The notes under the pieces: generated by a model | What the model saw: the letters and a program-made list of their open reading frames with translations, nothing else | What the model was told of the DNA's origin: nothing | Databases searched by the model: none | Source of the DNA: Rhodospirillales bacterium | GTDB taxonomy: Bacteria; Pseudomonadota; Alphaproteobacteria; Acetobacterales; Acetobacteraceae | Reading direction: 5' to 3' | NCBI GenBank assembly: GCA_031420655.1 | Contig: JANONC010000363.1 | Span: 1 to 52,936 of the forward strand | Length of the DNA: 52,936 nucleotides | Made by a program: the position numbers and the translations under genes | Shown: in pieces, positions 1-52,936 of the stretch | How positions within the stretch are numbered: position 1 is the first letter of the stretch | Layout of the letters: each line of letters starts with the position of its first letter

Positions 1-50
1 CCGCAGTCAGCACGCAAGCCGCGTCAAAATCTCCTCGAAGCGGGATCGGC

Positions 51-608
51 ATGGCGAAACTCCTCGGTTCGCCATCCTTGAATCAGAACCGCTCCGCGTC
101 GCGCAACCCCTACCAGTCAGCCTTAATCAGGGTTGGTATAAGCCCGATGCGTGAGCACGATGCGGCATGGGCCCCTGCCGTGTTCCGCCGCGGCCTTGAT
201 GGCGGCAAGAAGATCAAGGGCCGCAAGCGTCACGCCCTGGTGAACACGGCCGGCCGGGCGCTCAAGTTCCAAGCCCATGCGGCCGATATCCAGGACTGCG
301 ATGATGCCGGGCCGCTGCTGCGGGCGTCACGGGCGCGGTGGCCGTTCGTACGCCTCGCGTTTGCCGACGCCGGCTACCAAGGGCCGCGCTTGGCGGCCTT
401 AAGCCCGATCCGGATCGAAATCGTGCGCAAGCTTGAAGGCCAAGTGGGCTTCGCCGTCCATGCCCGGCGCTGGGTCGTCGAGCGCTTCTTCGCTTGGATC
501 AACCGTAACCGCCGCCTGGCCAAGGATGTCGAGGCCACCAACGCCCCAACCGAAGCCTTCCTCTACGCAGCTTCGGCTATCCTGCTGCTACGCCGACTGC
601 CACGTTGA
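51..608 (+). pseudogene. IS5-family (DDE) transposase, C-terminal fragment only
   Basis: From about nt 195 the ORF reads DGGKKIKGRKRHALVNTAGR...FADAGYQG...RRWVVERFFAWINRNRRLAKDVE...LLLRRL, the catalytic C-terminal half typical of IS5/IS1031/IS427-type transposases. The N-terminal part (as seen in the copy at 52718) is missing, and the first ~48 codons show no transposase resemblance. Confidence 0.8.
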
Positions 609-612
609 TGGA

Positions 613-631
613 CCGATCCGAGACAGACGCT
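613..631 (+). repeat. probable right terminal repeat of the IS5-family fragment
   Basis: CCGATCCGAGACAGACGCT lies directly after the transposase stop. It aligns (about 13/18) with the reverse complement of 1366-1383 (CCGATTCGAAACGGCCTC), which sits in the same position after the stop of the second transposase remnant. Composition switches to AT-rich at 634. Confidence 0.45.
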
Positions 632-685
632 AAGAAATTATTAAGTGGTGTTGAGCGTGCTGTGCTCAATTTGAAAACTTGTAGC

Positions 686-1342
686 ATGGCAATTTTAATC
701 TTGCTTTTGGCTGTGACCGTTGCGGAAGCCAATGACGTTCAAGATGTTTGCATGTCTATGTTGGAACTATCTTCAGCGAACACCGCGCCGGAAGTTTTAG
801 TGGGAAATCATCAGGGTGGTATAGAGGCCTTCCCGGTTCATCCACAATACTGCAAAGCGAATGCGAAGGACTGTAAAGGGATAACGGGAGAGAAAATCGC
901 CGATGGAAGCTTGTTGCTCATAGAGCGTTATAAAGAGGGTTTCGCTTGCGCTCATACCATTGCAACTTCGAAAGTAATATCTGGGTGGATACCTTCATCA
1001 AGCATTAAGCCAGATAAAACTGGCTTAAATATTACGCTATCGCTATGGAATGGTAGATGGAAGCAGGTGCTTGGTAATGCGGTCATTAAAATATCGATAG
1101 AGAACGATAGATTTGTTGCAGAAGGCGATATGACGCATGAGAATCCGAGGAGACAGGGCCAGAATGGCGGTTATTTCAAAGACCGTTTCCGGCCGTATTT
1201 CCGATTAGCTCGTACGATAGACCAGGTTTCAAATGGACGATGCGCGATTCAGTTTATCATGTTGAATAAGCTAATAGCTGTTATTGATAATCACGAATGC
1301 GGTGGAGAAGACATATCTTTCTCTGGATTTTATCATAACTGA
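686..1342 (+). CDS. hypothetical secreted protein (ORFan, low GC)
   Basis: ORF 605..1342. The internal ATG at 686 gives MAILILLLAVTVAEA/NDV, a plausible Sec signal peptide. Codon usage is AT-rich, unlike the rest of the window. I recognise no family. Confidence 0.5.
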   Translation: MAILILLLAVTVAEANDVQDVCMSMLELSSANTAPEVLVGNHQGGIEAFPVHPQYCKANAKDCKGITGEKIADGSLLLIERYKEGFACAHTIATSKVISGWIPSSSIKPDKTGLNITLSLWNGRWKQVLGNAVIKISIENDRFVAEGDMTHENPRRQGQNGGYFKDRFRPYFRLARTIDQVSNGRCAIQFIMLNKLIAVIDNHECGGEDISFSGFYHN

Positions 1343-1365
1343 CCTTAACCCTTATCTGGGATTAA

Positions 1366-1500
1366 GAGGCCGTTTCGAATCGGCTGATCAACGATCGAGC
1401 CTCCGGAGGAGAATGACGCTGGAGGCGGCGTAGAGGAAGGCCTCCACGCTCTCGATCGAGGCCTCGACGGCTTTTGCCAGCCGCCTGGTCCGGCATACTG
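1366..1500 (-). pseudogene. IS5-family element remnant (terminal repeat plus last ~35 codons of transposase)
   Basis: Minus-strand translation ending at stop 1388-1390 reads RTRRLAKAVEASIESVEAFLYAASSVILLRRLDR*. This matches the C-terminus of the ORF at 51-608 (RNRRLAKDVEATNAPTEAFLYAASAILLLRRLPR*). Similarity is lost upstream, where a stop occurs about 52 codons before the end. Confidence 0.7.
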
Positions 1501-1702
1501 GATTGCTCCGCCGAGCGGCTCGCAGGGACGGCTTTTGTTGTTCACTTTAATTCCGGCCGTCATTCGTTTGCATGACGACGCGCCGCCCCGCTCCGTGCAG
1601 TGAATAGAGGCATATCCGTGGGGTGACACATGCTTGAGCATCTGACGCGACGGGCCGTTTCATCACCGGCCCGGCCACCCAAAAACCGGGGGGCGTAGCC
1701 CT

Positions 1703-4700
1703 ATGACGCATATTCGCGCCCTGTTTGGCCGCCGCCGGGTTAATGGCTTGCGGGATAAGCTATCCAAGTGCACCGCCGTATCGGGCCTCATGCATTTTGA
1801 GGCGCTCGAACCTCGTGTGCTGCTTTCAGCCGATCTGTTGCCAGTTCATGGATCATTGGACGTACCGGGTCAGCAGGACCATTACGCCTTCTCGCTCGAC
1901 ACCACCAAAGACCTCTATTTCGACAGCCGGACCAGCACGCCCCAGTTCAACTGGACGCTGAATGGACCCGGCGGCACGGTCGTTTCCAAGTCACCCTTCA
2001 CCCAGTCTGACTCCTACGGCATTGGCGGCCCGGCCGCGCTGCATGTGCCAGCAGGGGACTATACGCTGGATGTGCAGTCGCGGGATGGCACGACTGGGGC
2101 ATATGACTTCCAGCTGCTCGACCTTGCCAATGCCAAGCCGATCACTGCTAGCACTCCCATCGACGGCACCCTGAACCCGGCCAACCGCACGGACCTGTAT
2201 CGCTTCACCGCCACGGCGGGTGACACGGTATTTTTTGACGGCCACGCGCTAGACCAGCACTCGGTCGCATGGCGCGTGATCGGCCCGGACGACAACCTTA
2301 TTTTCGGCCCGAACAATGTGGGACAGGACACGGGACCCACCAAGCTCGATAAAACCGGCACCTATACCGTGATGATCGAGGGTGCGACCGATCAGACCGG
2401 GGCGGCCCCGTACAGCTTTACCGTCCTACCCGTGACCACCACGCACGCCACCTTGGCGCTCAATCAGACTGTGGCGGGTAGCCTTGCAACACCGGGGCAT
2501 AGCGACGCGTATAGTTTTGCCGTTACCCAGTTCACGCAGGTTGTGTTCGATAGCCTGAACAGCCGGGACGACGTGTCGTGGGCGCTGACCACCACGGGCG
2601 GTTTGCCAGTGGGCGGGGGATCGTTCGGTGGTTCCGACGGCAACGGCACACCGGCGTCCGATCTGCTCCGCCTTGCCCCGGGCGGCTACACGCTCACCGT
2701 CAGTGGGTCTGGCGCGGCGACGGGGGTGTATGGCTTCCGGCTTTTGGATACCGGCACGGCGCAGGTAGCCGCCGTCAACACGGCTATAACCGGCACGCTG
2801 GGCGATGCGGGTGCAGTGGCGCAGGGCATGCACATGTCTGGCGGCGCGCCGGTGGTGGACGCCTCCTCAGACCGCGCCACCAGCTTTGGCACCGCGCAGG
2901 TCGTGGGCACTGTGCCAGTCTCAATGGCACTTCAGCCGGACGCCTTTACGGTCGAGGCATGGGTCAACCGCGCCTCCACCGCATCCGGTAACCGGGATAT
3001 CGTGCGCCAGGGCTCGGGTGCCGCCGGCTATGCGCTGCTGGTCAGTGGGGCCGGGCAGCTCACATTCCAGGCGGGTGCCGCATCCGTATCCGCCGCAGCC
3101 GCGCTGCCGCCCGGCCAATGGACCCACGTGGCTGGCACGTTCGATGGTGCGACGCTGCACTTGTTCGTGGACGGCGTGGACGTGTCCGCTGCGCCGGCTG
3201 CGGGTGCGGTCGCGTATGACACCAACGGCGTGGTGCTGGGCGGCCGCGATCCGTTCGGCAACGCGGTCTGGAGCGGCGCGCTCAACGACGTACGGATCTG
3301 GAACACGGCGCTACCTGCCGGAACGATCGCCGCCAACCGCCTGCATGAGCTGGGGGCCGCACCCGGCCTGCTTGCCAACTGGCGGCTGAACGACGCCGCT
3401 GGCCTCACGCTCACTGATGCCAGTGGGCAGGGGCATGACGCGACGCTAGTCAACCTGCCCGGCACGGCCACCGCGCTGTATGCTATCCCGCTAACGGCCG
3501 GCCTGAGCTATACTCTGGAAAACCTGTCGTACGACCGCAACGACTCCGTTCGCGTTTTCAACCCGGCCGGGTTTCAAGTGGCATACAGCCAATACGAATT
3601 CATCGCGCCCACATTTACCGCAGAGGTGTCCGGGACCTACACGGTCGCGGTTGAGGGCAACCCCGGCAATACCCGGCCCGCCAATTTCAACGTCCGCTTG
3701 AACGAGGGCTCGACCGCGGTGCAGGCGCTCGCGGTGGGCCAGACGGCAAGCGGCACGATTGGGTTGCCGGGTCAGTCGGTCTCGCTCGGCTTCACGCTCG
3801 GGTCTGCATCGCAGCTAGTGCTTGACGTGCTGGATGCAGCGGCAGGGCTGCAATGGCGCCTCATTGGCCCGTCTGGCGCGGTTGTCCCAGCCAGCGACCT
3901 GACGCACGCGGACGGCTTTAATGCGCCGCAGAATCCGGTGCTGGCCTTGGCTGCCGGGCAATACCATTTGATCGTTAACGGCACCGGTACCACGACCGGT
4001 ACGTTCCATTTGCGCCTGCTGGACGCTGCTTCGGCAACGCCGTTTGCGCTGGGCACCACCCTGTCCTGGGCTGCGGACCAGCCGGGCGGTGCAACCCTCT
4101 ATACGTTCGCGGCGTCGGCCGGGGATCAAGTGTCGTTCCATCCCGGGTCGCCCGATGACAACATCGCCTGGCAGCTGCTGGACCCTACCGGACGCACGCT
4201 GTTCGGCCCGCATTCTGTGCGGGACGAGACGGGCGTTACACTAGGAGCGTCCGGAACCTATCTGCTGCTGATCGGAGGCTATCCGAACGGGTCGGCACCA
4301 TCCGCCAGCATTGGCACCAGCCTTGACAGCCACCAGGCTCCGGCGGCACCGGCTGGCACGCCACTCGCCCTAGGTGCCGTCGCGACCGCGACACCCGGGC
4401 CGGGTGCGACCGACCGGTACGTCGTGACCGTGGCAGCCGGGCAGCGCCTATATTTCGACAGCCTTACCAACAGCGACGGTGTAACCTGGTCGTTGGCAGG
4501 GCCGCGTGGCACGGAGGTATCGTCGCGCCGGTTCGACCAGACCGATGGCAAGGATCGGAACGATAACCCGGTTCTGGTTCTGCCGCTTGCCGGCCAGTAC
4601 GAGCTGGATGTGACGACCGGCGCGTCGTTTGGCGGACCGTATGCGTTCCGGCTGACGGATATCGACGCCGGCGCGACGCCGATCACGACCGACGGGGCCG

Positions 4701-7700
4701 TAACCACCCGCACACTGACGCCCGCCAATGGCACGGACATCTATCAGTTCAACGCGACGGCCGGGCAGCTTCTGCATCTCAAGGCAACCCAGAACACGGG
4801 CTACTACAGTTCGTATGGCGTTAGCCTGCGGCTGATCGACCCGGCCGGCCAGCAGGTCGTGCAGGATAGTTCGCTCGCGTTCAACAACCTGCTCACCCTG
4901 CCGTTATCGGGCCGCTACACGCTGCTGGTGGAGGGCGATGTGGGCGAAAGCCTGGCCAGCCCGTCGACCTACACGATAGCGCTACAGACCACGATCGCGC
5001 CCACCGCGCCGCTTACGCTGGGCACCGCCGTACACGGTACCATCGCGGGCGGGGCGCAGGCGGATAGCTACACCTTCACCCTGGCCGCAGCCACGCAGCT
5101 CGTGCTCGGCAGCACGACGGATGACGGCAACGTGCAGATCGCGGCCGTGGGCAGCCAGGGCACGATCTTCACCCGCTTTTTGTCCGATGCCGAGAGGCTG
5201 CAGGGCACGTCACCCGTGTTCACGCTCGCGGCTGGCAGTTACAAAATTGTGGTCACCTCCGCCGACGGCCGGGCGACGCCGGCGTACGGTTTCGCGCTGT
5301 ACAACGTCGCAGGCGCGCAGGCGCTGACACCCGGTGCCGTAGTGACGGAGGCGTTTAATCCCGGCGGCTCGCTGCAGGCCTACACCGTCCAGGCCTCGGC
5401 CGGGCAGCAGTTGCGTGTCATTGCTGGCACGTCCGGCAGCCGGTCGTATCGCGACCAAGTCATCGTGCTGGACCCAAATGGCGTGCCGCTGGGCGGGGGG
5501 CAGGACCTATTCCAGACTAATGGCTACGCGGCGACCGTAAGCGGGACCTACACGCTGCTGATCCAGGGGACCGCGAACGCGTCTTACACGCTGGCTGCCT
5601 TCGTCGATCCGGCCCCCGCGCCGCTCGCGCTCAACGCTCGGGTGGCCGGGACGCTGCCGTCCGGCAATGACATTGCGCGATACAGCTTCACTCTGGGTAC
5701 CGCCGTGCAGCTGCTATTCGACAGCCTGACCAACAATGGCAACCTGTACTGGTCGCTAACGGGACCGCACGGCACCGTTACGTCGCACAGCTTTTATAGT
5801 TCGGACAGCTACGAATCTGGTGGCACTGCCGTGCTATCGTTGCCGGGCGGCACCTACACGCTCACCATTAGCAACGCCGCTGGCGCTTACGATTTCCGCC
5901 TGCTGGACCTCGCCACCGCCACGCTGCTGCAGCCCGGCACGCCGGTCAGCGGCACGGACGCGCCGGGTAACGCGACGAGCCTTTATGCGTTCGACGCGGC
6001 AGCTGGCGTGCCGCTCAGCGTGTCGGGCACCGCCGATGCCGGGTATGTGTCGCTGAAGATTATCGATCCATCCGGGCAAACAGTGTTCGGGCCTACAGAC
6101 TTCCAGACCCGGCTATTCACCCCCACCGCCACCGGACGTTACACGATCCTGGCAGAGGGCCGGGTGTTCGACACGGTCGCTGCGCGGTCCTTCACGCTGG
6201 GCGTGCAGGCCGTACCGAGCCAGACCATCCCGCTGACCCATCTGTCCGCGACCCCTGGGCTGATATCCGAACCCGGCCAAATCGGCACCGCGCTCGCCTT
6301 CTCCGGCCAGGACCGGGTGGAAGTGCCGGACGGCCTGGCGACCAACCCGGGTAACACCTTCACGATCGAGGCCTGGATCAACCCTGACCGTTACGCTGAC
6401 ACTTACATGCCGATTGTCTGGAAGGGCGATGGCGGGTCGTCGCGCGCTTACTCGCTCTGGCTGCAGAACGATGGCCAGGTTTTATTTTCGCTGTCCGACC
6501 CGCAGCACAGCTACGCACTGCGCAGCGATTACGGCAGCGTGAAACTGAATACCTGGACGCATATCGCCGTGGTCGCGGACGCGCAGGCCAATACGCTCAC
6601 CATCTTCCTCAATGGCGTGCAGGTCGCCCAACAGTCGTTCGGCGCGTTCACCCCGGCGGCGACCACGACGCCGTTGGTTATCGGAGCCGACCTACCTCTT
6701 GGCAGCGGCGGCGAAAGCCCCTTTCAGGGCCTGATCGACGACGTGCGCGTGTGGTCCGTAGCCCGCACGCAGGCGCAGATCGCGGCCGCGATGCAAACCG
6801 CGCTGACGGGAAACGAGCCCGGCCTCACGCTTGATCTGCCGTTAAACGACGCGACCGGGGCCACGACCCTGGCCGATGCCGGCCCGAACCACGCGACGGC
6901 CACGGTCGTGCGCCAATACGGGACGCTACCTGGTGCGATCGAAGGACGGATCGCCGTTCCGTTCGCCCGCGACAGTTACACCTTCACCTTGCCCGCCACG
7001 ACGCAGTTCGTGATCGACGGCCTGACCAGCAACACGGCCTTTACCGTGGCGATCACCGGGCCGGGCGGCTTAAACGTCACGCGGACCCTGGCCCGGTCGG
7101 ACAGCTACGAGTTTGGCGGCAACCCCGTGTTCACCGCAGGCGACGGCGCATACACTGCGACGGTCACGGCGACCGATGGCAGTGTGGGCGGGTATGTGTT
7201 CCGCCTACTGGACTTGGCCGGGGCGGTTCCAATCGCGCTCGACACGCCGGTCAGCTTCACCCTGCCGGATGGCCCGGGCACGGCCGCGTTCAGCTTTGCG
7301 GGGACGGCCGGGACGCAGTTGCTGTTCGATCGGCTGGTGAACGGCGTCGGCTCGAGCGACGTGACGGTCCGGCTGATCGACCCGCTCGGCCGGCAAGTGG
7401 CGGGGCCGAGCGCGTTCGACGTGCAGGCCAACTGGGCGACGCTGCCGCTGACGGGCACGTACATTTTGCTCGTTGAGGGGCGGTATTACGGCAAAGTCGC
7501 CAATATTCCGCTCTCCTTCGCGCTCGATCGGGCAATAACGACGGTGACGCCCACGGTCATTGGTGGCCCGAACCCGGCGGCCGGGCCGGTATGGGGCGAC
7601 GGCCGGGTGGCCGGCCAAGGTTCGGCTCCGGCGGGGCTGACGCTGACCGGCGCGGACGAGATCGTGGCACCCGCCAGCGCGGCCGGGTTCACGGCCGGCA

Positions 7701-10700
7701 GCTTTACGGTCGAGGCATGGATCAACCCTGAACGGTACACCAATTACTGGACGCCCATCACGGCACTGGTGCCGCAGACGGGCGGTTCGGAGGCGTTCCA
7801 GCTGCTGCTGCGGTATGATGGTGCGCTCTATGCCTCGATCGTGGATGCGAGCGGCCGCCAGGATATGCTGACGGCACCCGGCGTCGTGGGAACCAAGGCG
7901 TGGTCGCACGTGGCGCTGGTCGTGGACCAGGTGTTCGGCAAGCTGGAGATCTTCATCAATGGCGTGCTGACCGCTACCAGCGCCATCCGGGGCAATCCAT
8001 TGATCAACGTGGCAGGACCCTTGCTGTTCGGCGCCACCCGGGCTGCGGACACCAACGAGGGCCGCTTCGTCGGCGGCATCGACAGCATACGGGTCTGGAC
8101 CACCGCGCTTTCCGCGGCCCAGGTACTGGCAGAGGTGACTGCACCCGCGCCGTCCGGCACGGCGGGCCTGGCGATTGACCTGCTGTTTACCGAAGGATCC
8201 GGCACCACCAGCGCCAATCGCGGGGCGGCGGGCGGCCAGGCCAGCCTGGTTAGCTATAACCCAGACGGCATCACCGGCACGTTGGCGCGGCCCAATCTTC
8301 GCAACGCTTATACATTCACGACCACGACGACGACCCGCCTCGTCCTGAACGCGCTGGACGCGGCCGATGGGTTACGCTGGACGTTGACGGGCCCGACCGG
8401 TGACGTGAGCACGGCCCTGCTGCGGTATTCGGACGGATTCGACGCGGGGACCGACAGCGTCATCGTGCTGCCGCCCGGGCAGTACACCCTCACCATCAGC
8501 GGCGACGGCGACGCGCACGGCTTTTATAATTTCCGGCTGCTGGATATCGATGCGGCGGCGGTGCCGCTCACGCCGGGCACGCCGGTCGCGGGCCAGCTGC
8601 TGCAGGCGGACCGCGCGGCCGTGTACAGCTTTACGGCAACGGCCAACCAAACGCTGTTCTTCAATCCGGCGCCGACCGACGGTAGCGTAAGCTGGCGGTT
8701 GATTGACCCGTTCGGACGCAACGTTACAGGGCCGAATAGTTTCGGCCAGCAATCCGTCGTGCTGCCCTATGCCGGGACCTGGACCGTTCTGGTCGAGGCG
8801 CGGGCGTATCAGCAGGCGCAATGGACCTATGGCTTTACCGCCATCCTGACGCCCACCAACACGCTGCCGCTCACGCTCGGCGCGCGGGTGGATGGTGCCA
8901 TCACCGTGCCGTCGCAAAAGGACGTTTACACATTTACGCTGGCGCAAGCGACGAAGGCGGTGTTCGACAGCCTGTCTGCCGATAACGCGCTGAACTGGAC
9001 GCTGAGCGGCCCCACTGGCACCGTCGTCAATGGCCGCGGCTTTCAATACTCCGATGCGACCGGCATTGGCGGATCGACGGCGCTGGCGCTGGTGACCGGT
9101 TCATACACGCTGACGGTGGCGGACCAGAATGGCGGCACGGGGGCTTATGCGTTCCGGCTGCTGGATCTGGCGGCCGGGACCGCCATCGCTGCCGACACGG
9201 CCGTCACTGGCACGCTTGGCGATAACGGGCGGGACACAAACGTCTATCTATTGACCGCCACCGCAAAGCAGCGCGTGTCGTTCGACGCAACCGGGCTAGG
9301 CGGGGCGGCTTGGCGCTTGCTGGACCCTTACGGCAATCTCGTATTCGGGCCGGTTACGACCCTCAGCTCCGGCCCGCTGACGCTCATTGCCGGGAGCTAC
9401 GCCCTGCTGATCGAGGGCCCTGTGAACGCGGCGGCCCCGGCTAATTTTTCCTTTACGGTGGACAGCCTTGCGCAACAAACCGCGGGCGGCCAGACGGCAC
9501 AGGATTTCGACACGCCTGGCCTACTGCCATACACGCTCGCAAACTTCAGTGGCCCGCCTGCGGCAGTAACCGCAGGCACTTCCGGACAGGCGCTGTCGCT
9601 TACCAGCGGGGCTGGCGGCAACGTCGATAACGGCATCTACTTCCCCGCCACGACGGACAGCCCGCTCGATCACGTAACGGTCGACCTGGATTTTACGATC
9701 TCAGCGGGTACCGGCCAAACATCGAGCCTCGTCGTGGCGCTCCTGGATACCGCGACATGGGGCAAGAGCGGCACCGGGCCGGACTTGTTCACCAATGCTG
9801 GCTTGGCCAACTCGATCGGTATCGCGATCGAGGCCAATAATAACTACAGCGGCGACGGGTCGGCCAACCATATCGCGGTGCGCGACGACAGCGGGCTGAT
9901 CCAGCAGGTGTTGCTCAGTCCCACCGTGCTCGCTCTCGCAAGCGGCGCCGTTCTGCACGCGACCATCACGGTGCAGGCAACGGATGGCGGTGCGCTGGTC
10001 TCGGTGTCGCTCACGCCGCCGGGCGGGCAGGCAGTCGCGGCGGTAAGCGGCCTGTTCGTAGCCGGGTATCATCTGGCTTCGAGCCGGGTCGCGATCGGTG
10101 GACAGAGCTCTTATGGCAGCAACGCGCTGACGATCGACAATATAAAGATTGCGGCCGTTGCCGGTGCCGACGATGCAGCGGCCATTACGCTGGGACAGAC
10201 CGTGTCCGGCGCGATCCTGGTGGCGGGTGCGACGGAGCGGTACGCGTTCGATCTGGGCAGCCCCACCCAGCTCTATTTCGACAATCTGGTGCGCGACACA
10301 GGTTACTTGCATTACAAAGTAACCGGCCCGGCCGGCGTGTTGGCGGACGGCGACCTTTTCTCGGCCGACTCGGGCTATCGCGGTGGTAATCCGCTGTTGG
10401 CGGCCCCGGCCGGGCACTATGTCGTGACGCTCTCCGAGCGGTACGGGGCCACGGCGCCGTTCTCGTTCCGGGTGCTGGATGTGGCCGCTGCGACGCCGGT
10501 CACCATTGGCGGCCCGGCGGCACCACCGGTTACGACCACGCTGTCGCCCGGCTCGGCCACGGCGCTATTCTCGTTCACCGGCGCCGCCAAACAGATACTC
10601 TATTTCAACAATGCCGGCGCGGGCTCCTACACCTTCGTCCGCATCGTCGATCCGTCCGGCAACGTCGTGACCGGGCCCAACGGCCTGGATAATCTCGGCC

Positions 10701-13700
10701 CGTTCACGCTGACCCAGACCGGCACTTACCTGCTGCTGATCGAGGGCTACAAGGAAGACCTCAATCCCAAGCCGGTCAGCTTCCGGCTGGTGGACGCGAC
10801 GGCGAGCACGGGGACGCTCACGCTGGGCCAGACTGTCAAAGGCTCCATCGCCGCGCCGGGGCAGCAGGACATCCATAGCTTCATGCTGGCACAGGGTGCC
10901 ATCCTGTACCCGGATGCGCTGACGGCGGACGGTAACCTGACCTGGTCGCTCTATGGCCCGGCCGGCCTGGTGGATAGCCGCGCCTTCACCAGTACGGACG
11001 GCGATCAGCGCCGCACCACGGACGCAGTCGGCTTCTACGCGCCACCCGGTGCCTACCGGCTGGTGGTCACCCGCAACGGCGTTGGCACCGGTGCCTACCA
11101 GTTCCGCCTGACGGACTTGGCCACGGCCCCCGCCCTCGCACTGGGCACGGATACGCCCACAGTACTTGCCCCTTCCGACGAAACGCTGGCCTATGCCGTC
11201 ACGGCCGCGGCCGGCACCCGACTGCATATTTCGGCCACCGGCGGCACGACCGACTACATCAATCTACGCCTGCTCGACAGCGCAGGGCGGCTGGTAGTGT
11301 GGGCGCGGGCGCAGAACGGGATGGACACGCCAAAGCTCGCGGGTGGCACGTACACGCTGCTGGCCGAGGGCTACATTTCCGACGGTGCCGCGGCCGAGAG
11401 CCTGGTGGTCCGCGCCGATGTGATCACGACGCCCACGCAGCCCCTCATGCTCGGCACGCAGGTTGACTCGACGATCGCAACGCCCGGCCAGCGCCAGATG
11501 TACAGTTTCGACATCGGCCAGCCGACGCGCATCCTGATCGACCCGCTCGGCCTCGATGCCCGGTTCGATTTCACGCTGACGTATCCAGACGGCACCACCG
11601 CGACGCATGCCTTCAACTACGGCAACGACTTCAGTCAGCAGGAGCTGATCCAGGTTGGCGCGGGGCACTACACGATTTCGGTCGGGGCGAGCGGCACTGG
11701 TAGCGCCTCGTTCCGGGTGCTGGACTTTGCGGCGGCGGCCTCCATCACACCGGGCTTACCCGTCAGTGGAAGCCTGGGCGCGGGCGGGGCGGCGAACCTG
11801 TACCAATTGGCCGGCACGGCGGGCGAGCGGCTGTATTTCGCGACGCTCGCGCAGCAGGGCGGGAACGCGAGCTGGGTGCTATACGACCCGCAAAACGGCG
11901 TGGTGTTCAAAAGCGGGTTCTCCGACCAGGGCGTCGTGACCCTCGCCACCACCGGCACCTATGCCCTGGTGGTGTTCGACACCGGTTCCGATACCGCGCC
12001 GCCGCTGTCGTACACCTTTGACTTGTATGACGACACGCGGGCCGCCGCCGTGCCAGTCACGCCGCCCAGCACGGCACCCGCGCCGGACATAACGGTGGCC
12101 GCGCTAGCCGTCAGTGCGCCGGGGGGGCTGATCAACTCGGGCTCGCCCATTACTGTGTCCTGGCAGGACGTAAACAGCGGCGCGCTACCCGCTACGACCG
12201 GCTGGACGGACCGGGTGCTGGTACGCAACACCACGACGGGACAACTGATTGCCGAGGTGCGGGTGCCTGCGGCGTCACTGGCGGCAGGGGGATCGCAAGC
12301 CCAATCCATCTCAGTCCTGCTGCCCACGGGTGCGGCTGGTGCCGGTGTGCTGGAGGTGAGTGTCACAGCAGACGTGGACAACACCCTGCCGGAGCGCAAC
12401 GCGGCCGGCACAGGGTTCAGCAACAACGCCGCCAGCCTCACCATCACTTCGACCATCGCCAGCTATCCAGACCTGCAGCCCGGCACCGTGGTGGCAACGC
12501 CGGGTGGCAGCTACCTGCCCGGCCAGGTGGTCACGGTCACCTGGACCACGACCAACGCCGGCACCGCCGCAACCGGTCTGGGCGGCTGGACGGAGCAGCT
12601 GATCGTGCTGGACGAGACGACGGGCCGGCAGATCGCCACCGTCTCCGTCGTGCAGCCTGCCGGGGCCGCGCTGGCACCCGGTGCGTCTGCCACGCGGCAG
12701 GGCAGCTTCACGTGGCCGGCTGGCGCGGATGCAAGCGGGCTTTTCAGCTTCGTTGTCACGGTCGATACACTGAACCAGGTAATCGAACCGGCCGGGGCAG
12801 AACACCGGGCGAAGCTGGACGTGCTGTCCGCGCCGGATTTGGTCGTGGCCAACCTGGCCGTCGATCCCGCAACGCCGCCCCAGGCGGGTGGGCAGCTCAC
12901 GCTCACTTGGTCGGACGTCAACAGCGGCACGTTCACAACGGTTGGCGGCTGGAGCGACAGCGTATCTGTCTACAACGTCAAGACCGGGGTAACGCTCGCC
13001 AGCCTGGTAATGGCGGCCAATCCGCCATCCACAGGGTTGGCAGCCGGTGCAGCATTGCCGCGTAGCGTGAGCCTGCTGCTGCCCGACACGGCGGCCGCAT
13101 CCGGTGCCCTGGTGGTGTCCGTCATTGCCAACCGAAATAACAATAACCGCGCCGTGATAACGGAGGAAAATGCGGCGCAAAACGCGGACCGCAACAATTC
13201 GCAAGACATTACCATTACCAGCGCCGCGCGGTCCCATGCGGACCTCTTCGTCGCTGGCGTAACCGCCCCGGCCACGGCCCGCGGCGGCAGCCCGGTCGCG
13301 GTGTCCTGGACCGTTACGAACACGGGCGCACAAACGACGGATGTCGCGAGCTGGACCGACACGATCGTGTTCAGCCGGGACGATACGGCGGGTAATGCGG
13401 ACGACGTCGTGATCGGCCAAGTCGTGCATAGCGGGGCGCTCGCAGTGGGGGCGTCATACACCGCCGCCGGGTCGTTCGTGCTGCCGCGGGGCTATGACGG
13501 AACTGGGACCATCTTTGTCGAAACGGACGTGGCGGGTGCGGTAAGCGAGCCCAACCGGGGCCGCGAGTACATTGGCGCGTCTTCCCTTATCACCGTGACA
13601 TCGCCCTATGCGGACCTCATGACCGAGGCGGTGGCGGCACCCGGCACAGCCCATGCTGGCGACCGAATTACCGTGTCCTGGCGCGTCCGTGATTTGGGGG

Positions 13701-16700
13701 ATAGCGCGGCCACGGCCGGGTTCACGGACAAGGTCTATCTGTCGCAAACAGACAGCATCACCACCGGCAGCATCCTGCTGGGCGAAGTGCCGCGCAACGC
13801 GGATGTGGCCGTGGGGGCCAGCTATACCGCCAGCGCCGCGTTCAACCTGCCGGGCGGCGTGACGGGTGCCTATCACGTGCTGGTCGTGACCGACGCCAAC
13901 GGTGCCGCCTATCAGGGTGGACGCGCCGCGAACGACACGGGGCTGGCTGCGGGCACGCTGCTCATCGATGCGCAGCCGACGCCCGATCTAACTGTGACCA
14001 GCGTGTCTATACCTACGACGACGCTGCCGGGTATCCCGCAGACCATCACCTTTACCGTCAAGAACGTGGGTGAGGTGATCGCGCACGGCCCGTGGTCCGA
14101 TCAGCTGGTGCTGCTGTACGGGCCCACATTGGCTAACGCGGCGTCCCTCGCGCTGGTGCAGCGCAGCTTCGACCTGCAGCCCGGCGACAGCTACACCGTT
14201 ACCGCAACCGTAACGCTACCGGCCATCGACGATGCGAATGCCGTCATTACCGCCAATACCGACGCGGGCAGCAACGTGAACGAGGGCGGGCGGGAGGCGA
14301 ATAACAGCCTCGCCACCCCGGCGTTCACCACCACGCATCCAGACCTATCCCTGGTCGCGGTGCAGGCCCCCACGGCGCTAGTATCCGGCCAGACACTCAC
14401 CGTCAGCTGGACCACCATCAACAACGGTACCGGCACCGCGCAGCCGGGCTGGTCCGAGACGGCGACCCTGGTCCAGGGCGGCACCCGCACGGTCATCGGC
14501 ACGATCACACAGGCCGGCCTGCTGGCAGCGGGTACCTCCGTCGCGCGCCGGATCGACTACGCGCTGCCCATTTCGCTGCAGGGTGCGTACCAGGTCGTGC
14601 TGACGGTCGATCCGGACAACAAGGTGACGGAACCCGCCAGCGTAAAAGCGCACGAGACGGCGTTCTTGCCGCTTGCGGTCAACCTCGCCCCGTATGCCGA
14701 CCTGGCCGTCAGCCGCGTGACGGTCCCGCCCTCCACTATTGCTGACCCGGCCACCATCAGTGTTAGTTGGACGATCAGTAATGCCGGCACCGGTGCCGGC
14801 ATTACTGGCAGCTGGGTGGACGAGGTCGTCGCCTCGCCAGACACGATTGCCGGCAATGGCGACGACGTGGTGCTCGCCCGGTTCATGCACACGGGCGGGC
14901 TGTTGGCTGGCGCGTCCTATACGCAGACGCAGGCAATAGCTTTGCCGCCGGGCTTTACGGCGCACGACCATTTATTTGTGCGGACCAACGCGGACGGCAC
15001 CGTGTTCCAGAACGGCTTGGTTACCAATGATACGGCATTCGCACCGGGCACCTTCGACGTCATTCCCTATCAATATGCGGTCGATCTGGTGACGAGCGTC
15101 ATCGCCGCACCGGGGGCCAGTAGCGGGCAGCCGGAGAGTGTCACCTGGCGGGTCGCGAATACCGGCCCCGGCACGACCGATACCTCGGAATGGCTAGACA
15201 CGCTGTATCTCAGCCAGACGCAGGATGGCACGGACCGCCAACTGCTCGGCAGTTTCGACCACCTCGGCTTCCTTGCCCCCGGCGGCGGCTACACCCGCAC
15301 GGCCACGGTCACGTTGCCGCAGGGGATTCAGGGGCCGTTCTACTTCATTGTGGTCACCCCCGGCTCCGCCACGCCCAATAATAACGGCGCGCCCGGATCG
15401 GCAGGCTATGGCGGTGGCGCGCCGTTCGAGTTCACGCATGCCAATGACGGTACGGGCGTGTCGGCTATCGTCAACGTCGCACTGTCGCCGCCACCCAATC
15501 TGGTGGTCAGCAGCGTGGTGGTGCCCACGACGGCACCAGAAGGCACGGCGGTTGCGATTAGCTGGACGGTCGCCAACACCGGCACCGCACGCGCGGATGG
15601 CATGTGGACCGACCGGGTGCTGCTGCGCGCGCCGGGCGATGCCGGGCCGGGCACGGTGGTGGGGGATTTCACGCATACCGGCCCGCTGATCGCCGGGCAA
15701 AGCTACACACGAACGGAGGAGATCGTGCTGCCACTGCACGTCTCCGGCGGCTACTTCGTAACAGTCGTGACCGATGCAACGAACGCCGTGTACGAGGGCG
15801 GGTTCGAGGGCGACAACACCCGCACCTCCGCCACGCCGGTGCTGATCACGCTGCTACCCCGGCCCAACCTGGTCGTCAGCAGCGTGAAGGCCCCTCCGGT
15901 GGTCGATGCAGGCGGCAGCTTCTCGGCTTCGTTCGTCGTGACCAACACGGGTGCCGTGTCCACCGGGTCCACGCAATGGACGGACAAGGTATATTTGTCG
16001 CTCGACGGGACCGTGTCGCCCGACGATATCCTGTTGGGCACATTCCAGAATGGGTCGGCGCTTGACCCGCAGGGGCAGTACCAGACCGACACGCCTGCCG
16101 TGCGCGTGCCGCTGCGTTTTGGCGGCAACGTCTATTTGATCGTGCAGGCCAATGCGGGCGAGCAGGTCGATGAGTACCCGAACGGTGCGCAGAGCAGCCG
16201 GGCCACCCCGGTCTTTGTGAACCCGATCCCGTTCCCGGACCTGGTCGTGAGCCAGGTGACGGCACCCACCCTGACGTTTGAGGGTAACACGGCGACGGTG
16301 CACTACACCGTCACGAACCTCGGTGCCGGGCCGACCGATGGCTCTCCGTTTGCCGAGCAGCTGTGGCTCACGATCGACAAGCAGCGGCCCAACCCCGGCA
16401 AGGGCGACGTGCTGCTCAGCGAGATACAGAACACGGGCGGCAAGCTAGCCAAGGGGGCTGGCTACGACCGCACAGTAACCGTCCAGCTGCCGGCCAAGCT
16501 GGTTTCTGGCCAGTATTACCTGACGCCCTGGGTCGATCCGTATGGCACCCAGCTGCAGACGGAGTTGGCCGCCAACATCAACCCGGACGACCCGAACGAG
16601 AACCAGAGCGACAATTATAAGGCCGCTCCGGTGCAGATTATCGGCGTGCCGGTGGTGCCGGCCCCGTTGCCGGATGTGACGGTCACGGCCGTCGTGGCGG

Positions 16701-19700
16701 ACGCGTCTGCTGTCGCGACCGGGCCGTTCACGTTCAGCTGGACGGTCAGCAATAACGGCCCGGGTGACGCCGTCCGCACGCCGGACAATCGTTGGACGGA
16801 CACCGTCTATCTATCCGACAGCCCAAGCCTTACGGCACCCGGCGCGAATTACTGGAAGCTCGGCGACTACGACCGGGTTGCCGACCTGGCCACCGGCCAG
16901 CACTACACCAGCACGCAAACGGTGATGCTGAACCCGGCCGCCCGCGGCAGCTACGTGATTGTCGTCAGCCGCCTGCAGAACGACACGGCACCGCTGAACA
17001 ATGTCGCCTTCACCACCACAAGCGTCGCCGGCACGCGGCCCGACCTGCAGGTGACGGCCGTCAATGTCGCGCCCAGCGTCAATAGCGGCGACACGACCAC
17101 GGTGGCCTACACCGTCACGAACGCCGGGCCGGGCGCGATTTGGAGCGGCACGCAGTATTGGACGGACACGGTCTACCTCTCGCGCGACGCCACGTTCATC
17201 GAGGCCCGTTCGGTGTTTCTGGGCGCGGTCAACCACGTCAACACCGGCCTGGCCGCCGGCGCCAGCTATACGGAGCGGCTGACGGCGTCGCTGCCAGATG
17301 GCATCAGCGGGCCGTACTACGTGTTCGTCTTTGTCAACGCTGGTGGAGCGGACCCGTCCAACGCGACCAGCGGCGACAATACGAGCTTGCTCGGGACCTT
17401 CAGCCAGGTCGCCTACGAAGACCCGGCGCACGATAGCGGATCGGCGTCGCTGCCGGTCGTGTATACTGAACCCGATCTGGTCATCACAAACTTCTCGGCC
17501 CCCGCGACGCTCGCTGCCGGCAGCGCGGTCACAGTCAGCTTTACTGTCACCAACGTGGGCAACCGCGCAACGCGGGAGACGACCTGGACGGATGCGGTGT
17601 TCCTGTCGCTCGATGGGTCGCTCGACAATAGCGACTTCCTGCTGACGACGCCGGACGGCAAGGGCGGTTATACGCCAGCTGGCTTTACCCGCACGGGGGC
17701 GCTGACAGCCGGCGCGTCCTACGTCGCGACGGTCACCTTCACCGTGCCGTTCGAGGTAAGCGGCGCGTTCAACCTGCTTGCCGTAACCGACAGCGGCTAT
17801 GGCCCAAGCGGTTATGCGCTGTCTTCTATCTCACCCCGGCTGAACGGTATTGGCGGCACGGCCGGTGGCGTCGTGAAGGAGTACCAGGGCGAAGGCAACA
17901 ATGTGACCGCGCAGGTGGTGACGGTCACACCGTATGTGGCACCGGACCTGGTCGTCAGCAGCGTCGATACCCCCGCGCGCACCACGATCGGTGCCACTTT
18001 CAGCGTCACCTATACGGTCACCAACACCGGCGGGGCCACGCCGGATGTGCAGGCGGAGTGGGACGACCTCGTTTACCTGTCGCTCGATGGCGCACTGGAT
18101 TTGCGGGCAGACCGCTACATCGGCACCGTCCACCACACCGGCGGGCTGGGGGCAGGCGGTAGCTATAGCAACACACTGAGTTTCAATGTGCCGGGCACCC
18201 TGCCGGGCCGCAGCTACTACGTGTTCGTCGTCACCGACCCGGCGCTTACGACCAGCACGGGCGCGGTGTTCGAAAGCAACGAGCGCAACAACGCGACCCA
18301 CAGCGCCGTGCCAATGGTGATCGACACGCCGCCGCCCACGGATTTGCAGATCGACACCATCACGGTCCCCTCGGCCGCGATGGCGGGGGACCCGATCCAG
18401 ATCACCTGGACCGGTAGTAACCACGGTGACCAGCCGGCTACCGGCACATGGACAGACGCGGTCTATCTGTCGTCCGATGCGACATGGAGCCTTGATGACC
18501 GGCTGCTGGGCCGGGTGAGCTACACGGGGTCACTCGCCACAGGCGGGTCTTATACGCTGTCGCTGGACACGGCATTGCCGGGCGTGTCGCCGGGCAGCTA
18601 CCGCGTGATCGTCCGAACCAACGTGTTCCAGACGGTGTACGAAGGGGCCAACACGGCCAATGACACGACCGCCTCCGCCGCGGTCATCCAAGTCGCAGTT
18701 CCCACGCTGACCGAGGGGGTGCCGCTCACCACGACACTCGTGCCGGGGCGGGAGCAACTGTATCAGATCGCGGTCACTGAAGGGCAGACGCTGCGGGTGA
18801 CGCTAACGGCGTCTGACGGCACCAGCGTCAATACTCTGTACCTGCGGCACGGGGCGGCACCCACTTCGGCGGTCTATGACGCGACGTCTGGTGGCATTAT
18901 CGGGGCTAACCTCACGGCGCTGGTTCCCTCCACGCTGCCGGGCCTCTACTACCTGCTGTTGAACGAACGGTCGGGTGCCGCCGCGGGCACGTCCGTGACG
19001 GTGGTGGCCGAGGCTCTGCCGTTGGTCATCACCAACATCGCCAATGACGTGGGTGGCGATGGCAGGTACGTGACCACCACGATCTCGGGCGCACAATTTG
19101 CCGCGCAGGCGACGGTGAAGCTCATCCGGCCGTCGATCGCCGAGTTCGCGCCCGTCCGCGTCAAGATCGTGGACAGCACCACCATCATCGCCGTGTGGGA
19201 CCTGACGGGCGCGCCGCACGGGCAGTACGATTTGGTGGTGACCAATCCGGACGGCTCGCAGGCGATCCTGCCGTATCGCTTTTTGGTTGAGCAAGCGATC
19301 CAGCCAGATGTCATCGTTGGCATCGGCGGCGACCGGACGATCCTGGCCGGGGCTACATCCACCTACACCGTCTCGCTCAGCAACATCGGCAACCTCGACG
19401 CGCCGTACACCTACTTCCAGCTGGGCGTGCCGCAGCTCGGCGCCAACTCGGTGATCTATGGCCTACCCTACTTGACGTTCTCCAGCAGCGTGAACGGCGC
19501 GCCGCAGGCCGTGGCCGCAAGCGCCAACGCCAACGTGCCCTACAGCGACCTCAACTCGGTCGTGAACACGGGTGGACAGCTCACCTCATCCGGGTTCTTG
19601 TTTAATGAGGCTGCGGGGGGCTACACGGCGGTGACGGCCAACGTCGAGACCTATCCCGGCCTGCGTGACCTCAGCGACCGAGCCTTCAACCAGTTCCGCA

Positions 19701-22700
19701 AGGAGCTACGGGCGATCGCGCCGGACCTCGACAGCAAACTCGCCAATGGGCCAAGCGGCCTGGCGGATTGGTGGACGGCGTTCAAGCAGCAGGCGTCGCA
19801 GGGCAACCCGCAGCTGCAGTCCGTGCTGGACCAGATCGACCTGCCCGGCGATTACCTGGCCAACAGGGCGGTCCCAGAAAAGGACATGATCCTATTCATC
19901 CCATTCCGGTTCAGTATCTTCGCCGCGGCGACGACGCTGACCCGTGACGAGTTCATCACGTTCATTACGCTGCAGGCCGACGGGCTGCGCGACAACATTG
20001 TCGCCAGCGTGGGCACGGCCAACCAGGCCTCGTCCGCGCTGCTGGCGCTCGTGGCCGACAAGACCCGGTTCGAAGCGCTCCAGCTCAGTGCGCTTGAACT
20101 GGCGGGCATTCTGCTGCCCGCAGGCGGCGTCGCCCCTATCAGCCAGCGGGCGGACGTGCAAAGCCTGCTATCGGTCCTGGCCAACGGCATCTTGTACGGC
20201 CCGGCGGGCACGCAAATCCGCTCTACCGGCAATCTGATGCAGTTTTTCGACTCGCTGCGGGTCCTGTATGGCAATGCCGACAGCGCGACGATGACGACGG
20301 TGGCCAAGCTGGACGGTAAGGAGAACCGTCAGAACGACCACTTCTCCGAGGCGATCCCGCTGCCCTCGATCCAGAAGTTCGAAACTTACAACCAGAACGA
20401 CACGGCGCCCACGTCGTTCGAGGCGGTGCGCACCTACGTCGCCTGGGTTCCGTTTGCCGACCGCGGGGCCGGCCTGCCGGCTGACTTCCAGGTAAACGGC
20501 CCCGGGCCGGTTGGGGCTGATCCGTTCCAGGCCCTCGATTTCTCGAAATACTTTCAGAACCAGGGTGAGGCGACGACGCTGGCCTCCATCACCGGGCCGC
20601 AGACCTACGACACGGGCGGCTTTGTACCGGCGGCAAAACCGCTGCCCTACACCGTCAATTTTGAAAACGATCCTGGCGCCACCACGACCGTCAACCAAGT
20701 CCAGGTCGTCACCCAGCTCGACCCGGCGTTCGATGCCACGACCTTCCGGTTGGGTGCGATCAAGGTGGGTGATATCACGCTGACCGTTCCGGGCGGGCAG
20801 AGCTTCTTTACCCAGGACATCGACTTCACCGCGACGCGCGGGTTCATCCTGCGCGTAACGGCTGGCATCGACCTGTACCAGAAGCCCGCGACTGCAACCT
20901 GGCTGATCCAGGCGATCGACCCGCTAACCGGCGACGTATTGCGGGATAGTACGCGTGGGCTGCTGGGCCCAAACAACGCGGGCGGCGCAGGTGCCGGCTA
21001 CGTCAGCTGGACGGCGGAGCTGGCGGCAGGTGTAGCGACGGGCACGACCGTCTCGGCGTCCGCCCGGGTCATCATGGATACGCAGCCGCCGGAGACGACG
21101 GCCACGCTGAAACAGGCCGCCGACACGGTTGCGCCCAAGACCAAGCTGACCACAACCGCGCTGGGTGGCAGCCACGATACGCTGGTCAGCTGGAGCTCGG
21201 CGGACGACGCGGGCGGGTCCGGCTTTGGCCACATCACGCTGTATGTCGCGACCGATGGCGGTGCCTATACCATTTGGCAGCGGCAGCTTACGACGGCTGC
21301 CGCGGCTATGACCTATCACGGTGCCGCAGGCCACACGTACCAGTTCCTGGCCCTGGCGACAGACCTGGCCGGCAACCAAGCCATTCCCACGCAGCCGAAC
21401 CTGCAGGTGCCGGATGACGGCTCGTCCGTAAACCTGGGCACCACCCCGGCACCGGAGGCAACCACCGCGCCTAATTACGGCGTGCCACCCGCGCCAACCG
21501 TTACGCCGTCCACTAACATCCTGTTCACGGATGCTGAGCTGGCGATCCCGTCAGCTGCTACCATCGTGAACGCGCCCAAATTCAGCACTGTGCTGGCCCC
21601 GTTCATGGGGGCCGAGTTCGCGGGCGGCATCGGCCTGAGCGAGGCGGGCATCGGGCCGCAGGCGATCGTGGAACTGCCCGCGGGCGGCGGGTTCCTGATC
21701 TCGGGCGGCGCCAACCGTGGCACCATCTACCGCGTGGCATCAACCGGGCAGGCGGCCGCGACGGCGCTGCTGACACTGAACGAACCGGTCGTGAACCTCG
21801 CGCTGGACACCGCTGGGCGGCTATGGGCCGCAACGGCGGGCGGACCGCTGCTGCGGCTCGATCCGCTAACCGGCGCGGTGCTGGGCCGCTATGGAGACGG
21901 TATCACGGCGGCCATCGCGATCGACCCGGCCAGCGGCACCATCTACGTCAGCTCCAACGCCGGCATCTCCACCTTCGACCCAGCCACGAGCACTTTCGCG
22001 CAATGGAGCCGGGACGCGAATTTGCGCGTAAACAGCCTGGCGTTCGACGATAGCGGTAATCTATGGGCCGTTACGTGGCCCGACCGGCGTCAGGTGGTGG
22101 AGTTCAACGACCGCCAACGCGCGGTGACAAAGCTGACCTTCGACAGCGATATCGACAGCCTTGCCTTCGGCAAAGCCGGTACCGCGCTGGCTGGCCTGCT
22201 GTTCGTGTCGCACAATAATGGCCCGGCCAGCGCTGCCGGGGTGAATGCGGCGGCGAGCGAGCTGACGATGGTCGATACCGCCACCTTGCGCCGGGTTGGG
22301 CTGGCGATGGGCGGCACGCGCGGCGGCGTGGTGGTCGCGACGTCCGACGGGCGCGTGCTGGTGAGCCAAACATCCGAGGTGGACGAGGTGGCCCCCGCCT
22401 ACGCGCCCGCCGTGGTGGGTACCAACCCGCCGGACAAAGCGATCGAGCCGTTGCCGCTGCCGTTCCTGACGGTCACGTTCGATGAGGCGATGCAGACCGG
22501 CAGCCCCTCTGCGGCGGGCAGCGTGCTGAATGGGGCTAATTACACACTGACCGGCACGACGGCAGGCAGCGTGACCGCGCAGTCGGTCGTGTACGACGCC
22601 AAGACTCGCACAGCGCTGCTGTCGTTCGGAACGCTGCTGGCCGATAGCTATACGCTGACGGTCGGCACCGGGGTGCAAAGTACGGCGGGCATCAACCTGC

Positions 22701-25700
22701 CTGCCGTGTATGTGACGCACTTCACCGCGCTTGGCGACCTGACGGGCGTGGTTGGCATCACGGTCGCCAACACGCGCTATAACCATACGACGAACATCGT
22801 TTCCTACGACCTGACGCTCACCAATACGAGTGGCAGCCCCATTCACCTGCCAGCGGTGCTAGTGCTCGACCCGTTGCACGGCACCACTGGCCTGCCGCAA
22901 AGCACGCAGGGGCGGACGGACGACGGACGCTTCATCATCGACCTCAGTTCGAGCCTGCCGGCCAATGGCGTGCTGGCGGCGGGCGCCTCCGTCACCGGGA
23001 CCACCGTTTCGATCGTCACCGCGCAAAAGACGCGCACGGACTTTGCGCTGGGCGTTTCGGCGGCGACCGACCCGGACCGGGCACCCGCCTTCACCTCCAC
23101 CCCATCCACTGACGCGGCTTCTGGTGGCGGCTTCACCTATCAAGCGGCGGCTACGGGCTATAACGGTGCCGCGGTGCTGTTCCGCGTGCTGTCCGGACCG
23201 GCGGGCCTCACGATCGACGCGGCGAGCGGCCTAGTGAGCTGGACTCCCAGTGCCTCGGCCGCCGCACTGACGCCAGTGGCGCTGCAAGTGTTCGACGCAC
23301 GCGGCGCAATGTCGATCCAGCGCTTCGTTCTAACGGTTGCGGGAGGGGATCAATCGCCCTATTTCGCGAACCTGCCAGCCGAACGGGCCGGCACCGAAGG
23401 CACGGCCCTCAGCTTCACGGTCGATGTGGCGGAGCCCCAGGGGGCGGCCTTGCTGGTGACGGCCGATAACCTGCCGCCAGGCGCCGTGTTCGACCCGGCC
23501 ACCCGGGTGTTCAGCTGGACGCCGGCCTACACCCAGGCTGGCACCTACCCGGCAGCCTCGTTCACCGTCACCGACGGTACGCTAAACGTCACGCAACTCG
23601 TGGTGTTCAAGATCGCACCCGCGCCACAGCCGGTCGTGCTCGTGCCGGTGGGCGCGCATACGCTGGGGGAGGGCGACAAGCTTGTCCTCAATCTGCAAAC
23701 CACAGCGGCAGCCGGGGCCACGCTGCAATTTGCGGCGAACGACCTGCCGTTCGGGGCCGTGTTGGACCCCAGCACCGGGAGGTTCAGCTGGACGCCCGGC
23801 TATGCCCAAGCTGGGACCTATGCCTTCACCGTGGGCGTGACGGACGGCACGACGACGGCCACGCAAGCGGTCTCGCTAATCGTGAAGCCGGTGGACGCCG
23901 CACTCGTGTTCGTTCAGCAAGATGGCTGGCAGGTGTTCGAAGGGCAGGGCCTGACGATCCAGCCCTTCGCCGTGGACCCGAACAACCCGAACTACGCCCC
24001 GCCCGTGCGCGGCGCGACGGGTGTGCTGGTGGAGCAGGGTACGGAACTCCCGACCGTGACGGTCACACCGGTTGGGGCTTTGCCTCCCGGCGCGACATTC
24101 GATCCGGGCACGCTGCTGTTCAATTGGACGCCACGGTTCGGTACCACGAGCCAGACCAGCGTGTCGTTTACCGCCACCAAGCAGTCCATCACGGGCGGTG
24201 CGCCGCTTTCGGCCACGATCACCATTCCCATCACGGTGCTGCCGCTCAACGCGCCGCCCGTCGTTCCCGTGGTGCCGACGCTGACTGTGGCCGCCGGAGC
24301 CGTGGGCAGCACAGACGTCGCCGCCACTGATCCGCAAGGGCGGCCGCTCACGCTCAGCCTGGTTAACGACGCGACGGGCTACCCTCTGCCGTCGTTCATC
24401 ACATTCCGGGATAACGGCAACGGCACGGGCCGCATCACCGTAACCCCCGGCGCGGCCGACCGGAGCGACACGACGGTGCGGTTGGTTGCGACCGATGCGG
24501 CCGATGCGCGCGGTCCCGCTTTGTCGAATAACCGGGCGTTCGTCATCAGCGTCACCAGCCCGAACGTGCCGCCCGTCGTGGCACCCATCGGCGACGCGGT
24601 CGTGCAACCGGGCACGACGGTGCTGATCCCGTTCAACGCCGCTGACCTGGACCAGAACCCTCTCACATACACCGTGAGCGGAATTGCCGGGGCCAGCATC
24701 GTTACCGGGCCGGTCTATGGGCAGGCCTACGTAAAGATCGTGGCCGGTGCGGGCGATATAGGCGACCACGCGATCACTATCACCGCGACCGACGACGGCA
24801 ATGGCGGGGTGACGGTACCGTACAGCGGCGCGGCCAGCTTCACTCTGCGGGTACGCGCGACGGACACAGCCCCAGTGCTTGCCCCTGTCGGCGACCAGTC
24901 CGGCATCTCGGGCACCGGCTTCACGCTACAGCTTTCCGCGCTGGATCCGGAGGGCGATGGCGTGAGCTTCAGTGCCGCCGGGTTGCCGTCCGGTGCCGTG
25001 CTGGGCCTGCGCTCCGGCCTTGTCACCTGGCTGCCGGGCTACATCCAGTCCGGCACGTATGCCGTCACATTCACCGCCAGCGACGGCGAGCTATCGACGT
25101 CCGAAGCCATCACGCTCCGTATTGCAAGCTTCGACCGGCCGCCGTTGTTCGTGCCAGTCACGCCGCAAGCGGCGCGAGAAGGGATCGAGGCGACAGTCCC
25201 GGTCCAGGCCGTGAGCCCAGACGGTAACGCCATCAGCCTGCAAGCCACCAGCCTGCCCGCGGGTGCCACGTTCGACCCGGCATCTGGCGTGTTCGACTGG
25301 TTCCCCGGCTACGACCAGGCCGGACACCACCTCGTCTCGTTGCTCGCGACCGACTCTTTCGGGGCCAGCACGGCGTACAGCTTCACGATCGACGTTTCGA
25401 AAGTCGATCGGGCCCCGATGCTGGCGGCGTCGGACCATGGCTTCGTGGTGGGCAAGACCGAAAGCTTTTCGCTGAATGGCTCCGACCCCGATGCAGGCGC
25501 GGTACTGACGTACGCCGCCACTGACCTGCCGCAGGGTGCCGTGCTGGACGCCGCGACCGGCATCGTGACGTGGACGCCTGGACCGGGCCAGGTTGGCGAC
25601 TACACGCCAGTATTCAGCGTGAGCGACGGGGAGCTGAGCATCACGCAGACGATCGTGCTGCGCGCGGCGCTCACGCCTCCGGCACCGTCCGTGCGGATCG

Positions 25701-28700
25701 AGCTGACGCCGTCGTTCACGACCGTGCCGGGCCAGGCCGTAACGGTACACCCGGTCGCCGCGGGCCTCGCGTCCATTGCCAGCGTCGTGCTGTACCGGGA
25801 CGGGGTGATCGTGCCGCTCGATGCAAACGGCATGGCAGTCATTACCCCCACCGTGCCCGGGCGCATCAATTTGCTAGCCGTGGCAACGGATGTGGACGGC
25901 ACCACCGGGCAGGCTACGGCGGTGCTGAAGACGCGCGACCCGGCGGATACCGGCGCTCCCGTCGTGGCATTCCTGCCGGATACGCAGGGCGCGTTCCTGA
26001 CCACGGCTGCTCCAATCGACGCGACGATTGCGGACAGCAACCTCGATAGCTGGACACTGGAGATCGCATACGGCGTTGGCACGACAACCGGGCCGTATCG
26101 CACGATCGCTAGCGGCACAGCACCGGTCAGTGGCGCGCTCACGACGCTCGATCCCGCCAGCCTGCTAGCCGGGTTCTATACGCTGCGGCTGACGGCAGTG
26201 AACATGACCGGCACCGTGGCCATGGCACTCACGGCGATCGAGGCCGATGCACAGTCGCTCGCCGGCACCTATGCCCGGCAGGTCACGGACCTGGTCACGA
26301 CGCTGGACGGCATTCCGTTCAATCTGGAGCGCGCCTATAGCAGCGTGGACAGCACGGGCGGGCTGTACGGCCCCGGCTGGCGCTGGACACCGCGCGACGT
26401 GGACATGCAGGTGAACGTACCCACGACGGGGCTGGAAGCATCGGGCGTGTATGCGCCGTTTGGCCAGGATACGCGCCTGTACCTCACCCGGCCGGATGGC
26501 GTGCGCACCGGCTTCACCTTCACGCCCACCACAGAGACGCTCGGGCCCGTCGTGCTGTTCCACCCGGCCTGGCAAGCGGATGACGCGGCGGGCGGCTGGA
26601 CGTTGAAGCCGGCCACAGACACGACTCTCATTCAGGCGGGCGGGCATTTCTACGACGAAGTGACCGGTCTGCCGTACAACCCCGGTGCCGCGGGCGGCAC
26701 GCAATATGTGCTAACCGGCCCGGACCAGACCGCCTACCGGATCGACCCGGCGCGTGGCGTGACCGAGATGGACACCCCAGCCGGACGCTTGCTGCTGAGC
26801 AGCACCGGTGTGACCGCGCCAGATGGCACGACGTTGCGCCTCGTGCTGGGCGCAAACGGTCAAGTGGCGCGCGCCACAAGTCCGGACGGCATGACCGTCA
26901 TCTATGATTACGACACGGCCGGGCGGATGATCGCCGCCCGCAACACCGCCACGGGTGCCGGAGAGCGCTATGCGTATGACGGTGCGGGCCGGCTGGTCGC
27001 CGCCGTGTCGCAAACGGGCGGGGGGTCGTCCGTCAGCTATGGCACCACCGCCACCGTCATCCCGATTGTCGCCGATCTGGGTGAGGCGGGGAGCTTTACC
27101 GGGCAAACAACGGCTGGCGTGCTGGGCGGCACTGGTCCTGACATCTACACATTCAGCGTCCGCCGGTCGGAAATCGCCTCCGCCCCGGCCGGCACCGTTC
27201 TTCTGCGCGTGGCGGTGACGTCGGCAGGCGGGACAGCGTCCCCCATCATCGCGGGCCTGGTTGCCAGCGGGGTCGTGACCGACGGTACGACGACGGTTGC
27301 GCTATTCGCCATCAGCTCGGCCGACCTGTTCCGCCTGTCGGTTGGCGGGGCGGCGGGGGCGTACACACTGGCGCTGTCGTTCGCGGGCGACGTGAACCAG
27401 GACGGCGTGGTGGATGGCACGGATGGCGCGCTGGCGCTGGCCGGTGCGGCCCTGGCGGATGTGAACGGCGATGGCCGGATGACGCCCGCCGACGTGCAAT
27501 TGATCGGAGCAAATTACGGCGTGACGGCCAACCGGCCCCCGGCTGCGGCCGCGGCACCGCCCACCGTCATGACGCATGTGGGCCTGCGCGTACTGATCGA
27601 CCTGACGCAATTCGCCATCGATCCGAATGGCGACCGTGAGACTTTTCGCATCACCGGCGTGCAGGGCGGCACGGCCGCAATACAGGCGGACGGCACGGAT
27701 TTGCTGTTTATGCCCACCGACGGCTACACCGGTCCGGGCAGCATAACCGTCGTGGCCGATGACGGGTTCGGCCAATCCGCCCCGATCAGCGCCGCAATCG
27801 GCATCAGCGCGGCGGCCTTGATGCGCTTCGACTTCGACCGGTCGCGTATCCTGTTCAGCGATGTTGGGGCCAGCGGCGTGCTGGCGGCCTATGCCGATTT
27901 CACGGACCAGACCCACGTGCTGGTACCGCTGGATTATGTGCACGCCCGGGTGGATGACCCCACCATAGCCACCCTGCGTCCGGACGGGCTGCTATTGGCC
28001 ACCGGCACCGGAGCCACGATCATCCGGGCTGACCGCGGCACGCTCGCCGCCGCCAGCGTCGTAGGCGTCGGCACGCCCACGGACGGTACCCAGGCCGTGG
28101 CCAGCCAGTACAACATCAACCCTTACCCCGGCAGCGTTACGCTTGAGCCCGGAGACGGCACGCGGGACATTATCACCCGGCTGGGAACGCTGAACGATAC
28201 GTTCGTGACGCCGGCGGACGGGGTGCAGTACGTGTCGATGAACAGCGCCGTCGCGACCGTCGACGCGCAAGGCTTCATCCACGCCATCGCCGACGGCAGC
28301 ACCGACATCAAAGTGTTGTGGACCTATGGCGAGGGGATCGTCCACGTGCAGGTGCGCGAAGCCGTGGTGGCCGCGACGGCCACGATTGGCACCGCGGGCG
28401 GCATTGCCGAAAATACGGATGGCGTTCGCGTGGGGTTCGGCGCCGGGCAGCTTGCGGCTAATGCGGCTGTGACCATTACGACCATCACGCAAGACCAGCT
28501 GCCGCTACCCGTGGTGGGCGGCACCACGGGTGCGTTCAGCTTTGCCGGTGCCTTCAACCTCCAGGTGGACGGCAGCGGTGCATCCGGGCCGATTCAGATG
28601 GCGGTGCCCACCAACGGCCTCGCCAATCCTGGCGACCAGGTGTTCTTTTTCCAACTCGTCTCGCTGCCGACCGGCCCCAACGGTGCGTTGCAGCAATGGT

Positions 28701-31700
28701 GGGCCGTAGTCGACAGCGGCGTTGTGGACGCGGCCGGTATAGCCCGCTCCGCCTCCCCACCCTATAACGGTTTCCTGTTGCCCGGCCTCACGAACCGCGC
28801 GTCGGTGCTGGTGGCCAAGACGGCGCGGCCGACCAACTCGATCTCGGTCGACCTGTCGTTTGAAGCGGCGATTGCGTTCATGACCCTGCCTCTGCTGGGC
28901 ATCGCCGCCATCTCGCCCATCAGCCTGGCCGTGGTCGCCCTGGGCGCCACGCAGATGGTGATCCCGATCATCAACGAAGTCGTGAAGCTCACCATCTGGC
29001 AATATTACGCCAGCAACAAGGACGGAACCGGCGCGCAAATCGCCGAGCTGGACCTGCCGGTGACGTTCGACCCGAAAGTGTCGGAGCAGCGCCTGGTCAC
29101 GGGGCTTCCGACCTTGGCGCCGATCCAGAAAGCCAAGCCGCAGATCAGCTTGCTCACGGCCACGCCGCAGAATGACGGCTCATTGATCCTAACGCTGACG
29201 GCCGTTGGGATTTCGCAAGAGGACAGCCTGCAGACCGACATCGTCTACAAATTCGGCAGTGCGGAGGTGGTGGCGGACCTCAGCACCGCGACTGTGACTT
29301 GGGCCAATGGCGTTACGACCTTTGCCAACGTCACGCCGCCAAAAGGCGTGCTGCTGGGCTTGGCGCAAATCGTGGTGCGGGTGCAGGTGGGTGACGTCGC
29401 GTTTGCCAATCCAAGCACGAGCCCGCCGGCGACGATCGCCAACAAGGCCGGGTATTTGTTCACCGGTGACGTGCGGGGGCAGAATGGCAGTGTCGTCACG
29501 GGCCCGGCGCTCGACGTGTTCGGCCGGCCCAGTGGGTCAGCGATCGAGCAGTTGATCAAGACCATCAGCCTCAATGGCCACCACCCGAAGGCGGTGCTCG
29601 TCACGCAGGACCTGTCGCGGGTGTTTGTTGCGACCGATAATGGCATCGACGTGATCGACGGGCTGACACTCAAGTATTACGGCCATATCGACGTGGGCGG
29701 CGATGGCAACGTGACAGCGCTGGCGGTCGATACCACGGACACGACCCTGTACGCGGCGCTGACGGGCAAAGTACTGGCCATCGACATCAAGCCCGGCGAT
29801 TACAAGTTCGATTACACGGACGCCATCGCCACCGGAAAAGATGCGCTGCCATACAAGAACCGCAGCACTATCGCGCTGGATAAAAACTTACTGCCGGCCG
29901 GCAATACGGGGCTGATCACGACCATTGCACTCAATTCCAACTCCACGCGCCTGTTCGTGGGTGTGCCGGGCAGCCGGCTATTGGGTGGCGGTAACACGGG
30001 TGCGGCCGTCATCAACGGCGGTCACGTTCAGAGCAAGATTTTCGTCGTGAATGTCGATCCGGCCGATCAGCCGGACGACCCCAAACTCAATCCGCAAAAG
30101 TACAACAAGGTCATCGGTCTGCCGATCGACGCCGGGCTGGATGTGAACACGATAGCGGCCGGGGAGCTACCGGAGCATATGATCTTCACGTCGCGCGGAG
30201 ACCTTAACCAAAAAGCCTATTCGGCGCAGGCGGTGACTACGGCAAGCGGCCTTCACACGATCCTCATCACTAAAGACGATCCGAATGATTTCCAGGTTAC
30301 GCTCAACTACAACGCCAATTCGAGCAAAGCCGGCGCGCCGATCAGCCTAGTGCTGAACCGCAATCCGATCATCACGAAGTATATTGGGCTGCGGCTGTCG
30401 GATGGGTCGCAGTTCGGTGACGTGCCCTTGCGTGGGGCGCCCCTCTACGGCGGCGCGCCACAGGCGGTCGACCTGGACATCCGTAACGCAACCGGCGTAG
30501 CGGTCCTGGCAGACGCGACCTATGCGTTCGTGGCCGATTACGACCTGCCTCGGGTCTATTACGAGAATTCGCAGCTCGCGAGCGACGACGAGAACCTGCA
30601 CCAGACCGGGGCCAAGATCGGCATCATCAAAGACCCGTTCACCAACCCGGTGCTGCTGGCGGCCACAACGCCGATCCCGCTCGGCTTTGCCGACAACCTG
30701 GTGTTGAGCGGCGACGGTACGAAGCTCTACGCCCTCTACCACGGCACGCAGTCGATCCTGGTGTTCGACGTCCAGACCATGATCGCCGAGGCGACCAAGG
30801 GTAAGGCCGCCTACGAGCTGGACTTCAACTTCACCGCCCTCGATAACCCGGCCAACCCGGTGATCGATGGCGGCACGATCAACCTGCCCGGGATCGACGT
30901 GCCGAAGCTGGTCGCGGGCTTGGCGGCGCAGGCTGTGGGTGCCATCACGCTGCTCTCGCCCTCTAGCCCCGTCGATGTCAGCTCCGGCACGCCGCAGCCG
31001 CTCGAGTTCCTGTTTAAAGTCGACATCGACGGGCTCGGGCTCAAGGCAGAAGGACACCCGAGCTTTCTTGACCCGAACGGGTTCGTCGTCGATCAAAGCC
31101 CGTACCACGCCGACGTGTTCATCAGTACGCAAGCGGCGGGTAGCGGCCTGTTCAGGAACGACTCACCAACACCGCGGACGGTGAATATCGCGGGCTATGG
31201 CAGCGGCATTGCGCCCGGCGAGTTTGAGCCCGGCATCGCCGGGGACATAAACCGGGATGTCGACCCGAACCGGATCTACACGTCCACCAAGCTCTACAGC
31301 CAGGGCTTCCTGGCCGGGCACAAATACCTGGTCGGCCTGGACCGCATGGTGGCGGACCTCGGCTTCTCGCAGACGTTGTGGGATTTGCACGAGACAAAGT
31401 TGACGTTCACCGCCGACTTCGCTTCCGTCCTGACAGCCGGGCAGACGCTGTATTGGGGCGTGCAGCTTCAGGAGAAGGACGTCCGCGCATCGTCCGCCTT
31501 CAAGACAGCGCCGGTCGCGTCGACGACGCCGTTTGGCACCGTGACGGTGCTGAACTCCGGCTTGCAACTGCCGACCGACCTGATTTCCAACGACACGACC
31601 AGCATCGACCAGTCGATCGACTTTGCCAGTCTGGCCGTGCTGGACCAGTTGGCGCAGTTGATCGTGACGGCCGATGGCGGCGGGACGGTGCTGTATTACA

Positions 31701-34700
31701 ACAAGCAGACTGGCCAGTGGGAGCAGAACCTGGCCGGGCACCTGACCGTGCTGAGCGGGGCCAGCCTGCCGGCGGGCGCCGTGGTGCTGGTGGGCGACTG
31801 GTCGGCTGAGGCGCAGGTGACCGACACCGGCTTTAGCGAGGCCGCGGCCGACGCCATGTTTGCCGCCATTGCGGCGCTGAGTAACCAGACGGGCGGCAAG
31901 CTGATGCTGTCGCCGTTCCACTTCATCGGCATGAACCGGGGTGCCTCCGTCAACTCCGAGATCGTGCAGCGGCTCGGCGTGCAATTCCCGGACAAGAAGA
32001 ACATCACGCTCACCTCGCTCGACCCGATCGAGGCGAACCAGAGCAGCCTCAATGTGCCGTTGAAGGGCCTGATCGATACGGCCGTCAATGCGCTCAATGA
32101 CATCAAGCTTTTGGCGCAGGCGCTGGGCTTGCTGTCCAACCCCTTGGCGCTGAAAGCCGTCAACTACGTCCTCAACACGGTAAAGACGGCGCTGGAGCGG
32201 ATCACTACGGCGGCGGCGGCGGCTGGCATTCAGATCGACCCGATCCAATACGCGGATCTCAAAGACCCGCCCGTGCAGAACTGGAACAACCTGGCCTTTG
32301 CCGACACGTATTATTCGCACTCGACGCAAGACAGCTCGACCACCAACAAGCTCGCGCTCGCCATCAACGTGGTCAGTAATTTTGGCGATACCCTGGCCGA
32401 CCCACGCAAGGCGTTGGAGGATGCGGCGGCCTTCCTCAAGGACAAGCTCGGTTCGCTCAAGACGAATGCTTCGGCCGCACTAAAGCTTGTGGTCGCGGCG
32501 GCAAAGAAAGACGGGCAGGTCGCGTTCGACAAGTTCGTCACGAACTTCAAGCAGACGGCGTCGGACAACCTCAGCCAGCTCAAGACAAAAGCGTCAGCCG
32601 ACACGTCGGCTGCTTTGAAGGCGCTTATCGACCGGCAATCCGGTCCGACAAAGGCGGCCGCGCAACAGGCGCTAAACGACATCATCGCCAATACCGAAGG
32701 TAAGGTCGCGACATTGCAGTCCGACGTGCAGCAATTGCTGACTGACACCGCCCAGCAATTCCATGACACGACAATCGCCTCGGTCAACGCGCTATTGGAC
32801 AGCGTGACGCTCGACAACGTGCTGTCGCTTATCGAGCGGCTGCCCACTGTCGACCCGAGCGTGGATGGCATTGTGGCCGCGCTCAACGACAGCAATGTCG
32901 GGGACGCGATCAACAAGCTGCCGTCGCTCGACAGCCTGTTCAGCACCTTCACGGCGGTGTTCGACCAACTGGTGACCATGACGACGGATACGGTCGCCAC
33001 CGTGACCGACAGCAACCTTGCCATCATCGACGGCGCGGCAGCGCAGCTCGGTGCGCAGTTGCAGCAGCAGATGAAAACGGCGGCGAGCGGCTTGCTCACC
33101 ACGCTGACCAGCGATTTTAAGGCGCAACTCAACACATTCTTCACGGTCGAAACGAAGCAGACGCAAGCCGCCATCAAGAACTTCGTTGATTTGCTGAAGA
33201 CCGACGCGGTCAAGCAGCTCAAGGCTGAGGCGGAGAAGCAGTTCAAAACTATCCAGAAGATCATCGAGAAGACCATCAAGGTCCCGACCTTCACCTTCAC
33301 GATCAACGGCCAGCAAAACCGCGCCGATAACATCAACCTCGACCTCTCGGACGCGTCCGGCTTTGGCCAGGACGATGGCGGGAGCCTGGCGACGCTGTCG
33401 ACAGGCAGCGATTTCGGGCTGGGCGGGCCGAACCAGCGGCTGGTGGCATGGTACGCTGGCACGGTCGGCACCGACCAATCCAGCTTCAACGGGCAGCCGA
33501 TCGACCGGCAGCTGGGCGACACGGGCCTGCGGGAGACGGTGTTCAGCACGCCGCTCCTGCTCAGCTCGCAAAGCTACAACAGCACGGGCTGGTATTTCGT
33601 CGATCCGGCCAAGGTCGTCGACAAGACCAAGAGCTCGGCCGCTGCTAATGCCAACCCCGGGGCGCTCAACGGTCCGGCCATAATCAAGGAAGGGGTCGGC
33701 GCCGGCTTCTACTTCGGCCCGGATGGCGGTGGCGCCCGTTATGCGCCCACCAGCAAGTCTGTGGTGCAGGTCGATCCCAAGGCCACCGACAACACGGTCG
33801 CCAAGCTGGCCGGCACCACCATCCCGCCGGTCGAGACGGTGTTCAACGGCAACTTCCAGCAGGGCATCAAGCAGTCGATCTTCCAGCATCTGCTGGACCC
33901 CACGGCCGAGTGGGGCCGCTTCCCGCTCAGCTACCAACTGCCGGGCTGGTCATTCCAGGGCGGCGGCGGCTTCCAGTTCAAGACCGGCGCACTGACCTAC
34001 CTCGGCCTGCCGCCCCAGGTGGACGTGACGGGGCTGTTCGTCGTCCCGGCCAAGGGGGCGGAGGCGGCGCTGACCTCGCTCATCAACAGCTATGCCGGCA
34101 AGGGCGTCGACCAGGCGGTCAAGTACCTGCAGACGTTGTTCCAGAAGAACATTGGCACGTTCAAGCTGCCGACTGCGCCAGACCCGGCCAAGATACCCGA
34201 CTCCAAGCAGTTCAAGATCGCCAGCGACGCGTTCAACAACCTGCAGGCGCAAACCACCCAGGCCGGCACGTTCTTTGCCACGCTCGTCCAAAAAAGCCTC
34301 GCCGCCTTCGGGCAGCCAACCGGCCCGGTCGACGCCGACGTGCAGGCGGTTCTCCAGCCGATCATCGCCACCCTGCAAGCCGGCTCCAACGGATTGCTGA
34401 CCGTCGCCAATGCGCTGGCGGATGCAAAGAAATTCGTGAGTGACCTCGCCATAGACATCAACACGACCAACGCGCTGATCAAATCGGTCTTCAACCCGGA
34501 AAAGGGCACGTTCAACCCGGCTGCGGTCACGAAATTCAAAGCCTTCCTGAACAAGGCGATCGCGACGTTCATCGAAAAGAACGGGCCGAGCGCGCCCTAT
34601 GGCCTGTTATTCGGCGGCTCGTCCGCCCTGACCTCGGTGCTCAACACCGCCTTCGCGCTATCGCCGGCCAGCCTGGCGGCCCGGACGGCCGGGTTCGACA

Positions 34701-37700
34701 GCGGCGCGTTCTTAAAAGACGTCGTCGACAGCACGTTCAAGTTCGACTCCCTCACGCATGACCGGGTGTATGTGCCAACCGGCAGCGAAAACCTGAACTT
34801 CAACGTCTACATGCCGCTGGCGCTCACGCCCAACCTCAAGATCGTCGTCACGGCCGCGATCGACGATGACGGTACCGTCACGTCAAAGGCGCTCCAGGAC
34901 CTCGCCCGCGACACCAACGCGCCAGACGCGTTGGCCGGCACGGTCATCAAGCAGACATTCGATATTCCTGGATCGTTCTTCCAAGAGTTCAACAAATCCG
35001 TTCACCTGGCCGGGTTCGGTGGGCACCAGGTGCTGTTCACGATCACAGCGTTGAACGCCAATGGCTCAATCGCCGCGCCGAATGCCGTCCTCAACGTGCC
35101 CAACCCGGCCACGATCCTGGGCGAAGGCTTCAGCTCGCTCTTCCTGTTGCAGGACGTGAGCTTTGCCGCCCAGCCCGATGCCAACGAATATGCCACCGCG
35201 ACGACCAAGCAACTCGGCGTCGTGACCGCGACGGGCACGCCCACGGCGGATCTCACGCTCGACGCCGTCACGCGCGTGGCGGCTGAGGCACGCGACAACT
35301 GGGTCACGAGCGGCCTCGTGCCGGACGCGGCGGCCAGGCTCGCCTCCGTGCAGGTCGATGTGGGGCTGCTGACCAACGGACAGATCGGCGGTTACAGCAA
35401 CGGCACTATCACCATCGATGCGTCGGGCTCCGGCGTGGGCTGGTACACCGGTGACGGCAGCGCCTACGCGGCCGGGCCCAACAACACGTTCCTGGCCATC
35501 ACCGGCGGCCCGGCCGCGCAGCACTTCGACCTGCTGACGGTGCTGGAGCACGAATACGGCCACGCCCTCGGCCTCGATGACTTGCCGGACGGCGCGGTGC
35601 CAGGTTCGTTGCTGGCTGTCTCGTTGCACGAGGGCGTGCGGATCCTGCCGACGGCCCGCGACCTGCAGACGGCACCCGCGGCCCCGGTGGCACCCGTCGT
35701 GACCCGTGCTAGCCTGGGCCTTAGCAACCATAACGCAGTCATCACGTCCGGTGTGGCGCTGGACACCCCGGCGCCAATCTATGGCCCGCTCGGCAATGGC
35801 GGCTTCACTATCACGGACCCGGCCGCCGCCGGCTATGCCTGGAACACCACCGGCACCGTTGGCTTCACGGCGGGTCACGCGACACTCACTGAGAACCGGA
35901 CGGTGCTGTCCACCCTCGGCCAGACTTTCCTGCTGGGTGGCACGCAGACGACATTGTCGTTTACCATACAGGGACAGCTGTTCCAGGATGCAGGCCGCCC
36001 GTCCGACTCGTTCGAGGTATCGCTGGACGGCCCGGGTGGCACGCCGGTCATGGGTGCGGCGGGCCTGACCCGTACCGACGATCTGCTGGACATCCAGGCA
36101 GACGGGACTGTGTTTTTGGCGCAGGGCGTGACCGTCAGCGGCCTGCGGGCCGATGGCAAGATCGACCTGTCGGCCGGGCCGCACACGGTGACGATCGAGA
36201 CCAGCACGCTGTCTCGCAATGCGTCGCTTACGCTCGACATCGCGCTCGTGACCTTTGGCACCCACCCGGCTGCGGTGACGGTCGCCAACGTCGGCGGCAC
36301 CAGCATTAGCGGGCCCATTGCGGCCAACGTGACGGCACAGGCCGTGTCCGGCACCCCTGTCAAGATCGACGTGCTGTCGGCCGATGGCGGCACGGGTCTG
36401 TCGCTTACCGCCGTGGGCGCGCCGTCGCACGGCACGGCGTCCATCCAGGACGGGCAGGTGCTGTACACAGCCGCGGCCGGCTACACCGGCGCAGACCAGT
36501 TCGTCTATCGCATCACCGACACTGCGGGGCTTACGGCAACCGGCACTGTGGCTCTCACGGTACGGCAATTGGTCGTACCGCCATCGACGGTGCCGGAAAC
36601 GGCAACGGTGGCGGAAAACGGCTCGGTTCTGATCGACGTGCTGGCGCAAGATAGCGGGACGGGGTTGGTAATCACCGCGCTGTCACCCGCGTTGCATGGT
36701 GCCGTGGCGCTGGCGGATGGCAAGGTCTTGTACACTCCGGCCACGGGCTATTCGGGCGCGGACGCGTTCACCTACACCATCACCGGCGCTGAGGGTGCCA
36801 CGGCGCAGGGCACTGTCACACTCAGCGTTGTGGCCAGCGCGCCGGCGCCGGTCGCCCGGCCCGCGACCGCTACGGTGGCCTCCGGTGCCACGATCGTGCT
36901 GGACGTTTTGGCAGCCGATACCGGCGTGGGTATCGCGCTGACCGCCGTCAGCACCCCCGCGCACGGTACGGCCAGCATCGTCGCGGGCAAGATCAGCTAC
37001 ACCGCCGACACCGCCTATGCGGGAACGGACCAGTTCACCTACACGATTACAGATCAGCTCGGTCAGACAGCCAGCGCCAGCGTCGGCCTGACCTTAATTG
37101 CGGGCGCGGTAATGCCGGTCGCCAAGCCGGCGAGCGGCACGGTTGCTGCGGGCGGCACCATTGTCATCGACGTGCTGGCATTAGATACCGGCACCGGCAT
37201 CACACTCACTGACGTCGGCACGCCGTCGCACGGCACAGCTAGCATCGTGGGTGGTAAGATCAGTTACACCGCCGGGGCAAGCTTCGCCGGGGCGGACCTG
37301 TTCGGCTACACGATCACCGATACGCTTGGCCAGACGGCGACCTCGGTCGTGGGCCTGTCGGTCGTGGCGGGTCCTGTACTGCCGGTTGCCAACCCTGCGA
37401 GTGGCACGGTCGCGTCTGGCGCTACGGTGGTAATCGACGTGCTGGCGCTTGATACAGGTACTGGCATCACACTTACTGACGTCGGCACGCCGTCGCACGG
37501 CACAGCCAGCATCTTGGGTGGTAAGGTCAGCTACACCGCCGGGGCAAGCTTCGCCGGGGCGGACCAGTTCGGCTACACGATCACCGATACGCTTGGCCAA
37601 ACGGCGACCTCGGTCGTGGGCCTGTCGGTCGTGGCGGGTCCTGTCCTGCCGGTTGCCAAGCCGGCGAGCGGCACGGTCGCGTCTGGCGCTACGGTGGTAA

Positions 37701-40700
37701 TAGACGTGCTGGCGCTTGATACAGGCACTGGCATTTCACTTACCGCCCTTGGAACGCCGGTGCACGGCACGGCCAGCATCGTGGGCGGCAAGATCAGCTA
37801 CACCGCAAATGCCGACTACGCCGGGGTAGACCAGCTCAGCTACACCATCACCGACTCGCTCGGGCAGCCCGCTACCTCCATCGCCGCGGTCACGGTCGTG
37901 CCGCCCAGCGATGCCGTGCCGGTCAAACCTACCGTCTTCTCCCCGGCGCTGGTGGTGGCGCAGAACGGGCCTACGACCGCCATCGGCATCGCCTTGCCGG
38001 CTGACCCGGCTTATCCAGCCACGAGCCTGGTCGTCACCATCGGCACCCTGCCCAGCACGGGCGGCGTGAGCCTGCCGGACGGCACGGTCATCACCGCCGG
38101 GCAGGTGCTGACGGCACAGCAACTTGCGGCGTTGCAGTTCACCCCGGCCCCGGACACCGCGGGCGTCAGCTCCACCCTGACCTACACGGTGGCGGACCCG
38201 GCTGGGCGCACCGCCACCGGCACCGCCACGCTCGTGATCGGGCCTGCGCAGGGCCACCCCGTTGCTGGCACCGTGCAGGTCACAGTCGCCATCGCCCCGG
38301 TCCCGCTGGCGATCGCGCCGCCGTTAGACGGCGACTACGCCACCAGCACGCTGCTGATAACCCTGACCGGCTTGCCGACCAGCGGTACGGTGTCGCTGGC
38401 AGACGGAACCGCTGTTGACGTAAGCCAGGTGATGACCGCGGCGCAGCTGGCCGGCCTCGTGTTCAGCGCGACACCCGGCGCGTACGGCTCCAGCTCTGCC
38501 CTTACCTACACCGTGCGGGACCCGGCCGGCGCCCTGGCGGCCGGGGTGGTTGGTATAACGGTACTGGGTGCCACCACGGCACCACCAGTCCTGACGCTGG
38601 CAAGCGGTGCTAGCCAGGCCATTCTGGACGAGGCGACCGCAGTGTTGTCCGGTACCGCAACACCCGGCGCGCTCATTACGCTGTCCGGCGGCCTCGGCTC
38701 CGCCCAGGCAGGGGCAGATGGGTCGTTCATCATCGCCATCCCGCTATCCGATGTGCCGCTGACGGGCTCGCGGCTGTCGATCACCGCGACCGCCGCGTTG
38801 GCCGGGTTCACGCTGTCGCCACCCAGCGCCGCGGTATCGCTGCTCGTGCTCCCGCCACCCGGCGCGGATGGCGTCGTGCTAACGGATGTCAGTTCCATAG
38901 ATATCGCGGACGCACTCCATGCCGGCTACCGCCTGCAGTTCACGGCGGTAACCGAGGCGCTTAACCTCGTTGATGGCGTGCTGAGCGTCGGCGTCGATAC
39001 GCATGAAGCCTTCCTGCAGCGCTTGTATGAGGGCCTGCTGGGCCGGTCATATGAGACGGGCGGCATGGAGGCCTGGGTCGCGGCGCTAGCCTCTGGGCGC
39101 TCACTGGAAGACGTGGCCCAGGGCTTCCTCAACTCGGCCGAATACCAAACCCGTCCGCAGCCCCGGACCGAGCCGGAGTTCATAACCAGCCTGTACCAGG
39201 GCTTCCTCGGGCGGGATCCGGTTGCGCCGGAGCTGTCGTATTGGCTGGAGGTGGGCAACCGTGGCCTCAGCCATGCCCAGATCGTCGCCTCATTCGGTAC
39301 GCAGCCAGAGGCCAAGATCCACTTGGCCGCGACCACGGCCCGCGTTTTCGCCCGCAGCGAGACCGCCACCGCCGTGCACGACATTTACAAAACCGCGCTG
39401 GGGCGAGAGGCGGAGCTGGGTGGCTTGGCCACGTGGACCGGTGTCGCCGGGCAGGGTGGCCTGCAAGCGGTCGCGGCTCTCTTCCTGCTGGAGCCAGAAG
39501 CGGCCGGCCTGCATGCGCGGCAGAGTAACGCGGATTACGTTCGTTCCCTGTACCTCGCTGGCCTCGGACGGGCGGCTAGCGACGCGGAGGTCTCGTATGG
39601 TGCCGGGCAGCTCGATGCCGGACTGTCGCGGGGCGCATTCCTACAGGGTGTCGCTTTGTCGCCGGAAGCGAGGGCGCACCTAACCTCGGATGATTTCAAC
39701 TCGCTGGCGCCAATCTTTGCGCTGCCTGTGGCTGCGGTCGCAGCCACTACTGTGCCGTCCATCACGCAGCCTGCCGCACGCCCCGCGCTGTTGGCGACGG
39801 CCCCGGCTACCGCGCTGGTAAACACGCAGGCTGTCGTCTCCCTTTCGGGCGGCGGGCGTGTCATGGGATGGACGGTGCTGTGGGGTGACGGCAGCGCGGC
39901 CATGACGGTCGCGGGTGACGTGGCGGAGGCGCAGCACAGCTACACCGCACCCGGCACATACGCGGTGCAGGCGGTCGGACGCGCGGCAGACGGCGTGTTC
40001 GCGGCCAACCCGCTCGCCATCGCGGCCACTGGCACGACATTTGTCCCTGCAGGCGTCGTGGCGGAACAGACCGGCTTTAATGCCCGGTTTAACCAGGCGC
40101 TGACCATCAGCAGCCTCACCTTGCTGGCGGATGCGTCCGGTACCGCACCGTCCGTTCTTGTCACTGGGCCAGGCGGCGGCACGATCGACGGTTCCGTCGT
40201 GGCGGACGCGGATGGCGCGGGCTTCCACTTCGTGGCTGCGGCCGGCGCGCTAGCACCCGGTGCCTACAGCGTCGTGGTGCGCAGCGCGGTGCTGGACGCG
40301 CGGGGCGAGGCATTGGACGGTGCGGCCGTGGGCGCGGCAGGCAATGACGAGCGGTTCAGCGTCACTGTCCCGGCCGGGGATGCGGTGACGATGCCATCGT
40401 TCATGCGGGGACCGGGCCAGGCCGTCAGTGTACCGGTTGCGGACAGCGCGCTGCCGGTATCGTTCACCAGCGGGGGGGAGGCGACGCGCCTGGTGTTCAC
40501 CACCACCGCCGATCCGGCTTTACTGGCCATCACCGGGGCCACGGCGGGCGCGGGATTGCCGGCGGGCAGCACCGTCGCCTTCGACACACAGCTCGTCGGC
40601 GGCCAAGCCCGCGCCACGATCACCGTCACGTCACCCACCCCTATTCCCGCTGGGACGGTGCCGTTGGTTCTGCTGCAAGCGGCGGTGCCGGCCAGTGCGC

Positions 40701-41488: not shown

Positions 41489-41500
41489 CCCCCACCCGCC

Positions 41501-41507
41501 AAAGGAG
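41501..41507 (+). promoter_or_regulatory. Shine-Dalgarno for the DUF3467-like gene
   Basis: AAAGGAG lies 6 nt upstream of ATG 41514 and 12 nt after the giant-gene stop. Confidence 0.7.
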
Positions 41508-41513
41508 CCAAAA

Positions 41514-41789
41514 ATGAGCGATGACCCTGCCGCCGCGCAGCAGAAGCTGCGGTTTGACACGACCGGTATCAAAAGCAGCTACTGCAACGTCTGCAACGCG
41601 ACCAGCACCCGCGAAGAGGTTGTGCTGAATTTCGGGCTTAATAAGACGTGGGACGTGGCCGGTGCCGACCTGCAAGTGCAGTTGGAACACCGCATCATTT
41701 TAAGTCCATTTGCCGCCAAACGCCTGCAGCAACTGCTGACACAACTGATGACGGAGCATGAGGCGCGGTACGGACAACTAAACCAGTAA
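41514..41789 (+). CDS. DUF3467-like small protein (91 aa)
   Basis: Internal ATG of ORF 41397..41789, with a strong SD. The sequence MSDDPAAAQQKLRFDTTGIKSSYCNVCNATSTREEVVLNFGLN...HRIILSPFAAKRLQQLLTQLMTEHEARYG resembles the DUF3467 family pattern (Y.N......s..E.vL.Fg, then a C-terminal helix). The assignment is from memory. Confidence 0.75.
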   Translation: MSDDPAAAQQKLRFDTTGIKSSYCNVCNATSTREEVVLNFGLNKTWDVAGADLQVQLEHRIILSPFAAKRLQQLLTQLMTEHEARYGQLNQ

Positions 41790-41802
41790 CGAGGGCAGCA
41801 CC

Positions 41803-43638
41803 ATGGATAACACGAGGCTGGAAACCGGCATCAAAACCGCAGATCTGTGGGCGGAGTTTGCGGTTGCTGATGGGATGGACGCGCTGTGCCGGTCCTGGTT
41901 ATCGCTTTATTGCCGGAACCTCACGCACCTGTCCCGGGCGATGCTCGTTGTTTCCCGCCCCGGCGGACCGTTCCAGCCGCTGGCCGTGTGGCCCTCGTCA
42001 CTGACGGACCTGACCGGGTTACAGGGTGTAGTAGAACGCTGCATCCGCACTGGCGAGCCGGAAGTGGAACCGCAGGAGACCGGCGCGGGCACGCACGTGG
42101 CGTACCCATTCCTGGCAGACGGTCAGGTCGTGGCCGGCGCTGTCGTGCTGGATTTGGGCCCGGGCGCGGCCACCGGCCTGGCGCAGCTCTTGCGCGACCT
42201 GCACTGGGGCATGGGCTGGCTGGAAGCGCAGTCCGTCCGTGACCGTATGGCCCGCGAGCACCTACGCACCGCGAACCTATCCGCCGCTTTGGATCTAGTC
42301 GCGCTGGCCAACGAGCATGACCGCGCGGATGGCATGGCGATCGCGATTGCCAACGAACTGGCAGCCCGGCTCGGCGCGTCCCGCGTGGCGATCGGGCTGA
42401 GTGGGCCCAAGGGTGCTCGGCTACTCGCGCTGTCGCACACGGCCTGGTTCAAGCGCAACACTGCCCTGGCCCTTAGCCTGTGTTCGGCGATGGACGAGGC
42501 CATCGACCAGCGCGCCCCGGTCCGGCTACCGCCCGCCGCCGGGGAGCCGGTCCGCATTCAAGTGGCGCATGAGGCATTGCGAGGGTCGCTTTCGGGCGAT
42601 GGCGCGATCCTAACCGTGCCGATGCTGACGGAGCATGGGCCGGTGGGGGCCATCACCGTGCTGCATCCCGGCACACTGACCGTGGCGCAAGCGCGGCTGG
42701 TGGAGGCGGTTGCAGCCCTGCTCGGCCCCGGGGTGCACGCCAAGCAACGGGCGCGCCGCTGGCTATCCGGACGGTTGGTGGACGGAGCCGCGGGTGCCGC
42801 CGCCGCCCTCGCTGGCCCGCGGCATTTGGCGTGGAAATTCGTTGGTATTTCGGCGCTGGTGTCCGTCACGGCGTCGCTGATCGTACCCATGCCGTTCCGG
42901 GTTTCGGCCAAAGCGGTGCTGGAAGGGGAGATACAGCGCGTCGTGGCGGCCCCGTTCGAGGGCTTTATTGCCACCGCCCCGGCCCATGCGGGTGACGTGG
43001 TGGCGGAAGGCACCGTTCTCGCCACGTTGGACGACAATGACCTTCGACTAGACGCCGTAAAGTGGCAATCCGAGCATGACCGGCTGACGCTCAAGCTACG
43101 GGAGGCGTTAGCCAAGCATGACCCGGCCAGCGCCGGGCAGCTGGACGCGCAGTTGCGCCAGACGCAGGCGCAGGCCCGGCTGACGGCGGCCAAGCTCGCG
43201 CGGTCGGTCATTACCGCGCCGATGGCGGGTGTGGTCGTGTCGGGCGATCTATCGCACTCGATTGGCGCGCCGGTCGAAACGGGTAAGGTGCTGTTTGAGG
43301 TCGCACCACTCGACCGCTACCGCGTCGTGGTGCGGGTGGATGAACGCGACCTGCGGTTCGTGCAGCCCGGGCAGGGCGGCACGATGCTGCTGTATGGCCT
43401 GACCAGCGCGGCGCTGCCGTTCGTGGTGCAGCGCGTCACCCCGGTCGCGCAGGTCGATGGCGGGCGCAATACCTTTCGGATCGAAGGCGCATTGGCGGAC
43501 GGCGCGGCGCTCGATAGCCTGCGGCCCGGTATGGAGGGGATCGGTAAGATTGAAATCGGCGAGCGGTCCGTGGCCGCCGTGTGGACGCGCAGCCTGGTGG
43601 ACTGGGTGCGCAACACCGCCTGGGCCTGGACCCCCTGA
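41803..43638 (+). CDS. GAF-GAF-TM-HlyD family periplasmic adaptor (membrane fusion protein)
   Basis: 611-aa ORF starting 13 nt after the previous stop. There are two GAF-like segments (about aa 10-150 and 165-325) and one hydrophobic helix (WKFVGISALVSVTASLIVPMPF). The C-terminal HlyD pattern reads VAAPFEGFIATAPAHAGDVVAEGTVLATLDD...coiled coil...ITAPMAGVVVS...GKVLFEVAPLDRYRVVVRVDERDL. Confidence 0.85.
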   Translation: MDNTRLETGIKTADLWAEFAVADGMDALCRSWLSLYCRNLTHLSRAMLVVSRPGGPFQPLAVWPSSLTDLTGLQGVVERCIRTGEPEVEPQETGAGTHVAYPFLADGQVVAGAVVLDLGPGAATGLAQLLRDLHWGMGWLEAQSVRDRMAREHLRTANLSAALDLVALANEHDRADGMAIAIANELAARLGASRVAIGLSGPKGARLLALSHTAWFKRNTALALSLCSAMDEAIDQRAPVRLPPAAGEPVRIQVAHEALRGSLSGDGAILTVPMLTEHGPVGAITVLHPGTLTVAQARLVEAVAALLGPGVHAKQRARRWLSGRLVDGAAGAAAALAGPRHLAWKFVGISALVSVTASLIVPMPFRVSAKAVLEGEIQRVVAAPFEGFIATAPAHAGDVVAEGTVLATLDDNDLRLDAVKWQSEHDRLTLKLREALAKHDPASAGQLDAQLRQTQAQARLTAAKLARSVITAPMAGVVVSGDLSHSIGAPVETGKVLFEVAPLDRYRVVVRVDERDLRFVQPGQGGTMLLYGLTSAALPFVVQRVTPVAQVDGGRNTFRIEGALADGAALDSLRPGMEGIGKIEIGERSVAAVWTRSLVDWVRNTAWAWTP

Positions 43639-43640
43639 TC

Positions 43641-45791
43641 GTGACGGAAACGTTCTTCGCCCAGAACTGGTACCGGGTCGCAGCGCTGCGGCCGCGCTTG
43701 GCTGCGCATGTTGTGGTCGAGCGGCACCGCTATGGCGGGCTACCCTGGTACGTGTTGCTGGACCGGCTATCGGGCCGGGTGCACCGCATGTCGCCTGCCT
43801 CGTTCCTGTTCGCCGTGCGCCTCGATGGCGTCCGTACGGTGGACGAGGTGTGGCAACAAACGGCGGCCGAACTGGACGATGACGCGCCGGGGCAACCGGC
43901 CGTGCTGCAGATACTCATGCAGTTACACGCAGCCGATTTGCTGTCCGGTGATATGCCGCCCGATGCGGCGGAACTGCTGTCGCGGCGCGACCGGATGGGC
44001 CGGCAGCTGCTGACGCGCAACCTGCGCTCGCCCATGTCGATACAGGTGCCGCTGTTTGACCCCGACCGGTTTCTGAGCGGGACGCTGCGTGTGGTGCAGC
44101 CGCTGCTGGGCCCGGTGGGCGGCGTGCTGTGGCTGCTGCTGGTCGTGGCTGGGGCGGTGACGGCGGGACAGCATTGGGACGAGCTGACGGGCAATCTGCT
44201 GGACCGGCTGCTGGGCACTCAGGGCCTGCTGGCTATGGCGCTCTGCTACCCGGTCCTGAAAATATTGCATGAACTCGGCCATGGCTGGATGGCCAAGCGC
44301 TTCGGCTGCGAAGTGCGGGAGATGGGCGTCATGCTGCTCGTGATGATCCCGGTGCCGTATGTGGACGCCAGCGCGTCGGCGGCGCTACGCAATAAATGGC
44401 AGCGGGCCGCGGTGGCGTTCGCAGGCATCGCGGTCGAACTCGGCCTGGCCGCCGCCGCAACGCTGGTGTGGGCCGCGGCCGAGCCGGGCTTGCTGCGCGC
44501 GGTGGCATTCAACGTCATGGTCATCGGCAGTCTCTCGACCCTCGTGGTCAACGGCAATCCGTTGCTGCGCTTTGATGGCTATTACGTGCTGTCAGACGTG
44601 CTGGAGGTTCCAAACCTTGCCCAGCGCGGCAGCCAGTTCTGGGGCTATGTGCTGAACCGCTTTGTCCTAGGTGTGCCGAACCTGCGGCCTTCTTCCGCAA
44701 CCATGCGGGAGCGGTTCATATTTGCGCTCTATACCCCGGCGGCCCTGGCCTATCGCCTATCGGTTTCCGCCGGGATCGCACTCTATGTCGCCACACATTA
44801 CTTTATTTTGGGCGTGGCGCTGGCGGTGGTCATGCTAGCGACGACTGTCGCGTGGCCCGTGCTGCGGACAATAGGGCGGATCGTGGCGTCGCCGCTTTAT
44901 GCACGCTGCCGTGCCCGCGCGACTGGGCTGACGTTTGCCGGGATCGCCGCGGTGGTGCTGCCGCTAGCGCTGGTGCCGGCCCCCCTGCACAGTACCGGGG
45001 ACGGCGTCGTGTGGCTGCCGCGGGAGGCGTTCGTGCGCGCTGGGGCGGACGGGTTCGTGCAGTCCGTCACCGCAGCAGGCGCGCAAGTGCCGGCGGGTGC
45101 CCTGCTGGTCGCGTTGGCCTATCCCTTGGCGGACGCGCGGCTGGAGGTCGAGCGGGCGCGGGTGGACGAGCTGCGCGCGAAGTACGAGACGGAGTGGGTG
45201 ACGGATCGGATCGCCGCTGCAGTTACAGGGTTCGAGCTGTCGCAGCAGGAGGCCGTCTTGAACCGCGAGCAGCAGCGGCAAGCGCGCATGACGGTCACGG
45301 CTGGCACGAGCGGCGCATTCAGTCCCATCCGGCCCACCGGCGATCTGGAAGGGCGATTCGTTAAAGAGGGAGAGGTGCTGGGCTACGTCGTCCCACCCGG
45401 CGGCGAGCTGGTCCGGGTACTCGTGCCGCAGGTGGATATCGCACTGATGCAGGAGCGGCTCGTGCGGGTCAGCATCTTGTTGCCCGATAGCCGGACCACC
45501 GTCGCCTCCAGCGTTCTGCGCGCCGTGCCCGGCGGCGATAGCGACCTGCCGAGCGAGGCGCTGGCGGCCAGCAATGGCGGCTCCATCGTGACCGACCCGC
45601 GGGATACAAAGACGATGCGCGCCTTTGAGCGGCATTTCCAGTTCGACTTGTCCCTCCCCGCGACAGCCGCGGTGCGCGCCGCCGGACTTGGGTCGAAGGT
45701 GTTGGTCCGCTTCGATTATGCGTGGGAGCCGGTGGCAAGCATGGTGTATCGCCGAGTGCGCCAGGGATTGCTTGGCCGTTTTAACACGTGA
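43641..45791 (+). CDS. PqqD-like / S2P (peptidase M50-like) / HlyD-like fusion membrane protein
   Basis: ORF 43581..45791. GTG 43641 lies 2 nt after the upstream stop, and TETFFAQNWYRVAALRPRL looks like the family N-terminus (ATG 43581 is the alternative). The PqqD-like segment is YVLLDRLSGRVHRMSPASFLFAVRLDGVRTVDEVWQQTAAEL. HELGH is at 44268-44282. The second S2P motif is NGNPLLRFDGYYVLSD (about 44549-44590). There are several hydrophobic helices. The C-terminus carries a lipoyl/coiled-coil/barrel HlyD-like part (ARLEVERARVDELRAKYE...RFVKEGEVLGYVVP). Confidence 0.85.
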   Translation: MTETFFAQNWYRVAALRPRLAAHVVVERHRYGGLPWYVLLDRLSGRVHRMSPASFLFAVRLDGVRTVDEVWQQTAAELDDDAPGQPAVLQILMQLHAADLLSGDMPPDAAELLSRRDRMGRQLLTRNLRSPMSIQVPLFDPDRFLSGTLRVVQPLLGPVGGVLWLLLVVAGAVTAGQHWDELTGNLLDRLLGTQGLLAMALCYPVLKILHELGHGWMAKRFGCEVREMGVMLLVMIPVPYVDASASAALRNKWQRAAVAFAGIAVELGLAAAATLVWAAAEPGLLRAVAFNVMVIGSLSTLVVNGNPLLRFDGYYVLSDVLEVPNLAQRGSQFWGYVLNRFVLGVPNLRPSSATMRERFIFALYTPAALAYRLSVSAGIALYVATHYFILGVALAVVMLATTVAWPVLRTIGRIVASPLYARCRARATGLTFAGIAAVVLPLALVPAPLHSTGDGVVWLPREAFVRAGADGFVQSVTAAGAQVPAGALLVALAYPLADARLEVERARVDELRAKYETEWVTDRIAAAVTGFELSQQEAVLNREQQRQARMTVTAGTSGAFSPIRPTGDLEGRFVKEGEVLGYVVPPGGELVRVLVPQVDIALMQERLVRVSILLPDSRTTVASSVLRAVPGGDSDLPSEALAASNGGSIVTDPRDTKTMRAFERHFQFDLSLPATAAVRAAGLGSKVLVRFDYAWEPVASMVYRRVRQGLLGRFNT

Positions 45792-45809
45792 GCGCGATCC
45801 GCTCCTTGC

Positions 45810-47792
45810 CTACTCTGTACCGGTGAAGCCCATTCCGCGGTCGGTTTCCTCGTCCTGCTGCATTTGCTGGCGGCGCTGCTGGGCGTTCATGCGGCTTGCG
45901 GTGCGCTGCGCATGATGGCGCAACAGGGCCAGGCCGCCGGGCAGCTTTCCGGCGGAAGCAGCAAGGCGGGGTGCGAAGCGGTGGAACAGTTCGTCATCCC
46001 GGGCCACGATGCTTTCGCACGATCCCGGGTCGCCCTGGCGTCCGGCGCGGCCGAACAGCTGGCGGTCGATGCGGCCGCTATCGTGATAACCGGTCAGGAT
46101 GACATGCAGCCCGCCCGCGGCCGCCACGCCGGGGCCGAGCGTAATATCCGTCCCGCGGCCAGCCATGTTGGTCGCGACCGTGATCCGGCCTGCCTGACCG
46201 GCGGCGGCCACGATAGTCGCCTCATTCACGTCTTGCCGGGCGTTCAGTACGACATGCGGTAGCCCACGCTCTGCCAGCACTGCGGAGAGCGACTCCGATG
46301 CCTCGACCGACTGGGTACCGGCTAGCACGGGTTGACCTGCGCACGAGACCTGCGCCACCCGCGCTGCGACCGCCTGCCATTTCGCCGCAGCATCGGGCAG
46401 CAACATCCCTCCCAGATTGCGGCGCTGCACCGGGCGATGGGTGGGCATGTGGACGGTACGCAGCCCATAGACGCCCTGCAACTCCCCCGCGACCTCCCGC
46501 GCCGTGCCAGACATGCCGCTCAGATGCAGATAGCGGTTGAAAAAGCGCTGGTAGGTGATGCGGGCCAGGGTCACACGCCGCCCAGTGAGGGTCACGCCCT
46601 CTTTCGCCTCCACCATCTGGTGCAATCCTTCTTCCCAGCTGCGGTCCGGCATGACACGCCCGGTATATTCATCGACGATCTGAACCGACCCATCGGCGAC
46701 GATGTAGTGCCGGTCGCGGGCGAACAGATGCAGCGCGGTCAGCGCCTGGGCGATCAGCGTTTCCCGCGCAGGGCGGATGCGGAACAGGCCGAGCATATTC
46801 TGGCCGAGCAGCGCTACCTTCTCCTGCCCCCGGGTGGTCAACCGCACGACGTCCGCCGCGGCGTCTATCAGGAAGTCGTCGCCCAGCGCCAGCCGCCGCC
46901 CGATCTCGAGCGCCCGTCCGGCAATCTCCTCCGCGCCTTGGTCGGGCCGGTCGGCGGAGATGATGAGCGGCGTGCGAGCCTCGTCGATCAGCACGCTGTC
47001 GGCCTCATCGACGATCGCCGCATGCAGGCCGCGCAGGACCAGCCCGCCTGCGCCGGACGTACCGACAAGCGACGCAACGGCCTGCCGCGCCTGGCCCTTG
47101 CCGCCGGTCGTCGCGATTCGGTCCTTCAGGTAGTCGAACACCAGTTCCTTGTTGGAAACATAGACGATATCGGCGGCGTAAGCCTGGTGGCGCAACGCCG
47201 GCTCATCTCCTTCGACGACAACGCCCACCGTCAATCCCAGCGCCTCACAGACAGGACGCAACCGCTCCGCATCGCGGCTGGCGAGGTAGTCGTTTACCGT
47301 CACGACGTGGACGGGCTTGCCGGCCAGGGCGAGGTAGATGGCGGGCAGCAGCGCGGTGATGGTCTTGCCCTCACCGGTCGCCATTTCGACAATGCGGCGG
47401 CTGGTGAGGGCACGTCCGCCGAGCAGCTGGACCGGGTAGTAGCGCAGGCCGAGGTGGCGCTCGACGGCGGTTGCCACCAGGCCGAACACCTGCGTGCGCC
47501 GGGCGCCGGGGTCTTTCAGCAGCGCCGTGCGCAGCGCCGCCGCACTGGCCAGCAGCGCGGGTCCGCTGTGGCCGCTGACAGACGCAGCCTCCCGCGCAAC
47601 GTCAAGGGCAAATTCGGCTGCGCCTGTCAGCCGTCCGGTAAGCGCCGCCCGCCACTGGCCGACCATGGTCGCTACGCGGCGGTCGAACGCATTGCCCGGT
47701 CGTATAAAGCGCTCGGCATAGGGGGCCACGGCATAGCGACGCATGATATTTTCTTGCCACGCCGCAGGACGAAGGTCTAGCAGATACGTCAT
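45810..47792 (-). CDS. truncated SecA-like ATPase paralog (DEAD motor plus preprotein cross-linking region only)
   Basis: YYPVQLLGGRALTSRRIVEMATGEGKTITA (Walker A codons at 47361-47384), HVVTVNDYLASRD, IVDEADSVLIDEARTPLIIS, VATNMAGRGTDI, GRAGRQGDPGS. The protein ends about 60 aa after the last motif. An alternative start is ATG 47744 (MRRYAVAPYAER). Confidence 0.85.
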   Translation of the reverse strand: MTYLLDLRPAAWQENIMRRYAVAPYAERFIRPGNAFDRRVATMVGQWRAALTGRLTGAAEFALDVAREAASVSGHSGPALLASAAALRTALLKDPGARRTQVFGLVATAVERHLGLRYYPVQLLGGRALTSRRIVEMATGEGKTITALLPAIYLALAGKPVHVVTVNDYLASRDAERLRPVCEALGLTVGVVVEGDEPALRHQAYAADIVYVSNKELVFDYLKDRIATTGGKGQARQAVASLVGTSGAGGLVLRGLHAAIVDEADSVLIDEARTPLIISADRPDQGAEEIAGRALEIGRRLALGDDFLIDAAADVVRLTTRGQEKVALLGQNMLGLFRIRPARETLIAQALTALHLFARDRHYIVADGSVQIVDEYTGRVMPDRSWEEGLHQMVEAKEGVTLTGRRVTLARITYQRFFNRYLHLSGMSGTAREVAGELQGVYGLRTVHMPTHRPVQRRNLGGMLLPDAAAKWQAVAARVAQVSCAGQPVLAGTQSVEASESLSAVLAERGLPHVVLNARQDVNEATIVAAAGQAGRITVATNMAGRGTDITLGPGVAAAGGLHVILTGYHDSGRIDRQLFGRAGRQGDPGSCESIVARDDELFHRFAPRLAASAGKLPGGLALLRHHAQRTASRMNAQQRRQQMQQDEETDRGMGFTGTE

Positions 47793-48588
47793 GATCTACC
47801 GCAGTCTTGGTATAATTGTACTGCTCGCTGGGCCTGCTCATGCGGGGGAGTACGCCTGCTTGATCGAGCCGAAGCAGGTGCTGAAGCTCGCTGCACCCGT
47901 GCAGGGCGTAGTGGCCGCCGTAGAGGTTGATCGCGGGGACCGGGTACGGAAGGGCCAGGTGCTGGCGCGGCTGGATTCCGATGTGGAGGAGGCTAACGCG
48001 CTGATCGCCCAAGTGCGTGCGGCCAATGACACCGCGATCCGGTCCGGGCGCGCCCGGCTCGATTTCCTGCGCCGCAAACAGTCGCGCAACGATCAGCTCC
48101 GAACGACCGACGCGGTTAGTTTTGCCCAAGCGGACGAAGCAGCGTCTGACGCGCGCGTGGCCGAAGCGCAGTTGCGGGAGGCGGAGCTGAACGTAGCGCA
48201 GGCGCGTCTGGAGGCGAAGCGGTCCGAGGGATTACTGCAGCAGCGCCGGGTGGTAAGCCCGATCGATGGCGTGGTCACGGAGCGCTCGCTGGGGCCGGGC
48301 GAGTTTCGCAACGACCAAGCGACCATTCTGACGATTGCCGAGATTAATCCACTACGGGTTGAAACCTTTTTGCCGATCGCGGTGTACGGCCAGGTCAAGG
48401 TTGGGGACAAAGCGGTGGTGGTGCCCGAAGCGCCAGTGGGCGGCAGCTACGCCGCGACGGTCACGGTCGTGAATGCCGTGTTCGACGCGGCCAGCGGCAC
48501 GATCGGGGTGCGGCTGGAGCTACCAAACCCCGACCTGCTGTTGCCAGCGGGTATACATTGTCGGGTCCGTTTTTCGGCGGTGCCCTGA
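47791..48588 (+). CDS. small periplasmic adaptor (HlyD/RND-MFP family) with signal peptide
   Basis: MIYRSLGIIVLLAGPAHA/GEY signal. Then KLAAPVQGVVAAVEVDRGDRVRKGQVLARLD, a coiled coil, VVSPIDGVVTERSLGPGE and PLRVETFLP. The longest ORF starts at 47743. Confidence 0.8.
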   Translation: MIYRSLGIIVLLAGPAHAGEYACLIEPKQVLKLAAPVQGVVAAVEVDRGDRVRKGQVLARLDSDVEEANALIAQVRAANDTAIRSGRARLDFLRRKQSRNDQLRTTDAVSFAQADEAASDARVAEAQLREAELNVAQARLEAKRSEGLLQQRRVVSPIDGVVTERSLGPGEFRNDQATILTIAEINPLRVETFLPIAVYGQVKVGDKAVVVPEAPVGGSYAATVTVVNAVFDAASGTIGVRLELPNPDLLLPAGIHCRVRFSAVP

Positions 48589-48603
48589 AGCGCGAAAGGC
48601 GCT
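48589..48603 (+). terminator. weak hairpin immediately after the adaptor gene stop
   Basis: AGCGC-GAAAG-GCGCT, a 5-bp stem with no following U-tract. Confidence 0.2.
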
Positions 48604-48875
48604 ACTTCGCCAAAGGCGATCGAAGAACGCCGTCAACTCGTCAAATATCTCTTTCGATTCCGTGGTATTGAAGCCTAATTACAACGATTAGCCGGTTGCG
48701 TGCCGCGTGCGTTCCCTTGGGTGGAACAGTGCATCAACGCAAGGCGGGGTTGTCGAGAACCTTTCCGGGGCACCTGGCCGCGAGCGCGCCGACGTGAACG
48801 GGGTCCAAGATGCTGGAGTGGTCGCAACGCCGAAGCATCCGGCGAAGATGATATCCGGGGGCATCCGGCAGGGTC

Positions 48876-49112
48876 TCAGAACCACACGACCCGCACTATC
48901 GCGAACCCTCGCCGCAAGCACGCCGAGCAAGCGAAAACCTTCTCGAGGTCTAGGACCCCGTAGTCGGGACCTCGCTGCGCCAGCACGGGTATCACACGGA
49001 CATTGCGCTCCGTTTGGCAGGTGCCGCAGCGGACCACCAACACCGCCTTGGGGTAAACCAAATCGCGTAGGCCCAGGCTGTAAAATGGGATTACCCGGTT
49101 GCTGCCGGCCAT
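48876..49112 (-). CDS. hypothetical small zinc-ribbon-like protein (78 aa)
   Basis: These are the last 78 codons of the long minus ORF 48876..50474, from ATG 49110-49112. The sequence MAGSNRVIPFYSLGLRDLVYPKAVLVVRCGTCQTERN...LEKVFACSACLRRG has two CxxC pairs. It resembles small proteins often found beside mobile elements in alphaproteobacteria (from memory). Confidence 0.35.
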   Translation of the reverse strand: MAGSNRVIPFYSLGLRDLVYPKAVLVVRCGTCQTERNVRVIPVLAQRGPDYGVLDLEKVFACSACLRRGFAIVRVVWF

Positions 49113-49268
49113 GGCCAATCGTAGTTCGGAGCACAACAAGAACACTGGGTCATGGCCACCTTCCGTCGTACCTGCCCAGCCTTCGTCGGCCGACCGCGCT
49201 TCTTGGGTGGCTCCTACTTGGATTACGGCTCCGGCGCGGCCGCGGCTTTCCTGGCCGGCCACCTGTCG

Positions 49269-50430
49269 ATGTCGAAACCCCTGCCGCAAGGGGTCACCTA
49301 CCTCGGCACTATGCGTTGTCGCACCCGCAAGCTCGTAGACGGCAAGCGGCTGGACAAGACCTTCCCAACCGCGCGGCTGGCGCGCGAGTGGCTGGAGTCT
49401 GCTTCCGTCGCGGTCCGGGCCGGAAAGTTCGTCGACTCCAGGCCGCTGGACAGGATGACCGTCGGCCCGATGGTGGATCGCTTCGCCGAGGAGACGATGC
49501 AGGAGGGCGGCCCGCGGCGCGGCTACAAGCAGGACATAGGACATGTTCTTGCTCTGAAGACCGACGAGATTGCGCTCCTGCCGCGATCGAAGCTGACCCC
49601 TTTCGCTGTCCGCAATTTCCGCGTGAGCCAGCTTGAGGCGGGTTTCGCGAAGGCGACCGTGGTCAAACGCATGAACTTGCTTGCCTGAGTGTTGAAGCAC
49701 GCCACGAGCGAGTAGGGCCTGCCGCTGGTCAAAAACGTGGCGTCTGGGAAGCTCGTCAGCCGTCCAAATGGGGGCCGACCAGAAGCGCAAATGGCGTCTC
49801 CGCGTTCCGGGCGTGGCAGCCCAGCGGGTGGCGGAAAGCCGGGGCGAGGGGTGCATTCCCCACCGAAGAAAAGGTCCTCTACGAACTCGATGGAGAAGTC
49901 CGATAACATATTGAACCTGCACATGGTGCGGTTCGCGATGGCGTAGAGCACCCGTCTCGGGGAGCAGTTGGGGATGCGCTGGCGGCATGTCGATTTCGAG
50001 GCTCGTTCCCTCACTCTCGTCGGTAGGTTTGGACGATGGCACGAAGAACGAGGACCACCGCGAGGAACTGGGGCTCGAGGTCCGGGCGCTTGTGCCCCGT
50101 TCGATCGAGACCCTTCGGGAGATTAAACCGGAGAACGTGGATCCCAGCGCCCACGTTTCCCGGCGGGCGGATATAACGCCTTCAAAACCAGGATCGGACG
50201 GCCACTTCGGACGGCTGCCGGGAGGATGACAGGCACCATGAAGGAGCTTCACTACTAGGACGACCTCCGCTGCCATGACCTGAGGCACGAGGCGACGAGT
50301 CGGCTCGCAAAGGTGTTCACGGACAGCAAGATGCTCATGAGCGTGATCGGCCACATGGACCACAAGTCCATGCTTCGATATTACCAGCCAGATCCGAACA
50401 AGCTGGCCATGATCGCTGAGGAACACGGGC
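49269..50430 (+). pseudogene. tyrosine recombinase / phage-type integrase, multiply disrupted
   Basis: N-terminus: MSKPLPQGVTYLG...DRFAEETM...TVVKRMNLLA. Then in-frame TGA 49686-49688, TAG 49713-49715 and TAG 49944-49946. RLGEQLGMRWRHVDFEARSLTLVG is followed by a frame change near 50030 (TKNEDHREELG...VPRSIETLREIK) and TAG 50256-50258. The catalytic end is LRCHDLRHEATSRL...VIGHMDHKSMLRYY. Confidence 0.8.
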
Positions 50431-50464
50431 GCGCGCGCGGCCGGGATAGAGGTGGAGCCGGGCG

Positions 50465-50593
50465 CGCACCACATAGGCTCTCGGTTTCCGGCGCCATCCG
50501 GCGTTCGGCGGCAAAGCCGATCATCTCGCGCAGGAATGTGGAAACGGAACCCTTTTCCAGCACGTCGCGAAGGGCGATCTTGTCATTGGTCAA
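50465..50593 (-). pseudogene. IS256-family transposase N-terminal remnant
   Basis: The minus-strand translation LTNDKIALRDVLEKGSVSTFLREMIGFAAERRMAPETESLCGA resembles the conserved N-terminus NLRALVEK.PDADLLREMIGFAAQRLMELEVEGLTGA of alphaproteobacterial IS256-family transposases (from memory). Similarity stops abruptly. Confidence 0.55.
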
Positions 50594-50818
50594 CCCGGTG
50601 GCGATCCTTGAGTTCAGGATGTGTCTCGACAACCCAACCCTTGTTCAACACGGCCGCAGTGACCACCGCCTTGGACAGGTCACCCGCCTACGTCAGACTA
50701 GCGGCGGGCGCTTCGGCGGGCGACTTATCCACCGCTGGTACAGCACGTCAGGGGCACAACCCCACGTGGCCAGGTGTGTTCCATGGCAAGGCTGGGTCCA
50801 CCCAGGGGGGCCGAAGCG

Positions 50819-51082
50819 CTACTTGAGCTGGCTATCTTTGCTACCCCGGCGGTTGAACCCGGTGTTCGCCGGGCGACGATCCCGCGCCGACTGGCAGGCG
50901 ATGCAGGTCCGGACGCCGGGCAGCACCCGGCGGCGCGCTTCTGGGATCGTGTCGCCGCATTCAAGGCAAATGGGATCGGCATCACCCGTGGGGATGCTGG
51001 CGCGCGCTCTGAGAACGCCATCCATGACGGTGTCGTCGATCTGATCCTGCACCGCCCCGTCCGGCGCCCACCCGCTTGCCAT
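50819..51082 (-). CDS. TraR/DksA family C4-type zinc-finger protein
   Basis: ICLECGDTIPEARRRVLPGVRTCIACQSARD is the classic CxxC-N17-CxxC TraR/DksA finger. An AGGGG SD-like sequence lies upstream. Confidence 0.8.
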   Translation of the reverse strand: MASGWAPDGAVQDQIDDTVMDGVLRARASIPTGDADPICLECGDTIPEARRRVLPGVRTCIACQSARDRRPANTGFNRRGSKDSQLK

Positions 51083-51186
51083 GATCGACCCCTGCTATCT
51101 CTCTTTTCTGGGAGAGATGTCGGAATGAGCCCTGGTGGTTCCAAGGCTCAAACCGCTGCGCTGGACCGGGTGCCCCAGCTCCTCGC

Positions 51187-52194
51187 CTACTTCAAAAGCG
51201 TCGAAGTCAGGAACGCCATCACGTCTGCCCGTGCGGCCTCGGTCGCTTGCGCGTTGTGGCCGACATGCGCGCCGATCGCGACGCAAGGCGCGGTCTTGAG
51301 TAGGTAGGGCTGTCCCGTGTCCGCATCGACCAAGGTGCCGCCTGGTCCCTCCTTCAACCGGCAGTTGCGTGTGCTCTGCGCTTTCGGCACCGCAAGCAGC
51401 GGCGGCGAGGTCGGGCTGTCGAAGCCGTGCTGGCTGTCTGCGTACTCGGTCAGCGCGATGTCCACCCCGGCCGGCTTCAGGCGCGACACCAGGGTCCGGC
51501 ACGCCGCCGGGTTCACGTAGTCGTCGCTGCTGCCGTGATACAGCCGGATCGGTACCCCGCCCATCGCATCGTCCTTGTCGTAGGCGATGTTGCAGGGCGT
51601 ATAGAACCCGACATGAGCGGCAAACCGGTTCTGGCTGCCGAAGCCCGTGCGGAATCGCTCGACCGCCGCATAGACTGCCGGCACGGCACCCTTGGAGAAG
51701 CCCCAGACGGCGATGCGGTCCGGTCGGATGCGCGGGTGCGCCGCCAACACGTCGAGCGCCCGGAAGGCGTCCACCGTCATCGACAGCGAGTTGAGCTGAT
51801 CCTGGTCCTCGACCGTCGAGACGATGCCGCGGCCGGAGAAGCTATCGAGGATGAAGGCAGCGATCCCGGCCTCGTTCAGGATATGCGCCCACATGTCCGG
51901 GCCGGCGCCGATCCCGCCCGACCCATGGATTAGGATCACCGCCGGGACCCGGCCGCCCGCGCCGACCGGCAGGCGTAACTCGCCGCCCAGCAGCACCTCG
52001 GGTCCTGCCTTTTCGCCGCGCAAGAACGCATCCAATGGCAATGTTTGCGAGCGCACCGGCAGGATCTCGATCCGGCCCGGCCAGCTGCTGCCCTGGGCAT
52101 GGGCCGTGACAGGCGCGGTAAGCGCTCCGAGGGCTATGAGGCCCGCGATGGCGATCGTCGTCAGGCCGACGCGCCGCTGTACAAAATTGTGCAT
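51187..52194 (-). CDS. secreted dienelactone-hydrolase-family alpha/beta hydrolase
   Basis: The signal peptide is MHNFVQRRVGLTTIAIAGLIALGALTAPVTAHA. Other motifs: VILIHGSGG, nucleophile elbow VWGFSKGA, YHGSSDDYV and SQHGFD. A strong SD precedes the start. Confidence 0.85.
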   Translation of the reverse strand: MHNFVQRRVGLTTIAIAGLIALGALTAPVTAHAQGSSWPGRIEILPVRSQTLPLDAFLRGEKAGPEVLLGGELRLPVGAGGRVPAVILIHGSGGIGAGPDMWAHILNEAGIAAFILDSFSGRGIVSTVEDQDQLNSLSMTVDAFRALDVLAAHPRIRPDRIAVWGFSKGAVPAVYAAVERFRTGFGSQNRFAAHVGFYTPCNIAYDKDDAMGGVPIRLYHGSSDDYVNPAACRTLVSRLKPAGVDIALTEYADSQHGFDSPTSPPLLAVPKAQSTRNCRLKEGPGGTLVDADTGQPYLLKTAPCVAIGAHVGHNAQATEAARADVMAFLTSTLLK

Positions 52195-52198
52195 GGTT

Positions 52199-52204
52199 CC
52201 TCCC
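52199..52204 (-). promoter_or_regulatory. Shine-Dalgarno of the hydrolase gene
   Basis: The minus-strand GGGAGG lies 4 nt upstream of ATG (52192-52194). Confidence 0.7.
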
Positions 52205-52353
52205 GGCGCCTCATCCGTTCGGGCGCATGGCCCAGTTTGCGCATGCGGACCGGGAGCAAGGCAACAGGTCGGGTGAACGCCGGTCCCAGACCGTGTTTCC
52301 AGGTCGGTGCCTACCGGACTTACGCCCCGCCAAGTTCCTTCAGCGCCAGGCCG

Positions 52354-52542
52354 GAGTGCCAGATCTTCGTCGTGCGTTCGACGGCGCGCAACAAAGGTCT
52401 GACCGCGTGTTCGAACGTACTGACGGTCCGCCAGGACCGACTGGAGAGCATTGTGCTGGATAGGCTGCGAGACCGATTGATGAACCCGGTGCCGTTCGAG
52501 GCGAACGCAGCAGAATTTACTGTCGAGTGGAACCGACTACAG
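52354..52542 (+). pseudogene. large serine recombinase fragment (zinc-ribbon / coiled-coil region)
   Basis: RSTARNKGLTACSNVLTVRQDRLESIVLDRLRDRLMNPVPFEANAAEFTVEWNRL resembles Y.CS.ARNKGTCDN.LTIRRD.LE..VL.GL...LM.P.....F..E...E.NRL of alphaproteobacterial recombinase-family proteins (from memory). There is no catalytic N-terminus, and the fragment is cut off before the IS at about 52610-52636. Confidence 0.45.
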
Positions 52543-52635
52543 CCGTTGCAACTATGCCTCGCAGAAGAGGTAATGAGACCTGTGCGCGGGCGGCTTGAAC
52601 TGGCACGGCCCTCAGTGTCTGTCCGGCAGGAGCTT

Positions 52636-52655
52636 GGAGCCCGTTTGAGAAGGGT
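52636..52655 (+). repeat. probable left terminal repeat of the right-hand IS5-family element
   Basis: GGAGCCCGTTTGAGAAGGGT aligns with GAGGCCGTTTCGAATCGG at 1366-1383 (the end of the remnant). An alternative boundary is AGTGTCTGTCCGG at 52614-52626, which resembles the reverse complement of 618-631. Confidence 0.4.
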
Positions 52656-52717
52656 TGTGGCGGCTTCGGCGGTTGTGATTGAAGCTTGGGATGTGGACCC
52701 GAGAGAGCCGTGGCCGG

Positions 52718-52936
52718 ATGGCCGACATTGCGCGCAAGACCAAGCGGTATCCGACTGACCTGACCGACGAGGAGTGGGTCCGGATCGAGCCGCTGATGCC
52801 CAAACCGCCGAAACGGGGTCGCAAGCCCAGCGTGGACCTGCGGGAGATGCTGAACGCGATCCGCTACATGGCCCGCAGCGGCGGCGGCTGGCGGATGCTG
52901 CCGACTAATTTTGGTCCTTGGCAGACGGTTTACTGG
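52718..52936 (+). CDS. IS5-family transposase, N-terminal 73 codons (runs off the window end)
   Basis: This ORF is not in the supplied track because it has no stop inside the window. From ATG 52718 it reads MADIARKTKRYPTDLTDEEWVRIEPLMPKPPKRGRKPSVDLREMLNAIRYMARSGGGWRMLPTNFGPWQTVYW, the typical IS5/IS427-type N-terminal (DUF4096-like) domain. Confidence 0.85.
   Translation, partial: MADIARKTKRYPTDLTDEEWVRIEPLMPKPPKRGRKPSVDLREMLNAIRYMARSGGGWRMLPTNFGPWQTVYW

Follow-up and report, generated by a model that had tools for sequence, protein, structure and literature searches.

The window, meaning the whole 52,936-nucleotide stretch of DNA that was analyzed, carries a giant open reading frame encoding a LEPR-XLL protein, with five smaller genes on its 3' side (Table 1). 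The 39.8-kb open frame and its many domain matches are far beyond what chance would produce, and the coordinates, gaps and gene order originally noted for positions 1703-48588 were all borne out. The stop codon of the giant is separated from the ATG of the DUF3467 gene by a 25-nt gap containing the sequence AAAGGAG. Another 13 nt lead to the start of the GAF-adaptor, and 2 nt lie between the stop of the GAF-adaptor and the GTG of the PqqD/M50/adaptor fusion. The frame of this fusion is open from 43581, and 20 homologues start at the position equivalent to 43641. The SecA-like ORF converges on the fusion across a gap of 18 nt. The SecA-like and small-adaptor genes do form the divergent pair that had been noted, whereas their start sites had to be corrected: the longest ORFs overlap by 50 nt, while the starts that gene calling assigned on a contig of 99-100% identity are the equivalents of 47744 (SecA-like, 644 aa) and 47791 (adaptor, 265 aa), which lie 46 nt apart. 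The likely start of the small adaptor is ATG 47791, giving a protein of 265 aa that begins MIYRSLGIIVLLAGPAHA.

Table 1. Features of the giant LEPR-XLL locus and its 3' gene cassette.
Feature	Coordinates	Strand	Remarks
Giant LEPR-XLL ORF	1703..41488	+	13,261 aa; TGA stop 41486-41488
N-terminal leader of giant, aa 1-49	1703..1849	+	NF012209 match; proposed recognition/cleavage signal
DUF3467 protein, 91 aa	41514..41789	+	ATG 41514; Pfam DUF3467
GAF-adaptor, 611 aa	41803..43638	+	ATG 41803; GAF + HlyD_3/HlyD_D23; stop 43636-43638
PqqD-like (RRE)/Peptidase_M50/adaptor fusion, 716 aa	43641..45791	+	GTG 43641; PqqD/Peptidase_M50/HlyD_3
Truncated SecA-like ATPase, 660 aa	45810..47792	-	SecA_DEAD, SecA_PP_bind, P-loop_SecA
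Small periplasmic adaptor with N-terminal signal peptide	47743..48588	+	RND_mfp

The giant is a surface-type protein with a mass of 1,353 kDa (1.35 MDa) and a pI of 4.5. Its recognizable domains include Laminin_G_3, CARDB, He_PIG, Big_9, Cadherin_5, an RHS/YD segment, DUF4214 and PKD, with two cohesin domains at the C-terminus. A single Cys is present among the 13,261 residues, and it is located in the leader. RTX repeats are absent from the giant, the GGxGxD motif occurring once against a chance expectation of one, and domain searches of the window recovered neither an ABC transporter gene nor a TolC-type gene; all three absences had been noted before. The leader comprises a basic stretch followed by FEALEPRVLLSAD, and aa 31-49 match the LEPR-8K model NF012209 (LEPR-XLL domain) with 35.7 bits, above the cutoff of 17. 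Neither a hydrophobic signal peptide nor a hydrophobic core is found in the leader of this giant or of its visible relatives.

The 91-aa ORF immediately downstream is a clear member of DUF3467 (PF11950; 63.5 bits, cutoff 25, E 1.9e-17), with no predicted membrane segment. The DUF3467 family comprises 1,180 clusters, nearly all of them stand-alone proteins of 100-150 aa, with a few tandem duplications, and none of these clusters includes an informative fused domain. A profile search of PDB sequences gave no match at E<=10, and comparison with E. coli SecB, for which an approximate query sequence was used, gave an hhalign probability of 0.3%; these comparisons speak neither for nor decisively against a SecB-like chaperone. 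The AF2 model built from 34 sequences is poor (pLDDT 56), and its Foldseek matches (best E 0.95) are therefore meaningless. The GAF-adaptor contains a single predicted transmembrane helix (aa 343-361), with a GAF region predicted to be cytoplasmic and, after the helix, a HlyD/RND-type adaptor domain predicted to be periplasmic. The small adaptor matches RND_mfp with 129.9 bits, above the 94.9 cutoff. Together with the C-terminus of the fusion these proteins account for the three HlyD-type adaptor domains noted at this one locus, HlyD_3/HlyD_D23 being found in three proteins.

The fusion protein combines three modules, and over its family (n = 21) Pfam identifies M50 in 21 of 21 sequences, PqqD in 20 and HlyD_3 in 19. 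The window protein scores 35.4 against PF02163 (Peptidase M50; cutoff 27.2) and has at least five predicted transmembrane helices between aa 155 and 445. The catalytic motifs are intact, HELGH and NPLLRFDG being invariant throughout the family (H210, E211, H214 and N304..D312-G313 in 21/21 sequences), and these motifs within a polytopic membrane domain point to a metalloprotease of the site-2-protease type. The N-terminal match to PF05402 (PqqD) is 21.3 bits in the window protein, below the 23.4 cutoff, and reaches E<=0.01 in 20/21 family members, with a best E of 8e-8. In the AF2 model of the fusion (pLDDT 82.5), residues 17-97 form strands followed by three helices. The C-terminus of this model matches MexA, MacA, AcrA and EmrA at about 1e-8. 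It adopts the fold of a true MexA/MacA-type adaptor, alpha-hairpin included.

The SecA-like protein aligns to residues 64-551 only of B. subtilis SecA. This region encompasses NBD1, the preprotein cross-linking domain, NBD2 and a short scaffold-helix stub. Canonical SecA works at SecY through its wing domain, two-helix finger and C-terminal tail, and the window protein has none of these three parts. Members of the family have a median length of 677 aa and conserve the Walker A, DEAD and motif VI sequences, and the protein retains its ATPase motor together with the preprotein clamp. The window protein falls below the cutoffs of all SecA and SecA2 NCBIfam models, although the SecA2 models still score highly.

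Relatives of the fusion occur in at least 537 species-level genomes, distributed over the Alpha-, Beta- and Gammaproteobacteria, Nitrospira, Myxococcota, Planctomycetota, Methylomirabilia and Polarisedimenticolia; none of the named loci belongs to a lineage known to have a single membrane. Synteny was assessed for the 80 best-scoring of these relatives (36-61% identity), and the resulting statistics consequently hold for this subfamily only. Among the loci that could be evaluated, 72 of 73 have the GAF-adaptor next to the fusion and 66 of 67 have the SecA-like gene adjacent, so that GAF-adaptor, PqqD/M50/adaptor fusion and truncated SecA constitute a core that is almost invariably contiguous in this order. 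The small adaptor (34/43 evaluable loci) and DUF3467 (25/43, by tblastn) are frequent and not universal; the proposal that all five genes form a conserved cassette is thus upheld for the core and must be relaxed for these two. Where present, the DUF3467 gene often lies directly 3' of the giant gene. A variant arrangement is seen in locus L087, in which the giant, DUF3467 and the M50 fusion are accompanied by a 622-aa gene at the GAF-adaptor position (no Pfam match on record) and the SecA-like gene is not adjacent. A gene for a TolC-type outer-membrane protein (OEP, PF02321) lies inside the cassette in five loci (L018, L030, L047, L081 and the P0124 locus), the L047 gene being assigned by sequence clustering only and those of L018, L030 and L081 by Pfam. 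It adjoins the small adaptor in L018, L030, L047 and L081. SapC, whose name goes back to a type I secretion operon for the Campylobacter S-layer, is found in 13 loci. Across the 80 loci no recurrent neighbor family contains an ABC_membrane exporter, the recurrent ABC ORFs being NBD-only or importer-type proteins that lack ABC_membrane; SecY-like, SecY2 or Asp-type genes and RiPP-type modification enzymes are likewise not among the recurrent neighbors.

Linkage of the cassette to giant genes is similarly regular. Of 43 fully evaluable loci, 35 contain an open frame of 1500 aa or more, and five further loci with gene calls encode giants of 12,228, 14,929, 13,330, 8,905 and 12,208 aa, all of which end just before DUF3467. 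In the remaining eight evaluable loci no frame within 10 kb reaches 1500 aa, and two of these contain fragments of LEPR-type genes. All nine loci reached from the M50 fusion in which the N-terminus of the giant is visible have a LEPRxLL-type leader, with no matches in a reversed-sequence control. The expectation that a giant or LEPRxLL neighbor would occur more often than by chance is hence supported, and the opposite outcome, a cassette usually found without such a neighbor, was looked for and is not what these loci display. The leader common to all visible N-termini consists of 30-75 basic residues followed by R-F-E-x-L-E-P-R-V-L-L-S-A-D. The motif is conserved in both its logo and its position (median residue 54). 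The conserved signal-like element of these proteins is N-terminal, although they may also carry a cryptic C-terminal signal. The reverse direction, from LEPR protein to cassette, was checked in four contexts only, because a search with the first 330 aa of the giant returned fragments of 183-578 aa only rather than full-length giants. Cassette genes were present in two of the four; the other two displayed the 5' side of the giant only, with the 3' end out of reach. At the P0124 locus a LEPR N-terminal fragment adjoins an operon of OEP, GAF-adaptor, M50 fusion, SecA-like protein and small adaptor.

To our knowledge, ABC-driven type I systems with C-terminal signals are the only route by which bacteria are known to carry a 1-MDa protein across two membranes. 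The giant-adhesin type I systems (LapA/LapBCE, SiiE/SiiCDF and MpIBP) share much with the present locus, including surface substrates that are very large, acidic, rich in repeats and almost free of Cys, periplasmic adaptors (MFP/PAP), here with a MexA/MacA-like fold, and TolC-family genes, which are present in some of the cassettes. They differ in possessing an ABC exporter, which is missing from the window and the 80 related loci, in the RTX repeats of their substrates, which are lacking here, in directing export by a C-terminal signal rather than a conserved N-terminal one, and in using one adaptor species where the cassette encodes three. A conventional type I system was accordingly rejected as an explanation, since both the ABC exporter and RTX repeats are absent. 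The cassette would follow the same logic as bacteriocin-type type I systems and peptidase-containing ABC transporters (CvaB-CvaA-TolC, PCAT1), in which a conserved N-terminal leader is recognized and, here presumably, cut by the machine's own protease, with an adaptor and TolC completing the conduit. The parts are different: a C39 cysteine protease, an ABC motor and a double-glycine leader in the known system correspond to an intramembrane M50 protease with a PqqD-like domain, a SecA-like motor and LEPRxLL here, and the cargo of the cassette is 1,000 times larger.

The five genes 3' of the giant probably encode a dedicated apparatus for LEPR-XLL export and leader processing, similar in layout to tripartite systems and built around a different inner-membrane engine. 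From gene content and folds we infer that the SecA-like motor and a leader-binding site-2 protease may together replace the ABC or C39 component. The leader of the giant, with its basic stretch and FExLEPRVLLSAD motif, would be bound by the cytoplasmic PqqD-like domain of the fusion. The truncated SecA, retaining motor and clamp and lacking the SecY-engaging parts, would dock at the cytoplasmic side, with the GAF domains as a conceivable site, and feed the unfolded, Cys-free chain N-terminus first, while the leader would be removed by the intramembrane M50 metalloprotease. Three adaptor domains, supplied by the GAF-adaptor, the fusion and the small soluble adaptor, would then span the periplasm to a TolC-type channel, encoded within the cassette in some genomes and presumably elsewhere in the genome from which the window derives. 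DUF3467 would assist from the cytoplasm as a small accessory protein, which might be a chaperone or an adaptor. More tentatively, this engine of scaffold-less SecA, leader-binding site-2-protease fusion and GAF-adaptor may represent a previously unrecognized type of secretion system of double-membrane bacteria, coupled to TolC, in which megadalton LEPR-XLL proteins would be exported with the N-terminus leading, perhaps co-translationally, and would have their leader removed.

No channel-forming inner-membrane component is evident in the cassette, and we know of no M50 protease that serves as a translocon. Both points weigh against the export proposal, as do the restriction of TolC-type genes to five related loci, the eight loci with no giant frame, the arrangement in L087, the PqqD match below its cutoff and the GAF domains, which could mean a mainly regulatory cassette. 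In a rival reading the cassette would be a processing or regulatory module only, cleaving or releasing the giant or controlling its surface retention through a GAF ligand, much as LapD/LapG control LapA, and export would proceed through a system encoded elsewhere. The GAF domain is a typical small-molecule sensor, the fusion resembles a RiPP leader protease most closely, no inner-membrane channel is evident, and a TolC-type gene is absent from the window, all of which fit such a module. Three adaptor domains and an ATPase with a preprotein clamp are nevertheless hard to square with proteolysis alone; in addition, five loci have a TolC-type gene within the cassette, the substrates have neither a Sec signal peptide nor RTX-type repeats, and none of the 80 loci has a linked ABC exporter. 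On balance a purely processing or regulatory role seems unlikely.

Accessory SecA2 systems (SecA2/SecY2 for serine-rich adhesins, and those of mycobacteria and Listeria) likewise tie a second SecA paralogue to very large surface proteins; the hosts of the cassette differ in being double-membrane bacteria. By analogy with SecA2 of Gram-positives and mycobacteria, the SecA-like protein might deliver the giant to the housekeeping SecYEG in a two-step route, with the adaptors and TolC responsible for the outer-membrane step only and the M50 protein acting as a leader peptidase. Such a route would account for the strong similarity to SecA, including the preprotein cross-linking domain, and for the high SecA2 scores, though these stay below cutoffs. 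It is considered improbable: the paralogue ends after NBD2 and the scaffold-helix stub, short of the full SecA architecture, the leader has no hydrophobic core, and SecY2/Asp-type genes do not recur. The analogy with Gram-positive SecA2 that had been drawn for this locus is hence a weak one, because the SecY-engaging parts and substrate signal peptides are missing. SecA domains without scaffold or wing have been described inside giant proteins of Omnitrophota and Actinobacteria, where the embedded domain was proposed to export the giant itself (West-Roberts et al., 2023, bioRxiv 10.1101/2023.11.21.568195). There, as here, a SecA DEAD motor and preprotein-binding domain are associated with a giant; they differ in being fused in cis, beside transmembrane regions, whereas the present protein is a separate 660-aa product of a conserved operon with adaptors and a site-2-protease fusion.

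The approximately 400 N-terminal residues of the fusion share the HExxH motif with RRE-M50 RiPP leader peptidases (NF041824 daptide; YydH/LiaK) and, like them, begin with a PqqD-like domain. The daptide protease model NF041824 is its best NCBIfam match, aligning over the whole model length to aa 38-424 of the ORF opened at GTG 43581. The score of 145.6 bits lies below the equivalog cutoff of 300, the fusion carries an additional C-terminal adaptor domain, and its presumed substrate is of megadalton size. A RiPP-cluster reading was rejected because modifying enzymes are absent. The broader possibility that the cassette matures or exports a small ribosomal peptide, such as DUF3467 or an unannotated product, beside a giant placed there by genomic-island coincidence, recalls the PqqD-like RRE, M50 and HlyD combination of RiPP and bacteriocin clusters, the daptide match and the small size and two Cys of DUF3467 in the window's clade, yet is very improbable given that no modification enzymes recur, that DUF3467 is conserved over its whole length with Cys that are not conserved and was detected in 25/43 loci only, and that adjacency to giants and the LEPR leader are far too regular for coincidence.

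Found next to comparable giants in hundreds of double-membrane bacteria, the gene set has the look of a secretion system not described before; a literature search found no published description of the cassette, in line with its having been considered uncharacterized. Here a gene set different from that of type I systems is tied to proteins of 9,000-15,000 aa in hundreds of species. If the export proposal is correct, it would define a new secretion route, with LEPRxLL as a new class of N-terminal secretion signal, and would indicate that a SecA motor is able to work away from SecY and that RiPP-style leader recognition reaches megaproteins. It would also assign roles to DUF3467 and the LEPR-XLL tag, the latter already marked in genome annotation without explanation. 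The question of export is directly testable since culturable carriers exist, among them strains of Bradyrhizobium, Methylobacterium, Mesorhizobium, Massilia, Roseibium/Labrenzia, Marinobacterium and Pseudooceanicola.

The cassette beside the giant LEPR-XLL gene comprises a DUF3467 protein, a GAF-adaptor, a fusion of PqqD-like, Peptidase_M50, and HlyD domains, a truncated SecA-like protein, and a small adaptor. Homologs of the fusion number more than 4,462, each of about 716 aa. With each GTDB species represented by a single genome, at least 537 genomes carry a homolog, those listed belonging to the Alpha-, Beta- and Gammaproteobacteria, Nitrospira, Myxococcota, Planctomycetota, Methylomirabilia, and Polarisedimenticolia. 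Cultured strains among the carriers are Massilia sp. Leaf139 (L081), Bradyrhizobium sp. DOA9 (L031), Methylobacterium aquaticum DSM 16371 (L078), Labrenzia alba CECT 7551 (L049), Marinobacterium mangrovicola DSM 27697 (L036), and Pseudooceanicola batsensis HTCC2597 (L001). Locus statistics were drawn from the 80 best loci only, using the subset evaluable for each feature; these are the loci most closely related to the query, and the counts therefore apply to that subfamily. The GAF-adaptor lies immediately upstream of the fusion in 72/73 evaluable loci, and the SecA-like gene immediately downstream in 66/67, in 65 cases on the same strand and inverted only in the clade of the window. The conserved five-gene cassette of the original prediction thus stands for this core of three genes and not for the small adaptor or DUF3467 (34 and 25, respectively, of the 43 fully evaluable loci, the latter by tblastn at 1e-5), neither of which is universal. 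The one clear exception to SecA adjacency is locus L087 (ENA ctg135684, 10001-12154 and flanks). Its giant measures 13,330 aa and is accompanied by DUF3467, by a gene of 622 aa without a recorded Pfam hit where the GAF-adaptor would be expected, and by the M50 fusion, after which comes a short-chain dehydrogenase gene.

The further expectation, that a giant protein adjoins the cassette, was borne out. In 35 of the 43 fully evaluable loci, a frame of 1500 aa or more is open outside the core, a threshold chosen since long GC-rich frames can be spurious; gene calls agree, and the 10-kb flanks fall short of the far end of 40-kb genes. Gene-called giants in five loci measure 12,228 aa (Pseudooceanicola batsensis HTCC2597), 14,929, 13,330, 8,905 (Roseovarius dicentrarchi), and 12,208 aa; all five end just upstream of DUF3467, and 19 of 33 DUF3467 copies lie directly 3' of a frame of at least 1000 aa. 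Wherever the N-terminus of the large neighbor falls inside the locus (L016, L021, L045, L046, L051, L072, L080, L081, and L084), the LEPR motif is present, with zero hits to the pattern on reversed translations. Pooled with 41 homologous N-terminal fragments, these N-termini give the logo phi-R-F-E-x-L-E-P-R-V-L-L-S-A-D-x-x-P, in which the invariant E-P-R falls at median residue 54 (range 30-74) and is preceded by a net-basic stretch. Searching in reverse from LEPR fragments recovered one locus with a divergent operon of a TolC-family outer membrane gene (OEP, 470 aa), GAF-adaptor (634), fusion (722), SecA-like (662), and small adaptor (275) adjoining a giant of at least 8,352 aa, a second locus with the small adaptor immediately upstream, and two more in which just the 5' side of fragmented giants is visible. 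At the level of sequence, it is thereby established that the cassette is functionally linked to giant LEPR-XLL proteins and that this linkage is conserved. At L080, a 383-aa ORF (15436-16584) carries an LEPR-type leader followed by a DUF4347 domain (E 1.6e-56), with more large frames after it; it represents either a class of smaller substrates or a giant whose gene was split by assembly errors.

Within the window (52,936 nt, GC about 66%), ORFs, stops, and gaps were re-read, and the junction coordinates given earlier proved exact; the domain assignments proposed for the five cassette proteins were each confirmed by Pfam and NCBIfam. The frame of the fusion is open from 43581, and the alignment of 21 family members begins at the position of 43641. 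Where the two divergent ORFs start is ambiguous; on a contig of 99-100% identity, a gene caller placed the starts at the positions equivalent to 47744 and 47791.

Genes of the giant-cassette locus
Gene	Coordinates	Strand	Length	Remarks
Giant	1703..41488	+	13,261 aa	Single uninterrupted ORF; TGA stop 41486-41488
DUF3467	ATG 41514	+	91 aa	25-nt gap with AAAGGAG after giant stop; Pfam 63.5 bits
GAF-adaptor	ATG 41803, stop 43636-43638	+	611 aa	13-nt gap before; GAF plus HlyD_3/HlyD_D23
Fusion	GTG 43641..45791	+		2 nt after GAF-adaptor stop; PqqD (weak), Peptidase_M50, HlyD_3
SecA-like	45810..47792	-	660 aa	Converging ORF, 18-nt gap; SecA_DEAD, SecA_PP_bind, P-loop_SecA
Small adaptor	47743..48588	+		Divergent ORF; RND_mfp adaptor above its cutoff

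The giant has a mass of 1,353 kDa and a pI of 4.5, and its residues 31-49 match NCBIfam NF012209 (LEPR-8K). Its N-terminus has no hydrophobic signal peptide. The body contains Laminin_G_3, CARDB, He_PIG, Big_9, Cadherin_5, DUF4214, and PKD domains and a short RHS/YD segment, and the C-terminus two cohesin domains. RTX repeats are lacking, as noted before, GGxGxD occurring once against one occurrence expected by chance. The sole Cys among the 13,261 residues is residue 23 (window 1769-1771), within the presumed leader, so that the mature part would be wholly Cys-free. The C-terminal region is homologous in the cassette-adjoining giants of L001, L009, L014, L066, and L083 (tblastn, 31-37% identity) and may represent a conserved anchoring or self-assembly module. 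Between the two cohesins of the C-terminal 700 aa (window 39386-41485; PF00963, 46.6 bits) lies a dockerin-like D-x-D-G-x segment. Matches to DUF6531 and RHS/YD repeats at aa ~8190-8420 (window ~26260-26950) mark a short Rhs-like segment amid the Ig-like repeats of an adhesin-type protein. The sole strongly hydrophobic segment of the body, aa 9055-9073 (window ~28865-28921), reads AAIAFMTLPLLGIAAISPI and runs on into SLAVVALGATQMVIPII; the segment might insert into a membrane or act as an anchor.

The GAF-adaptor has a single predicted transmembrane helix (aa 343-361), which places its GAF region in the cytoplasm and its adaptor domain in the periplasm. The fusion has at least five predicted transmembrane segments between aa 155 and 445. 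In its AF2 model (pLDDT 82.5), strands plus three helices make up an N-terminal domain (residues 17-97), the membrane domain is helical, and the C-terminal domain contains an alpha-hairpin of 27+26 residues and has Foldseek matches of ~1e-8 to MexA, MacA, AcrA, and EmrA. Among 21 fusion members, Pfam finds M50 in 21, PqqD in 20, and HlyD_3 in 19; HELGH and NPLLRFDG are invariant across the 21 aligned members. The best NCBIfam model for the fusion is a daptide RiPP intramembrane leader protease, covered in full at 145.6 bits, below the cutoff of 300.

The SecA-like family (63 members, median length 677 aa) has a family-specific N-terminus of ~100 aa followed by a highly conserved core at 101-600 that includes the Walker A motif GEGKT, VDEADSVLIDEARTPLIIS, and GRAGRQGDPG. 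Alignment to B. subtilis SecA is confined to residues 64-551, that is NBD1, the preprotein cross-linking domain, and NBD2; a short conserved tail like the first turns of the scaffold helix follows, and the protein ends without the wing domain, two-helix finger, or C-terminal tail. In domain content it is thus the natural equivalent of N68, reportedly a motor fragment of SecA.

The most economical mechanism, favored here with moderate confidence, is a tripartite-style conduit. In its inner-membrane module, the PqqD-like domain would bind the leader, M50 would act as the intramembrane leader protease and probably cut near LLSA|D, and the SecA-like protein would be the SecA-derived motor that powers translocation; a TolC-type channel would be reached via the three adaptor species. 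An N-terminal signal would let export start before the 13,000-residue chain is fully made. The likeliest of three rivals confines the cassette to processing or regulation. Second is a SecYEG-dependent two-step route, and least likely is an unrelated RiPP exporter. Conventional type I secretion and the accessory Sec system are each, as classes, excluded by the data.

The proposed conduit parallels in function the peptidase-containing ABC transporters such as CvaB/CvaA/TolC, although the cassette parts are unrelated. Full-text searching of the literature found no description of the cassette. The closest published observation is that of giant Omnitrophota and Actinobacteria proteins holding SecA DEAD and preprotein-binding domains without scaffold and wing, domains suggested to help export the very giant that contains them (West-Roberts et al., 2023, bioRxiv 10.1101/2023.11.21.568195). 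There the truncated motor is inside the giant, whereas the cassette encodes it as a protein of its own within a defined operon, so that the giant-export idea becomes testable.

The window was described as lacking ABC and TolC genes, and family searches of the cassette proteins and remaining window found none. Clustering the other ORFs of the 80 loci likewise found no ABC_membrane exporter; it found a TolC-family OEP gene adjoining the small adaptor in four loci, a 2OG-Fe(II) oxygenase in four, and SapC (PF07277, E 1e-74) in 13, including L031 (12218-13069), L041, and L057, often between the fusion and SecA-like genes. SapC owes its name to the type I secretion operon for the S-layer of Campylobacter fetus.

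Within window positions 1-2000, an IS5-family DDE transposase fragment (51-608, +; NF033580, 92 bits, below cutoff, C-terminal half only) sits in a 55.5% GC stretch directly upstream of the 66% GC giant gene, followed by ORFs at 605-1342 (+) and 1345-1641 (-), neither with a family match. Three genes lie 3' of the cassette (50819-51082, -; 52045-52758, +; 51187-52194, -): a DksA/TraR-family C4 zinc-finger gene (NF008243, 125.9 bits, above the cutoff of 96), a weak recombinase zinc-ribbon remnant, and a signal-peptide dienelactone-hydrolase-like gene. These downstream genes resemble mobile-element remnants, and the locus may therefore lie within a genomic island.

Rhodobacteraceae loci have an additional gene of ~200 aa between DUF3467 and the GAF-adaptor (L001 7486-8097; L089 7508-8077), and the L001 copy has a VPLPA-CTERM sorting signal at its end (24.0 bits, slightly short of the 25.35 cutoff). 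Paired DUF3467 copies occur at L043 (5503-5820 and 7666-7983) and L062 (5456-5818 and 6835-7215), and tandem-duplicated proteins of 217-252 aa among the homologs (P0362, P0385, P0386, and P0423), which hints that the functional unit of DUF3467 is a dimer.

Follow-up and report, generated by a model that had tools for sequence, protein, structure and literature searches.

The window analysed here, 52,936 nucleotides of a contig (JANONC010000363.1) from a Rhodospirillales bacterium, contains a giant open reading frame of 39.8 kb followed by a set of smaller genes that we refer to as the cassette (Table 1). The giant frame is a genuine single gene, coding throughout its length and under purifying selection. 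An upstream in-frame stop lies at position 1643, and no N occurs between 1703 and 41488. The frame holds no stop codon where 314 are expected from base composition (log10 P(no stop) = -136), while the remaining five frames over the same interval contain 118-662 stops, with 538 aa as the longest open stretch. GC3 stays at 0.75-0.88 in all 1.5-kb bins, and comparison with an independent JGI contig, 98.6% identical to the giant ORF, gave a dN/dS of 0.26-0.33. The stop counts, GC3 and dN/dS bear out the original prediction, made from the letters alone, of a stop-free frame encoding 13,261 residues. Uninterrupted relatives of 12,925, 14,929 and 10,518 aa were found, and homology with them is colinear.

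The worry raised with that prediction, that repeats had been collapsed or expanded during assembly, amounts to a small risk. TRF detected a single DNA-level tandem array in the ORF (36946-37854, period 267, 3.4 copies, 82% matches), although the window and the independent contig differ there by exactly one in-frame copy. All other repeats are only 30-45% identical at the protein level and are not seen by TRF. In related nanopore-type assemblies, the giant gene is split into 2-3 ORFs; the splits are frame changes at differing, non-conserved sites, and homology continues across them.

Table 1. Features of the giant gene and of the cassette downstream of it; nucleotide positions refer to the window and aa positions to the giant protein
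Feature	Position (nt)	Strand	Remarks
Giant ORF	1703..41488	+	13,261 aa, 1,353 kDa, pI 4.49, single Cys
N-terminal leader: basic stretch, then HFEALEPRVLLSA (LEPR-XLL domain, aa 31-49)	1703..1849	+	NCBIfam NF012209
24 PPC-like beta-sandwich modules (aa 57-3447)	1871..12043	+	array
Three LamG_3 domains interrupting the PPC-like array	2927-3331, 6302-6784, 7658-8125	+	
17 CARDB-like modules (aa 3461-5626), DUF11 matches	12083..18580	+	array
First non-repetitive block (aa 5700-7100): PPC, DUF7619, weak SGL/Reg_prop propeller-like signals, Big_5	18800..23002	+	
8 He_PIG Ig-like modules (aa 7125-7977)	23075..25633	+	array
DUF6531-like segment and 2-3 YD/RHS repeats (aa 8188-8450)	26264..27052	+	fragment; short of a full Rhs shell
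Dockerin-like double EF-hand segment (aa 8561-8611), then Big_9 and Big_2 Ig domains	27383..27535	+	
Hydrophobic helical hairpin (aa 9051-9095)	28853..28987	+	sole TM-like segment in the protein; conserved
All-beta, putative propeller-like region (aa 9269-9790)	29507..31072	+	
Lipase-like module (aa 9934-10215)	31502..32347	+	homologue motif comparison
Helix-rich region, then conserved region of unknown fold (aa 10216-11169)	32348..35209	+	low-confidence model
Small metzincin-like module, HEYGHALGLDD (aa 11283-11293)	35210..35692	+	HExxH at nt 35549-35563
8 Big_9/tandem-95 modules (aa 11542-12296)	36326..38590	+	array; includes the 267-nt tandem repeat
Three DUF4214 domains, then PKD_4	38999..39976	+	
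Cohesin domain (aa 13112-13218)	41036..41356	+	PF00963, 45.5 bits vs cut-off 24.1
Conserved extreme C-terminus ...SRTRAARARLLAGAA-COOH	41435..41485	+	
DUF3467 small protein (91 aa)	41514..41789	+	Pfam, 63.5 bits vs cut-off 25
GAF domain, one TM segment, HlyD-type periplasmic adaptor (611 aa)	41803..43638	+	
PqqD-like / M50 intramembrane metalloprotease / HlyD-like fusion (~716 aa)	43641..45791	+	start possibly 43581
Short SecA-like ATPase (660 aa): DEAD motor, PPXD, NBD2	45810..47792	-	
Small HlyD/RND-type periplasmic adaptor (~265-281 aa)	47743..48588	+	

Self-comparison of the giant protein revealed repeats at aa 1-5700, 7000-8000 and 11400-12300 and none at 5700-7000 or 8000-11400. About 57 beta-sandwich modules are recognisable (24 PPC-like, 17 CARDB-like, 8 He_PIG and 8 Big_9), together with the three LamG domains. 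Pfam and NCBIfam matches (LamG_3, three times, E 1e-25 to 1e-32; CARDB, E 1e-40; He_PIG, E 1e-33; Big_9/tandem-95, E 3.5e-91) uphold the PPC-like, LamG, CARDB and He_PIG assignments made originally, and the lack of repeats at aa 8000-11400 agrees with the non-repetitive central region with enzyme-like modules proposed at the same time. The accompanying claim that the first ~26 kb are all arrays fails at aa 5700-7000. The tripartite layout oversimplifies, since non-repetitive sequence also fills a second block, at 18.8-23 kb; at least eight zones can be told apart. This block (aa 5700-7100) is kept colinearly in the giant protein of Mesorhizobium.

The N-terminus carries a signature that had been overlooked, matching the LEPR-XLL model NF012209 with 35.3 bits (cut-off 17). 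One copy of the motif is present in the window, and 200 shuffles gave none. Because its N-terminus bears this signature, the giant is assigned on sequence grounds to the known LEPR-XLL class of giant bacterial proteins, and it shares the great length and repetitiveness of that class, with 13,261 aa and four repeat families. Knowledge of the class comes from database annotation and occasional brief mentions, and its sole defining trait is the N-terminal signature. The statement that proteins of this size are rare holds generally, but members of the class average thousands of residues, as the NCBI model name 'LEPR-8K' conveys. The Mesorhizobium giant begins with a near-identical N-terminus, nine ORFs adjoining the cassette in metagenomic loci have N-termini of the LEPR type, and the neighbour of the cassette in Pontibrevibacter is annotated 'LEPR-XLL domain-containing protein'. 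No Sec-type hydrophobic h-region is present in the first 60 aa of the giant, where the top 12-aa hydropathy is 1.3. In one Lake Baikal metatranscriptome, a Limnohabitans LEPR-XLL protein is reported to be the closest relative of more proteins than any other (PMC9611531), and both expression and transfer have been reported for Chlorobium LEPRxLL giants (bioRxiv 10.64898/2026.03.19.712371). Considering its domain types, its pI of 4.49 and its one Cys, the window giant is probably an extracellular fibre-like protein.

The hydrophobic segment of the original prediction was found to be a single hairpin, at aa 9051-9095, which is kept in four of four homologues and consists of two short, proline-containing helices; at aa 9024, just short of the hairpin, similarity to the Mesorhizobium giant runs out. 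Beyond the hairpin lies the putative propeller, which has no Pfam match and yields WD40 structures at E 0.02-0.05 in a PDB search, while a Lactonase 7-bladed propeller occupies the corresponding place in the Mesorhizobium giant. Neither Pfam nor PDB gave a match to the lipase-like module, even when a profile of 15 sequences was used, and its equivalent position in the Mesorhizobium giant is filled by Lipase_3. AlphaFold2 models of the head region reached a pLDDT of 33-37 (37 for the lipase-like module). The propeller and hydrolase fold named earlier are thus backed neither by Pfam nor by confident models, and draw indirect support from the same domain order in the Mesorhizobium giant.

Comparison of motifs within the lipase-like module revealed NSGL...GMNRG...LDPIE in the window and THGF...GHSRG...LDPHD in relatives; two homologues (P0002 and P0003) keep the GHSRG and THG that the window replaces by GMNRG and NSG. 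Both the GxSxG elbow and the HG oxyanion motif of alpha/beta-hydrolase lipases are therefore missing from the window module, and the nucleophile Ser is kept in 30 of the 58 members of the domain family. To judge from these motifs, the module is probably catalytically dead. The metzincin-like module has an intact HExxH site: the only such motif in the giant, correctly called at the outset, lies at aa 11283 within HEYGHALGLDD, which fits the zinc-binding motif HExxHxxGxxH/D and is invariant in four homologues. The module gives a weak Peptidase_M10 match in Pfam (E 0.005), and downstream, in the Met-turn area, homologues read ...PGALM... and the window ...PGSLL.... The idea of a long spacer presenting a functional central region is credible as a plan of stalk, head and tail, because the domain order recurs in the Mesorhizobium giant; a functional payload is uncertain for the lipase-like module because its nucleophile Ser and oxyanion His are lost. 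The giant may exemplify a conserved plan (stalk, enzyme head, cohesin tail), one of whose enzyme modules appears to have turned pseudo-enzyme.

The DUF6531 segment scored 22.5 bits (cut-off 24.1), and the RHS core model was matched at positions 462-535 of 1261 with 31.7 bits (cut-off 2000); two YDxxGR motifs are present. DPxGL occurs once in the protein, at aa 3280 in the PPC array, and no Rhs-type DPxGL boundary was found near the C-terminus. The dockerin-like segment at aa 8561-8611 contains a double D-x-N-x-D-G motif and matches PF00404 with 19.4-20.6 bits (cut-off 22.9). Of the tail modules listed originally, DUF4214 (three copies, E 1e-31), cohesin and, weakly and below cut-off, PKD (PKD_4, E 1e-4) were recovered, whereas the tail copy of dockerin is non-significant (E 0.39). 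The SRTRAARARLLAGAA motif also terminates the giants of four other loci (L087, L088, L004 and L005) and stands at the end of a partial tail in L006. The C-terminal Ig-like repeats, DUF4214, PKD and cohesin could mediate binding or assembly.

The best clue to the handling of the giant protein is the conserved cassette directly downstream of its gene, which the first reading of the sequence missed. The DUF3467 gene begins 26 nt past the stop codon of the giant, and no relation of its product to SecB or to a solved structure could be detected. In the M50 fusion, HELGH is intact among ~5 TM segments, and the N-terminal 390 residues match the whole daptide intramembrane metalloprotease model NF041824 (E 2e-42), below its equivalog cut-off. 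Matches to the short SecA-like ATPase end at about position 490-555 of the ~790-815 model positions, all with scores under the cut-offs; no SecA_SW match was obtained, and the protein is without scaffold/wing or C-terminal domains. The window contains no TolC gene and no obvious inner-membrane channel besides the M50 domain.

A metagenomic survey recovered 80 loci with the M50-fusion profile. The M50 fusion is followed by the short SecA gene in 44 of 44 loci and preceded by the GAF-HlyD gene in 49 of 50; DUF3467 occurs in 21 of 44. Beside giants, the gene order of the window recurs in L001, L087, L088, L089-L091, L092, L093 and L094, and DUF3467 holds its window-like position in L001, L005, L087, L088, L091, L092 and L093. 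In the clade of the window, the SecA-like gene lies on the opposite strand. TolC-like genes were found inside 14 metagenomic cassette loci and in the Methylosinus cluster, and on plasmids of Mesorhizobium, Methylosinus and Rhodobacterales the cassette likewise comes after a giant gene. No paper describing the cassette was found in the literature. We propose, from gene order, that adjacency to the cassette is an additional trait of LEPR-XLL giants, outside the curated NF012209 definition and present in both the window and Pontibrevibacter.

From gene neighbourhood and domain analogy, we infer a mechanism that we favour with some confidence, in which the giant is a LEPR-XLL fibre exported under guidance of its leader by a SecA-like motor through a TolC-type channel. 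The basic stretch and LEPRVLLSA would act as a leader and not as a Sec or Tat signal. The match of the PqqD and M50 portions to the daptide model, with HExxH inside TM segments, suggests leader binding and removal: the PqqD-like domain of the fusion would recognise the leader, and the intramembrane metalloprotease would probably cut it off. The short SecA-like ATPase would power threading of the unfolded chain, three HlyD-type adaptors would bridge to a TolC-type outer-membrane channel encoded elsewhere in the genome, and the cytoplasmic GAF domain would gate export. Outside the cell, the product would be a 1.35-MDa acidic fibre several hundred nanometres long. Binding modules of lectin-like and Ig-like type would be displayed on it together with an enzyme-like head, while cohesin and the dockerin-like segment may allow attachment or self-association.

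Several features of the locus count against this model. The short SecA has none of the parts that dock canonical SecA onto SecYEG, TolC is not encoded in the window, the SecA-like gene of the window clade is placed on the other strand, and DUF3467 shows no detectable similarity to SecB.

The few studied exporters of bacterial proteins exceeding 10,000 residues are type 1 systems, which use C-terminal signals. We regard it as unlikely that the giant is such a classical substrate, like LapA, MpIBP or SiiE, with a C-terminal signal and with the genes for its ABC transporter, HlyD and TolC located elsewhere, the cassette then having some other role. The adjoining HlyD-type adaptors, the acidic, Cys-poor, Ig-repeat fibre look and the conserved extreme C-terminal peptide would all suit a type 1 substrate, but that peptide is clade-specific, whereas the N-terminus is conserved across phylogenetically distant members. 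RTX and serralysin domains occur in a Vibrio LEPR-XLL protein (PMC10868602), yet in the window giant a regex search found no RTX nonapeptides (GGxGxDxUx) and Pfam no HemolysinCabind match. In the Chlorobium study, LEPRxLL giants are assumed by its authors to use classical type 1 secretion (bioRxiv 10.64898/2026.03.19.712371), which also counts against SecA-like-driven export; however, a Pfam scan of ten of the flanking ORFs of the window detected no ABC transporter, none was called up to 10 kb from the cassette in L087 and L088, none is annotated next to the cluster in L091-L094, and the invariant partner (44 of 44 loci) is the SecA-like ATPase, not an ABC protein.

The central hairpin could also mean membrane retention instead of release. 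In an envelope-retained scaffold, aa 9051-9095 would anchor in the membrane of the producer or of a target, holding the stalk (9,000 residues) and the head plus tail (4,000 residues) on defined sides. The conservation of this sole TM-like segment in all four homologues, its location exactly where Mesorhizobium similarity ends, and the combination of TM regions with SecA-like domains in giant Omnitrophota proteins (bioRxiv 10.1101/2023.11.21.568195) speak for retention; both helices are nonetheless short and contain prolines, and the Mesorhizobium giant, with no such segment at the same hydropathy threshold, has the same cassette, which makes an anchor decidedly unlikely.

Delivery of the polymorphic toxin or Rhs type, in which the conserved N-terminal 9,000 residues inject a variable C-terminal cargo into neighbours, might account for the DUF6531 and YD/RHS matches at aa 8188-8450, for the divergence from Mesorhizobium beyond aa 9024 and for the reported transfer of LEPRxLL giants into the partner cell in Chlorochromatium (bioRxiv 10.64898/2026.03.19.712371). 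The YD repeats, however, number just 2-3 (~260 aa) against ~1,000 aa for an Rhs shell, DUF6531 stays below cut-off, and no DPxGL boundary lies near the C-terminus. Both lineages share the domain order of the supposedly variable part, which closes with Ig repeats and cohesin rather than a toxin, and the next small gene encodes the conserved DUF3467 rather than a lineage-specific immunity-type protein, so that such delivery appears highly improbable. An assembly artefact or a decaying pseudogene, with repeats collapsed or expanded or the ORF no longer expressed, might be suspected from the variable copy number of the 267-nt unit and the 2-3 ORFs of nanopore-type assemblies, but is scarcely credible, since the copy difference keeps frame, the other repeats are too diverged for TRF, the breaks fall at non-conserved places that homology runs through, GC3 and dN/dS indicate selection, and the probability of a stop-free frame by chance is ~1e-136.

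If leader-guided, SecA-like-driven export is correct, its reach may extend beyond this locus. It is possible, though we hold this more tentatively, that the LEPR-XLL leader and the cassette, with or without TolC, constitute a widespread, undescribed secretion pathway dedicated to giants, with a SecA-type motor in place of an ABC transporter, leader removal by an intramembrane metalloprotease and an envelope span of HlyD and TolC. The LEPR-XLL signature is found together with an invariant set of genes that centres on a truncated SecA-type motor and a fusion resembling a leader protease, and this cassette could explain the recurring SecA-like domains in or near giant genes of other phyla. Such a reading would correct the annotations 'DEAD/DEAH box helicase', 'prepilin peptidase' and 'PqqD family protein'. 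Since the cassette is carried on plasmids of the culturable Mesorhizobium ciceri R30, Methylosinus sp. C49 and Pontibrevibacter nitratireducens, the export idea is testable by ordinary genetics.

Among LEPR-XLL giants, Pontibrevibacter nitratireducens WP_205793450.1 (10,603 aa) shares with the window giant the basic stretch, LEPRxLLSA, extreme length and the same downstream cassette; Cag_663 and Cag_665 of Chlorobium chlorochromatii reach 36,806 and 20,647 aa (bioRxiv 10.64898/2026.03.19.712371). Repetitive Ig-like and lectin-like content is common to these proteins and the window giant, but members vary in domain content: the window giant is without RTX or haemagglutinin repeats and has a propeller, lipase-like and metzincin-like head with very few sequence relatives. 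WP_255337275.1, a plasmid-encoded protein of Mesorhizobium ciceri R30 (10,518 aa; its annotation reads 'Ig-like domain-containing protein'), is 39% identical over 5,563 colinear residues (window aa 3589-9024), and has the same order of propeller, lipase, metzincin, Big_9 array, PKD and cohesin with the cassette downstream. Its head is canonical (Lactonase propeller, Lipase_3 with GHSLG, Peptidase_M10 with HEIGHVLGLPH), where the window has GMNRG and HEYGHALGLDD. It also differs in being shorter, in lacking the hairpin at the same hydropathy threshold, in its C-terminal end and in having all cassette genes on one strand.

Like the giant RTX adhesins (LapA, MpIBP, SiiE, BapA), the window giant is a very long, acidic, Cys-poor chain in which Ig-like modules are joined to ligand-binding domains placed towards one end, and HlyD-type adaptors, with TolC in window-related loci, lie beside its gene. 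In contrast with those adhesins, it has no RTX repeats and no ABC transporter, its conserved signal is N-terminal, and a SecA-like ATPase and an M50 fusion stand in the place of HlyB. Giants of Omnitrophota and Actinobacteria are likewise tied to a SecA-type motor without scaffold/wing, and this motor is proposed to serve the export of the giant itself (bioRxiv 10.1101/2023.11.21.568195). Their SecA DEAD and preprotein-binding domains are built in, with many TM regions and type II/IV-like systems at the loci, whereas the window encodes its 660-aa motor in a gene of its own, alongside HlyD adaptors and the M50 fusion in the cassette. Finally, the N-terminal 390 residues of this fusion resemble the PqqD and M50 proteases of RiPP systems (daptide NF041824; the YydH/LiaK family), to which it adds a HlyD-like periplasmic domain and, in place of a short peptide, a presumed substrate of 13,261 aa.

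The giant gene (1703..41488 on the + strand in the ORF listing of the window; 13,261 codons, ATG start) is followed by a cassette of genes for a DUF3467 protein, a GAF-HlyD adaptor, a fusion of PqqD-like, M50 and HlyD-like domains (the M50 fusion), a SecA relative and a small HlyD-type adaptor. If the M50 fusion starts at a GTG at 43641, it begins 3 nt past the stop of the GAF-HlyD gene; its longest ORF begins at 43581. Its first 390 residues match the whole of the daptide PqqD-plus-M50 leader protease model (E 2e-42, under the equivalog cut-off). The SecA relative is short, and scaffold, wing and C-terminal domains were not found in it. A SecB-like chaperone role for the DUF3467 protein found no support, hhalign against E. 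coli SecB giving a probability of 0.5%; it had no relative in the PDB.

Domains of the giant protein and genes of the downstream cassette. Residues of the giant convert to window positions as 1703 + 3 x (aa - 1).
Feature	Residues of giant	Window position	Strand	Content
N-terminus	1-49			basic stretch, then HFEALEPRVLLSA
PPC-like array	57-3447			24 PPC-like modules, three LamG_3 domains interspersed
CARDB-like array	3461-5626			17 modules
Non-repetitive block	5700-7100			PPC, DUF7619, weak propeller-like signals, Big_5
He_PIG array	7125-7977			8 modules
YD region	8188-8450			DUF6531-like piece, 2-3 YD repeats
Dockerin-like double EF-hand	8561-8611			under Pfam cut-off; Big_9 and Big_2 come next
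Hydrophobic hairpin	9051-9095			TM-like, sole one in giant
Propeller-like region	9269-9790			all-beta
Lipase-like module	9934-10215	31502-32347		
Helix-rich region	10216-11169			helix-rich first, then without recognised fold, both within these residues
HExxH module	11170-11330			small; HEYGHALGLDD, giant's sole HExxH
Big_9/tandem-95 array	11542-12296			8 modules
C-terminal part				three DUF4214, PKD_4, cohesin (weak, then clear), end ...RTRAARARLLAGAA
DUF3467 gene		26 nt past giant's stop		91 residues; 63.5 bits
GAF-HlyD gene		13 nt after DUF3467 gene		GAF, TM, HlyD adaptor
M50 fusion		next after GAF-HlyD gene		PqqD-like, M50 intramembrane metalloprotease (HELGH, ~5 TM segments), HlyD-like
Short SecA		45810-47792	-	660 residues; DEAD motor, preprotein-binding domain, NBD2
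Small adaptor		last gene of cassette		HlyD/RND-type

The cassette was found beside other giant genes. It lies 3' of giants of 12,925 and 14,929 residues in two metagenomic relatives, and after giant genes on Mesorhizobium contigs and on plasmids of M. ciceri R30, Pontibrevibacter and Alisedimentitalea; on plasmid pMSC49a of Methylosinus sp. C49 it is completed by a TolC gene. Metagenomes scanned with an M50-fusion profile yielded 80 loci. The short SecA follows the M50 fusion in all 44 loci with enough flank (44/44), GAF-HlyD precedes it in 49 of 50, DUF3467 was found in 21 of 44, and TolC-like genes are present in 14 of the 80. Nine ORFs neighbouring the metagenomic cassettes carry an N-terminal basic stretch and LExRxLLSA. 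The cassette thus co-occurs tightly with giant genes. A scan of genome contigs with the short-SecA alignment, which had selected generic SecA peptides, returned nearly exclusively housekeeping SecA (~40-46% identity). A planctomycete origin, suggested at first by the LEPRxLLSA motif and a GC content of 66%, was dropped. The closest named relatives of cassette and giant are Pseudomonadota: an Acetobacteraceae MAG (57%), Mesorhizobium (53%) and Burkholderiales MAG fragments. No description of the cassette was found in the literature searched for combinations of SecA-like, HlyD, M50, PqqD, TolC and adhesin; it is conserved and apparently undescribed.

Database annotation of these genes is inconsistent: in three loci (L091, L092 and pMSC49a, L093) the short SecA is named 'prepilin peptidase', 'DEAD/DEAH box helicase' or 'preprotein translocase subunit SecA', and the M50 fusion 'PqqD family protein' or 'hypothetical protein'. 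In the window and in L087 and L088, close relatives with giants, the short SecA gene runs opposite to the other cassette genes; on the alphaproteobacterial plasmids (L091-L094) the whole cassette lies on one strand. At two further loci the SecA-like gene is followed by another large ORF that has a LEPR-type N-terminus as well (L130, 16388-22141; L095, 14345-18490), suggesting that one cassette may serve several substrates. A 1,552-aa multi-methyltransferase/glycosyltransferase gene (4486-9144) adjoins the small adaptor gene in L087, which among relatives on long contigs is the closest. It hints that the giant may be modified; nothing comparable was recognised in the window. Beyond the small adaptor gene, positions 48600-51100 hold solely overlapping ORFs on both strands without family matches, for which gene calls on the matching JGI contig give products of 72-178 aa. 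On the other side of the giant, the first 1.7 kb (1-1700) has a GC content of 0.555 against about 0.66 and may be an insertion beside the giant gene. It contains a 185-aa DDE transposase fragment (51-608) and a 245-aa ORF (605-1342) with a hydrophobic N-terminus, several cysteines and no family match. Rfam at gathering thresholds returned nothing in the window, and searching nt 1-2000 for promoters and terminators gave results at chance level.

Annotation of the giant agreed largely with the domain list of the original prediction. Its tripartite layout of repetitive stalk, unique central payload and repetitive tail overlooks another non-repetitive block, at 18.8-23 kb. The protein has a mass of 1,353 kDa and a pI of 4.49, with 1,055 acidic versus 597 basic residues, and no hydrophobic signal-peptide core was found in aa 1-49. 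The sole cysteine of its 13,261 residues is aa 23 (1769-1771), in the leader and upstream of the LEPR motif, so that leader removal, if it occurs, would render the mature giant cysteine-free. Directly after the cohesin, a terminal peptide R-x-R-A-A-R-A-R-L-L-x-G-A-A-COOH (41435-41485) is shared with L087, L088 and two further relatives (L004, L005), and lies nearly at the end of the partial tail of L006. The Mesorhizobium and Pontibrevibacter giants have other C-termini, that of Pontibrevibacter being a hydrophobic stretch plus RRERTKR.

A search with the whole of aa 8900-11400 returned three homologues (66, 46 and 37% identity), an undercount, since the L087 giant clearly has the region yet was not returned; very long proteins are apparently under-represented in the index searched. 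Two homologous proteins, P0002 and P0003, carry the lipase-like motifs THGF ... DW.ES ... HFIGHSRG ... TSLDPHD, in what we take to be the order of pancreatic-type lipases. At those places the window giant has NSGL, GMNRG and LDPIE, and its closest relative GIDRG. An exhaustive profile search brought the family to at least 836 representatives (836 relatives, including P0172-P0320), almost always inside very large proteins, nearly all of 1,000-7,000 residues. The putative nucleophile serine is present in 30 of 58 full-length copies and replaced elsewhere by G, D or N. Even a 15-sequence profile gave no Pfam or PDB match. By these comparisons the lipase-like module belongs to a domain family matched by neither Pfam nor the PDB, and the window's copy is probably not catalytic. 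For the propeller-like region, matches were to WD40 alone and non-significant, and neither region gave anything significant in Pfam, NCBIfam or PDB profile searches. AlphaFold2 models of aa 9030-10229 and 10500-11400, built on alignments of 3-4 homologues, were unusable (mean pLDDT 36.8 and 33.1).

Comparison with the 10,518-aa giant of the M. ciceri R30 plasmid gave indirect support. The two proteins align colinearly as far as aa 9024 of the window giant and diverge beyond, where the Mesorhizobium protein continues with a Lactonase-type 7-bladed propeller (over the Pfam cut-off), Lipase_3 with GHSLG, Peptidase_M10 (E 2.7e-10) with HEIGHVLGLPH, a Big_9 array, PKD and cohesin. The same domain order indicates that the plan, from stalk through a propeller/lipase/metzincin head to Ig array and cohesin, is kept between the two giants also where their sequences have diverged. 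The target of the HExxH module could be a substrate or the giant itself.

We regard the cassette as a strong candidate for the route by which LEPR-XLL giants leave the cell. In the model we propose, the LEPR-XLL N-terminus would be a leader, bound by the PqqD-like domain as in RiPP pathways and cut off by the M50 protease; the truncated SecA would provide ATP-driven threading, and the three HlyD-type proteins would connect to a TolC-type channel, in-cluster in some genomes and presumably encoded elsewhere in that of the window. The cytoplasmic GAF domain may regulate export, and DUF3467 may be an accessory to it. We give this model, as stated, slightly less than an even chance of being correct. 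An acidic, cysteine-free, modular chain is consistent with a protein that is exported unfolded and folds once outside the cell. If each takes up roughly 4 nm, the ~57 beta-sandwich modules would form a fibre estimated at several hundred nm, and the LamG, CARDB, PKD and cohesin modules suggest a role in adhesion or in forming a matrix. The giant may instead be retained in the membrane through its central hairpin, though the hairpin is missing from the Mesorhizobium giant. Classical type 1 secretion does not fit: no RTX repeats were found in the giant and no ABC transporter among the flanking ORFs scanned, and the conserved terminus of the giants is the N-terminus, not the C-terminus. An Rhs-type toxin is contradicted by the size of the shell and by what the C-terminus contains. 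The proposed export role of the cassette can be tested in culturable bacteria, and we regard this gene context as a more valuable result than the giant gene.

The giant was originally predicted as one ORF without a stop, and this was borne out: 314 stops are expected in its frame from the base composition of the region and none is present (log10 P = -136). An in-frame stop precedes it at 1643, the window is without any N, and the remaining five frames hold 118-662 stops each, the longest open stretch being 538 codons. GC3 is 0.75-0.88 in each 1.5-kb bin, so no frame change is hidden in it. The last 6 kb of the giant and the downstream genes share 98.6% identity with an independent JGI contig, the differences giving a dN/dS of 0.26-0.33 in the giant, and relatives have uninterrupted ORFs of 12,925, 14,929 and 10,518 residues. 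Three related nanopore-style assemblies have the gene broken into 2-3 ORFs. Homology to the window giant continues across every junction, where the frame changes, and the junctions differ in place (near aa 7730, aa 10206-10553, aa 9020 and aa 8420); these splits result from indel errors or decay and do not mark conserved gene borders. Stop statistics, GC3, dN/dS and homology through the junctions contradict an artefact or pseudogene, a reading excluded for practical purposes. The giant is a real gene on which selection acts.

The risk that repeats were collapsed or expanded, raised originally, is confined to one array. The repeats are mostly just 30-45% identical at the protein level, and Tandem Repeats Finder detected a single DNA-level array (36946-37854; period 267, 3.4 copies, 82% matches). 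Here the 98.6% identical JGI contig Ga0167669_1000550 is shorter by exactly 267 nt, one 89-residue Big_9 module, in frame, so the copy number of this array is variable or uncertain by about one unit; no other part of the giant is at risk. The extra unit may be real strain variation or reflect short-read collapse.

The NCBIfam model NF012209 ('LEPR-8K', LEPR-XLL domain) matches aa 31-49 with 35.3 bits (cut-off 17), the N-terminus of the Mesorhizobium giant is almost identical (...HFEALEPRLLLSADFMPVHGSIDV), and the Pontibrevibacter equivalent is annotated as a LEPR-XLL domain-containing protein. In the literature searched the class receives passing mentions only, among them an 8,000-residue Vibrio protein (PMC10868602) and a Limnohabitans LEPR-XLL protein, reported from one Lake Baikal metatranscriptome as the protein to which the largest number of proteins were most closely related (PMC9611531). 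A third mention reports that the Chlorobium chlorochromatii giants of 36,806 and 20,647 residues are expressed and transferred to the partner cell (bioRxiv 10.64898/2026.03.19.712371). These matches and mentions place the giant in an already known class, and we consider it nearly certain that the gene is both real and a LEPR-XLL member: a genuine gene of a known class, not new in kind.

Follow-up and report, generated by a model that had tools for sequence, protein, structure and literature searches.

A LEPR-XLL leader of giant proteins is coupled to a PqqD-M50-adaptor gene cassette and may address them to an undescribed secretion machine

A short N-terminal motif, LEPR-XLL, heads a 13,261-residue protein encoded in the 52.9-kb stretch of DNA analysed here (the window), and its occurrence beside one gene set across many phyla suggests that giant proteins have a secretion machine not yet described. 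We consider it probable that giant proteins are addressed by the LEPR-XLL leader to a previously undescribed, envelope-spanning class of secretion system, TolC-dependent and free of ABC transporters, the core of which would be a fusion of an M50 protease with a periplasmic adaptor, usually accompanied by an RRE/PqqD-like receptor, a GAF-adaptor and a truncated SecA-like motor. With a SecA-less sister class on E. coli plasmids, such machines would apply the RiPP-style logic of binding the leader, cutting and exporting to proteins of 4,000-15,000 residues. Direct evidence is available for the motif and its N-terminal position, for its genomic coupling to the cassette, and for the folds and active-site conservation of the protease fusion. 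The LEPR-XLL domain is already curated, with no assigned function found, while the cassette itself and its coupling to the leader appear to be new: the papers found mention the domain only descriptively, with no function, receptor or processing enzyme that we could find, and searches from the LEPR-XLL, DUF3467, DUF4347, M50/PqqD/HlyD and SecA-like/TolC angles returned no published description of the cassette. To our knowledge, apart from classical type I secretion, little has been established about how bacteria export proteins of 5,000-35,000 residues through two membranes.

The gene of the giant cargo, delimited from its open reading frame and Pfam domains, occupies positions 1703-41488 on the plus strand. 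It cannot start earlier than ATG 1703: between this codon and the TGA at 1643 lie 19 in-frame codons, none of which is ATG, GTG or TTG. The N-terminus shows a basic stretch and then FEALEPRVLLSADL; positions 1703-1850 translate to MTHIRALFGRRRVNGLRDKLSKCTAVSGLMHFEALEPRVLLSADLLPVH, exactly the N-terminus given in an earlier note on this DNA. The basic N-region (1703-1795, plus strand, residues 1-31) holds seven Lys and Arg against two Asp and Glu and has no hydrophobic core, and the core LEPR-XLL motif follows at 1796-1837 (plus strand, residues 32-45). An RRR run is present in this leader. Residues 31-49 score 35.7 bits with the NCBIfam model NF012209 (LEPR-XLL; cut-off 17; E = 3.9e-9), which places the domain right at the beginning of a repetitive protein of very great length, and the pattern [LFYIVM]EPRx[LMVI][LMFI] occurs a single time across all six frames of the window. 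The most hydrophobic 10-residue stretch of the leader, VLLSADLLPV (Kyte-Doolittle 1.95), is the motif itself and includes an Asp; the window leader lacks the run of some 10-15 uncharged hydrophobic residues that follows the basic n-region of a Sec signal, and the Tat consensus [ST]RRx[FLIVM] has no match in residues 1-60 of the giant protein. Nor does the leader contain a TM-like segment such as the transmembrane helix within which S2P substrates are cut. The earlier note had described a basic leader with LEPR and without a Sec or Tat signal, which these results bear out; its remark that S2P enzymes cut membrane-proximal helices is not literally applicable, because the leader has no membrane helix.

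These features extend to the leader family as a whole. Taken over 123 leaders, the net charge ahead of the motif has a median of +5 and the longest run of hydrophobic residues a median of three, and the Tat consensus is absent. Their position profile shows that information content falls sharply after the Asp, which bounds the motif sharply, and that the sequence after LLSAD is not conserved between cargos. A search with the leader profile recovered 2,089 clusters at E <= 1e-3 among 1.84 billion representatives, 150 of the 150 matches listed beginning within the first 63 residues, and the LEPRxLLSAD DNA pattern gave 121 in-frame matches in metagenomes, of which ∼117 are N-terminal leaders. Judged by these sequences, the motif hardly varies and is very rarely found away from the N-terminus. 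LEPR-type leaders were also found in Pirellulaceae and Verrucomicrobiota records. The window N-terminus is a member of NF012209, to which the N-terminal motif PF07595 (Planc_extracel) is related, and one leader fragment found by the LEPR profile also has a weak match to PF07595; relative to NF012209 as annotated, the coupling to the M50-adaptor cassette is the additional feature described here. A LEPR-XLL domain heads several of the largest bacterial proteins known, among them symbiosis proteins of 36,806 and 20,647 residues in Chlorobium chlorochromatii (bioRxiv 10.64898/2026.03.19.712371). In that organism the gene Cag_1676 ('secA') is co-expressed with the LEPRxLL giants.

The cargo matches the Pfam domains Laminin_G_3, CARDB, He_PIG, Big_9, Cadherin_5, RHS, DUF4214, PKD and Cohesin, and is by its domain content (Ig, cadherin, CARDB, LamG and cohesin/dockerin domains) adhesin-like. 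No RTX (HemolysinCabind) repeats or other type I C-terminal features were matched over the whole 13,261 residues.

Downstream of the giant gene lies a cassette of five genes, joined in some genomes by SapC or TolC. It begins with a small DUF3467 protein (41514-41789, plus strand, 91 residues; Pfam PF11950, 63.5 bits), found in 32 of the 80 genome loci and in most plasmid loci. The GAF-adaptor that follows (41803-43638, plus strand, 611 residues) combines, by profile matches, a GAF domain, one TM segment and a periplasmic adaptor of the MFP/HlyD type, and its gene lies immediately upstream of the M50 gene in 77 of the 80 genome loci. After the PqqD-M50-adaptor and the truncated SecA-like ATPase comes a small periplasmic adaptor of the RND_mfp type (47743-48588, plus strand; TIGR01730, 129.9 bits), which likely starts at M17 (47791) and then carries a signal peptide; it is present in 48 of the 80 genome loci. 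A relative of the M50-adaptor is encoded in at least 553 species, and the best 80 loci, among which the full operon was seen, cover Proteobacteria, Myxococcota, Nitrospirota, Methylomirabilota, Rokubacteria and Acidobacteriota. TolC-family genes are in-cluster only in some genomes, by annotation in Thalassospira, Methylosinus and E. coli and by tblastn in loci L014 and L032. MFP-type proteins are present, and no ABC transporter was found in the cassette, whether that of the window or those of the related loci inspected. An inner-membrane channel is not evident in the cassette, which also contains no RiPP modification enzymes, and no SecY2 or Asp genes were seen in the loci. A role for DUF3467 as a SecB-like chaperone was considered and dropped, there being no PDB sequence match and an hhalign probability of 0.3% against E. 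coli SecB; the single-sequence AF2 model of DUF3467 has a pLDDT of 59.

The central component, identified by Pfam, AF2 and conservation, is a 716-residue fusion of a PqqD/RRE-like domain, an M50 intramembrane metalloprotease and a periplasmic adaptor (43641-45791, plus strand), the true start of which is probably GTG 43641 and not position 43581 of the open reading frame list. Pfam M50 (PF02163) matches with 35.4 bits, above its gathering threshold of 27.2, and PqqD with 21.3 bits, just below its cut-off of 23.4. The best match of the profile built for this family in the PDB is the PqqD structure 3G2B (E = 2.7e-4, chain residues 15-94), and AF2 (pLDDT ∼80-90) places the three-stranded sheet and three helices of the PqqD/RRE fold at residues 24-97, in the order beta-beta-beta-alpha-alpha-alpha (43710-43931, plus strand). 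Foldseek with the whole M50 model returned adaptor matches only in its top 50, and so is uninformative on this domain. Counted from the alignment, the first 105 residues include ∼33 positions with a conservation of 90% or more, and the region of H48 and R49, on strand beta3 of the RRE fold, is invariant. The HELGH zinc-binding and catalytic motif lies at 44268-44282 and the second M50 motif, NGNPLLRFDGYY, with the third zinc ligand Asp, at 44550-44585 (both plus strand); across 119 homologues the zinc-site residues of HExxH and NPLLxxDG, with H210, E211, H214 and D312, either do not vary or reach a conservation of at least 98%. The C-terminal part (44976-45791, plus strand) has an alpha-hairpin (AF2 helices at residues 495-548) and in its predicted structure resembles TolC-docking adaptors, with MexA, MacA, AcrA and EmrA as the top Foldseek matches (E down to 4e-10). 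The nearest curated relatives of the fusion are RiPP leader peptidases, but it is not a member of either family because its scores fall under the curated cut-offs (145.6 bits against 300 for daptide_HExxH, NF041824; 21.1 against 225 for YydH/LiaK, NF058609).

The SecA-like ATPase (45810-47792, minus strand) is truncated. By Pfam and NCBIfam it consists of NBD1, the preprotein cross-linking domain and NBD2 (SecA_DEAD, SecA_PP_bind and P-loop_SecA only, with scaffold, wing and C-tail absent), and it carries the Walker A motif MATGEGKT and the DEAD-type box DEADSVLIDEARTPLIIS. Identity to canonical SecA is ∼44% over residues 101-607, and it falls outside both full SecA and SecA2, with a best NCBIfam score of 535 bits against a cut-off of 814 and all SecA2 scores far under their cut-offs. 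Its gene adjoins the M50 gene in 76 of the 80 genome loci and in 12 of the 13 plasmids.

Leader and cassette proved to be linked whichever of the two was taken as the starting point. The giant began with the leader in 17 of the 17 loci that allowed its N-terminus to be read along with the PqqD-M50-adaptor gene: nine from the window and plasmids, seven from the genome scan and one seeded from the leader. Searching the protein database for the orthologous giants yielded contig-end fragments only, and 50-kb plasmid regions were used for the N-termini. In the window and eight alphaproteobacterial plasmids the motif occurs exactly once per locus (9 of 9 readable loci), 37-69 codons past the stop that precedes the giant open reading frame beside the cassette. 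The seven further forward cases come from the 185,579-genome scan (L036, L057, L082, L093, L097, L098 and L101), in which a giant same-strand open reading frame runs off the upstream edge in 31 of 53 evaluable loci. In the leader-seeded locus, L014, the M50, TolC, SecA-like and small adaptor genes lie directly upstream. In the reverse direction, cassette genes were found at 16 of the 44 metagenome leader sites with at least 3 kb of upstream DNA, the M50 gene among them at nine; the other 28 showed no cassette gene in the few kb of available sequence, and there it may sit on the far side of the giant gene, work in trans or be missing altogether. The 10-kb flanks of leader loci seldom pass the giant gene, and L103, L104, L105 and P0266 are uninformative; one Planc_extracel leader locus has no cassette nearby. 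Long GC-rich open reading frames upstream of some cassettes (L054, L060 and others) look spurious or unrelated and were counted neither as cargos nor as counter-examples, and insertion sequences have broken up L013 and L018, which are remnants. The earlier note had proposed that the leader could be bound by a PqqD-like domain and removed at the HELGH site of the same neighbouring protein, and had suggested co-occurrence as a check. That neighbour does carry both elements (by the Pfam M50 and PqqD scores, the 3G2B match and the AF2 fold), and co-occurrence of LEPR-XLL proteins with the M50/PqqD subfamily is strongly positive in both directions. The interpretation is thus partly supported, by co-occurrence, the PqqD/RRE fold, zinc-site conservation and the kinship with RiPP leader peptidases. 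It is complicated by the SecA-like ATPase as an alternative receptor, by LE(P/S)R leaders in cassettes with no recognizable PqqD domain, by the LEPR-type leaders of Pirellulaceae and Verrucomicrobiota, by the Planc_extracel locus and by the S2P-helix remark.

Cassettes of reduced content indicate which component is the constant one. Those of E. coli and Azospirillum have an M50-adaptor without a Pfam PqqD match (in E. coli the N-terminal ∼90 residues of this protein show no alignment to the PqqD domain) and no SecA-like gene, and their cargos have the leaders LESRQLFDGA or LEPRFMFDAAG. Because such cassettes carry variant LE(P/S)R leaders, a recognizable PqqD domain is not essential for leaders of this kind, and the M50-adaptor is the constant partner. 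The Thalassospira marina cluster comprises a canonical LEPR-XLL cargo, DUF3467, two adaptors, the M50-adaptor and TolC, and a SecA-like gene is missing both from the cluster and from the matches listed for that plasmid.

On the joint explanation that we favour, and to which we give slightly better than even chances, residues 1-45 of the giant are a conserved, non-classical export tag of neither the Sec nor the Tat type, a dedicated leader that marks the protein as cargo of the machine encoded downstream and is processed by the PqqD-M50 route. The machine would comprise two inner-membrane-anchored periplasmic adaptors (GAF-MFP and PqqD-M50-MFP), a small soluble adaptor, the truncated SecA-like ATPase and DUF3467, the adaptors presumably docking on a TolC-family channel, encoded in-cluster in some genomes and, in this genome, presumably elsewhere. 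We infer which domain binds the leader, which way the chain is transported and where it is cleaved as follows. The RRE/PqqD-like domain of the M50 fusion would capture the basic N-region and the FExLEPRxLLSAD motif in the cytoplasm; the SecA-like motor would then feed the unfolded chain, N to C, into the adaptor/TolC duct; and the M50 site, facing the cytoplasmic side of the membrane, would cut off the leader at LLSAD or immediately behind it, the point at which conservation ends. The linkage of leader and cassette, the sharply bounded motif, the fold and conservation of the M50 fusion and the absence of RTX or other type I C-terminal features from the cargo favour this scheme. Counting against it, S2P enzymes normally cut transmembrane helices, of which the leader has none, and cassettes lacking a recognizable PqqD domain and SecA still have LE(P/S)R leaders; the 28 metagenome leader sites with no cassette gene, the Planc_extracel locus and the lack of an evident inner-membrane channel weigh on the same side.

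The SecA-like protein also has a preprotein-binding domain of its own and could itself be the receptor. Its preprotein cross-linking domain would in that case read the leader, much as SecA reads signal peptides, and the leader may stay in place, and the PqqD-M50-adaptor would serve in duct structure or gating or as a quality-control protease. The retention of NBD1, PPXD and NBD2, the preservation of the Walker A and DEAD motifs, the frequent adjacency to the M50 gene and the association of accessory SecA2 systems with special N-terminal signals all speak for such a role; however, T. marina pairs a canonical cargo with a cassette that has no SecA-like gene in the cluster or the plasmid matches listed, the SecA-less E. 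coli and Azospirillum cassettes still go with LE(P/S)R leaders, and conservation of the M50 active site and PqqD domain is higher than a structural part alone would explain, and we regard this reading as unlikely. A little less likely again is that the leader tethers the chain to the inner-membrane complex while it spans the adaptor/TolC duct, until an M50 cut, possibly under GAF control, frees the adhesin. LapA-type adhesins, held at the surface by an N-terminal retention module and released through LapG/LapD, offer a precedent, and the adhesin-like cargo domains, the likeness to TolC-dependent adaptors and the cytoplasmic GAF sensor domain fused to the partner adaptor (77 of 80 loci) would suit it. 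Yet there is no folded retention domain after the motif, since sequence past LLSAD is not conserved across cargos, no LapG/LapD-like genes were noticed in the loci, and the data fit regulated release and ordinary leader removal equally. An unusual Sec or Tat signal for the general machinery, or a chance motif beside unrelated neighbours, is very improbable. A basic N-region is typical of Sec and Tat signals too, and the window leader has its RRR run, but the hydrophobic runs of the 123 leaders are too short (median three residues) and lack a Tat consensus, the motif scarcely varies and lies almost always at the N-terminus, and the linkage of leader and cassette across phyla, which cannot be coincidence, effectively refutes this reading.

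Several known systems resemble parts of the proposed leader-guided machine. Leader-guided export of RiPPs and bacteriocins (EpeP/YydH, the daptide protease, peptidase-containing ABC exporters) has in common with it a short N-terminal motif and a PqqD/RRE-like domain fused to a protease, and the shared logic is to recognize the leader, cut and export, with the protease here fused to an export component as well. M50 enzymes such as EpeP mature RiPPs, and leader proteases are stimulated by RREs (PMC10885120). In contrast to RiPP clusters, with their short precursor and tailoring enzymes, the 'precursor' here is 13,261 residues and not a peptide, the locus has neither modification enzymes nor an ABC transporter, and the fusion to a periplasmic TolC-type adaptor is a feature that RiPP M50 enzymes do not have. 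Type I secretion of giant adhesins (LapA, SiiE, MpIBP) is alike in its giant repetitive adhesin-like cargo, HlyD/MFP-type adaptors and, in some clusters, TolC; here, however, there is no ABC transporter, there are no RTX repeats and no C-terminal signal, the signal being N-terminal, and three adaptor-type proteins in place of one are joined by an M50 protease and a SecA-like motor.

The accessory Sec system (SecA2 with or without SecY2) likewise sets a SecA paralogue beside a very large surface protein with an unusual N-terminal signal, but the SecA-like protein here is truncated, no SecY2 or Asp was seen, the organisms are diderm and the adaptors are of the TolC type. Site-2 proteases (RseP, SpoIVFB; PF02163) share HExxH, NPxxxxDG and the Pfam M50 match above the gathering score. 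Known S2Ps cut transmembrane segments of regulators following a site-1 cut, whereas here a TM helix is missing from the presumed substrate, and the protease forms one protein with an RRE-like domain and a periplasmic adaptor. Giant proteins of Omnitrophota and Actinobacteriota contain built-in truncated SecA domains that are proposed to drive their own export (bioRxiv 10.1101/2023.11.21.568195); they too have the SecA DEAD and preprotein-binding domains without scaffold or wing and tied to giant proteins, but there the SecA lies inside the giant, and here it is a separate 660-residue protein in a conserved M50-adaptor/GAF-adaptor operon.

If the proposed route is correct, RRE/leader-peptide logic would extend from small natural products to giant proteins, and the M50-adaptor fusion and SecA-like motor would join the repertoire of TolC-dependent machines. 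A tag tied to one conserved gene set provides testable handles, namely a leader suited to reporter fusions, a protease for which the catalytic mutant is obvious and a motor ATPase, and there are cultivable carriers in Pseudooceanicola batsensis HTCC2597, Pseudosulfitobacter sp. DSM 107133, Thalassospira marina CSC3H3 and Mesorhizobium ciceri R30, with E. coli plasmids for the sister class. Annotation would gain as well: cargo starts are often mis-called, and the names of SecA-like genes are inconsistent, appearing variously as 'helicase', 'translocase' and 'prepilin peptidase'.

The leader opens a 13,261-codon ORF (1703-41488) whose ATG at 1703 is the earliest possible start downstream of an in-frame TGA at 1643, and the N-terminus that the earlier note had read from 1703-1850 matches the translation exactly. 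By sequence, the leader belongs to NCBIfam LEPR-XLL: model NF012209 scores 35.7 bits at residues 31-49 of the giant cargo (curated cut-off 17 bits), and translating the whole window in six frames shows the motif only once. The 35 residues preceding it hold 7 K+R vs 2 D+E. The note had seen neither a Sec nor a Tat signal here, and we agree: the Tat consensus was not found in the window leader, which also lacks a hydrophobic Sec core, since its most hydrophobic 10-mer, VLLSADLLPV, lies inside the motif itself.

A leader profile search recovered 140 N-terminal fragments, with source names including Alpha-, Beta-, Gamma- and Deltaproteobacteria, Pirellulaceae and Verrucomicrobiota. Across 123 leaders the consensus is [LF]-x-[FLV]-E-x-L-E-P-R-[VL]-L-L-S-A-D, and information content falls off immediately past the Asp; the Glu of EPR lies at residue 36 (median, range 5-65), net charge ahead of the motif has a median of +5, and the longest hydrophobic run a median of 3 residues. 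Among 1.84 billion representative proteins, 2,089 clusters matched the profile at E<=0.001, and all 150 of the matches listed start at or before residue 63. The LEPRxLLSAD DNA pattern gave 121 in-frame matches in metagenomes, 99 of them no more than 100 codons from an in-frame stop; 18 further matches share the same basic-leader context and only 3-4 are internal. This near-exclusive N-terminal placement makes the motif a highly specific N-terminal signature, far above chance. A distinct leader subfamily has a long, conserved and very basic pre-motif region (…WRKQGLLKKALQ..RRR.MR.E.LEPRLLLSADLTY…); at its eight loci (L122, L140, L149, L154, L157, L185, L206 and L218) the available flanking DNA shows no cassette gene. 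Public annotations misplace cargo starts: Alisedimentitalea WP_343211605 (locus L008, 35224-35330, - strand) is annotated from downstream of the in-frame leader VSFPFLPGRKFLSSKRRRF...EQLEPRLLLAAD, and a Pseudosulfitobacter giant (L006, 1731) from a TTG just 15 residues ahead of the motif.

The neighbouring PqqD/M50 protein of the earlier note is present on the + strand, but the rest of its cassette had been missed. Downstream of the giant gene, a DUF3467 gene (41514-41789, +) precedes the adaptors. One of these combines a GAF domain, a TM segment and a periplasmic adaptor (GAF-adaptor; 41803-43638, +), and the next is a fusion of PqqD-like domain, M50 protease and periplasmic adaptor (M50 fusion, +). 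For the M50 fusion, the mechanical start at GTG 43581 would give 736 aa and is probably incorrect; GTG 43641, 3 nt past the upstream adaptor's stop, is likelier and gives a homologue-like 716 aa. A 660-aa SecA-like protein (45810-47792, -) and a small RND-type adaptor (47743-48588, +) complete the set. That DUF3467, whose gene recurs in many cassettes, is a SecB-like chaperone was unsupported (hhalign probability 0.3%, no PDB sequence match, AF2 pLDDT 59).

The M50 fusion has >4,500 homologues of ~716 aa, and the order giant, DUF3467, GAF-adaptor, M50 fusion, SecA-like gene is found in Pseudooceanicola batsensis (giant of 12,228 aa) and an Acetobacteraceae MAG (14,929 aa). By tblastn the fusion gave 13 full-length matches on plasmids, of which eight were examined as 50-kb annotated windows. 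At these eight loci and in our window (9/9), the motif occurs exactly once, beside the cassette and 37-69 codons past the stop that precedes the giant ORF (4,054-13,280 aa); two plasmid giants already bear the annotation 'LEPR-XLL domain-containing protein', and in one record the annotated giant start leaves out the leader. A genome scan with the M50 alignment (185,579 species, each represented by one genome) found a relative in at least 553 species. The best 80 loci (36-61% identity, full length) span Alpha-, Beta-, Gamma- and Deltaproteobacteria, Myxococcota, Nitrospirota, Methylomirabilia, Rokubacteria and Acidobacteriota, and hold the GAF-adaptor (77/80), an adjoining SecA-like gene (76/80), the small adaptor (48/80), DUF3467 (32/80) and SapC (15/80); those without GAF-adaptor or SecA-like gene are mostly interrupted by contig ends. 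A long same-strand ORF lies immediately upstream and runs past the locus edge at 31 of 53 evaluable loci, and all seven genome loci with a readable cargo N-terminus beside the cassette, including a Nitrospira MAG, carry the leader. The co-occurrence that the note had proposed as a check thus holds at all nine plasmid and window loci and these seven genome loci, and no readable adjacent giant without the leader was found among the loci examined.

The linkage was also seen from the leader to the cassette. At L014 an M50 gene (38% identical), TolC, a SecA-like gene and a small adaptor lie directly upstream of the leader-bearing giant, and other leader loci have a small adaptor (L017), SapC (L015) or TolC (L013) nearby; two leader-seeded loci, one a remnant broken up by IS elements, the other a Planc_extracel leader locus, have no cassette gene nearby. 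Among 44 metagenome leader sites with 3 kb or more of DNA upstream, 16 have cassette genes within the few kb available (M50 at 9, SecA-like and small adaptor at 8 each, GAF-adaptor at 6, SapC at 4, DUF3467 at 3, TolC at 2), an enormous enrichment because M50-adaptor genes are at most single-copy and occur in a minority of genomes. The other sites are uninformative, not negative, because the cassette most commonly lies beyond the 12-45-kb giant gene. LEPR-type leaders are also named in Pirellulaceae and Verrucomicrobiota records, neither phylum being among the best 80 genome matches; abundant LEPR-XLL proteins in genomes without this M50/PqqD subfamily, the observation that the note had named as counting against it, may exist there. 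Tandem pairs of leader-bearing genes on one contig (two sites each in L138 and L142) fit a trans-acting signal, and one cassette may serve several cargos, as with the two giants of Chlorobium chlorochromatii. In that species LEPRxLL stands on Cag_663 and Cag_665, with SapC (Cag_662) and TolC (Cag_664) as neighbours and a co-expressed, horizontally acquired 'secA' (bioRxiv 10.64898/2026.03.19.712371), a neighbourhood that agrees with the cassette composition here. The cassette looks horizontally mobile from its sequence context. Next to LEPR-XLL giants or within the cassette, a SapC-family gene is found repeatedly (L008 35557-36354, L011, L015).

A sister class of cassettes, comprising cargo, TolC, small adaptor, adaptor and M50-adaptor, is carried by IncF plasmids of E. 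coli (24 of 5,426 complete genomes) and by one Azospirillum plasmid; SecA-like and DUF3467 genes are absent from these E. coli and Azospirillum loci. The E. coli M50-adaptor aligns to the window M50 fusion solely from profile position 87 on, so its N-domain differs. The E. coli cargo starts MTTIKNRRLRPRAHRFALESRQLFDGAA and the Azospirillum cargo MKSRFTRVKGSAKKTG...YALEPRFMFDAAG, and in both a DUF4347-type domain comes next. Since both keep an LE(P/S)R-type leader and an M50-adaptor, the M50-adaptor core is the invariant partner of such leaders. LLSAD leaders accompany a PqqD-type N-domain and [LM]FD[GA]A leaders another N-domain, a possible class-level co-variation with two examples only. The E. 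coli cassette L022 (NZ_CP081687.1, record 44829-64580; its Ig-like cargo of 4,459 aa bears the leader ...HRFALESRQLFDGAA and DUF4347) is a possible tractable experimental model. In Azospirillum ramasamyi (loci L020, L226 and L227, plasmid NZ_CP029835.1), the 4,853-codon cargo ORF, lying upstream of TolC, small adaptor, adaptor and a PqqD-less M50-adaptor, spans the record origin and is missing from the annotated features.

Among 119 homologues of the M50 fusion, HELGH residues H210, E211 and H214 and the motif N-x-N-P-L-L-x-x-D312-G-Y are at least 98% conserved. The N-domain is on par with the catalytic core in conservation, ~33 of its first 105 residues reaching 90% or more. The PqqD-like domain reported in the note is borne out by an AF2 model (pLDDT 83) with RRE topology, three strands then three helices, at residues 24-97, and by PqqD (3G2B) as top match of the family profile to PDB sequences (E 2.7e-4, near-whole chain covered). 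After this domain the model has a multi-helix membrane core and a C-terminal part with an alpha-hairpin, which Foldseek aligns with MexA, MacA, AcrA and EmrA, adaptors that dock on TolC-family channels. Among curated families, the daptide and YydH/LiaK M50 leader peptidases come closest, both scoring under cut-off. M50 proteases have an established role in RiPP maturation, and leader proteases can be stimulated by RREs (PMC10885120). This conservation and these predicted folds fit the putative leader binding and cleavage that the note had suggested.

We consider it very probable that the leader is the cassette's targeting signal. That the RRE-like domain is the likeliest leader receptor and the M50 site the likeliest peptidase is about an even call: the RRE-like domain would bind the leader, the M50 site would cut near the end of its conserved block, and the SecA-like motor, where present, would thread the cargo N-to-C into an adaptor/TolC duct. 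An inner-membrane channel is not evident in the cassette, nor an energy source in the sister class. Alternatively, the SecA-like protein could be the receptor of a leader that is not necessarily cleaved; it retains the DEAD motor, preprotein cross-linking domain and NBD2, without scaffold, wing or C-tail, its Walker A (MATGEGKT) and DEAD-type box are intact, and its motor and preprotein-binding domains are ~44% identical to canonical SecA. However, a plasmid cluster of Thalassospira marina combines a canonical LEPR-XLL cargo with TolC, DUF3467, an M50 fusion and two adaptors; a SecA-like gene was found neither in the cluster nor among the matches listed for that plasmid. Possibly the leader is instead a tether that retains an adhesin until M50 release, perhaps GAF-regulated; handling by the general Sec or Tat machinery is effectively excluded.

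The cassette machine resembles type I secretion (adaptors and TolC), accessory Sec systems (SecA paralogue and special N-terminal signal) and RiPP/bacteriocin leader-guided export (RRE, protease and exporter logic), yet fails the defining tests of each. A domain search across the giant cargo found no RTX repeats, so type I substrate hallmarks are missing. The truncated SecA domains carried in cis by Omnitrophota giants offer a parallel (bioRxiv 10.1101/2023.11.21.568195). No description of an M50-adaptor/SecA-like cassette, nor of any LEPR-XLL function, was found in the open-access literature. Public records name the SecA-like protein 'DEAD/DEAH box helicase', 'translocase', 'preprotein translocase subunit SecA' or 'hypothetical protein', and in Methylosinus 'prepilin peptidase'.

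The giant cargo comprises Laminin_G_3, CARDB, He_PIG, Big_9, cadherin-like, RHS, DUF4214, PKD and cohesin domains. A metzincin-like HEYGHALGLDD motif (35549-35581, +), several dockerin-like Asp-rich loops (27389-27427, +) and a C-terminal cohesin Pfam match (40802-40960, +) lie within it, and it may contain its own protease and cohesin-dockerin self-association modules. An IS5-family transposase fragment (51-608) lies upstream of the locus and an integrase-like ORF (~49152-49688), as read from the sequence, downstream; several related loci are plasmid-borne, and the leaders of L013 and L018 are interrupted by IS elements.

Follow-up and report, generated by a model that had tools for sequence, protein, structure and literature searches.

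A PqqD-Like, M50 Protease, and HlyD-Like Adaptor Fusion Protein in a Cassette Probably Dedicated to the Export of Giant LEPR-XLL Proteins

INTRODUCTION

RRE domains bind the leaders of RiPPs, and to our knowledge leader binding is the sole role of the PqqD-like domain in known systems. Canonical site-2 proteases (S2Ps) cut transmembrane segments; in M50 proteases, the aspartate of the NxxPxxxxDG motif serves as the third zinc ligand. As far as we know, little is understood of how bacteria export proteins longer than 10,000 residues when these carry neither Sec nor RTX signals. For small peptides, the M50 protease EpeP is thought both to cleave and to export its substrate (PMC10885120).

A module combining a GAF-HlyD protein, an M50-HlyD protein, a secondary SecA_DEAD protein, and a short HlyD protein was described by Kamneva, Poudel, and Ward in 2015 using comparative genomics (PMC4452313). 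In that paper, the role of the module is called "completely unknown"; the module is also recorded from Planctomycetes, Verrucomicrobia, and Chlorobi, OEP genes are seen in some loci, and only the GAF gene is expressed in exponential phase in Methylobacterium extorquens AM1. A PqqD/RRE domain is not mentioned in it, and a term search of the text turned up none of DUF3467, cargo, or LEPR-XLL. Our literature searches found the combination SecA_DEAD plus HlyD in that paper only and did not find PqqD plus M50 plus HlyD; for DUF3467 they returned only an unrelated paper, and the module is not treated in a Chem Rev review of type I secretion systems (T1SS) or in a paper on polymorphic toxins.

The window analyzed here is a stretch of 52,936 nucleotides from a Rhodospirillales bacterium (contig JANONC010000363.1, assembly GCA_031420655.1). 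It holds the full module of Kamneva et al., plus DUF3467, directly after a gene for a protein of 13,261 amino acids. Four genes and their order are shared with the published examples, such as META1p2402-2399 of M. extorquens AM1, and the phyla overlap; their proposal is also the same as ours, namely, a secretion device that has SecA_DEAD for its ATPase and whose passage through the membrane may be the M50 protein (PMC4452313). What we add is the PqqD-like domain and a link to a substrate, the giant LEPR-XLL protein. We conclude that the cassette is probably a dedicated export machine for such giants.

RESULTS

A PqqD-like domain, an M50 protease core, and an adaptor-like domain in one polypeptide

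The gene at 43641-45791 (+) encodes a protein of 716 amino acids. The open reading frame around it spans 43581-45791 (+), and the likely start is the GTG at 43641, 2 nt past the stop of the upstream gene, which lines up with the N termini of homologues in the alignment. An AlphaFold2 model of the protein (pLDDT 85.9) is compatible with seven transmembrane (TM) helices in an N-in/C-out arrangement; lysine and arginine are concentrated on the membrane side where the PqqD-like domain lies, which agrees with this topology. The earlier note, made from the sequence alone, had read the protein as a leader-binding domain, an S2P core, and an adaptor, and profile, structure, and conservation tests bear out this three-part reading. 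One polypeptide joins a putative leader-binding domain to a membrane-embedded zinc protease core and an adaptor for the periplasm; proteolysis, leader binding, and export by the protein are functions that we infer.

The N-terminal domain (amino acids 18 to 102; 43692..43946, +) is predicted to be cytoplasmic. In the AlphaFold2 model, it consists of three β-strands (24-31, 34-41, and 46-50) followed by three helices (52-60, 67-81, and 85-97), with block pLDDT values of 79 to 90, and is predicted to adopt the winged-helix-like RRE fold of a three-stranded sheet and three helices. The Pfam PqqD profile (PF05402) scored 21.4 bits against the 716-aa protein, just under the cutoff of 23.4. The same profile matched 39 of 41 family members at an E value of ≤0.01 (best, 8e-8), and the family profile matched the sequence of the PqqD crystal structure 3g2b over residues 18 to 102 with an E value of 2e-5; both results favor the PqqD-like segment proposed previously. 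The homologue alignment shows the domain to be strongly constrained, with many invariant residues.

The seven-TM region (amino acids 158 to 444; 44112..44972, +) contains the M50 catalytic core. Pfam Peptidase_M50 (PF02163) scored 35.9 bits, above its cutoff of 27.2, and matched all 41 family members. HELGH occupies amino acids 210 to 214 (nt 44268-44282) inside a predicted helix spanning residues 193 to 220, a β-hairpin is modeled at residues 228 to 241, and NGNPLLRFDG occupies amino acids 304 to 313 (nt 44550-44579). The coordinates given for HELGH in the earlier note were exact, its second S2P motif falls at the positions just given, and both are invariant. Residues H210, E211, H214, N304, P307, and D312 do not vary among the 41 homologues, and HExxH plus NxxPxxxxD is kept in 264 of 264 full-length relatives, far beyond chance; the final glycine of NxxPxxxxDG is replaced by alanine or serine in 23 of these 264. 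Where the paper of Kamneva et al. calls the M50 similarity "rather weak" (PMC4452313), the catalytic motifs here are invariant. The family profile matched MjS2P (3b4r) weakly. A further match, covering both the PqqD-like domain and the M50 core (amino acids 18 to 404, E = 2e-42), was to NCBIfam daptide_HExxH, a family of PqqD-like plus M50 leader peptidases. The protein was considered as a daptide biosynthesis intramembrane metalloprotease (NF041824), but its score of 145.7 bits falls short of the cutoff of 300, and there are no daptide-type genes nearby; it is a relative rather than a member of that family.

TM7 (residues 424 to 444 in the model) immediately precedes the periplasmic adaptor domain (amino acids 445 to 716; 44973..45788, +), which is modeled as a lipoyl-like domain, an α-hairpin at residues 495 to 548, formed by coiled-coil helices 495-521 and 523-548, and a β-barrel. 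A Foldseek search with the AlphaFold2 model identified MacA, MexA, AcrA, and TMexC (E values of 7e-10 to 1e-8 over ∼280 to 295 alignment columns), with MacA (3fpp) the best match at 7e-10. The HlyD-like adaptor suggested earlier finds its counterpart in MacA and MexA, and in the model the coiled coil and barrel strands lie where they had been placed. In profile searches, the family profile matched HlyD (8dck) at 0.0045 and MexA at 0.006, and HlyD_3 (PF13437) scored 20.2 bits, below its cutoff of 22.2, with matches at an E value of ≤0.01 in 36 of 41 relatives. On the strength of the model, we class this part as adaptor-like, without assigning it to the curated HlyD family.

A widespread, length-invariant family

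A search at an E value of ≤1e-30 returned 5,884 clusters at 50% identity. Nearly all of the best 150 of the 5,884 cluster representatives are full length (∼715 amino acids), and at least 544 stretches in GTDB species genomes match, so the survey that the earlier note proposed reveals a very common family. It occurs in Proteobacteria, Nitrospirota, Myxococcota, Acidobacteriota, and others. The fusion had been called unusual; this holds relative to characterized S2Ps and adaptors, but not for the databases, where the architecture is common and constant in length. Relatives are named "PqqD family peptide modification chaperone" at NCBI and "putative peptide zinc metalloprotease" at JGI.

The protein belongs to a five-gene cassette

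The 716-aa protein is not to be interpreted alone: it is a subunit encoded in a cassette of five genes, the other four being those for a truncated SecA-like ATPase, two further adaptors, and DUF3467. Directly after the giant gene, a small protein of 91 amino acids (41514..41789, +) matches Pfam DUF3467 with 63 bits and is a frequent cassette member. It is followed by a 611-aa protein (41803..43638, +) with a GAF domain, one TM helix at residues ∼346 to 364, and an HlyD-type adaptor (Pfam GAF, HlyD_3, and HlyD_D23; NCBIfam RND_mfp). Downstream of the 716-aa gene lie a 660-aa truncated SecA-like ATPase (45810..47792, −; Pfam SecA_DEAD, 294 bits, SecA_PP_bind, and P-loop_SecA) and a short HlyD/RND-type adaptor of ∼265 amino acids with an N-terminal signal peptide (47791..48588, +; start at 47743 or 47791), for which NCBIfam RND_mfp gave 129.9 bits, above its cutoff of 94.9, along with Pfam HlyD_D23, HlyD_3, and Biotin_lipoyl_2.

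We examined the neighborhood in 80 genome loci from many phyla. The module of GAF plus HlyD, M50 plus HlyD, truncated SecA_DEAD, and short HlyD/Biotin_lipoyl recurs in these 80 loci as it does in the window. GAF-HlyD lies directly upstream of M50-HlyD in essentially all loci with room for it, and the SecA-like gene lies directly downstream in nearly all; the short HlyD is present in ∼50 of the 80, and DUF3467 separates the giant gene from GAF-HlyD in ∼35. The SecA-like gene in the window is inverted relative to most other loci, with almost no intergenic room for a promoter. Flanking inverted repeats that would indicate an inversion switch were looked for and not found, and a scan of 41.3 to 48.8 kb for sigma-70 promoters and terminators gave nothing above shuffled expectation.

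The SecA-like protein comprises NBD1, the preprotein cross-linking domain, and NBD2, and has no TM helix. It aligns solely to SecA residues ∼51 to 551 (E = 3e-120) and lacks the helical scaffold, including the two-helix finger, the wing, and the C-terminal tail. The ATPase and preprotein-binding domains are kept, and the SecY-docking parts are missing. No inner-membrane channel protein, whether SecY-like or ABC, is found in the cassette; the 716-aa protein is its only polytopic membrane protein. Pfam and NCBIfam profiles recognized no TolC/OEP gene in the window.

DUF3467 was considered as a SecB-like export chaperone, which found no support: a profile search against PDB sequences gave nothing relevant, and hhalign against E. 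coli SecB gave a probability of 0.3%. The AlphaFold2 model of DUF3467, built from 31 homologues, had a pLDDT of 55, too low for a fold search.

The presence of an S2P catalytic core beside a GAF "sensor" protein, for which a regulatory role is suggested by Kamneva et al. (PMC4452313), would also suit a RIP signaling protease like RseP or SpoIVFB, whose HlyD-like domain, instead of forming part of a conduit, would sense the envelope and control expression of the giant gene. The locus argues against this. Across the 80 loci, there is no conserved sigma factor, anti-sigma factor, or membrane-tethered transcription factor; the partners that are conserved are three adaptors and an ATPase that has a preprotein-binding domain. 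The protein itself has no PDZ or CBS regulatory domain, and its adaptor fold has a TolC-type α-hairpin. We consider a signaling role very unlikely.

The neighboring giant carries a LEPR-XLL leader

The gene directly before the cassette (1703..41488, +) encodes an adhesin-like multidomain protein of 13,261 amino acids, the presumed cargo, with Laminin_G_3, CARDB, He_PIG, Big_9, Cadherin_5, and DUF4214 domains and no RTX repeats detectable by Pfam. Its sequence shows no hydrophobic signal peptide at the N terminus. The N-terminal leader (amino acids 1 to 46; 1703-1840, +) instead contains LEPRVLLSAD (nt 1805-1834), and NCBIfam LEPR-XLL (NF012209), which describes an N-terminal domain of ∼24 amino acids, matched amino acids 31 to 49 with 34 bits, above its cutoff of 17. 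Leaders of this kind are 30 to 60 amino acids long and basic (median net charge, +6), with no hydrophobic core in 103 of 104, and end in (K/R)-φ-x-φ-E-x-LEPR-x-LLSAD. A leader HMM built from pattern-selected sequences proved too narrow for the divergent leaders in the genome loci. Our searches for LEPR-XLL/LEPRxLL in the literature found two genome-description papers and one 2026 preprint only.

Large genes adjoin the cassette in other genomes as well, encoding proteins of 12,228, 14,929, 6,118, 12,770, and 13,524 amino acids, and about half of the loci have an open-ended upstream open reading frame of >1,500 amino acids. The motif starts every adjoining large gene that has a visible start (seven loci). 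In the reverse test, 120 metagenome contigs were selected only by a DNA pattern for E.LEPR.LLSAD; cassette genes were present upstream (≥100 bits) in 14 of the 53 contigs with at least 2.5 kb there, and 12 of these 14 carry SecA-like, M50, or GAF. About three-quarters of the LEPR-XLL starts with enough upstream DNA have no cassette there; in those cases, the cassette may be located past the 3' end or at another site. The link between LEPR-XLL genes and the cassette holds in both search directions. The connection to the neighboring giant made in the earlier note is strengthened by these results, since the giant has the motif and independent LEPR-XLL genes are often flanked by the cassette.

The same association bears on whether the cassette might mature and export a small RiPP-like peptide, as for daptides and epipeptides, with the adjacency of the giant gene being incidental. 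Such a role would fit the daptide_HExxH match (E = 2e-42), a weak match to YydH/LiaK, and the two names under which relatives are filed. The score of 145.7, however, is far under the daptide equivalog cutoff of 300, the loci have no conserved modification enzymes or short precursor genes, and the LEPR-XLL association holds both ways. A small-peptide substrate is in our view very unlikely, and both this reading and RIP signaling were rejected.

DISCUSSION

We lean, with moderate confidence, toward a reading of the 716-aa protein as the leader-recognizing, leader-cleaving, and periplasm-bridging subunit of a type-I-like exporter for LEPR-XLL giants. The cargo, as the sequences show, has no Sec-type signal and carries a basic LEPR-XLL leader, by which it would enter the pathway. 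The cytoplasmic PqqD/RRE-like domain would take the leader as an added β-strand, in the way RRE domains take RiPP leaders, as suggested by its fold and by the alternating hydrophobic pattern of the motif. The M50 active site, near the cytoplasmic face of the membrane, would then remove the leader, by analogy with the RRE-M50 leader peptidases of daptides and epipeptides and with C39 of bacteriocin ABC exporters. The truncated SecA-like ATPase may push the unfolded chain across the membrane from the N to the C terminus, through a passage that oligomerized 7-TM domains would form together with the GAF-adaptor's TM anchor. Finally, judging from fold and family, the MacA/MexA-like domain and the two paralogous adaptors would build a periplasmic tunnel to a TolC-type channel encoded elsewhere. 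We speculate that an N-terminal signal could in principle let export begin during translation of the 40-kb mRNA. Several observations weigh against this reading: the cassette contains no SecY-like or ABC channel protein, most LEPR-XLL starts with enough upstream DNA have no cassette there, some LEPR-XLL proteins also bear RTX regions at the C terminus, the LEPRxLL giants of Chlorochromatium have been assigned to a classical T1SS, expression in exponential-phase M. extorquens AM1 was confined to the GAF gene, and the SecA-like gene of the window is inverted with hardly any space for a promoter.

Part of this scheme could hold with a different division of labor, in which the cassette exports the giants and the M50 protein is mainly a scaffold or pore and not a leader remover. 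Recognition of LEPR-XLL would then fall to the SecA-like protein, GAF, or DUF3467, or the motif would work on the exported protein, for instance in retention or anchoring, as in the N-terminal retention modules of RTX adhesins; the protease would clear stalled cargo, release the finished protein, or process another subunit, of which the single-pass GAF-adaptor is an example. With its one transmembrane segment, the GAF-adaptor has the kind of target that canonical S2Ps cut. The cassette offers no second polytopic membrane protein, and Kamneva et al. have already proposed the M50 protein as the missing pore (PMC4452313). Moreover, some LEPR-XLL proteins also bear C-terminal RTX regions, so the export signal may be C-terminal (PMC10868602). 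The giant in the window, however, is without RTX repeats by Pfam. For amino acids 18 to 404, the closest profile match is to a family of RiPP leader peptidases that share the PqqD-like plus M50 layout, and the PqqD-like domain is strongly constrained, with leader binding the only role we know for it. A mainly structural M50 protein therefore seems unlikely to us, and we continue with leader removal as the preferred reading.

Taken more broadly, and more tentatively, the cassette may define a class of secretion across two membranes, in which an RRE domain reads the nonhydrophobic N-terminal LEPR-XLL leader before an M50 protease clips it, the motor is a SecA without SecY-docking parts, and three different adaptors lead to TolC. 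Export would proceed from the N to the C terminus, possibly cotranslationally, for proteins of 5,000 to >30,000 residues; such a class would be widespread, distinct, and experimentally unstudied. The LEPRxLL-bearing proteins of 36,806 and 20,647 amino acids from Chlorobium chlorochromatii may be among the cargo: a "recently acquired" secA is reported to be co-expressed with these giants. The Chlorochromatium authors place their LEPRxLL giants in a classical T1SS.

If correct, the proposal would account for the export of the largest bacterial proteins known. It would provide the first RRE domain to read the leader of a giant protein, RRE domains being known from small-peptide natural products, as well as a SecA-derived motor operating without SecY and a site-2 protease that forms part of an adaptor spanning the periplasm. 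In practice, the names under which these genes are now annotated are mislabels. Connecting LEPR-XLL, as a defined tag, with a defined machine makes the module, ten years after its description, directly testable as a secretion pathway, which offers a reporter design (leader fusions) and point mutants (H210, E211, and the LEPR motif).

Among known systems, the RiPP leader peptidases (NF041824 and the EpeP/YydH-type NF058609) share a PqqD-like domain followed by an M50 core. They lack the adaptor domain and the SecA-like partner, and their substrates measure tens of residues, compared with >10,000 here. Canonical S2Ps (RseP, SpoIVFB, and MjS2P) likewise have HExxH within a TM helix and NxxPxxxxDG following a second one, with a β-hairpin between the two. 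The 716-aa protein differs in having no PDZ or CBS domains and in its added parts, an RRE at the N terminus and an adaptor at the C terminus; its presumed substrate is a soluble leader, and a partner site-1 protease is not evident.

A dedicated SecA paralogue beside a very large cargo is common to the cassette and to the Gram-positive SecA2/SecY2 systems, which export very large serine-rich adhesins. SecA2 profiles matched the SecA-like protein with E values of 1e-108 to 1e-144, all below cutoffs, but the protein ends after NBD2, unlike accessory SecA2. The SecY2 and Asp proteins of the accessory systems are absent from the cassette, whose hosts are diderm and whose SecA-like protein is partnered by adaptors and an M50 protease. 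With bacteriocin and RTX type I secretion, the cassette as we read it shares a common logic, an N-terminal leader recognized and removed by the exporter's protease, a cytoplasmic ATPase, and HlyD adaptors to the outer membrane, as well as the adaptor fold. Type I systems, however, use an ABC transporter and a C39 cysteine protease, whereas the cassette has a SecA-derived ATPase, a zinc M50 protease fused to an adaptor in one polypeptide, three different adaptors, and a leader motif unlike the double-glycine type.

The target protein joins PqqD-like, M50 and HlyD-like domains

The target gene (43581/43641-45791, + strand) probably starts at the GTG at 43641, 2 nt past the stop of the upstream gene, and from there encodes 716 residues; in alignment, this start position is common to the protein and the N-termini of its homologues. 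An earlier note had described the product as three proteins in one, and its PqqD-like, coiled-coil and barrel segments were found where that note had placed them. The site-2 protease core is likewise intact, with HELGH at residues 210-214 (nt 44268-44282, + strand) and NGNPLLRFDG at residues 304-313 (nt 44550-44579, + strand), and Peptidase_M50 scored above its Pfam gathering score (35.9 versus 27.2). PqqD (21.4 versus 23.4) and HlyD_3 (20.2 versus 22.2) fell just below theirs. The top NCBIfam match, covering residues 18-404 (E = 2e-42) and far below the equivalog cutoff, was the daptide intramembrane metalloprotease model, which describes a PqqD-like plus M50 leader peptidase.

Forty-one homologues, 45-72% identical, were aligned. 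Pfam matched M50 in all 41, PqqD in 39 and HlyD_3 in 36; the alignment profile matched the sequence of the PqqD crystal structure 3g2b (residues 18-102; E = 2e-5), HlyD (8dck) and MexA (E = 0.005-0.006), and MjS2P (3b4r; E = 0.06). These family-wide and profile matches much reduce the doubt left by the two sub-cutoff scores. Across the alignment, the catalytic H210, E211, H214, N304, P307 and D312 never vary. All 264 full-length relatives examined contain HExxH and NxxPxxxxD; in 23 of them, Ala or Ser replaces the Gly after the motif Asp. A protein with such a core might be a regulatory RIP protease, a reading that we regard as very improbable; the same polypeptide carries the adaptor domain, and its gene belongs to a conserved cassette.

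An AlphaFold2 model built from the alignment was confident (mean pLDDT 85.9, pTM 0.65). In the model, the N-terminus forms a β3-α3 unit of RRE/PqqD topology, the helical membrane region has a β-hairpin linking the HExxH helix to the following one, in the style of site-2 proteases, and the C-terminus forms a lipoyl-like, α-hairpin (495-548) and β-barrel unit. A Foldseek search of the PDB identified the adaptors MacA, MexA, AcrA, TMexC, ZneB and CusB (E = 7e-10 to 1e-7), in alignments spanning ∼270-295 columns. Seven transmembrane segments accommodate the helices, and Lys and Arg are concentrated in loops on the presumed side of the N-terminal domain; on these grounds, the simplest predicted topology would place the PqqD-like domain in the cytoplasm, the active site close to the cytoplasmic side of the membrane, and the adaptor domain in the periplasm.

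A conserved cassette surrounds the target gene

Profile matches identified a DUF3467 protein (41514-41789, + strand), a GAF protein with one transmembrane segment and an HlyD adaptor (41803-43638, + strand; Pfam and NCBIfam), a 660-residue SecA-like protein (45810-47792, − strand), and a short HlyD/RND-type adaptor that carries a signal peptide (47743/47791-48588, + strand). The GAF-HlyD and target genes are tightly packed. The three adaptors are distantly related (pairwise BLAST E = 3e-7 to 0.6). Alignment of the SecA-like protein is confined to SecA residues ∼51-551; it retains NBD1, the preprotein cross-linking domain and NBD2. Missing are the helical scaffold, including its two-helix finger, and also the wing domain and C-terminal tail, the parts by which SecA engages SecY.

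The cassette proteins of the window were compared by BLASTP with six-frame ORFs from 80 loci of a genome scan. In essentially all loci with enough DNA, the GAF-HlyD gene lies directly upstream of the target homologue and the SecA-like gene directly downstream; about 50 of the 80 also have the short adaptor, and about 35 have DUF3467. The gene order is identical in five long contigs for which gene tables were drawn up.

The cassette also varies. In the window and in its closest Acetobacteraceae-like relatives (loci L003/L004 and L206), the SecA-like gene runs opposite to the other cassette genes; in most other loci it shares their strand. In the window, a single CATG (47790-47793) supplies both the ATG of this gene and the likely ATG of the short adaptor, which leaves almost no space for divergent promoters; neither flanking inverted repeats nor nearby promoter-like sites were found there. 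In two Nitrospira-type loci (L047 and L065), the SecA-like gene is followed by a tandem pair of short-adaptor genes, and L047 additionally carries two DUF3467 copies, which suggests lineage-specific duplication of accessory subunits. In Pseudooceanicola batsensis (L001/L002, 7486-8097), a gene for 203 residues, with no Pfam match, lies between the DUF3467 and GAF-adaptor genes and could be a lineage-specific component. DUF3467 is highly conserved in the cassette, with invariant K-S-x-Y-C-N-V-x-N-A-x-S-T-R-E-E and P-x-A-A-x-R-L (alignments A4 and A6). Its monomer folded poorly in AlphaFold2 (pLDDT 55) and may depend on a partner or on oligomerization to fold; similarity to SecB was not detectable.

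Beyond the short adaptor, 48600-51150 holds long ORFs on both strands (e.g., 48876-50474, − strand, 532 residues) with no Pfam or NCBIfam match and no clearly elevated third-position GC. This stretch could be non-coding or decayed DNA, and next to it comes a dienelactone-hydrolase-like gene (51187-52194, − strand).

The family is widespread and was described in 2015

The earlier note had called the fusion unusual. The combination of domains stands, but it is unusual only beside characterised site-2 proteases and adaptors; relatives number in the thousands. In a 90%-clustered protein collection, 4,462 of the 8,000 candidates scored were relatives at E ≤ 1e-5, and the 120 listed are nearly all of 709-750 residues with 96-100% coverage. 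When all 1.84 billion 50%-identity representatives were searched with a profile, 5,884 matched at E ≤ 1e-30, the best 150 being almost all full-length (about 700-740 residues). At least 544 matching stretches came from scanning a single genome for each GTDB species; those listed span Alpha-, Beta-, Gamma- and Deltaproteobacteria, Nitrospirota, Myxococcota, Rokubacteria, Methylomirabilia and Acidobacteriota, with one Flavobacteriales MAG. Relatives are labelled "putative peptide zinc metalloprotease protein" by JGI and "PqqD family peptide modification chaperone" by NCBI.

Kamneva, Poudel and Ward described the module in 2015 (PLoS One; PMC4452313): three HlyD-domain proteins adjoin SecA_DEAD, of which one shows Peptidase_M50 similarity, called "rather weak," and another carries GAF; the biological role was called "completely unknown." The target protein is thus a typical member of a bioinformatically known, functionally unstudied family. 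A term search of that paper gave no mention of PqqD, no cargo, leader or DUF3467 was found in the sections consulted, and a full-text literature search found no later paper on the module. What is added here is the RRE assignment and a probable LEPR-XLL cargo link, which together make a candidate new secretion route testable.

Giant proteins with LEPR-XLL leaders accompany the cassette

Upstream of the cassette lies a 39.8-kb gene (1703-41488, + strand) for a protein of 13,261 residues. The protein is adhesin-like, with Laminin_G_3, CARDB, He_PIG, Big_9, cadherin-like and DUF4214 domains; a Pfam search found no RTX repeats. Its N-terminus (MTHIRALFGRRRVNGLRDKLSKCTAVSGLMHFEALEPRVLLSADLLP...) matches the NCBIfam LEPR-XLL domain (34 bits; cutoff 17), and inspection of that sequence found no hydrophobic signal-peptide core. 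The same character holds across 104 such leaders: they open with an Arg- and Lys-rich stretch of 20-30 residues (median net charge, +6), continue with (K/R)-φ-x-φ-E-x-LEPR-x-LLSAD, and contain a hydrophobic 12-mer of signal-peptide strength in one case.

Ala, Thr, Gly, Leu and Val dominate the giant protein, which has a single cysteine and just 65 Met, 200 Lys and 237 Glu. At the DNA level, the gene has one strong tandem repeat, a 267-nt unit in 3.4 copies (36946-37854), and no other, so its length derives from diverged domains, not recent repeats. Composition at 32000-36000 departs from the remainder of the gene, with GC down to 0.615, AT skew up to 0.16 at 32-34 kb, and GC skew of −0.086 at 34-36 kb. 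Just upstream, the 3' part of an IS5-like DDE transposase ORF (1-600, frame 3; ...RWVVERFFAWINRNRRLAKD...; family assigned by eye) and a low-GC ORF (605-1342; about 0.43 versus 0.66 elsewhere) of 245 residues, with an apparent signal peptide and no Pfam match, suggest foreign DNA.

In other genomes, the cassette follows genes for 12,228, 14,929, 6,118, 12,770 and 13,524 residues, and about half of the 80 loci have an upstream same-strand ORF of >1,500 residues, open past the 10-kb flank. Every neighbouring large gene with a visible start carries the LEPR-XLL motif (L015, L033, L059, L069, L074, L075 and L078). For the reverse comparison, metagenome contigs were scanned with a degenerate DNA pattern for E-x-L-E-P-R-x-L-L-S-A-D, and at least 120 matched. 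In all matches listed, the motif lies 13-159 codons (median, 52) past the preceding stop and is thus N-terminal; 90 of these ORFs run off the contig, at up to 4,684 residues. Of the 53 listed contigs with ≥2.5 kb of upstream DNA, 14 have cassette components (≥100 bits) in that DNA; in 12 of the 14, the component is a SecA-like, M50 or GAF gene. This is a lower bound, because a cassette 3' of the giant gene, as in the window, is invisible from the 5' end. With about one five-gene cassette per genome, its occurrence beside a random gene should be far rarer than 1 in 4, as judged from the raw count. The link to the giant protein proposed in the earlier note is thus favoured by the LEPR-XLL match and the two-way association. 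Export of a small RiPP, with the giant genes incidental, would also suit a PqqD-like and M50 protein; beside this association, we consider it very improbable, more so than the regulatory protease.

A candidate route for giant-protein export

We lean, if only slightly, towards a reading in which the target protein reads and cleaves the leader and acts as an adaptor in a SecA-like-driven exporter of giant proteins. The cytoplasmic RRE-like domain would bind the leader, whose alternating hydrophobic pattern before LEPR would suit the strand addition of RiPP RRE-leader complexes. The SecA-like ATPase, probably unable to dock on SecY in the usual way, might feed the unfolded chain into a putative passage of oligomeric membrane domains, and the three adaptors may build a periplasmic tunnel to a TolC-type channel. 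More speculatively, the N-terminal position of the signal could let export begin during translation.

The 2015 proposal was type-I-like secretion in which SecA_DEAD would be the ATPase and the M50 protein might form a pore (PMC4452313). The M50 domain may indeed be mainly a scaffold or pore, with a proteolytic role in quality control, in release or in the processing of a subunit; the LEPR motif would then be read elsewhere or act after export. We hold this to be unlikely, if a good deal less so than the other alternatives. Against the exporter reading, some LEPR-XLL proteins also have C-terminal RTX regions (PMC10868602), and the Chlorochromatium study puts LEPRxLL giants of 36,806 and 20,647 residues under classical T1SS. 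The same study reports a "recently acquired" secA, Cag_1676, co-expressed with those giants, and in the 2015 survey one member of the Chlorobi carried the module (PMC4452313). As a lead only, the two observations might concern the same organism and gene.

If the target protein does serve a leader-cleaving exporter, its M50 site would remove the leader, a step performed by the related daptide and epipeptide M50 enzymes. One such system may combine both activities, as EpeP is thought to cleave and also export (PMC10885120). For the proposed removal of the leader by M50, the C39 domain of bacteriocin ABC exporters offers an analogue.

Follow-up and report, generated by a model that had tools for sequence, protein, structure and literature searches.

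A short SecA-type motor ATPase encoded with membrane-fusion proteins, an M50 protease fusion and a giant adhesin-like protein

Positions 1 to 52,936 of contig JANONC010000363.1 from a Rhodospirillales bacterium (Acetobacteraceae), the whole stretch of DNA analysed here and called the window below, encode a short SecA-like protein. We read this short SecA, with a probability of roughly 0.6, as a dedicated and catalytically competent SecA-type motor, devoid of the SecYEG-coupling module, that would partner an envelope complex encoded by the surrounding genes. The original prediction had supposed that the protein probably does not work through SecYEG in the canonical way and may energise the neighbouring membrane complex, a view supported by the sequence analysis and comparative genomics presented below. 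We found no description of this SecA family or of its gene cluster in the literature.

Domain structure of the short SecA

The open reading frame (45810..47792, minus strand) is genuine and at its maximal extent encodes 660 aa, which comprise NBD1, PPXD, NBD2 and a scaffold-helix stub of about 35 aa. Translation probably begins at M17 (position 47744), giving 644 aa, a start that is favoured because most homologs begin there. All five motifs quoted in the original prediction were located: MATGEGKT at residues 137-144, VVTVNDYLA at 163-171, IVDEADSVLIDEARTPLI at 260-277, TNMAGRGTDI at 541-550 and GRAGRQGDPG at 581-590. These motifs, the Pfam domains SecA_DEAD (1e-87), SecA_PP_bind (4e-24) and P-loop_SecA (1e-47) and a SecA-like fold identify the protein as a motor ATPase of the SecA superfamily. 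It shares the NBD1/PPXD/NBD2 fold of housekeeping SecA from B. subtilis (PDB 1tf5 and 1m6n) and E. coli, with a Foldseek TM-score of 0.78 (E 1e-46), as well as 40-46% identity over the motor and all of the ATPase motifs.

Unlike housekeeping SecA, the short SecA has no wing domain, no IRA1/two-helix finger and no Zn-binding tail. Housekeeping SecA engages SecYEG, SecB and ribosomes through a module built from scaffold, wing, two-helix finger and C-terminal tail; the SEC-C Zn-binding tail, which binds SecB and the ribosome, is not universal among canonical SecAs. The predicted absence of wing, finger and tail is borne out by the lack of any Pfam match to SecA_SW or SEC-C in the short SecA and by its end inside the scaffold helix, 70 aa beyond motif VI. 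In an alignment to a 901-aa enterobacterial SecA, which appears to carry E. coli numbering (K143 aligns to K108 and D262 to D209), residues 608, Q629, D647 and about 654 correspond to 601, 631, 649 and 667. As residues 608-654 thus match about 601-667, the end falls within the long first scaffold helix (about residue 655-669 of E. coli SecA), where the stop had been predicted to lie; the AF2 model (pLDDT 80, pTM 0.74) likewise closes with a single terminal helix at 620-654. The C-terminus reads ...DRGMGFTGTE, in which MGFTG (residues 654-658; 45819..45833, minus strand) represents a family hallmark, x[GA]F[AST]G, and is a candidate docking motif.

Two other predicted features did not stand. 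An N-terminal extension put at about 100 aa really measures about 34 aa if translation starts at M1 and about 18 aa if it starts at M17: residue 40 aligns with canonical residue 6 and residue 101 with residue 66, and the rest of the N-terminus is a diverged form of the normal N-terminal helices. The short extension carries an APYAER motif (residues 23-28; 47709..47726, minus strand) that belongs to a proteobacterial subfamily and is not family-wide, being present in 102 of 118 close homologs versus 8 of 140 diverse representatives. Nor is the middle region shortened, as the PPXD covers positions 8-110 of the 110 in the Pfam model and equals that of B. subtilis SecA in length. Residues 101-608 align to B. 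subtilis SecA 64-551, with the window protein 20 aa longer over this span, and the PPXD is only about 16 aa below the enterobacterial length. The short SecA and B. subtilis SecA both lack an insertion of about 30 aa that enterobacterial SecA has in NBD2, presumably the VAR insert of E. coli.

The protein falls below the cutoffs of the equivalog models for housekeeping SecA and for SecA2. The housekeeping models TIGR00963 and PRK12904 reached 534-535 bits where 800 and 814 are required, with a match that spans only about model positions 40-490, and the SecA2 models TIGR03714, TIGR04221, TIGR04397 and NF012136 reached 416, 404, 480 and 361 bits where 930, 725, 1085 and 1100 are required.

A family with a common end point

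The truncation is a property of a whole family. The best 120 matches to the short SecA are 575-702 aa long with an identical Pfam set, and at least 150 clusters at 50% identity consist almost entirely of proteins of about 640-690 aa with a common end point; among the 150 best representatives at this identity the median is 663 aa, and 140 of 149 lie within 600-720 aa. The x[GA]F[AST]G terminus is found in 105 of 118 close homologs and 91 of 140 diverse representatives. In an alignment of 27 family members F656 and G658 are invariant, as are Walker A, DEAD, motif V and motif VI. The window protein itself has the family's length and scaffold-helix stub, its terminal motif and a PqqD-M50-HlyD gene nearby. 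Shortness alone is not diagnostic, as two Planctomycetota loci (L017 and L043) encode short SecAs that have no xGFxG end and do not stand beside M50 or MFP genes.

Homologs occur in Alpha-, Beta- and Gammaproteobacteria and in Planctomycetota. A scan of genome contigs, which gave at least 600 matches, mostly canonical SecAs, and is an arbitrary sample rather than a census, supplied the outgroup and the Planctomycetota loci. Against canonical SecAs the short family forms its own clade in 62 of 62 neighbour-joining bootstraps. Roughly twelve cultured Alphaproteobacteria carry their family member on a plasmid, megaplasmid or chromid, which implies that it is an extra secA copy there. Homologs are annotated misleadingly as "DEAD/DEAH box helicase", "translocase", "preprotein translocase subunit SecA" or even "prepilin peptidase".

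These data bear directly on the possibility that the gene is a decaying or truncated secA, or an artefact with a missed continuation. Its short length, compared with the 800-900 aa of housekeeping SecA, is the only point in favour of this reading, which we regard as negligible: the end point and terminal motif recur in hundreds of homologs and across four bacterial lineages, and the catalytic motifs are invariant. A canonical SecA with a hidden continuation is rejected by the separate clade and by a tblastn search of the window for the last 270 aa of each of five canonical SecAs, which found no remnants (all E>0.9). Moreover, the convergent M50 gene ends 18 bp beyond the stop codon of the short SecA, so that a downstream continuation is impossible.

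Genes around the short SecA

The cluster opens with a gene for a giant adhesin-like protein of 13,261 aa (1703..41488, plus strand), which contains Laminin_G_3, CARDB, He_PIG, Big_9, Cadherin_5, RHS, DUF4214 and cohesin domains and is the presumed substrate. Near its N-terminus, at residues 31-49 (1793..1849, plus strand), lies a LEPR-XLL domain, HFEALEPRVLLSAD (NF012209, 35.7 bits against a cutoff of 17), preceded by a basic stretch; there is no hydrophobic core of the Sec type, and no RTX or C-terminal secretion signal was detected. LEPR-XLL was found in all six neighbouring large proteins with a readable N-terminus, the giant protein of the window and five others, including one of 1,897 aa, and is presumably an export or leader signal.

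The next gene encodes a 91-aa DUF3467 protein (41514..41789, plus strand; PF11950, 1.9e-17), which always directly follows the giant gene. It is highly conserved over most of its length, with 32 invariant columns, and our guess would be a chaperone or an adaptor. An AF2 model built from 32 homologs shows four strands and a C-terminal helix, with a pLDDT of 58. A Foldseek search of the PDB with the model gave nothing below E=0.68, and a profile search of PDB sequences gave nothing. The idea of a SecB-like chaperone is neither supported nor contradicted by these results.

Two membrane proteins follow. The first (41803..43638, plus strand) combines a GAF domain, one transmembrane helix at about residues 343-365 and a periplasmic membrane-fusion (MFP) domain of the HlyD/RND-adaptor kind, and is referred to below as GAF-MFP. 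The second (43581..45791, plus strand, its true start probably some 20 codons into the ORF) is a fusion of a PqqD/RRE-like domain, an M50 protease of the site-2-protease type and a C-terminal HlyD-like domain. The M50 membrane domain contains HELGH and NPLLRFDG motifs and at least five hydrophobic segments. The PqqD Pfam match of the fusion in the window reaches 21.3 bits, short of the 23.4-bit cutoff, and PGAP labels homologs of the fusion as PqqD family.

Divergent from the short secA lies the gene for a small membrane-fusion protein (47743..48588, plus strand; RND_mfp, 129.9 bits against a cutoff of 94.9), whose start is likely M17 (position 47791), yielding the signal peptide MIYRSLGIIVLLAGPAHA cleaved before G. 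The window cluster therefore holds three proteins with MFP domains, matching HlyD_3, HlyD_D23 and, for the small one, RND_mfp. The ORFs between 48.6 and 51.1 kb have no Pfam or other family match. One of them, of 532 aa (48876..50474, minus strand), was considered as a TolC and rejected on account of the absent family match, an R/P-rich composition like that of a wrong frame and a negative TolC tblastn.

Conserved gene order in related loci

The order of large or giant protein, DUF3467, GAF-MFP, PqqD-M50-HlyD and short SecA, with or without the small MFP, is shared by the window and by loci in Mesorhizobium, Oceanicola granulosus, Pseudosulfitobacter, Methylosinus, an Acetobacteraceae MAG, an unclassified MAG (L001) and others. 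The core set of MFP, M50 and short SecA genes extends to Beta- and Gammaproteobacteria and to MAGs of Planctomycetota. In nearly all family loci with enough flank, from Proteobacteria to Planctomycetota, the M50-fusion gene is adjacent to the short SecA or one gene off, which upholds the predicted tie to the GAF-MFP and M50 genes; the sole exception, L092, is rearranged around the giant gene. A large protein is adjacent in 12 of 12 proteobacterial loci with enough flank, and in Planctomycetota and some MAG loci there is none inside 10 kb.

A TolC gene adjoins the cluster only in Methylosinus sp. C49 and was not found in the window or at the remaining loci. In many type I secretion systems (T1SS) TolC is encoded elsewhere, and the same could apply here. 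Pfam and NCBIfam scans of the window cluster, and the Pfam labels or annotations of the genes within the cluster at the related loci, gave no ABC, RND or MFS transporter, no SecY and no Asp.

A possible route for giant-protein export

Our best reading of the cluster is that a T1SS-like envelope conduit with a SecA-type motor may export LEPR-XLL proteins N-terminus first. The PqqD/RRE-like domain of the M50 fusion would recognise the basic region and LEPR-XLL leader in the cytoplasm, possibly with DUF3467 as chaperone or adaptor at this step. The short SecA would dock on the cytoplasmic face of the M50 and GAF-MFP proteins, perhaps through its C-terminal xGFxG, and its PPXD clamp and ATP hydrolysis would thread the unfolded chain N-terminus first. 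Across the periplasm, the three MFP-domain proteins could form a conduit leading to an outer-membrane channel of the TolC type, and the leader would be removed by the M50 protease. No obvious protein-conducting channel is encoded in the cluster, so the pore would need to be built from transmembrane helices of the M50 and MFP proteins, for which we know of no precedent.

A competing explanation keeps SecYEG as the channel: the short SecA would be an accessory motor like SecA2 that passes the giant protein to the housekeeping translocon, perhaps as a heterodimer with a full-length SecA supplying the finger, and the MFP, M50 and TolC proteins would act afterwards, in leader cleavage and transfer from periplasm to outer membrane. 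The protein is after all a clear SecA homolog with an intact PPXD clamp, in a cluster where no alternative inner-membrane channel is evident. Accessory SecA2 proteins (mycobacterial PDB 4uaq, itself among the fold matches of the short SecA, and Gram-positive aSec 6t4h) are likewise specialised second paralogs for particular substrates, and mycobacterial SecA2 has lost the wing domain yet depends on SecY. However, the scaffold and two-helix finger are retained in SecA2 proteins, whose partner channel is SecY or SecY2. These two elements are, with the PPXD, major SecY contacts in SecA-SecY structures, and the short SecA lacks the finger and most of the scaffold. It also fails every SecA2 equivalog model, has no SecY2 or Asp genes among its neighbours (the identifiable genes of the window cluster being those for the MFPs, the M50 fusion, DUF3467 and the giant protein) and, unlike SecA2, is found in Gram-negative Proteobacteria and Planctomycetota. 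The leader of the substrate has no hydrophobic signal-peptide core, and the tight synteny across phyla is with M50 and MFP genes and not with sec genes. We consider such a hand-over to SecYEG unlikely, if still deserving of some weight.

Less probable still is a module for RiPP-like maturation or regulated proteolysis, in which the SecA-like ATPase would unfold a small substrate, perhaps DUF3467 or a peptide, and feed it into the PqqD-M50 protein for maturation and MFP efflux, the giant gene being a mere frequent neighbour. Pairing of a PqqD/RRE domain with an HExxH membrane protease is typical of RiPP clusters; the window fusion shares this arrangement with the RRE-dependent M50 protease of daptide clusters, and daptide_HExxH (NF041824) is its top NCBIfam match (2e-42), with a score of 145.6 against a cutoff of 300. 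The loci with core genes and no giant neighbour would fit as well. Unlike the daptide protease, though, the fusion has an extra C-terminal HlyD-like domain and stands next to a giant protein instead of a peptide, and no RiPP tailoring enzymes appeared in the scans of the window cluster or in the labels and annotations of related loci. The conservation of DUF3467 is unlike that of a precursor peptide, and both the adjacent large protein in all 12 proteobacterial loci with enough flank and the LEPR-XLL domains speak against this reading.

Returning to the dedicated motor and its envelope complex, one can extend the reading to a new envelope-spanning system of short SecA, PqqD/RRE-M50-MFP, GAF-MFP and small MFP, with or without TolC, that would export LEPR-XLL adhesins, the largest of about 15,000 aa, with the N-terminus leading and independently of SecYEG and ABC transporters, and be widespread in Proteobacteria and Planctomycetota. 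We put this broader proposal forward tentatively, at slightly less than even odds.

Relation to known systems

Nearly the same domain content is found in E. coli SecA-N68 (PDB 5k9t; rank 15 among the fold matches), in which motor and PPXD are present and the C-terminal third is missing. This laboratory construct has a de-repressed ATPase and no known translocation activity, whereas the truncation of the short SecA is natural and ancient and comes with a conserved terminal motif of its own.

SecA_DEAD and PPXD domains without scaffold or wing have been described inside giant proteins of Omnitrophota and Actinobacteria, where they form a separate clade and coexist with normal SecA (West-Roberts et al., bioRxiv 10.1101/2023.11.21.568195). 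In that case motor and giant protein are a single polypeptide, encoded next to type II/IV-like secretion genes, whereas the short SecA is a stand-alone protein of about 650 aa encoded with MFPs and an M50 protease.

With the T1SS for giant adhesins (HlyB-HlyD-TolC; LapA/LapBCE) the cluster shares MFPs, a co-encoded giant repetitive adhesin and, at one locus, TolC. It differs in having no ABC transporter, a SecA-type ATPase, an N-terminal signal (LEPR-XLL) and an M50 protease-MFP fusion at the inner-membrane position. A preprint on Chlorochromatium concerns an ordinary T1SS.

Implications

To our knowledge, the export of surface proteins of more than 10,000 aa that carry neither a Sec signal peptide nor a C-terminal T1SS signal is unexplained. 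The cluster offers a concrete candidate machine for it, and one that is genetically tractable, since culturable Mesorhizobium, Rhizobium, Ensifer, Methylosinus and roseobacters carry it, in many cases on plasmids. If the proposal is true, the LEPR-XLL signal, DUF3467 and the large family of PqqD-M50-HlyD fusions would all gain a function, and a SecA motor would have been put to new use away from SecYEG, in parallel with the wingless SecA domains in the giant proteins of Omnitrophota.

Results

Short SecA is the 660-aa product of an open reading frame at 45810..47792 (minus strand) and, on the evidence of its sequence, belongs to the SecA superfamily. In a Pfam scan, SecA_DEAD covers residues 61-439 (E 1e-87), residues 293-395 match SecA_PP_bind, the preprotein cross-linking domain, over positions 8-110 of its 110-position profile, and the match to the SecA P-loop NBD2 begins at residue 454; neither SecA_SW (scaffold/wing) nor the SEC-C tail is matched. 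The NCBIfam SecA and SecA2 equivalogs cover the motor part only, all far under their cutoffs (for example 535 vs 814 bits). Alignment to solved structures equates residues 101-608 with B. subtilis SecA residues 64-551 (E ~1e-120), and in a multiple alignment with a 901-aa enterobacterial SecA, apparently in E. coli numbering, K143 and D262 correspond to K108 and D209, residue 608 to 601, Q629, R640 and D647 to 631, 642 and 649, and residue 654 to ~667; short SecA therefore ends ~35 residues into the long scaffold helix. This bears out the original prediction of a SecA without helical wing domain, two-helix finger or C-terminal tail that stops within the first scaffold helix, and every motif quoted there lies at its expected place. 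Two of its statements need revision. The N-terminal extension, put at ~100 aa, was overstated, since residue 40 already corresponds to canonical residue 6: the extra segment is ~34 aa from the first ATG and just ~18 aa from M17, the start position in most homologs, and the next 60 residues are a diverged form of the normal SecA N-terminal helices. Nor is the middle region shortened, as the PPXD is complete, with the length it has in B. subtilis SecA; relative to enterobacterial SecA there is a difference of ~16 PPXD residues and no NBD2 insertion (presumably the E. coli VAR insert), which by sequence comparison is within normal SecA variation.

An AlphaFold2 model built from 27 family members (pLDDT 80, pTM 0.74) has one terminal helix, residues 620-654. 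Its top structural matches are SecA structures (1tf5: TM 0.78, E 1e-46), and SecA-N68, an engineered E. coli truncation, is also among them. A downstream continuation of the gene is ruled out: the convergent M50 gene stops 18 bp past the stop codon, and the last 270 aa of five canonical SecAs, used as tblastn queries, found no C-terminal remnants in the window.

The best 120 matches among 5.8 billion proteins, which include proteins of Mesorhizobium, Oceanicola granulosus HTCC2516, an Acetobacteraceae MAG and a gammaproteobacterial MAG, are 575-702 aa long; they share the three Pfam domains of short SecA and likewise lack a wing domain. When 1.84 billion representatives of 50% identity clusters were searched exhaustively with HMMER, the best 150 had a median length of 663 aa; 140 of the 149 new representatives measure 600-720 aa, the others being fragments and one 1,240-aa protein, so the family takes in more than 150 clusters at this level. 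The ATPase motifs, Q629, A632, R640 and D647 of the terminal helix, and F656 and G658 at the extreme C-terminus are invariant in a 27-sequence alignment. Among close homologs 105/118 carry a terminal x[GA]F[AST]G motif, and among diverse representatives 91/140 do; the proteobacterial subfamily has an N-terminal motif of its own, APYAER. Phylogeny, proposed with the original prediction as a check, sets the family apart: when the motor regions of 70 short sequences and 65 canonical SecAs from genome loci were placed in a neighbour-joining tree, the two groups split in 62/62 bootstrap replicates. This separation, like the lack of C-terminal remnants, opposes reading the protein as a canonical SecA with a continuation. 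A gene lacking so much of SecA could also be read as a pseudogene, which the conserved length, domain set, ATPase motifs and C-terminal motif make exceedingly improbable; judged by sequence, short SecA is a conserved family and no relic.

PGAP names of the homologs are inconsistent, and RefSeq names are partly wrong ('prepilin peptidase', 'DEAD/DEAH box helicase', 'translocase', 'hypothetical protein'). Members include 19812..21728 of Methylosinus sp. C49 plasmid pMSC49a (L008) and 41991..43952 of a M. ciceri R30 plasmid (L006). Two more SecA paralogs end inside the scaffold helix, in a Phycisphaerae MAG (L017, ~9800..11755) and a Planctomycetaceae MAG (L043, 293..2239); they have neither the xGFxG terminus nor M50/MFP genes alongside, and the genes found near them include those for a DAG kinase, PilM and a TPP enzyme. 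It may be that motor-only SecAs arose, or diversified, on more than one occasion.

In the window, an adhesin-like giant ORF of 13,261 aa (1703..41488; Laminin_G_3, CARDB, He_PIG, Big_9, Cadherin_5, DUF4214 and cohesin domains) is followed by a DUF3467 gene (41514..41789), a GAF protein with one TM helix and a membrane-fusion protein (MFP) part (41803..43638), and a fusion of PqqD/RRE-like, M50 membrane protease (HELGH, NPLLRFDG) and HlyD-like parts (43581..45791), then by the short secA and a gene divergent from it (47743..48588, plus strand) for a small MFP with a signal peptide. The maximal ORFs of the last two overlap head to head by 50 bp (47743..47792); their likely starts (secA M17 at 47744, MFP M17 at 47791) leave a 46-bp divergent intergenic region, so that both promoters would have to lie within coding sequence. 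The same divergent arrangement, with 21 bp, is seen in an unclassified MAG (L001). The giant protein holds one HExxH at residues 11283-11287 (35549..35563) in a metzincin/snapalysin-like context, VLEHEYGHALGLDD; Pfam gave no family there, and the sequence suggests an embedded zinc-protease domain. Beyond the cluster, ~2.5 kb of lower GC (0.63; 48600..51100) has no ORF with a Pfam match, and its longest ORF (48876..50474, minus strand, 532 aa), R/P-rich and wrong-frame-like in composition, is probably no real gene. A DDE transposase at the left edge (51..608, plus strand; PF01609, 6.6e-18) and a weakly matched recombinase Zn-ribbon at the right (52045..52758, plus strand; E 0.0085), along with the placement of many relatives on plasmids or chromids, suggest that the cluster is mobile or in an accessory region. 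About a dozen short SecA relatives are so located, which implies an additional housekeeping secA in those organisms.

The same gene set lies beside proteins of 8,800-14,900 aa in L001, Mesorhizobium, O. granulosus, Pseudosulfitobacter, Methylosinus sp. C49 (its cluster followed by a TolC-family gene), an Acetobacteraceae MAG and three metagenome contigs. At one further, metagenomic locus (L096) it adjoins a LEPR-XLL protein of just 1,897 aa (10060..15753, plus strand), so the substrate need not be giant; a Peptidase_C93 gene there (896..1423, minus strand), which we take to be of the LapG-type protease family, may point to a LapG-like release step. The core (MFP, GAF-MFP, M50 fusion, short SecA) also occurs in beta-/gammaproteobacterial, Planctomycetaceae, Tepidisphaerales and Phycisphaerae MAGs, with no giant gene within 10 kb of it at those loci. 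DUF3467 and short-SecA homologs repeatedly share contigs, matched by size (2,812,475, 1,036,609, 234,536, 208,285 and 188,378 bp included). On the Pseudosulfitobacter sp. DSM 107133 plasmid NZ_CP085155.1, tblastn found two SecA-like places, one of which was inspected; there may be a second copy or a second system.

The N-terminus of the giant protein has a basic stretch and then HFEALEPRVLLSAD, which matches the LEPR-XLL domain NF012209 (NCBIfam) at 35.7 bits (cutoff 17). LEPR-XLL lies 30-55 residues from the start in all six neighbouring large proteins with readable N-termini (window, M. ciceri, Pseudosulfitobacter, Methylosinus, L092 and L096, the last two being related loci). Direct reading of the segment found no uninterrupted hydrophobic core, and it is therefore no classical Sec signal peptide.

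Discussion

In SecA-SecY structures the two-helix finger sits inside the channel, and the scaffold and PPXD touch SecY loops; the C-tail binds SecB and the ribosome, and IRA1 restrains the ATPase. E. coli N68 (residues 1-~610) has a de-repressed ATPase and is unable to translocate. We propose that short SecA is a motor uncoupled from SecYEG and joined, probably via its family-specific termini, to the M50 and GAF-MFP membrane proteins. RRE/PqqD domains bind leader peptides, and MFPs bridge inner-membrane components to TolC: the LEPR-XLL leader would be captured by the RRE domain, the chain threaded N-terminus first by the motor, passed across the envelope via the MFPs and a TolC-type channel, and its leader removed by the M50 protease. 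We give this scheme as a whole a probability of roughly 0.6; within it, we infer leader cleavage, the direction in which the chain moves, the inner-membrane pore and every interaction. The main rival is a SecA2-like helper that would still use SecYEG, the MFP and M50 proteins acting later; short SecA has a complete PPXD and lacks the equivalog scores and SecY2/Asp context of SecA2, and we consider this rival unlikely. The cluster could also be a RiPP-like peptide module, with the giant gene just a frequent neighbour; this seems considerably less likely still.

Short SecA also differs from housekeeping SecA in scaffold/wing and equivalog score. The cluster resembles a T1SS in its MFPs, the TolC gene of one locus and a giant adhesin as presumed substrate, but it has no defining ABC transporter, and its presumed signal is N-terminal. 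Scanned with Pfam and NCBIfam, the window's cluster genes gave no ABC, RND or MFS transporter, SecY or Asp, and none appeared in the Pfam labels or annotations for the core cluster genes of related loci. The closest published parallel is a wingless SecA_DEAD/PPXD module fused inside giant proteins of Omnitrophota and Actinobacteria (bioRxiv 10.1101/2023.11.21.568195). Neither the stand-alone family nor its cluster was described in any paper found by full-text literature searching, and no model in NCBIfam release 20 is specific to the family. The whole cluster may be a new type of secretion system, a tentative proposal whose chances we put a little below even.
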